Shown: positions 1 through 64,000 of the stretch, in pieces
Numbering within the stretch: position 1 is the stretch's first letter
How the letters are laid out: every line of letters starts with the position of its first letter
Source of the DNA: Nitrospirota bacterium
GTDB taxonomy: Bacteria; Nitrospirota; Nitrospiria; Nitrospirales; Nitrospiraceae
Direction: 5' to 3'
Assembly: GCA_963701855.1 (NCBI GenBank)
Contig: CAVPBK010000005.1
Coordinates: forward strand, 279,729-343,728
DNA: 64,000 bases
The notes under the pieces: generated by a model
Database searches by the model: none
What the model was told of the DNA's origin: nothing
Seen by the model: the letters and a program-made list of their open reading frames with translations, nothing else
Program-made: the position numbers and the translations under genes

Positions 1-236
1 CACTGGCGGAACGGGTCAAGCATGTGGTGCAGAGTTCGTTCGATGGGCGCCGGATCGTCATTTTCTCTGGAGGAGCCAAGAGCGAGGATCAGCATGTGTT
101 TGAGGAGGCGCGCGCCATTCGAGACGGCGGGGGGTTCGGCTCCATCATCGGGCGGAACTCGTTTCAGCGGCCTCGCGCGGAGGCGATGAAGTTCCTCCAT
201 ACCATCATGGGGATATATTCCGGAGAAATTCTGTAA
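1..236 (+). CDS. fbaB: Class I fructose-bisphosphate aldolase, C-terminal part (runs off the window start)
   Basis: C-terminal motifs IVIFSGG and GGFGSIIGRNSFQRP are typical of FbaB/DhnA-type aldolases. Confidence 0.8.
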   Translation, partial: LAERVKHVVQSSFDGRRIVIFSGGAKSEDQHVFEEARAIRDGGGFGSIIGRNSFQRPRAEAMKFLHTIMGIYSGEIL

Positions 237-303
237 TGTGCAGGGATGCATCGGTGGTATATGAATTGTTCGAACCACGAGAGATGAAGGGCAAGGGTCA
301 CCT

Positions 304-1821
304 ATGAAACTCGTTCGTGCAGGGCTTGTTCCGCTTGCCTTGGTCACTGGAGGGGTCATTATCGGGATCGTGGTGGCTTCCAACATGGGTTGGTTGCCGA
401 CCGGCACGGCCGGCCCTGAGCCGATTCCCAACCCCATCGCTCGCCCAGTTGCGACTGCGCCGCAGTTGCCGATGGGAGGAGGGAGTGGGAAAAACTTCGT
501 TGAGATCGCGAAATCGGTAAAGCCGGCGGTCGTCAACATTTCGGCGACGAGAAGCGGAAAGCCCGGAGAAGGTCTGCACGGCTCCCCGCACGATGACCCA
601 TTTTTTCGCAAGTTCTTCGGCGATGAACTTTTTAAGCGCGATGCGCCTCAGCGAGAGCCAAAAGAGCGCGGTCAGGGGTCCGGGGTCATTGTGGAGTCCA
701 ATGGTTTGATCGTCACCAATAATCATGTCGTGAACAAGGCCGACGAGATTCGGGTCTTTTTGTCGGACAAACGGGAGTTTAAAGGCAAGCTGATTGGAAC
801 CGATGCGAAGACGGATATTGCGATTGTGAAAATCGAAGCGACAGGGCTCTCAACCATTCCTTGGGCAGACTCCGACCAGCTGGAAGTCGGGGAGTATGTG
901 TTGGCTGTGGGGAGTCCATTCGGGCTCACCCAGACCGTGACCATGGGGATCGTCAGTGCAGTTGGACGAGCCAGCATGGGCATTGCTGAATACGAAGACT
1001 TCATCCAAACCGATGCGGCGATCAATCCGGGAAATTCCGGAGGCGCGTTAGTCAACGTGCGGGGTGAATTGGTTGGGATTAATACGGCGATTTTCAGCCA
1101 AAGCGGCGGCAGCATGGGTATTGGGTTTGCGGTGCCCAGCAATTTGTCGCGCGCCGTCATGGATCAGTTGGTGCGGACGGGCAAGGTCGTCCGCGGCTGG
1201 CTCGGTGTGGCGATCCAAGATTTGACTCCTGAGTTGGCCACACAGTTCGGGATCGCCGATACGAAGGGCGTGCTCGTCAGTGACGTCATGGAGGATAGTC
1301 CTGCGAAGAAGGCGGGGGTCGAGCGCGCAGATGTCATTGTCGAATATGACGGGAAGTCGATGGATTCGCCGACGCATTTGCGGAATGCCGTCGCGCAGAC
1401 TCCGATCGGGAAGAAGGTCTTGGTCAAGTTAATTCGAGACAAGAAGCCCAAGACGATGGAGATTGCCATTGTCGAGCAGCCGAAATCGTTAGGACAGCCA
1501 GGAGCAGAGGAGAGCAGGGAGTCGGCGGTGCCGACTGGTGTTCTCTCGGATATTGATGTCCGCGAGCTCAACGAGGAACTGACTGCTCGTTACGGATTGA
1601 AATCTACCGAGCGTGGGGTAGTGGTAGTCAGGGTCAAGTCTGGAAGCACGGCGGAAGAAATGGGTGTGCGTGAAGGCGATCTGATACTCGAAGTCAATCG
1701 CAAGGCCATAGGCTCGCTCAAGTCCTATGAACAAGCTGCTTCCGGTCTTGCCAAGGATCATGCGGTCCTCTTGTTGCTCAAACGAAAGGGCCAAGCGATC
1801 TACCTCACACTGCGGCCCTAG
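304..1821 (+). CDS. degP: DegP/DegQ-family periplasmic serine protease with two PDZ domains
   Basis: N-terminal hydrophobic segment; TNNHV, DIA and QTDAAINPGNSGG triad motifs; two PDZ domains. Confidence 0.93.
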   Translation: MKLVRAGLVPLALVTGGVIIGIVVASNMGWLPTGTAGPEPIPNPIARPVATAPQLPMGGGSGKNFVEIAKSVKPAVVNISATRSGKPGEGLHGSPHDDPFFRKFFGDELFKRDAPQREPKERGQGSGVIVESNGLIVTNNHVVNKADEIRVFLSDKREFKGKLIGTDAKTDIAIVKIEATGLSTIPWADSDQLEVGEYVLAVGSPFGLTQTVTMGIVSAVGRASMGIAEYEDFIQTDAAINPGNSGGALVNVRGELVGINTAIFSQSGGSMGIGFAVPSNLSRAVMDQLVRTGKVVRGWLGVAIQDLTPELATQFGIADTKGVLVSDVMEDSPAKKAGVERADVIVEYDGKSMDSPTHLRNAVAQTPIGKKVLVKLIRDKKPKTMEIAIVEQPKSLGQPGAEESRESAVPTGVLSDIDVRELNEELTARYGLKSTERGVVVVRVKSGSTAEEMGVREGDLILEVNRKAIGSLKSYEQAASGLAKDHAVLLLLKRKGQAIYLTLRP

Positions 1822-1849
1822 CCAGTTGCGGAAGAATTATCAGGCTTAT

Positions 1850-1925
1850 CGGGTTTGTTTTGTTTATCTGGTTAGCGTTGTTCAACCAAACAAACCAGAC
1901 AAACAGGACAAGCCAAATGAACCAG
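1850..1925. repeat. Intergenic tandem-inverted repeat with ~9-nt units (family A, copy 1)
   Basis: TTTATCTGGTTAG..GTTCAACCAAACAAACCAGACAAACAGGAC; core shared with 3928-4015 and 29131-29174. Confidence 0.7.
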
Positions 1926-1941
1926 GTAGGCGGCCCTGCCT

Positions 1942-2751
1942 ATGACATCGTGTCGAGTCGAACCAATCTTACGTCAAGCCCATTTGGTGGTGGCGCTCGT
2001 GCCGGCTGCCGGCCGTGGGCTTCGGATGGGTGGCTCCGTCCCCAAACAATTTCTGTCGTTGGGTGGTGAGCCACTCATCGTTCAGTCGTTACGGACATTG
2101 CAAGCTTCTTCCGCGATCGACCAGATCGTTCTTGCCGTTCCGCTTCCCGACGTTGAATACTGTGAGAACGAAATCGTTTCGCGGTATCGATTCACCAAAG
2201 TGACGAAAGTGGTGGCGGGCGGTGCAGAGCGCCAGGATTCAGTGCGGTACGCGCTCACTCAGATCCCGTCGGACACAGAGATCGTGCTTATCCATGATGC
2301 GGTGCGGCCTTTTGTGACGCAACGGATGATCGAAGAGGTCGTGGCTGCAGCGAGGAAAGAGGGCGCGGCGATTATTGCACTTCCGATGCGGGATACCGTG
2401 AAGCAGGTACGGACGGATGGGACGATTGAGCGAACGGTCGATCGTACTCCCTTGTGGCTCGCCCAAACTCCGCAGGCATTTCGGCGGGACTTAATCGAGA
2501 CTGCCCACAAGAAAGCGCATGCCGAAGGAATTCGGGCCACCGACGACGCCTTCCTGGTGGAGTGGTTAGGGTATTCCGTGGCGGTGGTGGAAGGAAGCGG
2601 GGAGAATATCAAAGTGACGAGGCCTGAAGACCTGGTCATTGGCGAGGCTATTCTGGCGTCGCGAATCACGGGGAGCGGGACGCGCGAGAAGAGCGTGAAA
2701 AGCGGGACTGGCACGTCTCGCTCTTCGCGCCCGTCACGCAAATCTCGCTGA
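1942..2751 (+). CDS. ispD: 2-C-methyl-D-erythritol 4-phosphate cytidylyltransferase
   Basis: PAAGRGLRMG..PKQFL, IHDAVRPF, AQTPQAF, TDDA, NIKVTRPEDL. Confidence 0.96.
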   Translation: MTSCRVEPILRQAHLVVALVPAAGRGLRMGGSVPKQFLSLGGEPLIVQSLRTLQASSAIDQIVLAVPLPDVEYCENEIVSRYRFTKVTKVVAGGAERQDSVRYALTQIPSDTEIVLIHDAVRPFVTQRMIEEVVAAARKEGAAIIALPMRDTVKQVRTDGTIERTVDRTPLWLAQTPQAFRRDLIETAHKKAHAEGIRATDDAFLVEWLGYSVAVVEGSGENIKVTRPEDLVIGEAILASRITGSGTREKSVKSGTGTSRSSRPSRKSR

Positions 2752-2766
2752 GATAGAGGAGAGCCT

Positions 2767-3255
2767 ATGACAATGCGAATCGGTTGCGGCTACGACATCC
2801 ATCCGTTAGGACCAGGTCGGAAGTTGATTCTCGGCGGGGTCGAGGTGCCCCACAGTAAGGGTTTGATGGGACATTCCGATTCTGATGCCTTGGTCCATGC
2901 CCTCTGCGATGCGCTGCTTGGAGCGATGGGTGAAGGAGATTTAGGCCGGCACTATCCCAGTTCAGATCAGCGGTTCAAGGACATATCGAGTCTGAAGTTG
3001 CTGCAGGATGTCGTCGGGAAGATGCGGGGGAAGGGGTATCGTCTCGTGAACGCCGACACAGTCATTATCGCGCAGGCCCCTCGGCTCAGTTCGCACTTGG
3101 CAGCTATGCAGAAGCAAATGGCGCAGGTGCTCGGGGTCGATCCGGACCTCGTCAACGTCAAGGTGAAGAGCGGAGAGGGAATCGGCATGATCGGTCGGGA
3201 GGAAGGGATTGCCGCCCAGGCGGTCTGTTTGATTGAACGGCCTTCGACAGCTTAA
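2767..3255 (+). CDS. ispF: 2-C-methyl-D-erythritol 2,4-cyclodiphosphate synthase
   Basis: RIGCGYDIH, GHSDSDALVHALCDALLGA, GREEGIAAQAV; follows ispD. Confidence 0.96.
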   Translation: MTMRIGCGYDIHPLGPGRKLILGGVEVPHSKGLMGHSDSDALVHALCDALLGAMGEGDLGRHYPSSDQRFKDISSLKLLQDVVGKMRGKGYRLVNADTVIIAQAPRLSSHLAAMQKQMAQVLGVDPDLVNVKVKSGEGIGMIGREEGIAAQAVCLIERPSTA

Positions 3256-3267
3256 GATAATTCGACT

Positions 3268-3921
3268 ATGGTCCTGAAAGCCATCAGAGAAGATCTCCGG
3301 GCCGTGTTCGACCGAGATCCGGCGGCGACGAGTTGGCTTGAAGTCGTGCTGACCTACGCCGGCTTTCATGCCGTATCGGCCTACCGCGTATCCCATTGGC
3401 TCAAGACCCATCATATCCCGTTTCTTCCCCGCTTCATTTCTCAGACTGCTCGCATTCTGACGGGAATCGAAATCCATCCTTCGGCGACGATTGGTACCGG
3501 GTTCTTCATCGACCATGGAATGGGTGTGGTCATCGGCGAGACGGCAGAGATCGGAGATTATGTGACCCTCTTTCAGGGTGTGACGCTTGGTGGGACGGGG
3601 AAGGAACGAGGGAAACGCCATCCTACGCTTGGCAATCACGTGGTCGTCGGAGCGGGGGCCAAGATTCTCGGCGGTATCACGGTCGGCGACAATGTGAAGA
3701 TCGGCGCCAATTCGGTCGTGCTCAAGAACGTCGTTGCCAATTCCACTGTCATTGGAGTGCCGGCCCGCGTCATTAAAACTCAAGGCGAACGGCTGCCCGA
3801 CGCCACCATGGACCACAGTAACCTGCCGGACCCAGTCAGTGACCGGCTCATGGCACTCGAGCAGGAGTTGATCGAATTGCGCAAGAAGCTGGAAAATCAA
3901 GACTCCCCCCGCCTGCTCTAG
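3268..3921 (+). CDS. cysE: Serine O-acetyltransferase
   Basis: [37 protein letters not shown], hexapeptide repeats. Confidence 0.96.
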
Positions 3922-3927
3922 CGAGAC

Positions 3928-4015
3928 GGGTTTATCTGGTCTGTCTGGTTCATCTGGTTAGTTTCGTTCAACCAAACACACGAGACAGACCGAACAGATC
4001 AGATGGACCAGTCAG
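3928..4015. repeat. Intergenic tandem-inverted repeat (family A, copy 2)
   Basis: TTTATCTGG TCTGTCTGG TTCATCTGG TTAG..GTTCAACCAAACA..GACAGACC; lies between convergent cysE and truA. Confidence 0.7.
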
Positions 4016-4027
4016 ACTGGCGGACTG

Positions 4028-4765
4028 CTATTCGTAATCTACGCGCATGAGACAGAGTCCATGAGGAGGGGCGGTTTGGCCTGCTGCAGACCGATTCCGC
4101 GCCCGCAAGACTTCTGTGAGACTGTCGGGAGTGCGTTTGCCCAGCCCCACTTCGACCACCGTTCCCACTATTGCGCGGACCATGTGTTTCAGAAACCTGT
4201 CGGCGTAGGCCTCAATGAGGATCTGATCGTCGTGGCGGATGATCGCGATTCGTTGCAGATGGCAGATGGGATTGTTGTTGTCCGTGAGACTTCCCTCGAA
4301 GGAGGAAAAGTCTTGCGATCCGATCAGCGTCGCTGCTGCCTGTTGCATGGCAGTTTCATTCAGCGGTTTGTAGATGTGCCAGGCGAACGCGCGATCGATG
4401 GTGGGACGGGCTGGACGATGAAGAAGCCGATAGGTGTAGAGCTTGCCTCGTGCATCGTGTTGGGCATGAAAGCGGTCATCCATTAGGGTCGAGGACCGAA
4501 CGGCAATGTCTTTTGGCAGCACGGCATTGAGCGCCCGCATCCAGTTGGAGGCGGGCCAATCCAGGTTTGTGAGGAAACTCGCCACTTGACCTCGCGCATG
4601 CACGCCGGAGTCCGTGCGGCCTGCGCCGATGACGGATACCGTGGCTTGGCTGACCTGCCGAATGGCTTGTTCGATGGCTTCTTGGATCGTGAGGTGATCA
4701 GGTTGGCGCTGCCATCCTGCGTAGCAGGTCCCGTCGTACTCTAAGACTAACTTGACCGTAGGCAT
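4028..4765 (-). CDS. truA: tRNA pseudouridine(38-40) synthase
   Basis: YDGTCYAGWQRQ, AGRTDSGVHA, FLKHMVRAIVG, TAPPHGL; start placed at MPTVKL (4765). Confidence 0.95.
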   Translation of the reverse strand: MPTVKLVLEYDGTCYAGWQRQPDHLTIQEAIEQAIRQVSQATVSVIGAGRTDSGVHARGQVASFLTNLDWPASNWMRALNAVLPKDIAVRSSTLMDDRFHAQHDARGKLYTYRLLHRPARPTIDRAFAWHIYKPLNETAMQQAAATLIGSQDFSSFEGSLTDNNNPICHLQRIAIIRHDDQILIEAYADRFLKHMVRAIVGTVVEVGLGKRTPDSLTEVLRARNRSAAGQTAPPHGLCLMRVDYE

Positions 4766-4793
4766 TGACGTAGGGGTTTGAACAGTGCGGAGG

Positions 4794-6077
4794 TCATCGC
4801 GTGGCGAGCTTCGACGAGGCGAGGAAGGACTTGACACCCTCCATCAGTGCTTCTGCCACGCGTGTGGTGAAGCGGTTGGTTCGGAGCAGGTCTTCTTCGT
4901 CAGCGTTCGAGATATAGGCGATTTCGGCCAGGATACTGGGCATGCTGGTGAATCGGAGCACATAGAAAGGCGCAGTTTTTACTCCATGGTCCACCAAGGT
5001 GTAGTGGTCGTTTAGGTTGGTCACCATGGCTTCCTTAGCGGTCCAGGCAAGTTCAAGAGACTCTTCGATCTTTTTTGCCGTCAGGAGATCGGCGACAAGA
5101 TATTCCCATCCCACGCCGGTGCTGTTGAGAGGGGTTCCATTTTCTCGGGCCGCCACTTCGAGCGCTCGTTGATCCTTGGCCTCTCCGAAGTGGTAAACCT
5201 CAATTCCCTTCACGGAGCGTTGTGGGTGGGAGTTGACATGGATCGACACGAACAGATCCGCCTCCTGTCCATTGGCAAATTTCGCACGGTCTTCCAACTC
5301 GACGAACTGGTCCCGCTCACGGGTCATGAGGACACGGACTCCAGGTTGCCGGCTCAAGAGATCGCGAAGCTTCAACGCAACTTTCAGTGTAATGTCTTTT
5401 TCTTCCGTCCCGCGTTGCCCACGTGCCCCAGGATCTTTCCCGCCGTGCCCTGGATCGATCACGATGGTCTTATAGGATTTGGCTCGCGGCTGAGAAGGCT
5501 GCGGAGGAGTGGGGAGTGGAAGTCCTAGGTCTGGTGTCGATTTAACAGGCGGAGCTGTCAGGAGTTCACGGGGAGGCACTACATCGATGACAAGTCGTGG
5601 AGGGTCCGCCAGCGTGAGCCATTTATAGCTTTTAAATGAACCAGTTGGCAGAGAGACATGTACAGATCGTTCAGATGGCTGGGTAATGATAAATGGTTTG
5701 GCAATCTTGCCAGCTGAAAGCTTCATCTTGGCGGATGTGCTCAAGGTGGCGTTGGGAATCTCGATGGTTACCCCCTCGGCCTGGAATTGGGGATGTTTGC
5801 TGGGACGGACCTTCGTGTCGAGGTCAAGCACAAGCCTCGTCAACTCGGGCGAGCTGGCCGTCCTGAGGTTCTGAATCGTCGTCAGCCCGAGCGGAGTGGG
5901 GACCATGCGTATAGGGGAGGTACGAGACTGTTTAGGCTTGGCGGGAGGCTCCTGATGGGCGGTACTCGTTGCTGCAAATGCCTGATCGGTGTGAAACGGA
6001 ATGAGGGTATGCCCAGAGAGGCCGAAGAGTCCGGCCAGGAAGGTGAGGGTAAGAATGCGCCACAGGGCTGATCGCAT
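4794..6077 (-). CDS. N-acetylmuramoyl-L-alanine amidase (AMIN + Amidase_3 domains, AmiC-like)
   Basis: Signal peptide, PPRLVIDV AMIN motif, IVIDPGHGGKDPGA, FVSIHVN, SILAE. Confidence 0.92.
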   Translation of the reverse strand: MRSALWRILTLTFLAGLFGLSGHTLIPFHTDQAFAATSTAHQEPPAKPKQSRTSPIRMVPTPLGLTTIQNLRTASSPELTRLVLDLDTKVRPSKHPQFQAEGVTIEIPNATLSTSAKMKLSAGKIAKPFIITQPSERSVHVSLPTGSFKSYKWLTLADPPRLVIDVVPPRELLTAPPVKSTPDLGLPLPTPPQPSQPRAKSYKTIVIDPGHGGKDPGARGQRGTEEKDITLKVALKLRDLLSRQPGVRVLMTRERDQFVELEDRAKFANGQEADLFVSIHVNSHPQRSVKGIEVYHFGEAKDQRALEVAARENGTPLNSTGVGWEYLVADLLTAKKIEESLELAWTAKEAMVTNLNDHYTLVDHGVKTAPFYVLRFTSMPSILAEIAYISNADEEDLLRTNRFTTRVAEALMEGVKSFLASSKLATR

Positions 6078-6219
6078 GGGTATTCACGGTATGTGATGGA
6101 ATGGGATGGGATATAGAGTTTTTTCTCAGATGCGTGTGCCGTTGTCAAGAGGATCGGTCGTGCTAACAGCCGACGGAACCGATTGACAGTGAGCAGTGCG
6201 AGCAGTAGGGTTACGGATT

Positions 6220-6753
6220 ATGGCACTCCACCTGATCGTCGATGGGTACAATCTCTTGGCGCTGACAGGTCGGATCGGTGCAGGGACGAGCTTGCATTCC
6301 GAGACGGCACGCGAGTCTTTCCTGCGCGATTTGGCGGCGTATCGTCAACGAAAATCCCATGCGATCACGGTGGTCTTTGACGGATGGCAACAAGGATGGG
6401 GCACAGAACAGCGGGAGCATCGGCTTGGTCTTGAAATTATCTTCTCTCGACGGGGAGAAAAGGCCGATCAGGTGATTCAACGTTTGGCTGCTGAGTTCGG
6501 ATCCGCCTGCGCGGTGGTGAGTTCTGATCGTGAGATCGTCAACGTTGCGACGGCGCAGGGGGCCTTCGTCATGAAAGCCCAGGAGTTTATTGGGAAACTG
6601 CAGGGGCCGTCGAGCTTGAGCCGAGCTTCCCTCCACAAGGAACTGGATACAGGGGAGGATCTTCGCCCGAAGCGAGGTCCGGAGAAGCGCGGGAACCCGA
6701 GGAAGTTACCCAAGGCGCTGCGACAGCGCAACCGGCAGCTCAAGCGATTTTGA
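6220..6753 (+). CDS. NYN-domain (YacP/Rae1-like) ribonuclease
   Basis: LIVDGYNL, VVFDG, ADQVI, VVSSD. Confidence 0.85.
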   Translation: MALHLIVDGYNLLALTGRIGAGTSLHSETARESFLRDLAAYRQRKSHAITVVFDGWQQGWGTEQREHRLGLEIIFSRRGEKADQVIQRLAAEFGSACAVVSSDREIVNVATAQGAFVMKAQEFIGKLQGPSSLSRASLHKELDTGEDLRPKRGPEKRGNPRKLPKALRQRNRQLKRF

Positions 6754-7519
6754 ACAGTCGTTTCGCGTTCTCGGTCGTAATGCGTCCGATGGTGTCGACC
6801 GACATGCCCGGTGCATCGGCATGAAGCTCCGCCAGTTTTTTCGCGACAAAGGACACGTAAGCCGGCTCGTTTCGTCTGCCTCGATGAGGGATGGGAGTCA
6901 GATACGGGCAGTCGGTTTCGATCAGGAGGCGGTCTAACGGAGCAGTCTTGGCGATATCTCGGAGCATTGTCGCGTTTTGAAACGTGAGAATACCGGAGAA
7001 CGAGAGGTAGAACCCTAAGTCCAGCGCATCCTTTGCCAGCCACGCATCCCCTGAGAAGCAGTGAAAAACCCCGCCGATTTCTGACGCGCGCTCCTCTTTC
7101 AAAATTGCAATCGTATCATCTTGGGCCTCTCGCGTGTGAATGATCACCGGGAGTTTCAGCTCGCGTGCAAGTTGGATCTGTTCGCGAAATCGCTCGCGCT
7201 GTTCCTTCGGTGATGAATGATTGTAGTGGTAGTCAAGGCCGATCTCCCCATAGGCGACCACTTTTTTGTTCTGTGCTAGCCGGCGGAAATCGTCGTACCA
7301 GTTATCGAGGATATGCTTCACTTCATGCGGATGGACGCCGAGGGAGGCATAGACGAACGGGTATTGCTCTGCCAGTGCGATCGCCGCCTGGCTGGTTGCC
7401 AGATCGCAGCCGATGGTGACGAAGGCTTCGACGCCGGCTTCCCGGGCGCGGGCAATCATCGCCTCGCGATCCTCATTGTAGCGGGCATCGTCCAGATGGG
7501 TATGCGTATCGAAGAGCAT
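6740..7519 (-). CDS. tatD: TatD-family metal-dependent nuclease
   Basis: DTHTHL, GVHPH, GEIGLDY, IIHTRE, HCFSG, ETDCPYL. Confidence 0.95.
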   Translation of the reverse strand: MLFDTHTHLDDARYNEDREAMIARAREAGVEAFVTIGCDLATSQAAIALAEQYPFVYASLGVHPHEVKHILDNWYDDFRRLAQNKKVVAYGEIGLDYHYNHSSPKEQRERFREQIQLARELKLPVIIHTREAQDDTIAILKEERASEIGGVFHCFSGDAWLAKDALDLGFYLSFSGILTFQNATMLRDIAKTAPLDRLLIETDCPYLTPIPHRGRRNEPAYVSFVAKKLAELHADAPGMSVDTIGRITTENAKRLFKIA

Positions 7520-7708
7520 TGCAAACGGATACTAGCACGGGCCTCAACTCTTGAGAAAGCATCTGCGGCTTATATCGTGCACAGAATAGCGGTCTGCCCG
7601 ACGGACGACTGTGAAGAATACCCATCCTTCGAATGCAAGCGCTTCTATGGCTGATGGATGAGCTTGTGTCTCGGAGGGTAGAGAGGTGTACCCGATTCCA
7701 AAGGGGGG

Positions 7709-7751
7709 TTGACATAGATAGGCCAGGACCTGTATTGATACTAATTATCAA
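7709..7751 (+). promoter_or_regulatory. Sigma70-type promoter region with Fur box
   Basis: TTGACA at 7709-7714; TGATACT-A-ATTATCA at 7736-7750 matches 13/14 positions of the Fur 7-1-7 consensus TGATAAT-N-ATTATCA; upstream of the iron-uptake genes; -10 element not clear-cut. Confidence 0.85.
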
Positions 7752-7797
7752 ATTCAGAAATTCGCCGGTACTGCCAGTCACATAAGGCATTCGGCAA

Positions 7798-7860
7798 GAG
7801 GCCAGAGCACTTCGAGTCCAGAGCCCAGGGTCGCCAATCGGCGACTGTGGGCTTTTTTAT
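7798..7860 (+). promoter_or_regulatory. Leader attenuator element L1 (GAG-N-CC boxes plus intrinsic terminator hairpin)
   Basis: GAGGCC-AGAGCA-cttc-GAGTCC-AGAGCC; stem AGCCCAgGGTCGCC / AATC / GGCGACTgTGGGCT followed by T6; homologous to L2 and L3. Confidence 0.8.
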
Positions 7861-7876
7861 TGTGATGAGGGGCGAT

Positions 7877-8935
7877 GTGAACGGGTTCCAAGACAACTCC
7901 CAAATGCTGTTCCGTCTTGATGCGGAGGAATCAAGGCTTCGAGGGGAAAGTGCTGTTGCATGGCAGCAAATCTGTCGGCGGTTTCCGGTTCATAGGCAAC
8001 CGGGGCATGGAGTCATCGTATCGCCATTTCAAGAGCAGTCATCTCCAATTACTCAACAAACAATATTTCGCTCACACAGTAAAGGCAGGGAGCATGCAGG
8101 TAAGCAGAGAAAGCTTCTAGGGTGGAACATATCAGTGTTGCTCCATGGTCTTGTCCTGACTGTTGTGACGGTGCTCAATCTTCACATGACTTCTCCACGA
8201 GTGACGCCACAGAAGGAGGCGTTCCATTGGGATGTGTCGCTCGTTTCGGTCCCCAAGACTGAACCCGTCGTTGCTGATGGAGTGCCGTCGCAAGAGGCTT
8301 TTCAGGCTGAAGAGATCTATCCTGAGGAAACGGGAGTCCGAGAGGTCGACTCATCGACTCAATCAGTAGAGTCGCTGCAGCAGATAGCGATCGTACAGAC
8401 TATGTCATCGCCTGATAGAGCGCATCAACTCTTGTTTCCTCCAGAAAACAGGTCTCAGACGACAGAAGTATCCAGTAGGGCAACAACGATGTCCGTTGCC
8501 AGGCCCGTCGCGTCTATCTTGCCCCCTCCTGAAGTCGAGAACCAGACAGATTCGAAATTATTTCAACTTGAGACGGAATTGGAAAATCCTACTGTGCTGC
8601 AACGCCCCCAAAGCATGACTCGAACTCCATTTAGCAAGACCATTCTCCCCGATTATGCATGGTTGATGGATACGCTACGAACGAAGCTCGAGCGTGTCAA
8701 AACCTATCCAGCATTGGCAAAAGCCAACCATTGGCAGGGGCGTGTGGTCGTTCAGGTCCATATTGAAAGGGATGGCCGCATTGCGAATTCGGAAATCGAA
8801 GAGAGTTCGGGACATGCGGTGTTGGATCGTGCGGCGCTGGAGGCCCTACAAGGCGTGTCGCCATTGATGCTCGCGCATGAACTGAATGGTAGTCCTGTCG
8901 TCATGTTGGTTCCCTTCAACTATCAACTCGAGTAA
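7877..8935 (+). CDS. tonB: TonB-family energy transducer (start uncertain)
   Basis: TM segment with SVLLH motif; C-terminal YPALAK..QGRVVVQVHIERDG..ESSGHAVLDRAAL TonB_C domain. Confidence 0.85.
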   Translation: MNGFQDNSQMLFRLDAEESRLRGESAVAWQQICRRFPVHRQPGHGVIVSPFQEQSSPITQQTIFRSHSKGREHAGKQRKLLGWNISVLLHGLVLTVVTVLNLHMTSPRVTPQKEAFHWDVSLVSVPKTEPVVADGVPSQEAFQAEEIYPEETGVREVDSSTQSVESLQQIAIVQTMSSPDRAHQLLFPPENRSQTTEVSSRATTMSVARPVASILPPPEVENQTDSKLFQLETELENPTVLQRPQSMTRTPFSKTILPDYAWLMDTLRTKLERVKTYPALAKANHWQGRVVVQVHIERDGRIANSEIEESSGHAVLDRAALEALQGVSPLMLAHELNGSPVVMLVPFNYQLE

Positions 8936-8940
8936 ATCTT

Positions 8941-9477
8941 ATGCATGATCAGCGTCTTGTGCTCGAAACCTCGCTCTTTTATCAGTACTCCGGCGAACTG
9001 CTACGATTTCTGACTGCCAAACTAGGTTGCAGAGAACAGGCTGCTGATGTGGTGCAGGACACGTTCGTCCGTATCCGCTGCCTGAAAGATTTGGCAGCCG
9101 TCGACCAGCCGCGCGCATTTCTTTACAAGACTGCGCTAAATCTCACGGTCGATCTGTTTCGACGGCAACGAGTCCGCGCCGAACGGATTGTCCAGCTTGA
9201 GGCGACCGAGGAAGTGCCATCCACGATACCGAGCCAGGACGTCGAGGTCGAGGCAAAAGAGCGTGTTCGACTTCTGTACGACGCGATCGCGGATCTCCCG
9301 CCCAAATGTCGACAGGTCTTTCTGCTCCATAAGTTCATGGATATTTCGCATGCGGAGATCGCCGCTCGTCTCGGGATTTCAAAGAACATGGTGGAAAAGC
9401 ATGTGATGAAAGCCATGTCTCGGTGCCGGGAACGAGTTGAAGGCCTCGGGGACAACGGACACATCGATCCCTCATAG
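8941..9477 (+). CDS. fecI: FecI-like ECF sigma factor
   Basis: AADVVQDTF, PRAFLYKTALNL, LPPKCRQVFLL..SHAEIAARLGISKNMVEKH; adjacent to fecR. Confidence 0.93.
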   Translation: MHDQRLVLETSLFYQYSGELLRFLTAKLGCREQAADVVQDTFVRIRCLKDLAAVDQPRAFLYKTALNLTVDLFRRQRVRAERIVQLEATEEVPSTIPSQDVEVEAKERVRLLYDAIADLPPKCRQVFLLHKFMDISHAEIAARLGISKNMVEKHVMKAMSRCRERVEGLGDNGHIDPS

Positions 9478-9509
9478 AGTGTCACTATATATATCAGCGA
9501 CACACGGAG

Positions 9510-9534
9510 TCAGGTTTCTTCGGACTCTTGCGTC
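9510..9534 (+). promoter_or_regulatory. Putative FecI-type ECF promoter P1 (upstream of fecR)
   Basis: TCAGGTTT-N8-TCTTGCGTC; identical spacing in three copies. Confidence 0.65.
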
Positions 9535-9588
9535 ATACGACAGGGGAGCAGGAACTGGATAGGGTGATCTTTGCTTACAGGTTGAGAA

Positions 9589-10635
9589 GTGAATCGGATG
9601 AAGATCGTGCATGCTGTAACGGACGACCAGTTATCGACGGCTGATCAAGCACTTCGATGGTTCGTGCGGTTTCGGTCCGGCGATGCGACGGTCGCCGATC
9701 GGCGGAAGTTTCAGTCCTGGGTCAGGTCAGACCCGTCTCACCAACAGGAATTCGAGAAGATTTCCAGGCTTTGGATAGACCTTGACGAAACAAAACCGTT
9801 GCTCGCCGATGAGCTGAAGCGTGTCGTTGCCGATGGGAAATCCGAGGCTCATCGATCGCTTGAGAGGCATGCTGGACGATGGAGTACCTATGGACTTTCG
9901 AGCGCACTCGCAGCCTCTCTCATGTTGTTCATCGCAGTAGGCTGGTGGATGGTCGATCGACCAGAGACCGCGGTGTATCGGACTGTCAAGGGCGAACAGC
10001 GAACGGTTGCGCTCCCGGATGGGTCCAGGGTGATCCTGAATACCGATACCGCGGTCACGACGCAATTGTCCTCCTCTCGGAGGGGGGTGATTCTGCACAG
10101 AGGAGAAGCCTTCTTCGTCGTGTCGCATGACAAGCAGAGATCATTCGAGGTGGAGGCGGGCCGCGGAGTAATTCGGGATATCGGCACACAGTTTACCGTC
10201 CGTCGGCAGTTGGAGCAGGTGACGGTGACTGTCGTAGAGGGTGCAGTAGAGGTACAGGGCCTATCGGAAAAAATAGGCATAGCACCAGGGCAGCTTCTGA
10301 CGGCCGGTGACAAGACGTCCTATGGGGCAGATGGCTTCCTCGCTCCAGTCGAAAAGATCGACATTGCCGTATCCACCGCATGGATGGAAGGCAAAGTGCT
10401 GTTCGACCATCGTCCGTTGGCCGAGGTGATTCAGGAAATCGGTCGCTATCAAGAGGGAGAAATACGCGTCCTCGATCCCCGATTGAACGATCTCACAGTC
10501 AGTGGTGTATTTGGCGTCGATGATCGTGACGGGTTTCTGAGGGCACTTGAGACTGCAATTCCTGTGAAATCGACCCGTGTAAACACAAGGTTAGTTGTTT
10601 TGGAGAAGAGCGATTTCCCCTCCCCTCGAAGATGA
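9589..10635 (+). CDS. fecR: FecR-family anti-sigma factor / transmembrane sensor
   Basis: N-terminal QALRWFVR..FQSWVRSDPSH, one TM segment, LPDGSRVILNTDT, IGTQF, AWMEG. Confidence 0.94.
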   Translation: MNRMKIVHAVTDDQLSTADQALRWFVRFRSGDATVADRRKFQSWVRSDPSHQQEFEKISRLWIDLDETKPLLADELKRVVADGKSEAHRSLERHAGRWSTYGLSSALAASLMLFIAVGWWMVDRPETAVYRTVKGEQRTVALPDGSRVILNTDTAVTTQLSSSRRGVILHRGEAFFVVSHDKQRSFEVEAGRGVIRDIGTQFTVRRQLEQVTVTVVEGAVEVQGLSEKIGIAPGQLLTAGDKTSYGADGFLAPVEKIDIAVSTAWMEGKVLFDHRPLAEVIQEIGRYQEGEIRVLDPRLNDLTVSGVFGVDDRDGFLRALETAIPVKSTRVNTRLVVLEKSDFPSPRR

Positions 10636-10657
10636 GGGTTCATCGGTATCATTCGTC
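10633..10657 (+). promoter_or_regulatory. Putative FecI-type ECF promoter P2 (upstream of exbB)
   Basis: TGAGGGTT-N8-TCATTCGTC; 18/25 identical to P1. Confidence 0.6.
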
Positions 10658-10717
10658 CAAGCGTAAGCGGTCGAGGTAATTCGGCCGCCGATTATTCATT
10701 TCATGAGGTGATCGATC

Positions 10718-11143
10718 GTGGAAGCACTGGAACATATGGTGGATTATGGTGTTATTGGATTACTCGTGGGTTTAAGCCTGTGGGCGTTGGCCGTGGCCGT
10801 GGAACGGTGGCTCTTCTATCGGCGAGTCACGTTGAACCAGTTTGACAATGTGCAAAGCATGGAGATCGCGTTGACCAGACGTCTGGTCGTCATTGGGACC
10901 GTCGCGGCCAATGCGCCCTATATCGGATTGCTAGGGACGGTCTTAGGCATCATGTTGACCTTTCATACCATGGGCACTTCGGGCACGATGGCCATGGGGA
11001 CTATCATGGTCGGTCTCAGTTTGGCTCTCAAAGCGACGGCGGTGGGATTGTTGGTGGCGATCCCTTGTGTGGTGCTCAATAACATGCTGCGTCGACGGGT
11101 CTCCGAACTTCTGACACTCTACAGAGTGCAGCATGGAGCGTGA
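10718..11143 (+). CDS. exbB: ExbB, short form
   Basis: ANAPYIGLLGTVLGIM and ALKATAVGLLVAIP MotA/TolQ/ExbB motifs; 141 aa. Confidence 0.92.
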   Translation: MEALEHMVDYGVIGLLVGLSLWALAVAVERWLFYRRVTLNQFDNVQSMEIALTRRLVVIGTVAANAPYIGLLGTVLGIMLTFHTMGTSGTMAMGTIMVGLSLALKATAVGLLVAIPCVVLNNMLRRRVSELLTLYRVQHGA

Positions 11144-11507
11144 GCTCAATCAGATCAATGTCATTCCATTAGTTGATGTCATGCTCGTGCTGTTGGTCAT
11201 TGTCTTGACCACCGCGACCTTTATCTCGACTGGTCAAGTGCCGGTAGAATTGGCCAAGGCGAAAGAAGCCGGCGATCACAAGGACACGCCGTTGGTGATC
11301 ACGCTCACGGCAGATGGGCGGATGTTCATTAACGATCAACCTGTGGGAGACGATGGTTTGAAAACGGTGCTGACGTCGCACCCGAGAGAATCGTTTGTTG
11401 TGGTGCGCGCCGACCGGGTAACGGTGTTGGAACGGTTCGTGGGTGTGGTCGATGAGGTCCGAGGGTTGGGATTTCGGCAGGTGAGTCTCGAGGTGGTTCG
11501 GTCATGA
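11133..11507 (+). CDS. exbD: ExbD biopolymer transport protein
   Basis: INVIPLVDVMLVLL, VVVRAD. Confidence 0.93.
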   Translation: MERELNQINVIPLVDVMLVLLVIVLTTATFISTGQVPVELAKAKEAGDHKDTPLVITLTADGRMFINDQPVGDDGLKTVLTSHPRESFVVVRADRVTVLERFVGVVDEVRGLGFRQVSLEVVRS

Positions 11508-12349
11508 CAGCGGTCGAGATCAGCCAGGTAGCCAGAGGCCGCGAGGCGCATCATGCTCATGGCTGGATAGTTTCGATGCTGTGTCATGTGTTCGGCATCG
11601 GGAGCATTCTCTTGTTCATGGCGGACATCGAACCGCCGGTACTCCCGAACACATTTCAGTGGGAGGTCGCCATGGTGGAAGCTCCGCCGACAGTGGAGCC
11701 GGCGCCTGCTCCACCGACGCCGACCCCCGTTCCTCAGCGCCAGGCTGAACGGTCCTTCGACCCTCGCCATCGTGCTCAAACCGCAGAGATGGTTCCACAA
11801 ACAGTGCACGATATTGTTACTCCGATTGATGCGACGATGGAGCGCGCAATCATACAGACCACGGAAAGCTCGACGGCAGTTACTCAGGCAGTTACCACCA
11901 ATCACGAATCGGTGGCAGAGCAGGCAACCGTCACCTTTATGCAGAACTTGAGACAGGTGGAATTGGTAGAGCGAGAATCTCCTGCTTCCGACCCTCAATT
12001 ATCCGCGATCGAGCATCGAGTCGTCCAACATCGGTTAGTGAAGGTTCGTGAGACGCAAGCCGACTATGGCTGGCTTCGGGATGCGCTCTGGGGTCGCATC
12101 CATGAGCTGAAGCGCTATCCATCGCTAGCCAAGGAGAACCATTGGGAAGGGAAGGTTGTGGTGCAAGCGGTAATTCGCGCCGACGGTACAATCGTCGATT
12201 GTGAAGTTGCAGAAAGTTCTGGCCGGGCGATCCTGGATCAGGAGGCCCTGGCGGTTATGAGAAAAACCTCGCCGTTGATTCTCAAGCATCCGTTGGGGAA
12301 GCCGAGTATTACGCTACTTATTCCGATCACCTACAAGTTGGACGGCTAG
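11504..12349 (+). CDS. tonB: TonB energy transducer (second paralog)
   Basis: SMLCH TM motif, Pro-rich linker, YPSLAK..EGKVVVQ..ESSGRAILDQEAL. Confidence 0.9.
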   Translation: MTAVEISQVARGREAHHAHGWIVSMLCHVFGIGSILLFMADIEPPVLPNTFQWEVAMVEAPPTVEPAPAPPTPTPVPQRQAERSFDPRHRAQTAEMVPQTVHDIVTPIDATMERAIIQTTESSTAVTQAVTTNHESVAEQATVTFMQNLRQVELVERESPASDPQLSAIEHRVVQHRLVKVRETQADYGWLRDALWGRIHELKRYPSLAKENHWEGKVVVQAVIRADGTIVDCEVAESSGRAILDQEALAVMRKTSPLILKHPLGKPSITLLIPITYKLDG

Positions 12350-12430
12350 CATCAAGGCCCCGCCTGGGTCACGGTGATCGTAGAGGAGGAGAATACATTA
12401 CGTGACTGAACGATAAACAGGAGAATCATC

Positions 12431-12889
12431 ATGATGAATTACTCGATGATCCGGCGCATATCCACGTTGTGCCGCGTGCTATGTGTGATGTTGGCATGTT
12501 CTGTGATTGGAAGTTCTGTCTGGGCGCAAACCAAGACTGACAAAGTCTTCCATGCCGTGGCGATGGATGCCAAGGGGGTCGAAACGGACATGAAGAACGT
12601 CATGTTCTATTGGGAGGAAAAAATCAGTGAGACGGCCTTCGTGCCGCACGAAGGCCGCGAAGTACCGGTCAAGCGCGGCACGGCCACGGTCAAGATCAAA
12701 TTCGAGGCTATTAACCACATCGATCTCAAACCTTCCGGGAACGGCGCTCTGCCGAACGTCACGATTACACTCAATGACGGCAAGACGGGAGACTTCGTCC
12801 TCGCCATCGCGGGCAGTTTCAAAGGGCAATCAGACTTCGGAGAGGTTGAGCTGCCGGCAACTGAACTGAGGAAGCTCAGCTTTAGATAG
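12431..12889 (+). CDS. Hypothetical exported protein
   Basis: SD AGGAG, signal peptide ending VWA-Q, beta-rich mature part. Confidence 0.75.
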   Translation: MMNYSMIRRISTLCRVLCVMLACSVIGSSVWAQTKTDKVFHAVAMDAKGVETDMKNVMFYWEEKISETAFVPHEGREVPVKRGTATVKIKFEAINHIDLKPSGNGALPNVTITLNDGKTGDFVLAIAGSFKGQSDFGEVELPATELRKLSFR

Positions 12890-13033
12890 CGCCGCAAGCC
12901 ATGCGACGTCGGGTAGACCCTCGCGGACGTTCATGCGCTTCTCAATTTCGGCTTTCCCTGACTCTGAAGCTGAACCGGTTTGGTGTCCCTGTCCCAGGCC
13001 ATCACCAGCTGGCTATCTTTTCCGACGGAGAAG

Positions 13034-13058
13034 TCAGGTTTTTCAATTCTCATGCGTC
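13034..13058 (+). promoter_or_regulatory. Putative FecI-type ECF promoter P3 (upstream of the Com-like gene and receptor)
   Basis: TCAGGTTT-N8-TCATGCGTC. Confidence 0.65.
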
Positions 13059-13139
13059 AAACCTATCGTGGATGGGATTCGGCCTCTGTGCTCTCGTTGA
13101 GCAGGACGATAAATTTTTCTCCAGGGGCCAGGGGGGGCA

Positions 13140-13328
13140 ATGAGTGAACAGCGTGCGTCGGCGCCGGCTGCCATGGATGTTCGATGTCGCTGTGGCAGGC
13201 TGATTGCTCGATGGGAAGGACACAGTCTTGTCATCAAGTGCACTCGATGCGGGCGTTTCGTACAGATTCACTCTTCGGCCATCAGTGGAACGCCACCTCC
13301 TGATCTGAGATCAGGGTCCCACCGGTAA
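13140..13328 (+). CDS. Small zinc-ribbon protein resembling phage Mu Com (alternative start 13173)
   Basis: DVRCRCGRLIARWEGHSLVIKCTRCGRFVQI fits the Com pattern (I/V)RC..C.(K/R)L(L/I)....(I/L).I(K/R)C.RC; first knuckle is CxC rather than CxxC. Confidence 0.75.
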   Translation: MSEQRASAPAAMDVRCRCGRLIARWEGHSLVIKCTRCGRFVQIHSSAISGTPPPDLRSGSHR

Positions 13329-13358
13329 TCCCGTCCACAGACAGGCGTTTGTCCGCAC

Positions 13359-13422
13359 GAGGCCAACGGAACTTGAGTCCAGAGCCCACGGCTGCTTAGG
13401 CAGCCGTGGGCTCTGTTGTTTT
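13359..13422 (+). promoter_or_regulatory. Leader attenuator element L2
   Basis: GAGGCC..GAGTCC-AGAGCC with the same 16-nt spacing as L1; perfect 16-bp stem 13380-13395/13400-13415 followed by TTGTTTT. Confidence 0.8.
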
Positions 13423-13468
13423 CTAGAGGCAATGAGAACAAGTCAGTGCTGAGAAAGGAATAACGGCG

Positions 13469-15946
13469 ATGACATGGCGCGAGATGGGAATTGGGTTGGG
13501 AGTGTTCGTATTGTTGATCGTATTGGCGTTCGTGGTGACACATTCTGCGTTTGCGCAGTCGGATGCGGTGACCGTCACCATTCCACCTCAAGAGTTGTCG
13601 ACAGCGCTGACGGCATTGGCCGAACAGACGAATCTGCAAGTACTCTATGCATCGGAACTTGCGAGCGGGAAAATGACGAAAGGAGTCGCCGGCACGGTCA
13701 CCGCGCAGGAGGCTATCCAACAGCTGATAGAAGGCACCGGTCTGGCCTATACGTTTACCGACGCCAAGACCGTGACGCTTCAGGCTGCGACACCGGCTGT
13801 GATGATCCCGGGCAATCTCTCTGCTCAGCCGGAACTCGGGACGATCAAACAGAAACCGATTAAAGTTCCAGAAGTTGTGGTGAAAGACGTCAGGACGCGC
13901 AGCTACACCGCCGATGAGGCCTCCAGCGCCACCAGGATTCCGATTCCCATTGAAGACGTTCCACGCTCTGTTGAGACCGTCACACGACAAGTAATTGATG
14001 ACCAGAAAGTCATTCGTATGAGCGACGCGCTTCGGAATGTGAGCGGAACCTCTATGCCAAGTACACAGGGCGGCCGAGGCGGCGACTTCATGATCCGGGG
14101 TTTTCGGTCTGATCTGAACGTGTTCAAGAACGGCTTTCGGGAAGATAGTACGTTCGCTGCCCGGGCTGCACGGGACATCGCGAACCTCCAGAATATCGAA
14201 GTCGTGAAGGGACCACCTTCCTATCTCTATGGCCGAGCCGACCCGGGCGGTGTGATCAACCAGATTACCAAGGACCCGCTCCGAACACCCTACTACTCGG
14301 GTGAAATGATCTTTGGAAGCTACAACCTCTACCGGCCGACCATTGATATCGGCGGTCCGCTCAACGACAGCAGAACACTGACGTACCGGCTCAACGGCGT
14401 CTATGAGTCAGCCGAGAGCTATCGCGAAGGGGTTAAGAGCGAACGGGTATTCCTTGCGCCGACATTTGGTTGGGAAGCGACCTCACGGGACACATTTCGG
14501 CTTGAGCTCGAGTATCTCTATGATCGGTCCCCCATCGATCGAGGTCTGGTCGCAGTGGGAAGCGGTCCGGCGAATATTCCGATCGGCCGGTTTCTTGGAG
14601 ACCCCACGAAGCGAGGAGAGATCAATCAGGGGAAGGCGACGTTGCAGTATCTTCATCAGTTCAACGAGATGTGGAAATGGCGAACCGCTGTGCGTATGGC
14701 CGTCACATCGGAAACCTATAACAGTCTCGAATCCTGGTTCATGGATGATGCAACAGGGAATCTCAGTTTGGCGGCGTTTCACATTCCATCGCTCGTACAA
14801 AGCAATTATATGCAGAATGAGGTACACGGTCTGTTTTCGACCGGGTCGGTGAAGCACAAGCTCTTAGCGGGTGTCGAGCTGGGATGGGAGTATTCGAAGC
14901 AGCAAGTACTTTCCGACTCTTTCGACTTCGCCAATTTGAACACCATCAATATTTATAATCCCTCCTATTCTTTTCACAATAACCGCTTGGACTCACAGTT
15001 TAACGGCACAACTAAAAACCAGATCGTGGGTGTCTATGCCGGCGATCAAATCAATCTGCTTGAGAACTTAAAGATGAATGTGGGTGGCCGGTTCGATTAC
15101 TTCCATCAGAAGCAGGAGCTGAACCCCAATTCGTTCGATTCAACAAGCAGCACGGACGGACAGACCAAGAATGCCTTCAGTCCGTCGATCGGGATCGTCT
15201 ATCAACCGATCAAGCCGATCTCGTTGTTCGCCGATTTTACCCAGTCATTCGCCCCGCAATCTTCCATATCGCGAAGTGTCACCGGCCAAATATTCGAACC
15301 TGAGCGGGGACAGCAGGTCGAGGGAGGTATTAAATTTCAAGCGTACGAAGGAAAATTGCGGGCTACGATGGCCGTGTTTGAAATCAAAAAGAAGCACGTG
15401 CTCACCGCCGACGTCAGCCAAGGGCCGGGGTCCGGATTCTCCATCGCCACCGGAGAACAACGCAGCAAAGGCTTTGAATTCGACATTGCAGGACAGGTCC
15501 ATCCAGGATTAGAGATCATCGGCAACTATGCCTACATCGATGCGCGCGTCACCCAAGACAATCTATTTGCCATTGGCAGCCGCCTGCCGAATGTTCCTTT
15601 GAACCAAGGGAGTATCTGGGCCAAGTATGTCTTTCAAGAGGGTGTCGTGAAAGGGTTCGGAGCCGGGCTGGGAATGTACGCGCAAAGTAATCGTCAAGGT
15701 ATTTTCCAGTGTCAGGATCCGATCCAGTGTCAGGCACCCTTCAATTTAGCTGGTTTCGTGCGCATGGATGGGGCGTTGTACTATTACAAACCGGAGGTAT
15801 TTTCAGGAAGCAATCTGCTCGCGTCGTTGAACTTCACGAATCTACTGGATCAGCGCTACATGACCGGGGCGCAAAACTTCCGTGAAATTATCTACACCGG
15901 CGCACCATTGACGGTGATTGGTTCGCTGAAACTGGAGTTCAATTAG
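13469..15946 (+). CDS. TonB-dependent siderophore receptor with N-terminal STN signalling domain
   Basis: IPPQELSTALTALAEQTNLQV (STN), plug motifs FMIRGF and IEVVKGPPSYLYG..PGGVIN, C-terminal NLLDQRY..LKLEFN. Confidence 0.95.
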   Translation: MTWREMGIGLGVFVLLIVLAFVVTHSAFAQSDAVTVTIPPQELSTALTALAEQTNLQVLYASELASGKMTKGVAGTVTAQEAIQQLIEGTGLAYTFTDAKTVTLQAATPAVMIPGNLSAQPELGTIKQKPIKVPEVVVKDVRTRSYTADEASSATRIPIPIEDVPRSVETVTRQVIDDQKVIRMSDALRNVSGTSMPSTQGGRGGDFMIRGFRSDLNVFKNGFREDSTFAARAARDIANLQNIEVVKGPPSYLYGRADPGGVINQITKDPLRTPYYSGEMIFGSYNLYRPTIDIGGPLNDSRTLTYRLNGVYESAESYREGVKSERVFLAPTFGWEATSRDTFRLELEYLYDRSPIDRGLVAVGSGPANIPIGRFLGDPTKRGEINQGKATLQYLHQFNEMWKWRTAVRMAVTSETYNSLESWFMDDATGNLSLAAFHIPSLVQSNYMQNEVHGLFSTGSVKHKLLAGVELGWEYSKQQVLSDSFDFANLNTINIYNPSYSFHNNRLDSQFNGTTKNQIVGVYAGDQINLLENLKMNVGGRFDYFHQKQELNPNSFDSTSSTDGQTKNAFSPSIGIVYQPIKPISLFADFTQSFAPQSSISRSVTGQIFEPERGQQVEGGIKFQAYEGKLRATMAVFEIKKKHVLTADVSQGPGSGFSIATGEQRSKGFEFDIAGQVHPGLEIIGNYAYIDARVTQDNLFAIGSRLPNVPLNQGSIWAKYVFQEGVVKGFGAGLGMYAQSNRQGIFQCQDPIQCQAPFNLAGFVRMDGALYYYKPEVFSGSNLLASLNFTNLLDQRYMTGAQNFREIIYTGAPLTVIGSLKLEFN

Positions 15947-15991
15947 ATGTGCCGGGAAGGTTGCGCAGCCCGGTCTTGGTTGGGCTAGGCC

Positions 15992-17146
15992 GTGAACCGC
16001 ATGCCTTGGCAGAAGCTGTGGCTGCGGGTTCATTGGTGGCTCGGTCTCTTTGCCGGGGCGATGTTTGTTTTCATCGGGCTCACCGGAAGCACCTTGGTGT
16101 TCTATCAGGTTCTCGATGTATGGCTGAATCCGGAGCGACTCACGACAGGGGGTCGAGGAAGCTATCGTTCGTTTGATGAGATGGCGACGGCAGCTCGAAT
16201 GGCGCGGCCCGATGTGCCAGGACCCTATGTCCTCTTGTTGCCGTCCGATACCCAGGGCGTGGTGGTTGCCTGGTTCAAGAAGTCTACTGGCGAGCAGGGG
16301 CGCGCCCAGGAGATCGAAGTTGCGATCGATCCGTACAGTTCAAGAGTTTTGAGCAAGGATCGTATGTGGGGCAGCACCCCGGTCTCGTTTGTCTACGAAT
16401 TTCACCAAGCCCTGCTACTGGAAACGGTTGGGGAAACCATTCTCGGTTTCTTCGCCTTCTTCCTGTTGTTGTCGGTTTCCACAGGTCTCTACCTCTGGTG
16501 GCCAAAGCCGGGAAGAATTCGAGAAGCGTTTACGATCAAGTCTGATGGGAGCCGTCTCCGGAGCCTGTATGACCTGCATAAGCTCAGCGGGATTTCGGGC
16601 GCGCTGATTCTGCTTGTTCTCGCTTCAACGGGCCTATATCTGGAGTTTCCCGCATACGTCAGCCCACTGGTCGGGTCGATTTCGCCATTTCCCGAAGAGC
16701 CTGTATTGCGTTCGAACGCAGGTTCGGAGAGACGATCTATTCCGATCGATCGGGCCGTCACGATCGCCCAGTCTATCTTTCCATCCGGTGAACTGAAGTG
16801 GGTCGGGTTGCCGCAACAGCGCGATGACGTCTACCAGATCGGTCTGCGTCAATCCGAGGAGGTTCGGCGTTCGAGTGGCGAAAGCATTGTTTGGCTGGAT
16901 CAGTATAGCGGTGAGGTTTTACATACGCGCGACTGGAATCGACTTACTGGCGGAGAAACGTTCCTTGCCTGGCTGTTTCCCTTGCACAACGGCGAAGCGT
17001 TCGGACTAATAGGGCGATGGATCGTGTTCGTGACTGGATTTATTCCCTCCGTGCTCTATGCCACCGCGCTTCGGATGTGGTGGTTGAAGCGAAAGGCGCA
17101 TATGCGGCGAAAAGCGAGTGTCGACTCCTCACCTGCGAACGCCTGA
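15992..17146 (+). CDS. PepSY-associated TM protein (FoxB/PiuB-like candidate ferric-siderophore reductase)
   Basis: RVHWWLGL, GLTG, IDPYS, EFHQALL, GLYLWWP, YDLHKLSG, PLHNG. Confidence 0.9.
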   Translation: MNRMPWQKLWLRVHWWLGLFAGAMFVFIGLTGSTLVFYQVLDVWLNPERLTTGGRGSYRSFDEMATAARMARPDVPGPYVLLLPSDTQGVVVAWFKKSTGEQGRAQEIEVAIDPYSSRVLSKDRMWGSTPVSFVYEFHQALLLETVGETILGFFAFFLLLSVSTGLYLWWPKPGRIREAFTIKSDGSRLRSLYDLHKLSGISGALILLVLASTGLYLEFPAYVSPLVGSISPFPEEPVLRSNAGSERRSIPIDRAVTIAQSIFPSGELKWVGLPQQRDDVYQIGLRQSEEVRRSSGESIVWLDQYSGEVLHTRDWNRLTGGETFLAWLFPLHNGEAFGLIGRWIVFVTGFIPSVLYATALRMWWLKRKAHMRRKASVDSSPANA

Positions 17147-17325
17147 TATTCCCATGAGTTACGTTTTCCCGCCCATCCGGCATGGGATCTATCTTTTCGG
17201 CAAGGATTCAACCCTGGCGCGGTGTCTAGAGGAGGAGTTACACCACATGAGGTTATTTCTAGTTCATACGTCACATCTATATGGGTGGGTTGAGGGAAGA
17301 TGGCGGCTGCGCTGAATGTTCTTCT

Positions 17326-18393
17326 ATGAACAAAAAGAAGATTTCAATCGTTCTGGCGGTATTCGCAGTGATCGTCATTCTGATGATCAAGCTGTGGGAT
17401 CGACCGACAAGCGGGTCGGCTGTGTTCACAGAATCGGCCGAAGGGCCCATGTTGGTGGATGTTTCACCGGTTATGGTCGGCTCGATTACTGAATCAATTC
17501 AGGCAGTCGGTACGCTGCAGGCTATTGCCTCGATCATGATTAGGCCGGAAATTGCCGGGATAGTTCGCCGGATCCATTTTGCTGATGGGCAATTCGTCGA
17601 ACGAACAGTTCCTCTCGTCGAAATGGATCCGGAGGAACTTCAGGCACAAGCCAATCAAGCCGCAGCTCAAGAAAAAATGACGCAAGTCACATACGAACGT
17701 CTCAAGCGGCTCGCTGCTCAACAGACGACGATTGTGCCCACTCAGCAAGTCGATGAAGCCAGGTTAGCCCTCCAAGCCGCCGCCGCCAATACGGTGCTGT
17801 ATGCCACGCGCTTGAAGAAAACCATCATCCGTGCTCCGTTCAGCGGCACGGTGGGTTTTCGTCGAGTGTCGGTCGGGGATTACATGCAACCAGGACAGGA
17901 TATTGTGAATCTCGAAGATCTGAGCACCCTTCACGTGGACTTCAAGGTGCCCGAGGTGTGGCTCAGTCAGCTCTTCGTGGACCAACGTTTGATCGTCACG
18001 ACCGATGCGTTTCCCAATGTCTCGTTTGAAGGATGTGTATCGGCGATCGATCCGCGGATCGATTCGGTCAATCGAACGGTCGCCGTTCGTGCGGCGGTTC
18101 CCAACCCCGAAGGAACACTTCGTCCCGGTCTCTTCGCGACGGTTCGGTTGACGCACGGACAGGATACTCACGCCCTGCTAATCCCGGAAGAGGCGGTGTT
18201 TCTGCAACGGGACAAGGTCATGGTATTTCGCGTGGAGGATCAAACTGCCCGGTTGACGGAGATCGCGGTCGGCGCGCGCGAACGGGGGATGGTCCAGGTG
18301 CGCACCGGTTTGAAGGAAGGCGATCATGTCGTACGTACCGGCACGCATAAGGTGCGCGAAGGTCTCCGGGTTTCCGTCAAGTCATCTCAGTAA
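17326..18393 (+). CDS. RND efflux membrane fusion protein
   Basis: N-terminal TM, IRPEIAGIV, IRAPFSGTVG, LRPGLFA, LLIPEEAV. Confidence 0.92.
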   Translation: MNKKKISIVLAVFAVIVILMIKLWDRPTSGSAVFTESAEGPMLVDVSPVMVGSITESIQAVGTLQAIASIMIRPEIAGIVRRIHFADGQFVERTVPLVEMDPEELQAQANQAAAQEKMTQVTYERLKRLAAQQTTIVPTQQVDEARLALQAAAANTVLYATRLKKTIIRAPFSGTVGFRRVSVGDYMQPGQDIVNLEDLSTLHVDFKVPEVWLSQLFVDQRLIVTTDAFPNVSFEGCVSAIDPRIDSVNRTVAVRAAVPNPEGTLRPGLFATVRLTHGQDTHALLIPEEAVFLQRDKVMVFRVEDQTARLTEIAVGARERGMVQVRTGLKEGDHVVRTGTHKVREGLRVSVKSSQ

Positions 18394-18450
18394 GAAAGGC
18401 TCACCCGTTCGCATGCTCAGCTTCAACACACATTTCTTCCGGCTATCAGT

Positions 18451-21400
18451 ATGAAGCTGTCAGAGACATCAATCCATCGCCCTGTGTTTGCCATCGTACT
18501 GACGCTGTTGCTGGTCCTGTTCGGTGGGCTGAGCTTCACGCGTCTTTCCGTGCACGAATATCCCGATATCAAACCTCCGATTGTCTCGGTACGCACGGTG
18601 TACCTTGGAGCCAGTGCGTCCGTGATCGAAACGGATGTGACCACTCCCATCGAGGATGCGCTCAGCGGGATACAGGGGCTGAGAACCATCACGTCTGCGA
18701 GTCGGGAAGAAGCCTCATCGGTGACCCTGGAGTTCGATCTGGGTCGTGATTTGGACGGCGCTACAAACGACGTACGGGATCGAGTCGCATTGACTCGCGC
18801 GCTGTTGCCGCTGGGGATTCAAGAGCCCATCGTATCTAAGGCCGCATCGGACAATACCGAAGTGATGTGGATGGCGCTGTCCAGCGTCCGTCATTCAGAA
18901 TTGGAACTTTCGGATGTCGCCGATCGTTTTATCAAAGTCCGCATGGCCATGGTTTCGGGAGTTTCGAGCGCGTATTTGGACGGGGAACGTCGGTACGCGA
19001 TGCGAATATGGTTGGACCCCGATCGTCTCGCTGCACGCCGCTTAACCGTCCAGGATGTCGAAGAGGCGATTCGAAACCAGAATGCTTCGATCCCTGCGGG
19101 ACGGATCGAAAGCGATCAAATGGAATTCGGCGTATCGCTCAGGGGGACGTTGCATACCCCGGAGCAATTCGAGCAACTTATCATTGCCACCCGCGAAGGC
19201 TATCCCGTTCGGTTACGCGATGTCGCTCGAGTCGAACTCGGAGCTGAAGATTCCCGCAAGCTCGGCCGTCTGAACGGTACCTCGTCGATCGGCATCGGCG
19301 TCTCGAAGCAATCCAAAGCCAATCCCTTGGCCGTCGCCCGCACGCTCAAAGAGCAGCTCCCTGGCATTGCCGCCGGTTTGCCGGAAGGGATGAACCTGAC
19401 AATTGCCTGGGATAGTTCGACTCCGATCGAACGGTCGTTGCACGAGGTCTATGTGGCGTTGGGGCTGTCGCTGGTGCTTGTCGTGGTCGTGATTTTTGGC
19501 TTTTTGGGCAACGCCAGGGCCACGCTTGTGCCGGCCGTTGCGATTCCTGCTTCGATCATCGGGACCTTCACGGTCATGGCCGTCACGGGGTGCTCTCTGA
19601 ACGTGCTGACGTTACTCGGACTCGTTCTGGCTGTGGGGTTGGTGGTCGATGATGCCATCATCGTGCTTGAAAATATCCATCGACGGATTGCCGACGGGAT
19701 GCCGCCATTGCAGGCGGCTGCCGAAGGCACGAAAGAAATTTCGTTTGCTGTAGTGGCGACGACGATCTCACTCGTGACCGTGTTCGTCCCGATCACGTTT
19801 CTAAGCGGCCTCGTTGGGCGCCTCTTTGCCGAATTGGCCATCGCGGTGGCCTCGGCCGTGCTGCTGTCCGGTTTTGTCGCGCTGACGCTGACGCCGATGA
19901 TGTGCGGATACTTGCTTCGTCCTGAAACGAAGCAGTCGACCTGGAACCGGTTGGCTGCGCGAGCGTCGGAGCGTCTCGCCGCCGTCTATCGGCGCGCACT
20001 GGTATGGACCATGGAGGCGAAGGTCATGGTCGTGATCTTGGCCATAGGCGCGAGTCTGGGAAGTTTGGTTGTCCTGAAACATCTGCCGTCCGAACTGGCC
20101 CCGCATGAAGACGCAGGATGGTTCTCAGGGTTTCTCACGGCTCCACAAGGCGCGACCATTCGCTACACCGACACCTATGCCCGAGAGTTGGAATCGTTAA
20201 TCCAATCCGTTCCGGAGGTCTCGATGCTCTATACGGTTGTGGCGCGAGGAGAGCGCCCTACGATCGTCAATCGGGCTGCGAGTTGGGTGACGCTACGGGA
20301 TTGGAATGATCGGACTAGGAGCCAACAGGAGATTGTCGCTGCACTGAATCGAGATCTTGGCAGACTGACCGGCGTAAAGGCGTATTTGCTGAATCCATCT
20401 CCCATCGAAGAATGGTCGGAGAAAACTCCCGTACAGTTCGTGATTGGGGGCTTGGAGTATCAGGAGTTGCAAAAGGTTGCCGAAGGGTTGCTTGCGAAGC
20501 TGGCGGCTCATCCGGGATTTGTAACGCCGGATATGGACTTAGCGCAGAATACTCCGCATGTCGTCGTTGATACGCATCGGGAGAAAGCCGCGGACCTTGG
20601 GGTATCGGTTGTCACCATCGGGCGTACGCTTCAAACGTTGCTCAGCGGGAGTCCGGTCAACACATTCGCGCGAAACGGGCGCCAGTATAACGTGATCGTC
20701 AAGGTCGACGATCAACGTCGCGAAAAGCCGTCCGACATCAGCGCGCTCTATGTGAGAGGGAAAGAAGGAGTATTGGCTCAGCTGAGCAATCTCGTGACCG
20801 TGCGGGAGGAGCCCGCGCCCGAATCATTGCATCATGTCGATCGTATGCGCGCGGTGACGATCAGCGCAGGGTTGACTGAGGGGTTTACCCTCGGGCAAGC
20901 GTTAGCCTATCTCGATCAAACGGTTCACGAGATGCTCCTTCCGAACATGCGGACAAGCTACGCGGGAGAATCGAAAACCTTCGTGGAAAGCAATGCGAAT
21001 CTGTACATGACCTTCGCACTTGCGCTGGCGGTGATCTTTCTAGTTCTCTCCGCCCAATTCGAAAGTTTCCGGCATCCCTTCACGATTCTCTTGGCAGTGC
21101 CTCCGGCTGTCTCAGGAGCGGTACTCGCGCTGACTATTACTCGAGGCACACTGACGATCTATAGCCAAATCGGGTTGGTGATCTTGATCGGACTTGCCAC
21201 GAAGAACGCCATTTTGATCGTGGAGTTTGCCAATCAACTTCGGGATCGAGGCGTGGATCTGGTGGATGCCGTGATCGAGGCAGCGACATTGCGGCTGCGA
21301 CCGATTCTCATGACAACCTGCGCCACGATTCTGGGCACCCTTCCGCTTGTGTTCGCGACCGGCGCCGGCGCTGCCAGCCGACGACAAATTGGAATCGTGT

Positions 21401-21513
21401 TGGTTGGGGGGCTGGTCGTTTCGACCCTGGTCACGCTTTTTCTCGTTCCGGCTGCGTATGCGATCCTGTCAAGCCGTAGAGAGAGACCGAAACTTCCGCA
21501 ATCATTGAATTAG
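18451..21513 (+). CDS. RND efflux permease (AcrB/AcrD/AcrF family)
   Basis: 1020 aa; intact proton-relay motifs VVDDAIIVLENI, TKNAILIVEFA, RLRPILMTT. Confidence 0.95.
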   Translation: MKLSETSIHRPVFAIVLTLLLVLFGGLSFTRLSVHEYPDIKPPIVSVRTVYLGASASVIETDVTTPIEDALSGIQGLRTITSASREEASSVTLEFDLGRDLDGATNDVRDRVALTRALLPLGIQEPIVSKAASDNTEVMWMALSSVRHSELELSDVADRFIKVRMAMVSGVSSAYLDGERRYAMRIWLDPDRLAARRLTVQDVEEAIRNQNASIPAGRIESDQMEFGVSLRGTLHTPEQFEQLIIATREGYPVRLRDVARVELGAEDSRKLGRLNGTSSIGIGVSKQSKANPLAVARTLKEQLPGIAAGLPEGMNLTIAWDSSTPIERSLHEVYVALGLSLVLVVVVIFGFLGNARATLVPAVAIPASIIGTFTVMAVTGCSLNVLTLLGLVLAVGLVVDDAIIVLENIHRRIADGMPPLQAAAEGTKEISFAVVATTISLVTVFVPITFLSGLVGRLFAELAIAVASAVLLSGFVALTLTPMMCGYLLRPETKQSTWNRLAARASERLAAVYRRALVWTMEAKVMVVILAIGASLGSLVVLKHLPSELAPHEDAGWFSGFLTAPQGATIRYTDTYARELESLIQSVPEVSMLYTVVARGERPTIVNRAASWVTLRDWNDRTRSQQEIVAALNRDLGRLTGVKAYLLNPSPIEEWSEKTPVQFVIGGLEYQELQKVAEGLLAKLAAHPGFVTPDMDLAQNTPHVVVDTHREKAADLGVSVVTIGRTLQTLLSGSPVNTFARNGRQYNVIVKVDDQRREKPSDISALYVRGKEGVLAQLSNLVTVREEPAPESLHHVDRMRAVTISAGLTEGFTLGQALAYLDQTVHEMLLPNMRTSYAGESKTFVESNANLYMTFALALAVIFLVLSAQFESFRHPFTILLAVPPAVSGAVLALTITRGTLTIYSQIGLVILIGLATKNAILIVEFANQLRDRGVDLVDAVIEAATLRLRPILMTTCATILGTLPLVFATGAGAASRRQIGIVLVGGLVVSTLVTLFLVPAAYAILSSRRERPKLPQSLN

Positions 21514-21596
21514 CCAAATCGACATCGTGAAGGATACGGACGGAGCTATCGAGCTTCGTCACTTCGGTCAGATGTTACGAAAACTCGCATTTGAAT

Positions 21597-21623
21597 GCCC
21601 CGCCCGGAAGGGCGGGGTTCTTT
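21597..21623 (+). terminator. Intrinsic terminator after the RND operon
   Basis: GCCCCGCCC-GGAA-GGGCGGGGT followed by TCTTT. Confidence 0.75.
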
Positions 21624-21724
21624 ACTCACCCGCGGTACTTACGAGGCCTCGCGAATCCCCACTTGGTTTTTCAGTTTCTTCCAGCAATCCGTAAAATAAA
21701 TAAGTTGTGTGGGCGGTATAGGGC

Positions 21725-21759
21725 TTGCCATGCAAATTATTATATGATATTGTTTCTCA
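21725..21759 (+). promoter_or_regulatory. Sigma70 promoter overlapped by a Fur-like box
   Basis: TTGCCA-17 nt-TATTGT with TG extension; TGATATT-G-TTTCTCA at 21745-21759 matches 11/14 of the Fur consensus; upstream of bfd. Confidence 0.65.
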
Positions 21760-21805
21760 ATATCAGACAGTGCAACGCTCTTCCGAGCGCCGATACATAG
21801 CAGCT

Positions 21806-21866
21806 GAGGCCAGAGTCATTCAGGACGGAGCCCAAGGTCATCGCAAGTGGCCGTGGGCTTTTTTAT
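21806..21866 (+). promoter_or_regulatory. Leader attenuator element L3
   Basis: GAGGCC-AGAGTC..GGAGCCCA; stem AGCCCAaGGTCA..TGGCCgTGGGCT followed by T6AT, the same tail as L1. Confidence 0.78.
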
Positions 21867-21958
21867 TGGTGCAGGGACAAGAAGATTCCGGAATCTGTGG
21901 GACTGATGCGAGGCAAACGAGATCATCGGATAGACCCAATTCAGGGAGGGCTCAGCGG

Positions 21959-22139
21959 ATGTATATCTGTCTGTGCAAAGGGATCAAGAAGGATGAGCTC
22001 TGTGAAATCGTGGCACGGCATCGGGCTGTCCTCAAGCAGTGAAATCAGCCATGGGGCGGGATGAGTCTTTTGCGGTCGATGCGAGCAGAAATTGGAATCC
22101 ATGATTTATCACGTTTCAGCAAGTCTGCTGAACGATTGA
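21959..22139 (+). pseudogene. bfd: Bacterioferritin-associated ferredoxin with two single-base deletions
   Basis: MYICLCKGI start; adding one base near 22023 and one near 22069 gives a 60-aa protein with CxC..MG..CGRC. Confidence 0.75.
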
Positions 22140-22153
22140 ATAAGGAGCTGAAG

Positions 22154-22351
22154 GTGGCTCAACAGATGAAAGGATGGGCGATGACTGGATCGTGTCGGAA
22201 GTGCGGTGGTTTCCTGATCGTGGAGCGAGTGCTCGATTACCATAGCTCGACGGACGGTATGAAATGCATCAACTGTGGGTGGCGCCGCCGGGATGTTCAG
22301 CCGTCTTTCGGTCCCCCAGATGGCGTGAGGAATCGGGGCGCGCGCAAGTGA
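22154..22351 (+). CDS. Small CxxC..CxxC zinc-ribbon protein (start GTG 22154 or ATG 22181)
   Basis: CRKCGGFLIVE..MKCINCGW; SD AAGGAG before the GTG. Confidence 0.65.
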   Translation: MAQQMKGWAMTGSCRKCGGFLIVERVLDYHSSTDGMKCINCGWRRRDVQPSFGPPDGVRNRGARK

Positions 22352-22375
22352 CCTTTTCAGCAAAGGAGAACCGAG

Positions 22376-22885
22376 ATGAAACGAAACGGGATGCACGCAT
22401 TGGACTTTCATGGTACGGCGCTGGTCGGAGGAGACCTCACCTATTTGAATGGCACGCGTTATATGAATCGGGTCGTGGCGCTCTGTTTTTTGCCCTACGT
22501 CAGCCTTCTTTCGGCCGGCGAGATCGACCGGCATGCTGCGCGCTTCGACAAGGTCGGCGCAACCCTTCTGATCGTTAGCTCAAGTGCACGCCCCCTGCAT
22601 CGATTGTGGATCGGGCATCGGGACAAGCCGAACACGCCGGTTTTAGAGGATCTCTGTTGCCGGCTCCATCGGTTATTCGGCGTGCCGGGAAGAATGCGGT
22701 CGGCACGCTGCCACACATTCATGATCGACCGGAAGGGCATTCTCCGGTTACGTGTCGCGCATGATTTTGTCGATCGAGACATGGAGATGCTTCGTAAGAT
22801 TGTCAGATTAACCGACCTCCGCAGGGCCAACGCGGAGCCCGATCACGAGGTGATTCCGAACAAGGCGGACTATGTGTCCGTGTAA
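22376..22885 (+). CDS. AhpC/TSA peroxiredoxin-like protein lacking the peroxidatic motif
   Basis: Aligns by eye with AhpC (ALDFHGTALVGG, HRLWI, PVLED, TFMIDRKGILR) but PxxxTxxC is absent. Confidence 0.7.
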   Translation: MKRNGMHALDFHGTALVGGDLTYLNGTRYMNRVVALCFLPYVSLLSAGEIDRHAARFDKVGATLLIVSSSARPLHRLWIGHRDKPNTPVLEDLCCRLHRLFGVPGRMRSARCHTFMIDRKGILRLRVAHDFVDRDMEMLRKIVRLTDLRRANAEPDHEVIPNKADYVSV

Positions 22886-22933
22886 ATCAAATCATTTGTC
22901 AGGGGAATCTATTACATCAAGGAGACGTGAACC

Positions 22934-23152
22934 ATGGAAAATGTTCTATCAAGTGAGATGCAATCGAAGGTGGCGTTCTGCGGATGCGGGAAGCGCCTCT
23001 TTACCTATGGCCCTCTGACGCTACATTTCGACAGAGTCGAGTTTTTGGCGTTTGCGGATTCGGTTGGCCGACTTGGGGCACTCGTCAGACAAGCCGCCAA
23101 AGATTCGTCAACCGTATCGAGGCATGTTACCAACGCTGCCGGCTGCCACTAG
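22934..23152 (+). CDS. Small hypothetical protein with a CxC motif
   Basis: SD AAGGAG; FCGCGKRLFTYGPLTLHFDRVEF. Confidence 0.65.
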   Translation: MENVLSSEMQSKVAFCGCGKRLFTYGPLTLHFDRVEFLAFADSVGRLGALVRQAAKDSSTVSRHVTNAAGCH

Positions 23153-23394
23153 GCGGGAAGCTGGGTCATGAAACTCCGTCACCGTCCGAGCTGTCAGTGG
23201 CACAGCCGACTCCAAAATGGAGCCTTCTGGACTTGCGAGTGTGTCGGTATGCGATCACGCAGAAGGTGGTACTGATCGACGAGGCCAGGGCCGAAGCCGG
23301 TCCGACAACGGCATTCGACGCGTCTTCGTTAAGAGAGACACGTAACGTTAGATGTATGTGGTGCTTTAATCCGAATCATGGGGAGGCGTAAGCC

Positions 23395-23913
23395 ATGACG
23401 AAGATAGTTTGCAAGAAGTGCGGTCAATCAAGATATGTGAAGAGCGGGACCATACGAGGCCACCAGAGATATCTGTGCCAGGACTGTGGCTGCCATTTCA
23501 CGGCGACGGCGGTGCGGGGCAAGCCGCCCGCGATGAAGGCGCTGGCGGTGTTGCTCTACGCAATGGGAAACGCCAGTCACGAAATGATCGCGCAGCTGCT
23601 AGGCGTCAGCCCAGTCGCTGTGTACAAGTGGATATGCAACAAAGCGCAAAAGCTGCCGAAGCCGTCTGCAAGAGCTTCCGATGGAACGGTGCGCATCGAT
23701 AAGATGCGGCACTTTGTTGATGGGGGGAAAACAAGGTTTGAGTCTGGAGAGCCTTCAATCCTGTGGGAAGGCGAACCCTGGCCTGGGAGCTGGGTGGCCG
23801 TGATGATGCGTCCTGCCAAAGGCTTCTCGGAAGAAACTGGATCGAAGGAGATCTCTTCCGAGCGGACGACTGGAAGGGTTTCCGATTCCTCATTTCCGCA
23901 AGTCGTGAGTTAG
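23395..23913 (+). mobile_element. Degenerate IS1-family transposase remnant
   Basis: InsA-like CKKC..VKSG..QRYLCQDC plus HTH; the -1 frame after 23722 reads ENKV*VWRAF..TLAWELGGRD (InsB-like) with an internal stop and truncation. Confidence 0.8.
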
Positions 23914-23948
23914 GTGTCCCAATAGAATTGAGTCGAAGGTGGTCGATC

Positions 23949-24173
23949 ATGGGGAGCAGCCGGTCTCGAGGCGATGACGATCTGGCAGTGCTCATCAGCC
24001 TGGCCATTGCAGTTGGAATGCTGATAGGAGCAGTGGCGGCGATTTGGCTATGGGGCGCAATGTCGGAAAGTATGGAAGCGGTCATATCTCTCCACGCCAA
24101 CGGGCTGCCGTATCGATCGTCAGGTCACGACATGATGCCTGAGACCATTGAAGAGCTTCGACAAGCCAAGTGA
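23949..24173 (+). CDS. Possible small membrane protein
   Basis: One strongly hydrophobic segment; no family recognised. Confidence 0.3.
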   Translation: MGSSRSRGDDDLAVLISLAIAVGMLIGAVAAIWLWGAMSESMEAVISLHANGLPYRSSGHDMMPETIEELRQAK

Positions 24174-24435
24174 CGGTGTTAGATCGTCGGCCTGTACAAT
24201 CAATCAACCTTCCTCTCGCGCTCGCTTCCGGCGCCGGGGTAGACGGCCTCCGTCAAATCGGAGCGGCCTCAAATGGAGGGCGTATCGTCTCGACCTTCGT
24301 CTTGTTGTTTCTGGTCCCGGGCGCTATGCGATCTTGTCTGGTCGTAGAGAGATACGAGAATGGCTCGTGCGCGAAGTGATGCATGGGAGGGGCTGCGCGA
24401 TGGAGCTAGCAGAAAAAGAATGAATGCTTGAGAGG

Positions 24436-25494
24436 TTATGCAGGACGTGGGGTGATGGCTTCTGCCAGCTCGCTGAGAAGAGACGCGGTCTCTTCCCAGC
24501 CAAGACAGGCATCGGTGATGGAGACGCCGTGGGCCGGCGCTTTTCCCAGCTGCCAAGTCTGCTTGCCGGGATTCAGGTTGCTTTCGAGCATGAGTCCCAT
24601 AATAGAGTGACGGCCGTCGCGGAATTGGCGGAGGACGTCGCGCGCGACCACACCCTGGCGGCGATGATCTTTACCGGAATTGTCGTGCGAACAGTCGATC
24701 ATGATGGGACGGACGATACCCTCACTTGCGACAACAGCTTCCGCGCGAGCTACGTGCTCAGTTTCATAATTGGTTTTCCCGCCGCCGCCACGCAGGACGA
24801 TATGCCTGTCGGGGTTCCCGGTTGTCTTGATGATAGAGGTGAGCCCATCGGCGTTGATGCCGAGAAAATGGTGAGGCTGCTTTGCGGCGACCATCGCATT
24901 CCACGCAACTTCAAGGTTGCCCTCTGTGCCGTTCTTGAAGCCGACCGGCATAGACAGCCCGCTGGCCATTTCACGATGCGGCTGGCTTTCGGTGGTGCGG
25001 GCGCCGATGGCGACCCAACTCCAGAGATCAGCAATGTATTGGGGGGACACCGGGTCCAAGGCTTCAGCTGCGCAGGGGATCCCTCGTTTGTTGATATTGA
25101 GAAGAATCGTTCTCGCGAGTTCCATCCCGGTGGCGATATCGCAGGTACCGTCCAAATGTGGATCGTTGATGAGTCCCTTCCACCCGACCGTGGTGCGGGG
25201 TTTTTCGAAGTAGGTGCGCATGACGATCAGTAGCCGGTCGCGCAACGCATCGGCCACTGGTTTCAGCCGGTCAGCATACTCATAGGCGGCTTCAGGGTCA
25301 TGAATTGAACAGGGCCCGACAATCATCAGCAGGCGCTCACGGTCTTGGCCGTGCAGAATGCGGCGAATGGCATCCCTGGTTTCAACTACGAGCGCAGCGG
25401 TTTGGTCAGTAATCGGCAGTGTTGACTTGACTGCTCGCGGTGAGGGCAGCGGTTTGATTTCAATGACGTGTTGGTTATCGAGCGGTCTCTGCAT
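24436..25494 (-). CDS. 3-deoxy-7-phosphoheptulonate (DAHP) synthase, class I-alpha (AroF/G/H type)
   Basis: VGPCSIHD, YFEKPRTTVGWKGLINDP, AIGARTTESQPHRE, IDCSH, SITDAC. Confidence 0.95.
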   Translation of the reverse strand: MQRPLDNQHVIEIKPLPSPRAVKSTLPITDQTAALVVETRDAIRRILHGQDRERLLMIVGPCSIHDPEAAYEYADRLKPVADALRDRLLIVMRTYFEKPRTTVGWKGLINDPHLDGTCDIATGMELARTILLNINKRGIPCAAEALDPVSPQYIADLWSWVAIGARTTESQPHREMASGLSMPVGFKNGTEGNLEVAWNAMVAAKQPHHFLGINADGLTSIIKTTGNPDRHIVLRGGGGKTNYETEHVARAEAVVASEGIVRPIMIDCSHDNSGKDHRRQGVVARDVLRQFRDGRHSIMGLMLESNLNPGKQTWQLGKAPAHGVSITDACLGWEETASLLSELAEAITPRPA

Positions 25495-25696
25495 GGTCTT
25501 GCCTTTTGCCCGTGAATCGCCTCTGTGGGGTAAGTATAGCTTCGCGGTGGCGATGCGCTCGGATGCGTAAAATATAGCGGATATTAAAGGAAATATCCAC
25601 TGGAGTGGAAGCCGATCGCAGCAAGATGCCTGAATAACGACCTTAAATCCACTGTTTGACAAGTTGCGAACGCCTATGTTACTTAGCTCGCCCGTA

Positions 25697-26032
25697 ATGA
25701 CTCTGCATACTTCCATACGACGTCTGCCCTGCGTTCTTCAGGGCACTATAGCGATCGGCCTTGTCCTACTCTTGCTCGCCATTGCGCCGTTTGCCGTGGC
25801 GCAGGATGTCCATCATGAGTTGGCGGCGGCTGACCATCATGATGGGCACGAGCATTCCGATAACGATCTCTGCCAGTGGTTACAGCATCATACGGCCGGG
25901 TTCTTCGATATCGGCGCTCCTCTCTTCACGGCACAGGAACTCGTCGATCTGCTGGAACTTCCAGCGGACTCCGTTCTGCTTTCCTTCGAACTATCCACGC
26001 CCGGCCCTTCTCGCGCTCCCCCCTGCAAGTAA
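25697..26032 (+). CDS. His-rich uORF with signal/TM segment and C-terminal RAPP motif (DUF2946/CruR-like leader peptide)
   Basis: Hydrophobic N-terminus, HHELAAADHHDGHEH..CQWLQHH, ends PGPSRAPPCK; TTGACA at 25656 upstream; precedes a TonB receptor. Confidence 0.8.
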   Translation: MTLHTSIRRLPCVLQGTIAIGLVLLLLAIAPFAVAQDVHHELAAADHHDGHEHSDNDLCQWLQHHTAGFFDIGAPLFTAQELVDLLELPADSVLLSFELSTPGPSRAPPCK

Positions 26033-26125
26033 TCACGGCATTTCGATTCTCACCATCCTGGCACGGTCGTCGTCGGACTGCCTGCCGGCATGGCGTCTTT
26101 TAATACGTGATTGCAGGAGGATTTC

Positions 26126-28540
26126 ATGCGACCCATTATATGGGGCCATCGTATTGTTCGTTCGGTATGTCTCTGTGTCATCTGTCTGAGTTTTCTTTAT
26201 CAGGGCCATGCTGTTGCAGCCGAGCCCAATCTCATCACCGGATCGGTGCAGAATCAGGATCTCCGCCGGGTGGATCAAGCCATCGTGCAGGTGCGAGATC
26301 AGGAAGGGACCGTAGTCGCCCAAGGCGTGACGAACCAGGCTGGCGAATTTTCCGTCATCGTGTCGCAGGAGGGGACCTATTCCGTGAGCGCCATCCAGGA
26401 GACCTACCGCAGTGAATATGTGGTGGTGAAGATCGGCACGGAACCTCCGGCTCCAGTGACCCTGTCGTTGGCCCTGACGCAGGACATCGCGCTCGAAATT
26501 CGATCGCCGCTTCCTCCCATCCAATACAAGGCCTCAAGCGAGACGTATTCCGTGAGCCGGAAGGACATCGAGATCCTCCCACGAGGCAACAATAACACCG
26601 TCGCGGAGGTCTTACAGACGGTGCCCAGTGTGGTGTACGGGGCCTTGGGGGAAACCCATATCCGCCAGGACCACGCCAATCAGCAGTTCCGGATCGATGG
26701 GGTGCCCATTCCGGAAGGGGTGAGCGCGACCTTCACCGACGTGATTTCGCCCCGCATGTGGGAACGCGCAGATATTATTCTCGGAGGCATGGAGGCCCAG
26801 TACGGCAACAAGACGGCGCTCGTGGTCGATATCACCAGCAAGAGCGGCACCAGTCCTTCGTTCGGCTCGGCCCAGATGTTTGGCGGCTCGAACCAGACGG
26901 TGAATCCGTCGTTCGAATACGGCGGCACGGTCGGCGAGAAGGTCCGCTTCTATGCCCTCAACAGCTATACATCGACCGATCGGGGCATCGAGCCGCCGAC
27001 AGCCGGCCATTCGATCTTTCACGGTCAGAGCGAGCGCAATCAAACCTATCTGCGAGGGGACTTTCAGCACGACAACCGCAATAGCGTGAGCTGGGTGTTC
27101 TTGAACGCGGTGGCGAAGTATCAGATTCCGACGATCCCGGGTTTGGCGGTGAACCCAGCTGTGCTACCGCTCCTGCAGGTGCAGGATCCCACCTTCTCAC
27201 CCGTGGCCTCCCAGGCGGTCAACCAGAACCAGAAGGAGAATTCGCAATACACCCACCTGGTCTGGCGCCATGACGTGGACGCCGAACAGTCTTTCCAGCT
27301 CGCCGGGTTCCTCCGGAACTCGTATGCGAACTTCACGACCGACCCGTTCAACACACTCGCCTACACACCCGATCAGCAGACGGCCAATCAGAAGCGCAAG
27401 GCCTACTCACTCGGGACGCGGCTCGACTATACGTGGACTCCCAACACACAACATCTCGTGAAGACGGGGTTTCAGTTCCAGTACACGAATGCGCAGAATG
27501 AATTCCAGCTGTTTAACTTCGCAGTAGATCCGGGCACGGGTCTTCCGACCGGACCGGTGCTCACGCAAACCGCTGCCAATACCAATGTGCAGAAGCGCGA
27601 AGAGTTCTGGGTCCAAGACCAATGGAGCCCGACCGACCAGTGGACCCTCAACCTGGGTGTGCGGTATGACCAGATTCAAAGCTTCTACAATGAAGGGCAG
27701 ATCAGTCCACGCCTCGGCGTCACGTACAAGTTGAATCCGTCGCACGTCTTTCATGCCAATTATAGCCGGCTGTTCACGCCGCCGAATGTCGAGCAGATCG
27801 CCTTTACGAAGGTGAATCTCCAGGGCACCACCGCCCAACCCGATGACCCGACCGGATTCAACCCCAGGGCGGAGCGCTCCAACTATTTCGAAGTGGGGAG
27901 TTACCACGCGCTGACCAACTGGGCCACGCTGGAGTTGGCCGCCTATTACAAGCGAAGTCACTTCCAGTCCGATGCGGGGCAGTTTGGGACCACCCCGATG
28001 CTGAACTTCTTTGCCTTTCAGTGGGGCTATCAAATGGGTATTGACGGCGCGCTCAAAATGCAAATCACTGACAACTTCAGTGCGCGAGGGAATGTGGCGT
28101 GGGGCCGGTGCAAAGCCAATGGGTTGCAGTCGGGGCAATACCTGCTGGAGACAAAAGAGATTAACGACATCAATACGGCAGGCGGCGTCTTCTGCGACCA
28201 CTCGCAGTTGATGACGAGTTCTGCGGTGGCGGCCTATCGGTTCCGAGAGCGGACGACCGTGTCGGGTCAGATGCTCTATGGTTCAGGCCTGCGGACCGCG
28301 GTGAATGATGATGCGTTCACCAACTCCTCACACTTCCAGTCCCATACCACCTACAATGCCTCAGTGACCCACGTGTTTCCTCTGCCGTGGGATCAGCAAA
28401 AAATGCTGGTGGGATTCGACGTCATCAATGTGCTCGACCAGCAGTACTTCTATAATACGGGCGGAGGGAGTATCGGGCTCGGGGTGGCCCATGCGGGGAT
28501 GCCCCGTTCCTTCTTTTTCCGTGCGCAATGGTTCTTCTGA
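26126..28540 (+). CDS. TonB-dependent receptor with N-terminal carboxypeptidase-regulatory-like domain (probable metal uptake)
   Basis: ITGSVQ..TNQAGEF..GTYSV domain, plug HIRQDH..IDGVP, beta-barrel, C-terminal PRSFFFRAQWFF; SD GGAGG. Confidence 0.93.
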   Translation: MRPIIWGHRIVRSVCLCVICLSFLYQGHAVAAEPNLITGSVQNQDLRRVDQAIVQVRDQEGTVVAQGVTNQAGEFSVIVSQEGTYSVSAIQETYRSEYVVVKIGTEPPAPVTLSLALTQDIALEIRSPLPPIQYKASSETYSVSRKDIEILPRGNNNTVAEVLQTVPSVVYGALGETHIRQDHANQQFRIDGVPIPEGVSATFTDVISPRMWERADIILGGMEAQYGNKTALVVDITSKSGTSPSFGSAQMFGGSNQTVNPSFEYGGTVGEKVRFYALNSYTSTDRGIEPPTAGHSIFHGQSERNQTYLRGDFQHDNRNSVSWVFLNAVAKYQIPTIPGLAVNPAVLPLLQVQDPTFSPVASQAVNQNQKENSQYTHLVWRHDVDAEQSFQLAGFLRNSYANFTTDPFNTLAYTPDQQTANQKRKAYSLGTRLDYTWTPNTQHLVKTGFQFQYTNAQNEFQLFNFAVDPGTGLPTGPVLTQTAANTNVQKREEFWVQDQWSPTDQWTLNLGVRYDQIQSFYNEGQISPRLGVTYKLNPSHVFHANYSRLFTPPNVEQIAFTKVNLQGTTAQPDDPTGFNPRAERSNYFEVGSYHALTNWATLELAAYYKRSHFQSDAGQFGTTPMLNFFAFQWGYQMGIDGALKMQITDNFSARGNVAWGRCKANGLQSGQYLLETKEINDINTAGGVFCDHSQLMTSSAVAAYRFRERTTVSGQMLYGSGLRTAVNDDAFTNSSHFQSHTTYNASVTHVFPLPWDQQKMLVGFDVINVLDQQYFYNTGGGSIGLGVAHAGMPRSFFFRAQWFF

Positions 28541-28642
28541 TGAGGGCTAGGTTGAGGTCAAGGTCAAGGTTCAGGCAAGATGAAAACAATCGTATGTAAC
28601 CGGAGGCTAGACCGTACCCCAAGACGACTGGGGAGCTATATC

Positions 28643-29080
28643 ATGCAGAAATTTTATTGGGTTGTTCGGGTGTGCATGTTCGTTGTGTCTCTCTGGCCGG
28701 CCATAGCATTCGCGGTGGCGGGCGATGAGGCGACGCATGAGATGGATCATAGCGAAGACGTCTTGGAGTTGCCGGAGGTCCATGTCCATGGCTTGTCTCT
28801 CAACAAGGACCAGCAGCTTGGGCCGGTCGCCAAATCTACTCCTTGGCCCGGCATTCCCTCCTCGCTGGACGGCAAAGAACTCGACGACTGGATGAAAGCC
28901 CGCATGATGGTCTCGAAAGATGCCAAAGTAACGGTCGTCGTTCTGGAGCCGTGCAAACACCGGGAACTCACCATCGCCGGTATGGCTGCGTTGAACAAAT
29001 GGACCTTCGAGCCTCAGCTGAAAGGCGATGAGCCAGTTGACGGGGAACTCACTGTGCGCATCCATTTCCGCACGAAGTGA
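28643..29080 (+). CDS. Exported TonB C-terminal domain protein
   Basis: Signal peptide AFA; ALNKWTFEP..GDEPVDG..VRIHF. Confidence 0.75.
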   Translation: MQKFYWVVRVCMFVVSLWPAIAFAVAGDEATHEMDHSEDVLELPEVHVHGLSLNKDQQLGPVAKSTPWPGIPSSLDGKELDDWMKARMMVSKDAKVTVVVLEPCKHRELTIAGMAALNKWTFEPQLKGDEPVDGELTVRIHFRTK

Positions 29081-29130
29081 TATCGCAAAGAGCTGAAGGC
29101 GGATAGCTGATAGTACGGACTAGAATCCGG

Positions 29131-29174
29131 ACAACCAAACAAACCAAACAAACCAGATAGACCAGACAGACCAG
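29131..29174. repeat. Half copy of the family A 9-nt tandem repeat
   Basis: AACCAAACA AACCAAACA AACCAGATA GACCAGACA GACCAG directly before an ATG. Confidence 0.7.
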
Positions 29175-29726
29175 ATGAGCTTGGACGAATCTCTCTTTCG
29201 CGCCATCAACGGGTTCGCCGGACAGTCGGCCTGGTTAGACGGACTGGCACTCAATCTCTCCAATTCAAGCCTGCTGTGGGTTCCCGGTATCTTGCTGACA
29301 GGCTATTGGCTGTGGTTGTCGTGGAGAGAGGTGTTGTTGGCCGCTCCGGTGCTGGCTGTTTCTATCGGCTTGTTGGATTTCGTGGGAGCGCGGATCAAAG
29401 ATTTTGCAGTTCGTCCGCGACCCTGTATGGCGCTTTCGGATATCCACCAGATCGAAGCCTGCGGCAAGACCTTCGGATTTCCGTCGAACCACGCCATCAA
29501 CACTGCGACAGCGGCAGCCTTTTTCCATGTGCTCTATCCGCGGTCAGGCTGGGTGAGTTGGCCGTTGGTCGGACTGATCGGTCTGTCTCGTGTGTATATC
29601 GGGGCCCACTACGTCACGGACGTGCTGGGAGGTTGGGTGATCGGCGGCTTGTTCGGGGCCGGTGCCGCGTGGCTGCTCCTGCGCTATTCTCGTGTCCGCA
29701 CTTCACGTGAAACTCCTGCTGTATAA
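29175..29726 (+). CDS. PAP2-family membrane phosphatase
   Basis: K..RPRP, FPSNH, SRVYIGAHYVTDV. Confidence 0.92.
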   Translation: MSLDESLFRAINGFAGQSAWLDGLALNLSNSSLLWVPGILLTGYWLWLSWREVLLAAPVLAVSIGLLDFVGARIKDFAVRPRPCMALSDIHQIEACGKTFGFPSNHAINTATAAAFFHVLYPRSGWVSWPLVGLIGLSRVYIGAHYVTDVLGGWVIGGLFGAGAAWLLLRYSRVRTSRETPAV

Positions 29727-29967
29727 GCCCGAATAATTCATGACGCTTCTGCTGCAAGTGCGGATACGCGGCTGTGACGGGCAGTCTCGTCGTTCAGCCC
29801 TTCGACATACTGTTGGGGACTGGCACCCTTCTTCTTGGTGCCTGTCCCCGTCCGAGAAGCGGGACAGGCACTGCCGCAGACAGCAGAGCCGGTCCCTGGC
29901 CGCCGCGTGCCCGTCTCGCTTCGTGTCTGCACGCTTTCGTGACGAGCCTTCATGAATAATGCGGGCT
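29726..29967. mobile_element. MITE-like element (family M2, 242 bp)
   Basis: 18-bp terminal inverted repeats AGCCCGAATAATTCATGA / TCATGAATAATGCGGGCT (16/18); related to 47988-48065. Confidence 0.7.
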
Positions 29968-30940
29968 AACTCCTTGTGCCCTCCTGGCTTTCAAGACAGC
30001 GTAACAGTTCTGCTTGGCAGCGCTCCTGGTCGTAGCCTCGTCCGATCAACACGATCGCGTGGCTCGGTTCGTCAAGCAACGTGATGGGCGTGATGGTGGC
30101 GTTGCCTGGCGGGGCATATTGAAATTCTTGAAGCTCCGGTCCCTTGGCGAACCGGAAGAAGCCTTTCGCCCGTTCAAGTTCAGGGGGCAGGGTCTTCATC
30201 CAGCGCAGGAATCGTTCAAAATTCAACGGGCCTGGCAGCCGAACCGTTGTGGCAATTGGATGATACGATGCCCGTGTCTTCGTCGCGGATGATCGAGGCG
30301 CTCCGAATTCTACATTCACTGTCGGTGTAGACGACATGCGGGTGATTGGTTCGAGCAGCGAGGAGGGATCGACTTTGGCATGGCTGGTTTCCCAGGCCCG
30401 CGCATAGGGATTCTGATCGGTGATCGAGGTCTTGAATGCTTCCCAATGCCCAGGAACATAGAGATCTCGTTTGTTGAGAATGAGTTCATCGGCGCACCGA
30501 ATCGCCTGCCTGGTGACGAATCCCCCCATACTCTCCCTATCTGTTGGGATCGGATGTAGTAAGGCGATGACTTTTTCTAAATGTGTGAGGCGCGCGGTAT
30601 AGAGATCGGTGACGCCATCGATGACTTCGGCTGGATCGGCCATGCCTGAACATTCCAGGATGATCACATCCGACTCATAGTCTTGCACCAGTTGCGCGAT
30701 CCCCCAGGACAAGTCTTCCTTCGTGTCGCAACAGACGCAGCCGCCGGCGAGGTTCATGACTTGCTCGGCGATGGTGCCTGCGCGGGGGCCGTCGATGCTC
30801 ACCTCCCCAGCTTCGTTCATCAACACGCCGGCCCGTTTGCCCTGGTTCTTCCAATATTCAAGCAGCCGCATCAAAAGCGTGGTTTTCCCTGCGCCGAGGG
30901 AGCCACAAAGGATATAGAAGGGAACTGGAGACGCACGCAT
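29966..30940 (-). CDS. COG0523/CobW-family G3E metallochaperone GTPase
   Basis: GSLGAGKTT, NEAGE, GCVCC metal motif, ECSG, NKRD, RAKG in the CobW C-terminal domain. Confidence 0.92.
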   Translation of the reverse strand: MRASPVPFYILCGSLGAGKTTLLMRLLEYWKNQGKRAGVLMNEAGEVSIDGPRAGTIAEQVMNLAGGCVCCDTKEDLSWGIAQLVQDYESDVIILECSGMADPAEVIDGVTDLYTARLTHLEKVIALLHPIPTDRESMGGFVTRQAIRCADELILNKRDLYVPGHWEAFKTSITDQNPYARAWETSHAKVDPSSLLEPITRMSSTPTVNVEFGAPRSSATKTRASYHPIATTVRLPGPLNFERFLRWMKTLPPELERAKGFFRFAKGPELQEFQYAPPGNATITPITLLDEPSHAIVLIGRGYDQERCQAELLRCLESQEGTRS

Positions 30941-31175
30941 GGATTACCCCTGATCGACAGTGAGGACACAGATTCATCCACAGGCATTCTACCGAGACAC
31001 AGGATGAACAAAAAGGGGGGGACTTGGAGATAAGGCTGCCTGGCGTATTCGCCAAGTATCGTTTTCATGTGGAGAGTAGTATTTGAGTATAAACGGCAGT
31101 GCCATCGCCCTTTCAAGTGAAGGCTACACTGTGAACAACCAGAGGCCACCTTAACCTGCTTCTGTGCCCCGATGT

Positions 31176-31982
31176 CTACCGCGTGGAGATGACGAGGCTG
31201 TTGTTTTCGACTCGAACGGATTCAATCTGGGGTGGAAGCTGGAACTTGTCTCGATTGTTCGGCGAATCGAATAATTGATGTACGACACTGTCGAGAGTCG
31301 AGGATGGAATGGGTAATGAACCAATCTTGCCGGCCGTGGGTTGGAGCCGAATGTAACCTCCTTGGGTTGTGAGCGTGCCGTCGAGTTGCAGTGAGATCTC
31401 TTTCCCATAGAGGGCGAAGAGGGCATAGGCCCGAAGTTGGTTGCCCATGAGGTTGATGCGGACATCTTTCAAAGCCGATTGAATCTCTTGCACGTTCGGT
31501 TCGCTTCCTGTGGGCGCCGGGATACCGGCCTGTCGTGCTTGATGGGTTGAGGCGATTGCGAGATTGTCACGCATCCACCGATTCAGCTCTGCTTCACTGA
31601 GTGTGAGTGTGTGAGGCTGGTTCGATTGCACGGCCATTTGTAGCTGGGCCATCTTCTCAGCGACGCGATCGGCTGCCTGCGGATCGGTTTGGATCGGCAG
31701 TGGCGGCGCTTGGCGAAGAATTAACAGCAAGATGCCGACTGTGGCGGCCAGCGAGATCCAGGGAAGAACGCGGAATACACGAGATACCAATCCTGGCGTC
31801 GCTGCTTGCGTCGTGGTCTCAGCGTCGGTGATCGGGGGAGTCTCGACAGCCGGAACCGGTGGTTTGAACTTGGAGAAAACGATTCCGCACCGCCGACACT
31901 CCGGTCCCTCCTCCTGTTCGAAACCGCACTTGGGGCAGCGTATGGCCGCCCTGCTCGACGATGGCGAAGATTGCAGTCGCAT
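31176..31982 (-). CDS. Hypothetical zinc-ribbon membrane protein
   Basis: CPKC..CRRCG N-terminus, one TM segment, C-terminal soluble domain. Confidence 0.75.
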
Positions 31983-32184
31983 GAAGTGACTGTAGTTCAG
32001 AGAAGCGGGGAGCGCAAAGAATAGTTCGAAATAGCCAGGGAGGGATTGTCATAATCCATCCTTCGCGAGCGGAATCGACCCCACTACTTTCCGTAAAAAA
32101 TGAGTGAGTAAAGGAGAGGCCTCAAAAGGTTAGCTATGGAAAAATACGGAAACCGATTGCTCCTTTGTATTTGCCCATGTTCTT

Positions 32185-32583
32185 GTGAAGTTTCAGTTTC
32201 TTGAAGAAGGTATACGGATATACCTAAAGGCAGCCTATGCTTTGACCAAGAAAAGAATGCAGGATTCAATTCCCATAAATTTATCTGCAGAAACCTTGAA
32301 CAATAAATCTCTTTCGGTGCTATTGCGTGATTTTAAAAAATTTAACAGCAATGCTCACTTGATCGATAACATCGGCAAGTTAATTCCGAAACGCAATCAT
32401 CTCGCTCATGTAGCTTTTTACAGGATGTATCTTCAACTAGAAGAGGGGAAAGACATTACCCCAGATAGACAAGAGGCAATACAGGTGGGCAGTGAGGCTG
32501 CTCAGTGCATTAAGTTGCTGCATAAAGAAATCGAAATTGTAGAAAGTCTATGTCAAAAGGAAGGCATCATGACTCTCGAATGA
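32185..32583 (+). CDS. AT-rich hypothetical protein, possibly frameshifted at its 5' end
   Basis: Visibly lower GC than neighbours; RNHLAH (R-x4-H, HEPN-like) motif; upstream ATG 32136 is one base out of frame. Confidence 0.55.
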   Translation: MKFQFLEEGIRIYLKAAYALTKKRMQDSIPINLSAETLNNKSLSVLLRDFKKFNSNAHLIDNIGKLIPKRNHLAHVAFYRMYLQLEEGKDITPDRQEAIQVGSEAAQCIKLLHKEIEIVESLCQKEGIMTLE

Positions 32584-32832
32584 TCGCTGAGTCGAGAGTG
32601 TGGCTAGCTATCTTGCAGCTGCGATAGCTGCTTCCACCCACCTTTATAGAACGACCTGCTCCAGCCAGGTAAACTCCCCCCACGCTTCTCGCCTCAACTG
32701 CATCTCCCTACCACCACCACACTCGCCCCCTCTTCTCCACCCACCCTTCCAAAAATGGTGGTCTGAGTTGCTCCATGAATTCGCGCTTTCAATGAGAGCC
32801 TGCTATTCCTGCAGGGAATAGGCAGACTGTTC

Positions 32833-32885
32833 TTCACTGCGCGCATCCAACGAGGGCCTTCGGAGGCCGCGCGTTGCGCGAGCAC
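32833..32885 (+). repeat. Dispersed 53-bp GC-rich repeat (family R53)
   Basis: 48/53 identical to 56124-56176; internal GGCCT-TCGG-AGGCC hairpin. Confidence 0.85.
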
Positions 32886-33025
32886 AGAAGATCATCAGGC
32901 TCCATCCCCGGTCCCCCGTTGACTCTCTTTCCGCCCCTTTGTTAGACTTCTCCTTCAAATCTAAGCCCTTGAAAGACCCCTTGTATTTCTAGCTGGACGG
33001 CTTTAGCAACAGAAAGCACCACGGT

Positions 33026-35998
33026 ATGATCAAAGCTTGGCTGCTTGATGAGATGTTTCGGTATGATCGCATGCATCTAACCATCGATGGGACCCTTGGC
33101 GAATGGGGCGCCGGTGATTCGATTGCCGCTGAAGAAGAACTTCCACCGCCTCCGGCGAACGTGGCCGCGAAATCGGGGAACGGCTGGGTCACCATTACGT
33201 GGGATCCCGTTCCCGATGCCATGTACTACAACCTCTATTTCCAAACCACCAAGGGCGTGATGATCAAGTTTTCCGATCTCACGCGTCCGATTGCCAGCGC
33301 CGACGACTTCAAAGCCGTCATTGGGGTAAAAAAAGATAAAGGCACCTGTGTGGAAGGCGTTCAAAGTCCCTTTGTCCATGACGATCTGGCCAACGGGACT
33401 TGTTACCACTATGTCGTGACCGTGGTGACGCAAAAGGGGGAGAGTCTCGAGTCTCAAGAGGTCATGGCGATTCCTTCGCCCTATCTGTTGGCCATGAGTA
33501 TCGGCCGAGAGGGTGTGGACGACGGGGAGTTCAGCTCGCCCACGGGGATCACGCTCGACAAGGATGGCAATATCTACATCGCGGATACCGATAACCATAC
33601 GATTCAGAAGTTCGATAAGTCCGGAAAGTTTGTCGCGCGATGGGGCGGCGACCCTTCTTCGCAGGAAGGGAGCTTCTACTATCCGCGTGGATTGGCCGTC
33701 GGGCCAAACGATGTGCTGTACATTGCAGACAGCGGCAATAACCGCATTCAGAAGCTCGATCTCAACGGCAATGCGATGCAGGCCTGGGGCAAGTTCGGCT
33801 TTGCGTGGCGCGGGGCCGATCTGGGCAAGTTCGATGTGCCCTGGGGGCTCGCGACGGACGCAGAAGGGAATCTCTACATCTCGGACACGAGCAACGCGCG
33901 GATTCAGAAGTTCACGTCTGACGGGCAGGCCCTGCTTAAATGGGGTCGTGATGGGAGCTTCGACGGCGCCTTCTTCTTCCCTCGCGGCGTGGCCGTCGAT
34001 TTTGTCGGCAATATCTTCGTCGCCGATGAAAGCAATAATCGCATTCAGAAGTTCGATGCCCGTGGGAGTTTTCTTGCCAAGTGGGGGCGAGAAGGGGCTG
34101 GTCCAGGGCAATTCAAGTCTCCCTGGGGGATTGCCTGCGATGCGCTCGGCAATGTCTATGTTGTCGATACCGGTAACCACCGCATCCAAAAGTTCGATGG
34201 CAACGGGACGTTCCTGTGTGCCTGGGGAAACCGTGGGAAGACGGAAGGGCAGCTCAACTTTCCTTACGGGATTGCCGTCGACAAAGAAGGCGCGGTCTAT
34301 GTGGTCGACAGCGGCAATGGCCGTATTCTGAAGTATGTGCCGACGGACGAAGAGCTCAATCGCGGCAAGGATGAGGCGTCAACCGATCAGGCGCCGAGCG
34401 AGACTCCGGCGCCCCGTAGCGTGGCAGTCAAAGCCGGCGATACAGAGGCCTTCCTGAGTTGGATGACGGTTCCCGGCGCGCAGTCCTACAACCTGTATTT
34501 CAATACGATCCCGAAGCTCACGACTCAGACGGCGACAAAAATCGAAGGTGTGACGAATCCCTATACACATACCGGCCTCTCGAACGATACCCCCTATCAC
34601 TATGCCTTGACCACGGTATTCGAGACCGGCGTCGAGAGCGAGTTGTCGAATGAAGTGACGGTGACGCCGGTGCTTATCGATATCACGGCGCCCCAAAATC
34701 CCTATGCCGTGATCAATCATGGCGCGTTCATGACGAATACACCGGAAATCGTCGTCACGATTTCAGCGAACGATGTCGATACCGGAGTCGCAGCCTACTT
34801 TGTCTCCGAGGCGCCAATGACTCCCACAGCGGGGATGCCGGGATGGGTCGATGTGACGCCGGCCACCAAGTTCGGGGCGACGATCCCATTTATTTTGTCG
34901 CTGGGAGACGGGCAGAAGTCGATCTACGTCTGGTTTAAGGATGTGGGCGGGAACGTCTCCACCCCTGCGAGCGCCACGGTTCTGGTTAACACGTCGGGGT
35001 ATCTCTGCGTGTCCGAATGGGGCCGTACGGGCCGCGGCGCATCCTTGCTGCATGGCGGCGAGTTCATGGCCCCGATCTACGGGCTCTGCGTCGATCAGCA
35101 GGGATCGCTGTTCGTGGTCGATAACGGCAACAACCGGGTCCAGAAATTCGACAATGCCGGCAACTTCATCATCCTGTGGGGCAACTTCGGTTCGTCCAAT
35201 TCCAACTTCCATAATGCTACGGGGATTGCCTGCGACGGCAAGGGCGACGTCTGGGTGGTCGATACGAACAATCATCGCGTGCAGAAATTCGACGGGAAGC
35301 TCGGCGGCTATCTTATGAAGTTTGGGTCGCGTGGAAACGGTGAAGGACAGTTCAACTCACCCTGGGGCATCGCGGTCGATCGGGTGCGCGGGTATGTCTA
35401 TGTGGTTGACAGCGCCAACTTCCGCGTCCAGAAATTCGACATGAACGGGGAGTTCATCATGTCCTGGGGCAGCTTCGGAAACGGAGATGGCCAATTTTAC
35501 TTTCCACGTGGCGTGGCGGTGGACCAGACAGACGGTTTTGTGTACATCGTCGATATGGGTAATCACCGGATTCAGAAGTTCGACACCAGCACCAATGTGC
35601 TCCCGCAGTTGCTGACCAAGTGGGGCGGCAGTGCCGAGCCGGGTCACGCCAGCAGCCCGCTCGCGCAGGAAGCTGGTCAGTTGCGGTCTCCCTGGGGTAT
35701 TACGGTGGATGGGGCCGGCGATGTGTATGTGTCGGATACTGGTAATCACCGTGTCGAGAAGTTCGATAAAGAGGGCAACTTCATCACCCAGTGGGGTGGG
35801 TTCGGGAATGGAAAAGGGCAATTCAATTTTCCCTACGGCATCGCAGTCGATGCGAAGGGCAGTGTGTTCGTTGTCGATAGCGGGAACACCAGGGTCGAAC
35901 AGTTCATGCCGGCGGACGAGGGGAGCGAGCGTCTCCAAGAAGACGCGGAAACGGTGGCCGAGATCGGGAACGCGCAACCCGCGAAACGTGAAGCGTGA
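33026..35998 (+). CDS. NHL-repeat beta-propeller protein with fibronectin type III domains
   Basis: About 12 NHL repeats (F..P.GIAVD..G.VYV.D.GN.RIQKF) in two blocks; two FN3-like segments (W..VP.A..YNLYF). Confidence 0.9.
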   Translation: MIKAWLLDEMFRYDRMHLTIDGTLGEWGAGDSIAAEEELPPPPANVAAKSGNGWVTITWDPVPDAMYYNLYFQTTKGVMIKFSDLTRPIASADDFKAVIGVKKDKGTCVEGVQSPFVHDDLANGTCYHYVVTVVTQKGESLESQEVMAIPSPYLLAMSIGREGVDDGEFSSPTGITLDKDGNIYIADTDNHTIQKFDKSGKFVARWGGDPSSQEGSFYYPRGLAVGPNDVLYIADSGNNRIQKLDLNGNAMQAWGKFGFAWRGADLGKFDVPWGLATDAEGNLYISDTSNARIQKFTSDGQALLKWGRDGSFDGAFFFPRGVAVDFVGNIFVADESNNRIQKFDARGSFLAKWGREGAGPGQFKSPWGIACDALGNVYVVDTGNHRIQKFDGNGTFLCAWGNRGKTEGQLNFPYGIAVDKEGAVYVVDSGNGRILKYVPTDEELNRGKDEASTDQAPSETPAPRSVAVKAGDTEAFLSWMTVPGAQSYNLYFNTIPKLTTQTATKIEGVTNPYTHTGLSNDTPYHYALTTVFETGVESELSNEVTVTPVLIDITAPQNPYAVINHGAFMTNTPEIVVTISANDVDTGVAAYFVSEAPMTPTAGMPGWVDVTPATKFGATIPFILSLGDGQKSIYVWFKDVGGNVSTPASATVLVNTSGYLCVSEWGRTGRGASLLHGGEFMAPIYGLCVDQQGSLFVVDNGNNRVQKFDNAGNFIILWGNFGSSNSNFHNATGIACDGKGDVWVVDTNNHRVQKFDGKLGGYLMKFGSRGNGEGQFNSPWGIAVDRVRGYVYVVDSANFRVQKFDMNGEFIMSWGSFGNGDGQFYFPRGVAVDQTDGFVYIVDMGNHRIQKFDTSTNVLPQLLTKWGGSAEPGHASSPLAQEAGQLRSPWGITVDGAGDVYVSDTGNHRVEKFDKEGNFITQWGGFGNGKGQFNFPYGIAVDAKGSVFVVDSGNTRVEQFMPADEGSERLQEDAETVAEIGNAQPAKREA

Positions 35999-36055
35999 AG
36001 CGTATCTCGTTCAAGTGTTTCAAGCTAGACTTTCGGATGTGATGATGGAGCGATC

Positions 36056-37522
36056 ATGTTAGATAAAGAACCACGTTTGGGACTGACCTATGACGATGTC
36101 GTGTTGGTTCCTGCTAAGTCACAGATCTTGCCGAGTGAAGTCGACATGCGCACGAGACTGACTCGCCACATCAAGATCAACATTCCCATCATCAGCTCGG
36201 CCATGGATACCGTCACGGAGTCCCGGTTAGCCATTGCCATTGCCCGCGAAGGCGGCATCGGGATTGTTCACCGCGTGTTGTCGCCGGTAGATCAAGCGAC
36301 AGAAGTGGATCGGGTGAAGAAATCCGAGAGCGGCATGATACTCGATCCGATCACGATCTCGCCCGATCAAACAATTCGCGATGCCCATGCGTTGATGGCG
36401 AAATACCGGATCTCCGGGATTCCCGTTACCAAAGACAAGAAGCTGGTCGGTATTCTCACGAATCGCGATCTGCGGTTTGAGACCAGGATGGATTTGAAGG
36501 TTTCGCAGATTATGAAGCGGGACAAGCTGATCACGGCGCCAGAAGGGACCAGTTTAGAAAAGGCTCGCGAGGTGTTACACGAGCATCGGATTGAGAAGCT
36601 GCCGGTCGTCAACAAACATTTCGAGCTCAAGGGGCTTATTACCATCAAGGATATCGAAAAACGAATCATGTACCCCAATGCCTGCAAGGACGGACATGGC
36701 CGACTTTGCGTGGGTGCGGCTGTTGGGGTGGGGCCGGAGACGGAGGATCGGGTGGCGCAGCTCAAGAAGGTCGGGGTGGACCTTGTTGTGGTTGATACGG
36801 CCCATGGGCATTCGCAAGCGGTGTTGGATACAGTCAAGATGATCAAGAAACGTTTTCCGGAACTTGAGCTGATAGCCGGGAACATTGGCACGGCTGAGGC
36901 GGCGAAGGATTTGTTGAAGGCTGGTGTCGATGCCGTGAAGGTGGGGGTGGGGCCTGGTTCGATATGCACGACCCGCATCGTGTCCGGCGCCGGGATGCCG
37001 CAACTGACGGCGATTGCCGATTGTGCAAAAGTCCTCGCGGGCAGCGGAGTTCCGATCATTGCAGACGGCGGGATCAAGTATTCTGGCGATATCACGAAGG
37101 CTTTGGCAGCGGGCGCTTCCTCGGTCATGCTGGGCGGACTCTTGGCAGGTACGGAAGAATCGCCCGGGGAAACCGAACTGTACCAAGCCAGGACTTATAA
37201 GGTATACCGCGGCATGGGCTCGATCGGCGCTATGGAGCGAGGCGGCGGAGATCGGTACGGGCAAGGGGGGCGTCCGGTGCAGAAGCTGGTCCCTGAGGGC
37301 ATCGAAGGGCGCGTGCCCTATAAAGGAAAGCTTTCGGCCGTCATCTACCAATTGATTGGTGGTGTGAAGTCCGGCATGGGCTATTGCGGGTGCAGGACGA
37401 TCTCGGACTTACAGCAGAAGGCCACGTTTATCCGGCAGACGGTCGCCGGTCTCCGCGAAAGTCACGTGCATGATGTGATTATCACGAAGGAAGCACCGAA
37501 TTACCGGATGGATTGGGAGTAA
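36056..37522 (+). CDS. guaB: IMP dehydrogenase
   Basis: [12 protein letters not shown] pair, [24 protein letters not shown]. Confidence 0.98.
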
Positions 37523-37528
37523 TCTCCT

Positions 37529-37614
37529 CGTTAAGCGTGAATCGTGAATCGTTAATCGTAGGATGCCTCCCTTCAAATCTCTCGGTTAACGCGTAACGCT
37601 GCACGATTAACGTC
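37529..37614. repeat. Heptamer tandem-inverted repeat (family B, copy 1)
   Basis: CGTTAAG CGTGAAT CGTGAAT CGTTAAT .. GTTAACG CGTAACG CTGCACG ATTAACG. Confidence 0.75.
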
Positions 37615-37617
37615 TTC

Positions 37618-39177
37618 ATGGAACTCTGGCACAATAGAATCCTGGTCCTCGACTTTGGGTCGCAATACACCCAACTGATTGCACGCCGCATTCGCGAAGC
37701 CCACGTATACTCGCAAATTCTGCCCTGCACCGCTCCCTTGGCGACGATTCTCGCCTATCGCCCGCAAGGCATTGTATTGTCTGGCGGCCCCTCCAGCGTG
37801 TATGAGAAGAAGGCGCCGACGGTGCCCAAGGAAATCTTCGATCTAGGCATCCCCATCCTCGGTATTTGTTATGGGATGCAGCTTGTGACCCATCTCTCCG
37901 GCGGGGAAGTGGCCAAGTCCAAGCATCGGGAGTATGGCCGGGCGGATCTCACGATCGACGACCGCAGTAATCTCTTCAAGAACATCGGCACAGACGGATC
38001 GACTGTCGTCTGGATGTCGCACGGAGATCGTATCGAGCGGATGCCGCCGGGTTTCCGATCCATCGCGCATACAGACAATTCGCCGATTGCGGCCATGAAG
38101 CGCGATGATCACAAGCGCCGGATCTATTGTCTTCAGTTTCATCCGGAAGTCGTGCATACGCCAGAGGGAACCCAGATCCTTCAGAATTTCGTCTACGATA
38201 TCTGTGGCTGTAAACCGACCTGGACGATGCAGTCTTACGTGGAGACGGCGGTGCAGCAGATTCGCGAGCAAGTCGGCAAGGAGCGAGTGATTTGTGCCTT
38301 GAGCGGCGGGGTGGACTCGTCCGTGGCGGCGGCCCTCACCCATCGGGCCATCGGCGATCAGTTGACCTGTATCTTCGTCGACAATGGGCTGCTTCGGGCG
38401 GGAGAAAAAGAGCAGGTTAAGCAGACGTTTGCCCAACAGCTCCATCTGAATTTGCGAATCCTCGATGCGGCTGAGTTGTTCCTTGCCAAGCTCAAAGGGG
38501 TGATCGATCCCGAACGTAAAAGGAAAATTATTGGGAAGCAGTTCATCGAACAATTCGAGGCCGAGGCCAAGAAGAAGTCTGGCGGCGCGAAATTCCTGGT
38601 CCAGGGTACGCTATACCCCGATGTGATTGAGAGCGTGAGTTTTAAGGGCCCGTCGGCCACGATCAAGACGCATCACAATGTGGGCGGTCTGCCTGCTCGC
38701 ATGAAGTTGAAATTGATTGAGCCCCTGCGCGAGCTATTTAAGGATGAAGTCCGTGTGCTGGGTAATGAATTGGGTCTGCCGGACGAGATTGTCTGGCGTC
38801 AGCCCTTCCCAGGGCCTGGTCTTGCCATCCGGGTGTTGGGAGCGGTTACCAAGGAACGGCTGGCCATCCTGCGCGCGGCCGAGTCCATTCTCGATCAGGA
38901 GATTCGCGCCGCCGAGTTGTATCGGGAGATTTGGCAATCGCTTGCCGTGCTGTTGCCGATCAGAACCGTGGGCGTCATGGGCGATCAGCGGACCTATGAG
39001 CATGTCATCGCGCTTCGTGCGGTCACAAGCTTGGACGGCATGACGGCCGATTGGGCCAAGATTCCGAATGATGTGCTGGGCAAGATGTCGAATCGGATCA
39101 TCAACGAAGTGAAGGGCGTCAATCGGGTGGTCTACGACATCAGCTCCAAGCCGCCGGCCACAATTGAGTGGGAGTAA
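37618..39177 (+). CDS. guaA: GMP synthase (glutamine-hydrolysing)
   Basis: [42 protein letters not shown]. Confidence 0.98.
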
Positions 39178-39250
39178 GACGTTAACCGTTATTCGTTAAA
39201 CGTGGGATAAGAATTCTTGCGATTAACGATTAATGATTAACGATTAACGA
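39178..39250. repeat. Heptamer tandem-inverted repeat (family B, copy 2)
   Basis: CGTTAAC CGTTATT CGTTAAA CGTGGGA .. GATTAAC GATTAAT GATTAAC GATTAAC. Confidence 0.8.
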
Positions 39251-39251
39251 G

Positions 39252-40075
39252 ATGGAAGTTAGATTACAAAAAGTCATTGCCGGAACCGGATTAGCTTCCC
39301 GGCGAAAGGCCGAGGTGTGGATTGCCTCCGGGCGTGTGACCGTTAACGGTAAAGTCGTGACGGAACTCGGCACCAAGGTCGATCCGGACCACGTCCACAT
39401 CAAGGTAGACGGCAAGCACATCAGTTCCACCCAGCCCTACGTCTATCTGCTGCTGAATAAGCCGAAGAACGTGATGTCGACGTTGAATGATCCGGGAGGC
39501 AGGCCGACAGTGAAGGATTTTCTCCGCGGAATATCAGTACGGGTGTTTCCCGTCGGTCGATTAGACTTCGACAGCGAAGGGTTGATGCTCCTGACCAATC
39601 ATGGCGACTTGGCGCAGACCCTTCTCCATCCCCGCTACCATGTGCCGAAAACCTATCTCATCAAGGTCAAGCAGGTGGTGACGGATGAACACATCAGGCA
39701 GTTGGAGCAGGGCGTGCAACTGGAAGATGGCATGACTAGTCCGGCTATCGTGAAGAAGGTGAAGAAGGCCAAACTGAACTCCTGGCTGGAGATTACGATT
39801 CGAGAAGGGCGGCAGCATCAAGTGAAACGAATGATGGAGGCGGTAGGGCACCCGGTCTTAAAGTTGACCAGAATTAAGATGGGTCCTTTGTTGTTGGGCG
39901 ATCTAGAGCCTGGCGAGTTCAGGTATTTGACCGACCGTGAAGCGAACGCGTTGCGCGAGCTTACAGAACAAAAGGTGGCCTCAGCAGAGGATCCAGCACA
40001 GCAGGCTCCACGGCCAAGGCCAAAGAAGCCGGTCAGTCGAGCTGGATGGGCTCGTTCCAAGAAAGTGAAGGTGGT

Positions 40076-40079
<4 letters not shown>
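39252..40079 (+). CDS. rluB: S4-domain RsuA-family pseudouridine synthase (RluB-like)
   Basis: RLQKVIA..SRRKAE S4 domain, [24 protein letters not shown]. Confidence 0.85.
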
Positions 40080-41839
<1,760 letters not shown>

Positions 41840-41857
41840 GGAGGAGTTATCCATCCC

Positions 41858-43021
41858 ATGGCAGGCAATTCGTTCGGTCACATCTTTACTGTCACGTCAT
41901 TCGGCGAAAGCCATGGACCTGCGATAGGCTGTGTCGTAGATGGCTGTCCGCCAGGTTTGGTTCTTTCTGTCGAAGACATTCAGCACGATCTCGACCGGCG
42001 AAAGCCAGGCACCTCCCGCCACGTTACGCAGCGACAAGAATCCGATACCGTCGAAATTCTCTCCGGTGTCTTTGAAGGCAAGACCACCGGTACCCCCATC
42101 GCGCTCCTCATCCGAAACGAAGACGCTCGCAGCAAGGATTACGGCAATCTGATCGATACCTTTCGTCCCGGTCACGCAGACTACACCTATTGGCAGAAGT
42201 ATGGCATTCGCGATCATCGCGGAGGTGGGCGCGCCTCTGCGCGTGAAACAGCCGTGCGAGTGGCGGCGGCGGCGATTGCGAAGAAATGGCTGCGTGAGAA
42301 GTACGACATCGTGATCCGGGGGTATCTTAGCCAACTCGGACCTCATGAAGTTCTGTTCAAGAGGTGGGATGCCGTGGAAACCAATCCGTTTTTTGTTGCT
42401 GATCCTTCTGCAGTGGCGAAACTTGAATCCTTTATGGACGAACTGCGGAAGGCCGGTGACTCTGTTGGCGCTAGGATCACGACGGTTGCCGAGCATGTTC
42501 CCGTCGGCTGGGGAGCACCGGTTTATGCGAAGCTCGGTGCCGATTTGGCCGGCGCCATGATGAGCATCAATGCAGTGAAGGCGGTGGAAATCGGCGCGGG
42601 ATTTGGCTCAGTCACGCAGCGTGGGTCAGAGCATGGGGACGAGCTGACTCCGGAGGGTTTTGTGACCAATCACGCCGGCGGAATTCTCGGCGGTATTTCG
42701 ACGGGGCAGGATATTGTCGTCACGATTGGGATTAAGCCAACCTCAAGTATCCGTGTCCCACGTCGATCGATCGACAAGCAAGGCAACCCTGTTACGGTTG
42801 AGACGAATGGTCGGCACGATCCCTGCGTGGGCATAAGAGCGACGCCGATTGCCGAAGCCATGATGGCGTTGGTGCTCATGGACCATGCCTTGCTCCACCG
42901 CGCGCAGAATACCGATGTGTCGACGAAGACTCCGAAGATCGCCGGCTCAGTGAAACGAACAGCCTCGACAGGGAAAAAGAAACCCTCTACGAAGATCAAT
43001 CCCGATCCTGCCGAAGCGTAG
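41858..43021 (+). CDS. aroC: Chorismate synthase
   Basis: [35 protein letters not shown]. Confidence 0.98.
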
Positions 43022-43064
43022 CATCGGTGTGAAACAAAAACTCCCGACTCTGTTTCATTCAACT

Positions 43065-43664
43065 ATGATCCACGCAATTCCAGGCATGGGCGCTGACCGT
43101 CGTATGTATCCAGCGCCATGGGCCGACCTGCCCGACTTCTCAGCGCACGATTGGGTGCGTCATTCGGGTGAAAGGAGTCTGGCTGAGGTGGCTCGGTCTA
43201 TGTGTGAAGCGAGAGCAATTCTAGACGGCGATGTCATCGTGGGTTCTTCTTTGGGGGGGATGGTTGCGTGCGAGATGACAAAGATCCGAAGCATTCCGGT
43301 TCTGTCCCTGATCGGCAGTGCCGTACGAAAAGAAGAGGTGAGCCGCCTTCTGGCTATTCTTCATCCCCTCGCACGTGTTGCTCCGATAGAGTGGCTTCGT
43401 GTTTCGGCAGGCAAGGTTCCGTTGGAGCTTGCGAAGATGTTTGCAGGGATTGAAGCTTCGTTTGTTCGATCAATGTGCTCTGCCATTTTCCAGTGGAATG
43501 GACTCGGAGTCACAAGCACTAAGGTTTTCCGAATTCACGGCAAACACGATCTCGTGATCCCTCCACCCAAACAGGCAGATCTGTTGCTTGATGGTGGCCA
43601 CCTAGTCTCGATGACGCATGCGGAGGAATGTGTGGCATTCATCAAGGCCAGCCAAACGGTTTAG
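43065..43664 (+). CDS. Alpha/beta-fold hydrolase
   Basis: PGMGAD, GSSLGG nucleophile elbow, IHGKHD, GGH. Confidence 0.85.
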   Translation: MIHAIPGMGADRRMYPAPWADLPDFSAHDWVRHSGERSLAEVARSMCEARAILDGDVIVGSSLGGMVACEMTKIRSIPVLSLIGSAVRKEEVSRLLAILHPLARVAPIEWLRVSAGKVPLELAKMFAGIEASFVRSMCSAIFQWNGLGVTSTKVFRIHGKHDLVIPPPKQADLLLDGGHLVSMTHAEECVAFIKASQTV

Positions 43665-43745
43665 CCAACCGGAGTCAGTTGCCTCGCTGAATGGAATATG
43701 GACGTCATCAGCAGCTGACTTCCGTCGCTGACCGTTCAGTTAGCA
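43646..43745 (+). other. Degenerate attC-like site
   Basis: Imperfect palindrome with arms CGGTTTAGCCAAC / GTCGCTGACCG (unpaired extra bases) ending in GTTAGCA; inverse core is GGCCAGC rather than RYYYAAC. Confidence 0.45.
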
Positions 43746-43769
43746 GCTGAATGAAGACTCTTTGGGCAT

Positions 43770-43893
43770 GCAGGATGCTCAAAAAGGCTGTTCAGCAAGG
43801 CCGCAGCGAGCGAAGAGGTGAGGCGTACGCTTCGGTACGTTGAGCCTCTGAGTGAAGTGAGAACGCCGCTGGCAGACTTTTTCAGCATCCTGC
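43770..43893. mobile_element. MITE (family M1, 124 bp)
   Basis: 17-bp terminal inverted repeats GCAGGATGCTCAAAAAG / CTTTTTCAGCATCCTGC (16/17); no transposase. Confidence 0.8.
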
Positions 43894-43918
43894 TAGATTC
43901 GCGTTCACGGGAAACCCT

Positions 43919-44695
43919 ATGCCGCTCTCCGACAAACACTTCGCTGAACTTTCTGAGGCCAAGCGCCTCCTTGAGAATCCCGGCCTGGCCGTGAAGATCA
44001 CCAACCTTGTAGGTAAGCCGATTGAGAAGGGGTTCGAACTCCTTCCTGACAGTTGGAGCCGGCGCATCGGTGTGGCGACCAAGGACGCATTGCTGTTTGC
44101 CATGAACGGGGCACTGCTCACGATGGACAACCGACTCGGTGAGGCGCATCCTCGCTGGCACAAGGTTGCGGCGGCCCTCAGCGGTGCAGCAGGAGGGGCA
44201 TTTGGCCTGCCCGCGTTGATTGCCGAGCTCCTGTTGTCCACGACCATCATGTGCCGTTCTATTGCGGACATCGCGCGTGCGAACGGGGAGTCACTCGACA
44301 GCGTGTCTACTCGGTTGGCGTGCATTGAGGTCTTCGCGCTCGGAGGGACGTCGAGGCTGGACGACTCCGCGGAGATCGGCTACTTTGCAGTCCGCTCGTC
44401 GCTCGCTCGGGCCGTCTCTGACGCCGCCGAGTACCTTGCCTCGCAGGCATTGGCAGATGAAGGCGCCCCGGCATTGGTTCGCCTGATTACACTGATCGCC
44501 GCACGTTTTCAGCTACAGGTTTCGCAAAAGACCGCAGCGCAGATGGTCCCCATCATTGGCGCTGCCGGCGGCGCCGTTATCAATCTATTGTTCATCGACC
44601 ATTTTCAAGACATGAGTCGAGGTCACTTCACCGTGCGGCGTCTTGAGCGCCAGTACGGAAGCGAAGCGGTGCGCAGGGCCTACGAGCGAGTCTAG
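43919..44695 (+). CDS. EcsC-family protein
   Basis: GAAGGAFG..ELLLSTTIMCRSIADIAR..GE, QMVPIIGAAGGAVIN, RRLERQYG. Confidence 0.85.
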   Translation: MPLSDKHFAELSEAKRLLENPGLAVKITNLVGKPIEKGFELLPDSWSRRIGVATKDALLFAMNGALLTMDNRLGEAHPRWHKVAAALSGAAGGAFGLPALIAELLLSTTIMCRSIADIARANGESLDSVSTRLACIEVFALGGTSRLDDSAEIGYFAVRSSLARAVSDAAEYLASQALADEGAPALVRLITLIAARFQLQVSQKTAAQMVPIIGAAGGAVINLLFIDHFQDMSRGHFTVRRLERQYGSEAVRRAYERV

Positions 44696-44795
44696 CCCCT
44701 CGTTCAAGCGGACACTGGACAGCAGGCGAGGTACGGGCTGGCTCATATTCTCCCGCCTCTTTGCAAGCCAGGCGACTGACGCTATAATGGGTGGC

Positions 44796-44987
44796 ATGGA
44801 ATCGACCAACTACATCTATTGGCAAGACCAGGGGCAGTGGCTCGGCTATCTGCAGGACTATCCCGATTATTGGACGCAGGGGCAGTCCCTCGAAGAGTTG
44901 CAGTCCCATCTCCGGGATCTCTATCAAGACCTCACCAGCGGAGAAATTCCCGGGGTCCGCAGGCTCGCTGAACTGACGCTCAGGTGA
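44796..44987 (+). CDS. hicB: Short HicB-family antitoxin without a DNA-binding domain
   Basis: WLGYLQDYPDYWTQGQSLEEL; TATAAT at 44783-44788 just upstream. Confidence 0.8.
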   Translation: MESTNYIYWQDQGQWLGYLQDYPDYWTQGQSLEELQSHLRDLYQDLTSGEIPGVRRLAELTLR

Positions 44988-45163
44988 AGCGAAAGGATCT
45001 CATCCAGCAGCTCGAAGCCGTCGGTTGCCGATTGGTTCGCCACGGCGGAAAGCACGACTGGTATCACAATCCCACCACAAAGATTTCTCAACCGATTCCG
45101 CGGCACACCGAGATCAACGAGCACCTTGCGAAACGCATTCTGAAAATGTTGGCCAACCCATAA
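44984..45163 (+). CDS. hicA: HicA-family toxin (59 aa, absent from the ORF track)
   Basis: MKRKDLIQQLEAVGCRLVRHGGKHDWYHNP..PIPRHTEINEHLAKRILK; GTGA overlap with hicB. Confidence 0.9.
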   Translation: MKRKDLIQQLEAVGCRLVRHGGKHDWYHNPTTKISQPIPRHTEINEHLAKRILKMLANP

Positions 45164-45310
45164 GTTGCGCGATCGACAAGCCCTTTAGATCTCAGAAGCG
45201 AGGGATCCGTACTTGATCGTGTAACCTGGTGGCAATGGCTGGCAACCGGTACATTTAAGAACTGATTCCACTTATGTGCTGCGGGTAAGTCTCACGAGAA
45301 GAGTGGACGA

Positions 45311-46588
45311 ATGATTGAGATCTATACTGATGGCGCCTGTAGCGGGAATCCCGGACCTGGCGGCTGGGGTGTCTTGCTGCGTAGGGGAAATATCGAAACG
45401 GAAATGTGCGGCGGTGAGCCGGCGACGACGAACAATCGCATGGAGCTGCTCGCCGTCATTGAGGCTTTGCAGTCGCTCACTGGGTCGGTGGAAGCACGTG
45501 TCTATACTGATTCGCAGTATGTGCAAAAAGGCATTAGCGAGTGGATTCATAACTGGAAGCGACGGGGCTGGAAAACCGCAAGCAAAGAGCCCGTGAAGAA
45601 TGAGGATTTGTGGCGTCGTCTCGATGCCCTGACTGTCGGTCACACACTCGAATGGCTCTGGGTCAAGGGACATGACGGCCATCCGGAGAACGAACGTGTG
45701 GATGCACTGGCTCGTGCCGGCCTCGAACAATCGCGCCGTGCCGGCAAGGTGGTTGACGGCAGGGTGGAAGGGGCGCTCTGCATAGCTATGTCACATCCAA
45801 TCCTCGACATCCAGCATGCCACGGTCTATCGGGGAGACACGTGCGTCTTCTCTGATTTTTCCTTTGCCTTGCGTGAGGGAGAGCATGCGGCGATCATCGG
45901 TCCCAACGGAGCCGGCAAGTCAACCCTTCTTAAACTCCTATCCGGTGAAGTCCACCCGCTTCCATTGGACGAGACCAGCATTCGTCTGTTCGGCGAAGTG
46001 CAGTGGAATGTGTGGGACGTCCGCAAGCGTTTGGGGATGGTGTCCCATGATCTTCAACATCAGTATATGGACCAAGTAACCGGGCTGAAAGTGATTCTGT
46101 CCGGTTTCTATGCCAGCATCGGGATCTATGGCCATCAAGACTTTAGTTACGCACAGATCGCTCGGGCAGACGATATGTTGAGGGAGATGGGCGCGAGTTC
46201 GTTAAAAGATAGACGGTTTGGGGAGATGTCGACGGGAGAGCAGCGGCGATGCCTCCTTGGCCGCGCGTTAGTGCATGAGCCGACGGCGTTCGTACTCGAC
46301 GAACCGACGAGCGGACTCGATTTGACGGCGACGTTTCACTATCTTGATCTCGTCCGCACCCATATACGGAAAGGGAAAACGCTGTTGCTGGTGACGCATC
46401 ACATCCACGAGATCCCGCCGGAAGTAGAGCGTGTGGTGCTCCTGAAGCAAGGAAAGATTCTTCAGGATGGGGACAAACGCGCTGTCATCACAGACGCCAA
46501 CCTCAGTGTGTTGTTCGACTGTCCGGTCGCATTGGTTCAAGCCAATGGGTGGTATCAAGCACTGCCTGGACACAGCATACCGCACTGA
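45311..46588 (+). CDS. rnhA: Ribonuclease HI in frame with an ABC ATPase (internal ATG at 45788)
   Basis: [37 protein letters not shown]; then [23 protein letters not shown]. Confidence 0.88.
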
Positions 46589-46598
46589 CTTCGTCTTG

Positions 46599-47045
46599 CT
46601 ATTTTTTCCGAAATCCGAAAAACATTCCGACTGCTCCTGCCCCTGTTGACGGGAGATACCCGGAGAGGACGTGTTTGAGTCCTTGAGCGCCTTGGTGCGC
46701 CGCTGCTATGGCATGGCTGATCTGTGTTTCCACTGTCGTCCAATCGAGTTCGATCCAGCCGGTCTCTTCCAATACGGCGATGCCGGCGAGCAATCCACCG
46801 GTGATCAGCGCAGCCATTTTCAGAAATCGCCGGGATGCCCAGCCGATGAAAAACCCTGCCAGATAGCTACCGCCGATACCTGCCACAGCAGGCGATGAGT
46901 AATCAGCCACCCAGGAGGCGAGGCCTCCGACCGTTGCGATACCGGCGGCGGTGACGGATTTTGCATTCCAGGGCGCATCGGCCAGTAAGGTTTGGCAGAA
47001 GCCCTGTGCGGAGGAGGTTTCCGGCTGATCCAGTTCTTGATCCAT
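46599..47045 (-). CDS. FUN14-family membrane protein
   Basis: GGSYLAGFFIGWASRRFLK..GWIELDW..GMFFGFR. Confidence 0.75.
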   Translation of the reverse strand: MDQELDQPETSSAQGFCQTLLADAPWNAKSVTAAGIATVGGLASWVADYSSPAVAGIGGSYLAGFFIGWASRRFLKMAALITGGLLAGIAVLEETGWIELDWTTVETQISHAIAAAHQGAQGLKHVLSGYLPSTGAGAVGMFFGFRKK

Positions 47046-47052
47046 GGACTGG

Positions 47053-47916
47053 CTACAGTCGGCTGTTCGCAAAGGTATCACAGGCTTTCGGATCGCCGGT
47101 CTCCAAACCTTTTCTGAGCCAGGTCATGCGCTGTTCAGAGGATCCGTGCGTCCAGCTTTCCGGCTGAACAGAACCGCGAGACATCTTTTGGAGCCGGTCG
47201 TCTCCAATTGCTGAAGCTGCGCGTAGTCCCTCTTCGAAATCTCCCGGTTCGATCAGGTTCCGTTCACGCTTGGCGTGGTGGCCCCAGACGCCGGCGAAAC
47301 AATCGGCCTGAAGTTCCATTCGCACTGATAAGGCATTCCTCTCTCGTTCAGAGGTCTGGCGCTGGAGGCGCGTCACCTTTTCTGCAATGCCCATTAAATT
47401 CTGCACGTGATGGCCCACCTCATGGGCGATCACATAGGCCTGTGCGAAGTCGCCTGGCGCACCCAGGCGGTGCGACATTTCGTTGAAGAAGGAGAGGTCC
47501 AGATAAACTTTGTGATCGACGGGGCAATAGAAGGGGCCAATGGCTGACGAGGTGGTTCCGCAAGCAGACTGGACTGCGCCCGTGAAGAGCACGAGTCGAG
47601 GATCTTCATACCGAGGCCCAAGGAGTTGCCTCCAGGTGGTTTCCGTATCGGCGAGGACGACTGAGGCGAATTTCCCCAGTTGGTCGCTGGGGGCTCCGGT
47701 CGGTGCGGGCTCGGAGGGCGCCGATGAGTCAGTTATCTCCTGCACGCCATTGAGCATGTTGAGGAGGGTCACGGGATTGATGCCGGTGAAATAGCTGACG
47801 GCGAGCACCAGCACGATGCCTCCTAGCCCCAGGCCTCCCACGCTTCCGACCCTGGCCGGTCCCATTCCTCGGCGATCTTCGACATTGTCGCTTTCTCGTT
47901 GCCCTTCCCAGCGCAT
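47053..47916 (-). CDS. Neutral zinc metallopeptidase (YpfJ-like)
   Basis: SDNVEDRR, GPFYCP, AHEVGHHVQ, ELQADCFAG, THGSSEQR. Confidence 0.92.
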   Translation of the reverse strand: MRWEGQRESDNVEDRRGMGPARVGSVGGLGLGGIVLVLAVSYFTGINPVTLLNMLNGVQEITDSSAPSEPAPTGAPSDQLGKFASVVLADTETTWRQLLGPRYEDPRLVLFTGAVQSACGTTSSAIGPFYCPVDHKVYLDLSFFNEMSHRLGAPGDFAQAYVIAHEVGHHVQNLMGIAEKVTRLQRQTSERERNALSVRMELQADCFAGVWGHHAKRERNLIEPGDFEEGLRAASAIGDDRLQKMSRGSVQPESWTHGSSEQRMTWLRKGLETGDPKACDTFANSRL

Positions 47917-47987
47917 ACCCTCACCGTTTCTTCCAGCACATAAACCGATCAGATGGAACCACATCCGTCGGTGCAGTGCAAGCCGAT

Positions 47988-48065
47988 AGCCCGCAATATT
48001 TATGACAGTTCGTCGCAGCAGCGAACCCACGATTGCAGCAGAAACGCTCATGAATAATGCGGGTT
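47988..48065. mobile_element. MITE-like element (family M2, short inverted copy, 78 bp)
   Basis: AGCCCGCAATATTTATGA .. TCATGAATAATGCGGGTT; subterminal TTGCAGCAGAA is the reverse complement of sequence inside 29726-29967. Confidence 0.7.
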
Positions 48066-48155
48066 AGGGTGTTGGTTCTTGGCGGGTGTCTGTTGGAAGT
48101 GGTTGGAGAGGAGGCGCGATACTCTTAGATACGCGCCTCCTCTTGGTCTGTGCCG

Positions 48156-49193
48156 CTATCTCAATGCAGTCGTACTCGTCTCGACTTGGCCGGCAATTTC
48201 TTTGAGGTCTTTGGGGTACAGCACGATCTCGATTCGACGGTTGGATGATCGTCCCTCTTCGGAGTCGTTCGAGGCGAGGGGTTGTGTGTCTGCGTAGCCA
48301 ACTGCAGAGAGGTGCTGTCGGTCGACACTGCCTTGATCGATCAGGTAGCGCACCACGGTCGTGGCTCGAGCAGTCGAGAGCTCCCAATTCGTTTTGAAGC
48401 GATCTTGTAACTTTGAGCTGATGGGCACGTTGTCGGTGTGGCCTTCGATCCGGATTTGTTTGTCCGTGACCGTTTTCAAAATGTCGCTGACCTGTTTCAG
48501 GACTTTCACGCCGGCTGGTTTGACCTGTGCTTGGCCGGAGTCGAACAAGACGCGGTCCACCATATTGATGGTGAGGCGGTCACGTACTTGCTGAATGGTG
48601 ATATTGCCCTTGGAAATTTCGTCTTGCAGCGATTTGGATAGTTCTTCCTGTGTCCGCGTCAGCCGTTTGATCTCTTCTTCCTTGGCGGCTCGCTCTTGAT
48701 CGAGCGTCGCGGCCAATCGGGACTGATCCTGGCGCAGCTGTTCCCGCTCCTTTGCGATGCGGGCGGCGTCTGCCTCAAGCTCAGAAGCCTGCTTTTGTAA
48801 CTTGGCAATTTCTTCCTGCGACGAGGCGTTTCCGCTCGCGAACTTCCGTTCGAGATCGGTGATTTGACCGCGCACATGACCAAGCTCGCTATTCAGTTGC
48901 CCTTTCTCCTTCTCCAAACCGTCCAGGCGAGATTGCAACTCGCTTGAGCGTACTTCGAGCGCTTCACGTTCTCTGGCCAACGAGGCTGCCTGCTGTTCGG
49001 CCGCTTTTCGCTGAGTGGCTTCCTGGTCCAGTTTCTGTTGCAGCTGTGCGGTCGCTTTCTTTGCGGCCTCAAGTTCAGCGAGCGTCTTGGTGTGGGTTTC
49101 TGTGCTCACGCACCCCCCCACGGCTATTGCACACAGCATGGCCAATGCTGGCACCCGGAGTAGCTTCGTTCGATCAGTCAACGTTTGTCGCAT
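48156..49193 (-). CDS. OmpA/MotB-family lipoprotein with a coiled coil
   Basis: Lipobox VGGC, long coiled coil, IEGHTD, NWELSTARA, NRRIEI. Confidence 0.9.
   Translation of the reverse strand: MRQTLTDRTKLLRVPALAMLCAIAVGGCVSTETHTKTLAELEAAKKATAQLQQKLDQEATQRKAAEQQAASLAREREALEVRSSELQSRLDGLEKEKGQLNSELGHVRGQITDLERKFASGNASSQEEIAKLQKQASELEADAARIAKEREQLRQDQSRLAATLDQERAAKEEEIKRLTRTQEELSKSLQDEISKGNITIQQVRDRLTINMVDRVLFDSGQAQVKPAGVKVLKQVSDILKTVTDKQIRIEGHTDNVPISSKLQDRFKTNWELSTARATTVVRYLIDQGSVDRQHLSAVGYADTQPLASNDSEEGRSSNRRIEIVLYPKDLKEIAGQVETSTTALR

Positions 49194-64000: not shown

What the first reader, a model, noticed from the sequence alone, without database searches (positions are those of the whole stretch)
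7709..21866. Candidate new regulon: a Com-like zinc-ribbon protein and three GAG-N-CC attenuator leaders controlling iron genes
Seen in sequence: three homologous ~63-nt elements sit in 5' leaders, each just before the first gene they would control. L1 (7798) is GAGGCCAGAGCACTTCGAGTCCAGAGCCCAGGGTCGCC-AATC-GGCGACTGTGGGCTTTTTT. L2 (13359) is GAGGCCAACGGAACTTGAGTCCAGAGCCCACGGCTGC-TTAG-GCAGCCGTGGGCTCTGTTGTTTT. L3 (21806) is GAGGCCAGAGTCATTCAGGACGGAGCCCAAGGTCAT-CGCAA-GTGGCCGTGGGCTTTTTT. The lower stem AGCCCA/TGGGCT is invariant, while the upper stem changes sequence but keeps its pairing. The GAG-containing boxes run into the 5' arm of the terminator. L1 and L3 follow Fur-boxed promoters. L2 lies 30 nt after a 62-aa Com-like gene. 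Established: phage Mu Com is a small zinc-finger protein that binds mom mRNA next to an inhibitory stem and activates expression; from memory its site is GAG..CC-like, which needs checking. Inference: a host-domesticated Com-like protein binds these boxes and blocks terminator formation, adding an RNA-level switch to Fur/FecI control. I know of no description of Com-type antitermination in an iron regulon.
Basis: partly seen in the sequence, partly recalled or inferred. Interest (0 to 1): 0.92.

Follow-up and report, generated by a model that had tools for sequence, protein, structure and literature searches.

The report
Com-type protein and RNA switches, iron genes
Nitrospira iron-uptake loci carry a small zinc-ribbon protein related to the phage Mu activator Com together with a conserved RNA motif that sits on the front arm of transcription terminators and of a translation-blocking helix, which looks like an undescribed RNA-level switch added to the usual iron repressor control.

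Summary
L1 (7798), L2 (13359) and L3 (21806) are homologous. A model built from them finds a fourth copy elsewhere in the genome, and copies in 36 of 61 relatives. No Rfam family matches.

The element has two parts. First comes a box module: GCCAGAG, a short hairpin, then (C)CAGAG. Then comes an intrinsic terminator with an invariant lower stem and a covarying upper stem. All four copies lie in iron loci.

The zinc-ribbon link is real:
- A Com-like gene heads a conserved, Fur-box-preceded operon (com, porin-like gene, lipoprotein, FMN-binding protein, 4-TM protein) that ends with the element.
- Com paralogues also sit directly beside other copies.
- The same box module, without a terminator, lies between com and the porin-like gene in all 80 loci inspected. 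There it can pair with the gene's first codons, as in the Mu com-mom arrangement.
- The boxes resemble the published Mu Com binding motif.

Best reading (about 0.55): the protein binds the boxes and opens inhibitory helices, giving terminator read-through and translation activation.

Main counter-evidence: in a sister family the element ends the operon in front of a convergent gene. No binding or RNA 3'-end data exist.

Verdict: new variant of a known kind.

The parts
7709..7755 (+). L1 promoter-like site with Fur-box-like sites. TTGACA lies at 7709-7714, followed by an 18-nt spacer and TATTGA at 7733-7738. The two Fur-box-like 19-mers lie at 7731-7749 and 7737-7755.
   Evidence: Read from the sequence. 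Each 19-mer matches the recalled Fur consensus at 14 of 19 positions, and this is one of only two such places in the window. The -35, -10 and box are conserved in 5 species.
7798..7858 (+). L1 element. Box 1 GCCAGAG lies at 7801-7807 and box 2 GAGTCCAGAGCCC at 7814-7826. The terminator hairpin spans 7820-7855 and the T run 7853-7858.
   Evidence: Model R1 scores it 84.7 bits. Orthologues occur in 4 other species.
13140..13328 (+). com2, a 62-aa Com-like zinc-ribbon gene with a CxC...CxxC cysteine pattern.
   Evidence: PF10122 at 23.7 bits against a cut-off of 22.9. Translation. The family profile matches Mu Com at 92.4%. Orthologues in two other species also have the element directly after them.
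13359..13424 (+). L2 element. Variant box 1 GCCAACG lies at 13362-13368 and box 2 GAGTCCAGAGCCC at 13375-13387. A perfect 16-bp hairpin spans 13380-13415, followed by a U-rich tail. The FecA-like receptor ATG follows at 13469.
   Evidence: R1 scores it 83.6 bits. The receptor has STN, Plug and barrel domains.
21725..21764 (+). L3 promoter-like site with a Fur-box-like palindrome. TTGCCA is followed by a 17-nt spacer and TATTGT. The palindrome lies at 21746-21764.
   Evidence: Promoter scan. The palindrome matches the Fur consensus at 15 of 19 positions. Conserved in orthologues.
21806..21864 (+). L3 element. Box 1 GCCAGAG lies at 21809-21815 and box 2 variant GGACGGAGCCC at 21823-21833. The terminator hairpin spans about 21827-21862 and the T run 21859-21864.
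   Evidence: R1 scores it 77.8 bits. Orthologues.
7865..13143 (+). Genes after L1: TonB-like, ECF sigma factor (FecI type), FecR, ExbB, ExbD, a second TonB, and two unassigned ORFs.
   Evidence: Pfam. The TonB start is uncertain.
13469..21513 (+). Genes after L2: TonB-dependent receptor with an STN domain, PepSY_TM protein, and an RND adaptor and pump. The operon's own terminator lies at 21597-21618.
   Evidence: Pfam and the terminator scan.
21960..22042 (+). A bfd-like small ORF after L3. It is 27 aa as assembled.
   Evidence: Sequence. The start is conserved in orthologues, which read on further. No Pfam match.

Best explanation
The three elements belong to a family of Com-responsive RNA sites found across Nitrospiraceae.

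**The protein.** A chromosomal homologue of the phage Mu translational activator Com is made from a Fur-box-preceded promoter at the head of an iron-uptake operon. A paralogue (com2) lies in this window.

**The site.** The protein is proposed to bind a single-stranded box module: GCCAGAG, a 3-4 bp hairpin, then (C)CAGAG or CCGAG. This module always forms or abuts the 5' strand of an inhibitory helix.

**Two versions of the helix.**
- In one version the helix pairs the boxes with the first codons of the porin-like gene after com and encloses its ribosome-binding site. This is Mu-like translation inhibition.
- In the other version, L1-L3 and the fourth copy, the helix is the base of an intrinsic terminator.

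**Proposed action.** Bound protein would keep the bottom AGAG:CUYU pairs from closing, so RNA polymerase reads through into four sets of genes:
- tonB-fecIR-exbBD (L1)
- the FecA-like receptor (L2)
- the bfd cluster (L3)
- an HD-GYP gene (fourth copy)

The result would be a feed-forward gate: Fur derepression, then Com, then read-through.

**Shown:** the motif, its conservation, its linkage to com, the Fur-like boxes, and the geometry.

**Inferred:** binding, read-through and its direction.
For: 1. **The family is real.** R1 finds 4 full-length copies in the own genome. It finds copies in 36 of 61 relatives and in 26 of 151 genomes sampled across the phylum, of which family f1 has 17 of 18 and f2 has 5 of 7.

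2. **Linkage to com.**
   - A Com-like gene was found in 46 of 61 relatives, and 34 of the 36 element-positive genomes have one.
   - In 28 of those 36, a Com-like gene lies on the same strand and contig within 5 kb upstream of, or directly beside, an element. I compared the coordinates by hand.
   - com directly precedes the element in the window and in G027, G029, G011 and G023.

3. **Same boxes at a second site.** The box module without a terminator lies between com and the next gene. A strict pattern found it in 78 of 80 Nitrospira loci, and the other 2 carry variants visible by eye. It is also present in families f2 and f3.

4. **Pairing with the first codons.** I compared the box region with the first codons of the next gene against 2000 shuffles each.

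   | Family | Locus | Shuffles reaching the observed energy |
   |---|---|---|
   | f3 | two loci | 0 and 0 |
   | g2 | two loci | 1 and 0 |
   | own genus | own locus | 28 |
   | own genus | second locus | 228 |

. Fold z-scores are -4.0, -3.1 and -5.9 for g2 and f3.

5. **Motif resemblance.** Passages of PMC6483171 give Mu Com's motif as NGAGNNCC(N)2-3GAGNNCCNN, bound preferentially when not in a duplex and next to the translation inhibition structure. The g2 sites read GAG-GA-CC-GGCA-GAG-TC-CC.

6. **Homology to Mu Com.** hhalign gives 92.4% probability, E 5.3e-7, over 29 columns.

7. **Leader behaviour in Nitrospira.** Of the 80 loci, 64 held the end of the 4-TM gene with at least 150 nt beyond it.

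   | HD gene downstream | Element called | Loci |
   |---|---|---|
   | yes | yes | 48 |
   | no | no | 12 |
   | no | yes | 3 |
   | yes | no | 1 |

   The 3 loci with an element but no HD gene have a box site plus a porin paralogue next. The 1 locus with HD but no call has a divergent element visible by eye. The HD ribosome-binding site starts right after the U run.

8. **Fur-like boxes.** They lie on the L1, L3 and com promoters.
Against: - No binding, 3'-end or expression data exist. No RNA run holding this DNA was listed.
- In genus g2, at least 4 loci have the element at the very end of the operon facing a convergent glnD-like gene. Read-through has no sense-strand gene to serve there.
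- In the own genus the translation-inhibition helix is not statistically stable. Fold z-scores are -0.26 and -0.49, and 228 of 2000 shuffles match the second locus. The helix is invariant within the genus. Across families it is kept by a shift of register, not by column-wise covariation.
- The spacers in the boxes are shorter than in the Mu motif: CC-N1-GAG against CC-N2-3-GAG.
- Only 2 of 11 family members reach PF10122 at E 0.01, and the first zinc knuckle is CxC, not CxxC.
- Related genomes are not independent, so the linkage counts overstate the support.
- L1 and L3 have their own promoters and would yield RNAs of about 100 nt. That fits a small RNA equally well.
Confidence: 0.55

Rival explanations
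1. The elements are small RNAs, with no role as attenuators. L1 and L3 would be free-standing Fur-repressed RNAs of about 100 nt. The fourth copy and the g2 copies would be 3'-UTR-derived RNAs. They would act in trans, either by base-pairing through the CCAGAG boxes or as decoys that titrate the Com-like protein, as CsrB does for CsrA.
For: - L1 and L3 have a promoter with a Fur-like box 45-55 nt upstream and a strong terminator.
- In g2 the element ends the operon before a convergent gene, which fits a 3'-UTR RNA.
- The sequence, not only the pairing, of the lower stem and its flank is invariant, as in protein-bound small RNAs.
- L1-type leaders also carry a 5' hairpin with compensatory changes.
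Against: - L2 and the fourth copy have no room for their own promoter, lying 30 and about 24 nt after a stop codon.
- In Nitrospira the fourth copy is present when the HD gene follows and absent when it does not: 48 and 12 of 64 loci.
- The HD ribosome-binding site abuts the U run.
- The boxes contain GAGG-like sequence and no anti-Shine-Dalgarno sequence.
- No Rfam small-RNA family matches.
- No target search was done.
Confidence: 0.2
2. The boxes bind the Com-like protein, but the effect is on RNA fate and not on read-through. The protein would sit at the 3' hairpin of its own operon mRNA and of the leader RNAs, stabilising or destabilising them (autoregulation). Alternatively, it could enhance termination.
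For: - The most widespread copy marks the 3' end of the operon that encodes the protein, in both families.
- In g2 nothing on the sense strand follows.
- The evidence linking the protein to the boxes is the same as for the main reading.
Against: - At the terminator-less site the boxes form the 5' strand of a helix that hides a ribosome-binding site. As in Mu, that geometry predicts opening a helix, not stabilising one.
- It does not explain why Nitrospira loci without the HD gene lack the element.
- It does not explain why elements stand in front of tonB, the receptor gene and bfd.
Confidence: 0.12
3. These are ordinary intrinsic terminators copied along with neighbouring iron genes. The conserved flank would be a hitch-hiking sequence or a site for some other factor, and the resemblance to the Com motif would be chance.
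For: - Loose box-pair patterns are not enriched in the genome: 41 hits against 43 in the reversed control, and 35 against 34.
- The spacers differ from the Mu motif.
- G028 has an L1-type copy followed by genes that follow L3 in the window. This hints at recombination between copies.
Against: - The invariant box and lower-stem sequence is kept across two families while the upper stem drifts.
- The same boxes recur without a terminator directly after com in all 80 loci inspected.
- All four copies in the genome lie in iron loci.
- Com paralogues lie directly beside copies in several species.
Confidence: 0.08

Closest known systems
Phage Mu Com-mom translational activation module (Com, Pfam PF10122)
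   Same: - A zinc-ribbon protein of about 60 aa is encoded directly upstream of its target on the same transcript.
- The target carries alternating GAG and CC boxes beside or on the 5' strand of an inhibitory helix (passages of PMC6483171; Mu locus).
- The terminator-less site between com and the porin-like gene reproduces this layout.
- The profile match to Mu Com is 92.4%.
   Different: - It is chromosomal and not in a prophage. It is preceded by a Fur-like box and heads an iron-uptake operon.
- The first knuckle is CxC.
- The box spacers are shorter.
- In L1-L3 and the fourth copy the inhibitory helix is an intrinsic terminator, not a helix over a start codon. I found no description of this for Com.
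Host Com-like genes preceding cargo genes in Pseudomonas (L-type bacteriocins, levansucrase)
   Same: Small PF10122 genes sit directly in front of chromosomal cargo genes. Their regulatory role is stated to be unexplored (passages of PMC6240691).
   Different: - The lineage and the cargo differ.
- No RNA site or terminator was described in the passages I read.
- There is no link to iron.
Protein-dependent anti-termination at leader terminators (BglG/SacY-RAT, ANTAR, HutP types; recalled, not tested)
   Same: It would work alike: an RNA-binding protein binds a site that overlaps the 5' arm of an intrinsic terminator between a promoter and its genes, and allows read-through.
   Different: - The protein fold is unrelated.
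- No alternative anti-terminator hairpin appears in the predicted folds.
- The protein is not a sensor domain protein. Its level, set by Fur, would be the signal.
Fur-repressed small RNAs (RyhB, PrrF types; recalled)
   Same: L1 and L3 have a Fur-like box on a promoter, a predicted transcript of about 100 nt and a strong terminator, and they lie in iron loci as paralogous copies.
   Different: - No Rfam match.
- There is no anti-Shine-Dalgarno seed.
- Two of the four copies lack their own promoter.
- The copies are tightly coupled to downstream genes and to com.

Membership tests
Mu Com / Zn_ribbon_Com (PF10122) protein family | Small protein of about 60 aa with an N-terminal four-cysteine zinc ribbon | tested here: met
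   The proteins are 57-74 aa. Four cysteines are invariant in 11 aligned members, but the first pair is CxC where Mu has CxxC.
Mu Com / Zn_ribbon_Com (PF10122) protein family | Sequence match to the family model or to Mu Com itself | tested here: inconclusive
   The window's com2 scores 23.7 bits against a cut-off of 22.9. Only 2 of 11 members match at E 0.01. The profile against Mu Com gives 92.4% probability, E 5.3e-7, over 29 columns. No solved Com structure is available for comparison.
Mu Com / Zn_ribbon_Com (PF10122) protein family | Gene lies directly upstream of its RNA site and regulated gene on one transcript | tested here: met
   com2 is followed after 30 nt by L2 and then the receptor gene. 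com is followed by the box site and then the porin-like gene in all 80 loci inspected. Co-transcription is inferred.
Mu Com / Zn_ribbon_Com (PF10122) protein family | RNA target with GAG..CC boxes beside an inhibitory helix | tested here: met
   The boxes are present and the published motif was read. The spacing is shorter than in Mu for most sites.
Mu Com / Zn_ribbon_Com (PF10122) protein family | Protein binds that RNA and activates expression | not testable with these tools
   This needs EMSA, footprinting and reporter assays.
Intrinsic (Rho-independent) terminator | G+C-rich hairpin directly followed by a U run | tested here: met
   Folds. L2 is listed in the terminator scan. Pairing is 97.1% over 58 homologues.
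Intrinsic (Rho-independent) terminator | Transcript 3' ends map to the U run | not testable with these tools
   No RNA run holding the stretch was listed.
Protein-dependent leader anti-terminators (RAT/ANTAR type) | Terminator lies between a promoter and same-strand regulated genes | tested here: inconclusive
   Met for L1 and L3 and for the fourth copy in Nitrospira. Not met in genus g2, where the next gene is convergent.
Protein-dependent leader anti-terminators (RAT/ANTAR type) | Alternative anti-terminator hairpin stabilised by the protein | tested here: not met
   No competing structure appears in the minimum-energy or centroid folds of the three leaders. I therefore do not file it in those families. 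It may still work like them.
Fur-repressed base-pairing small RNA (RyhB/PrrF type) | Own promoter with a Fur box | tested here: inconclusive
   Met for L1 and L3. Not met for L2 (best 10 of 19). The fourth copy lies about 24 nt after a stop codon.
Fur-repressed base-pairing small RNA (RyhB/PrrF type) | Match to a described small-RNA family | tested here: not met
   No Rfam match at gathering score or at E up to 1.
Fur-repressed base-pairing small RNA (RyhB/PrrF type) | Conserved seed complementary to target mRNAs | not tested
   No target prediction was run.

The most novel reading that the evidence does not exclude
Nitrospiraceae have domesticated a phage-Mu-type Com protein as the second layer of their iron regulon. 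Fur would control the level of the protein. The protein would then open two kinds of inhibitory RNA helix that carry the same box module:
- a translation-blocking helix at a porin-like gene;
- intrinsic terminators in front of tonB-fecIR-exbBD, a FecA-like receptor, bfd and an HD-GYP gene.

This would be the first Com-type anti-termination system. Paralogous protein and site pairs (com2 with the GCCAACG variant of box 1) would be diverging in specificity.
Probability: 0.45. Interest if true: 0.85.

Novelty: new variant of a known kind. Interest (0 to 1): 0.75.

Why it matters
Com has been studied as a phage curiosity that activates one gene. Host copies in front of cargo genes have been noted, but their role is called unexplored (PMC6240691, passages).

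Here a Com homologue appears as a lineage-wide regulator of iron acquisition in the main nitrite-oxidising bacteria. The candidate RNA sites are well defined, and there are two output modes on one recognition module.

That gives a small, concrete system: a protein of about 60 aa and an RNA of about 35 nt. It can be tested in vitro without genetics in Nitrospira.

If confirmed, it would add a new protein class to bacterial anti-termination. It would also add a feed-forward layer to Fur control of TonB systems, receptors and iron-storage mobilisation.

Tried and rejected
- **RNA evidence.** No RNA holder was listed for window 7600-17500, so I did not lay reads.
- **Known RNA families.** None matched at gathering score or at E up to 1 over the four loci.
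- **Solved structures.** Neither the Com-like protein (best E 0.42) nor Mu Com itself has a solved relative. I made no fold comparison and ran no structure prediction.
- **More sites in the genome by loose box patterns.** These were not enriched: 41 against 43 and 35 against 34 in reversed-sequence controls. The only convincing sites are the four terminator-type copies and the one site after com.
- **Dispersed repeat.** Rejected, with 4 copies in 4.3 Mb.
- **Riboswitch or RNA-only switch.** The folds show no alternative pairing.
- **Small hairpin between the boxes.** The paired bases differ between subtypes by eye: GGU/ACC, GUC/GAC, GGAC/GUCC and GAC/GUC. The register shifts between subtypes in the alignment, so I ran no formal pair count. 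It remains a suggestion.
- **Column-wise covariation of the helix over the porin start.** Not obtainable, because each family uses a different register.
- **First coordinate script.** The regex missed most loci and was redone.
- **Literature.** I found nothing on Com-type control of iron genes or terminators with the terms. Subscription journals are not covered.

Full report
**1. Observation**

They align with 77% mean column identity over 74 columns. Each folds into a long hairpin followed by a T run.

A covariance model built from them (R1) finds the three copies at 78-85 bits. It also finds a fourth full-length copy on another contig of the same genome, G000:C6:197176-197243, at 33 bits. 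The only other hits are reverse-strand echoes of the palindromic stems. The element is therefore not a dispersed repeat.

Rfam has no match at gathering score in the window. It has none at E up to 1 in the four loci.

**2. Gene context in the window**

- After L1: a TonB-like gene, an ECF sigma factor, FecR, ExbB, ExbD, a second TonB, two unassigned ORFs, and the 62-aa zinc-ribbon gene com2.
- After L2: a TonB-dependent receptor with an STN domain, a PepSY_TM protein, and an RND adaptor and pump with their own terminator.
- After L3: a bfd-like small ORF and a peroxiredoxin-like gene.

L1 and L3 each follow a promoter-like site. These two promoters carry the only sites in the 64-kb window that match the classical Fur box at 14-15 of 19 positions. 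I recalled that consensus from memory. L2 has no such site.

Promoter, box and element are conserved together in four other species for L1. For L3 they are conserved in several more.

**3. The family**

| Sample | Genomes with the element | Breakdown |
|---|---|---|
| Relatives | 36 of 61 | own genus 26 of 36; sister-family genus g2 8 of 9; g9 1 of 1; families f3 and f4 none |
| Phylum | 26 of 151 | f1 17 of 18; f2 5 of 7; three weak hits elsewhere |

Names attached to related records and proteins say Nitrospira or Nitrospiraceae.

An alignment of 59 hits (58 distinct) shows the anatomy:
- box 1, GCCAGAG;
- a short segment that can form a 3-4 bp hairpin;
- box 2, (C)CAGAG, running into AGCCCA(A/G)G;
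- a variable upper stem and loop;
- CTTGGGCT and the U run.

The pair count gives 97.1% of cells paired. The lower-stem pairs are unchanged in 57-58 of 58 rows. Seven of 14 pairs have changes on both sides, all in the upper stem.

**4. The fourth copy and the operon it ends**

The fourth copy is the most widespread type. It lies about 24 nt after a 170-172-aa membrane-protein gene. That gene closes a conserved operon: Com-like gene, a 548-aa protein, a lipoprotein, an FMN-binding protein and the membrane protein.

Around the operon lie an ApbE gene, ExbBD-TonB, a ferric-type ABC transporter and a ferritin.

Earlier notes of this scan describe the same operon in other Nitrospira as a Fur-linked porin, flavoprotein and 4-TM module. 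I checked only the Pfam domains and the Fur-like site.

Upstream of com lies a promoter-like site carrying GATATTAATAATCGTTCTC. It matches the Fur consensus at 15 of 19 positions. It is nearly identical across the genus and present in family f3.

**5. Linkage of the element to Com-like genes**

The window's protein finds relatives in 46 of 61 genomes.

| | Com-like gene found | Not found |
|---|---|---|
| Element found | 34 | 2 |
| Element not found | 12 | 13 |

- One of the two exceptions (G046) has a com that is frameshifted as assembled. The other genome is 82% complete.
- In 28 of the 36 element-positive genomes, a Com-like gene lies on the same strand and contig, either about 3.4-3.6 kb upstream of an element or directly beside one (coordinates). 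Most of the rest are fragmented assemblies.
- com directly precedes an element in the window and in G027, G029, G011 and G023. It directly follows one in G032 and G010.

Related genomes are not independent, so these counts show conservation of an arrangement. They are not a statistical association.

**6. Is the protein a Com?**

- Pfam's model is reached by only 2 of 11 aligned members. The window's copy is just above the cut-off.
- A profile of the 11 members against the Com protein of phage Mu (record AF083977) gives 92.4% probability, E 5.3e-7, over 29 columns that cover both cysteine pairs.
- The first pair is CxC here, where Mu has CxxC.
- Some database records call close relatives 'phage FluMu protein Com'.
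- No solved structure exists for comparison.

**7. Do the boxes look like a Com site?**

Passages of PMC6483171 report three things:
- an in vitro selected motif NGAGNNCC(N)2-3GAGNNCCNN;
- binding to CC(N)2-3GAG in a hairpin next to the translation inhibition structure;
- weak binding when the motif is in a duplex.

The elements here read GAG-G-CC-A-GAG ... GAG-T-CC-A-GAG-C-CC. The alternation is the same and the spacers are shorter.

**8. A second site type**

Between the com stop and the start of the 548-aa gene lies the same box module without a terminator. In the own genome it reads GGCCAGAGACCATCGAGTCCCGAG, at L039:6838 onward. A strict pattern finds it in 78 of 80 Nitrospira loci fetched by protein similarity. 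The other two carry single-base variants.

It is also present in g2, as GAGGACC-GGCA-GAGTCCCC in tandem with a second copy, and in f3, as GAGGACCCCGAGTCCC.

In every family the box region is complementary to codons about 7-12 of the downstream gene, so the helix would enclose the ribosome-binding site and the AUG. This is the layout of Mu com-mom.

The strength of the pairing differs between families.

| Family | Shuffles of 2000 reaching the observed duplex energy | Fold z-score |
|---|---|---|
| f3 | 0 and 0 | -3.1 and -5.9 |
| g2 | 1 and 0 | -4.0 |
| Own genus | 28 and 228 | -0.26 and -0.49 |

The three families use different registers. The pairing is therefore maintained without column-wise covariation.

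**9. Leader or 3' end?**

In Nitrospira the fourth copy behaves as a leader of the next gene. Of the 80 loci, 64 contain the end of the membrane-protein gene with at least 150 nt beyond it:
- 48 have both the element and a same-strand HD-GYP-type gene.
- 12 have neither. Their next gene is convergent in the cases I read.
- 3 have the element followed by a box site and a paralogue of the 548-aa gene.
- 1 has the HD gene with a divergent element below threshold.

The HD gene's ribosome-binding site begins right after the U run, which leaves no room for a promoter between them.

In two L3-type orthologues the bfd start lies only about 45-50 nt after the U run.

In genus g2, however, the element is followed by a convergent glnD-like gene. 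It cannot be a leader there.

**10. Mechanism**

In both site types the boxes form the 5' strand of an inhibitory helix. In the terminator type, the GAG of box 2 pairs with the first residues of the U run (pairs 30-33 with 81-84).

If the protein binds single-stranded boxes as Mu Com does, binding and closure of the stem base exclude each other. Termination would fall. At the site after com, the ribosome-binding site would be freed.

With Fur-like boxes on the com, L1 and L3 promoters, this makes a feed-forward gate. I rate this reading at 0.55. The rivals are:
- trans-acting or decoy small RNAs (0.2);
- an effect on RNA stability, or enhanced termination (0.12);
- ordinary duplicated terminators (0.08).

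**11. Comparison and novelty**

The protein-RNA pair works like Mu Com-mom and is probably homologous to it.

Terminator control by a Com-type protein, and a Com-type layer in an iron regulon, did not turn up in my searches. Those searches do not cover subscription journals.

A review notes Com-like genes in front of Pseudomonas cargo genes with an unexplored role (passages).

Earlier unchecked notes of this scan report Com-like genes heading iron operons in other phyla. That agrees with the present finding and suggests a wider phenomenon. I did not test those claims.

I class this as a new variant of a known kind.

Noticed in passing
window 21960-22042: The bfd-like ORF after L3 stops after 27 codons. 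Orthologues in G023 and G027 read on through a CPQ motif, and the alignment suggests a one-base difference in the window's copy. This could be a frameshift, a pseudogene or an assembly error.
   Followed up: partly
G000:C6:193580-193935 (L039:6581-6935): The main Com-like gene of this genome is 59 aa, and its stop overlaps an ATG (ATGA). It is followed by a terminator-less box site that can pair with the first codons of the porin-like gene. A Fur-like box lies on its promoter.
   Followed up: yes
L147, L149, L164 (about 8540-8800 in each): In three Nitrospira loci the terminator-type element is followed about 70 nt later by a box site (GGCCAGAGGCCTCAGCGCCCCGAGTC) and a paralogue of the porin-like gene. 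Both site types therefore stand in tandem.
   Followed up: partly
L069:1900-2100 (G046, complete genome): The Com-like gene is split over two reading frames as assembled, while the operon and the element are kept.
   Followed up: partly
L014 (G028:C56) against window 7798-23913: In G028 an L1-type element next to tatD is followed by an HTH gene like the one that lies after L3 in the window. The roughly 14-kb tonB-to-RND block between L1 and L3 may have been gained or lost by recombination between element copies.
   Followed up: no
window 7765-7797 and orthologues (A7): L1-type leaders carry a 5' hairpin (GCCGG...UCGGC) with compensatory changes in G029 (ACCGA...UCGGU). L3-type leaders have a hairpin of variable sequence at the same place.
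   Followed up: partly
window 13362-13368; L052:9572; L055:7279: All three L2-type copies have GCCAACG in place of GCCAGAG in box 1, and all three follow the divergent com2 paralogue. The protein and its site may be co-diverging, but the sample is only 3 species.
   Followed up: no
L065:8600-8770 (G010): A second Com-like reading frame directly after an element has CxC in both knuckles and no clear start codon in frame. It may be decaying.
   Followed up: no
G000:C6:1566383 and 1573793: Two near-identical stretches about 7.4 kb apart begin CACCAGAGCCAGATGCACAGACAGAG. They turned up in the loose box search and seem unrelated to the element.
   Followed up: no
window 58499-63796: A complete rRNA operon (16S, two tRNAs, 23S, 5S) lies at the far end of the window.
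   Followed up: no
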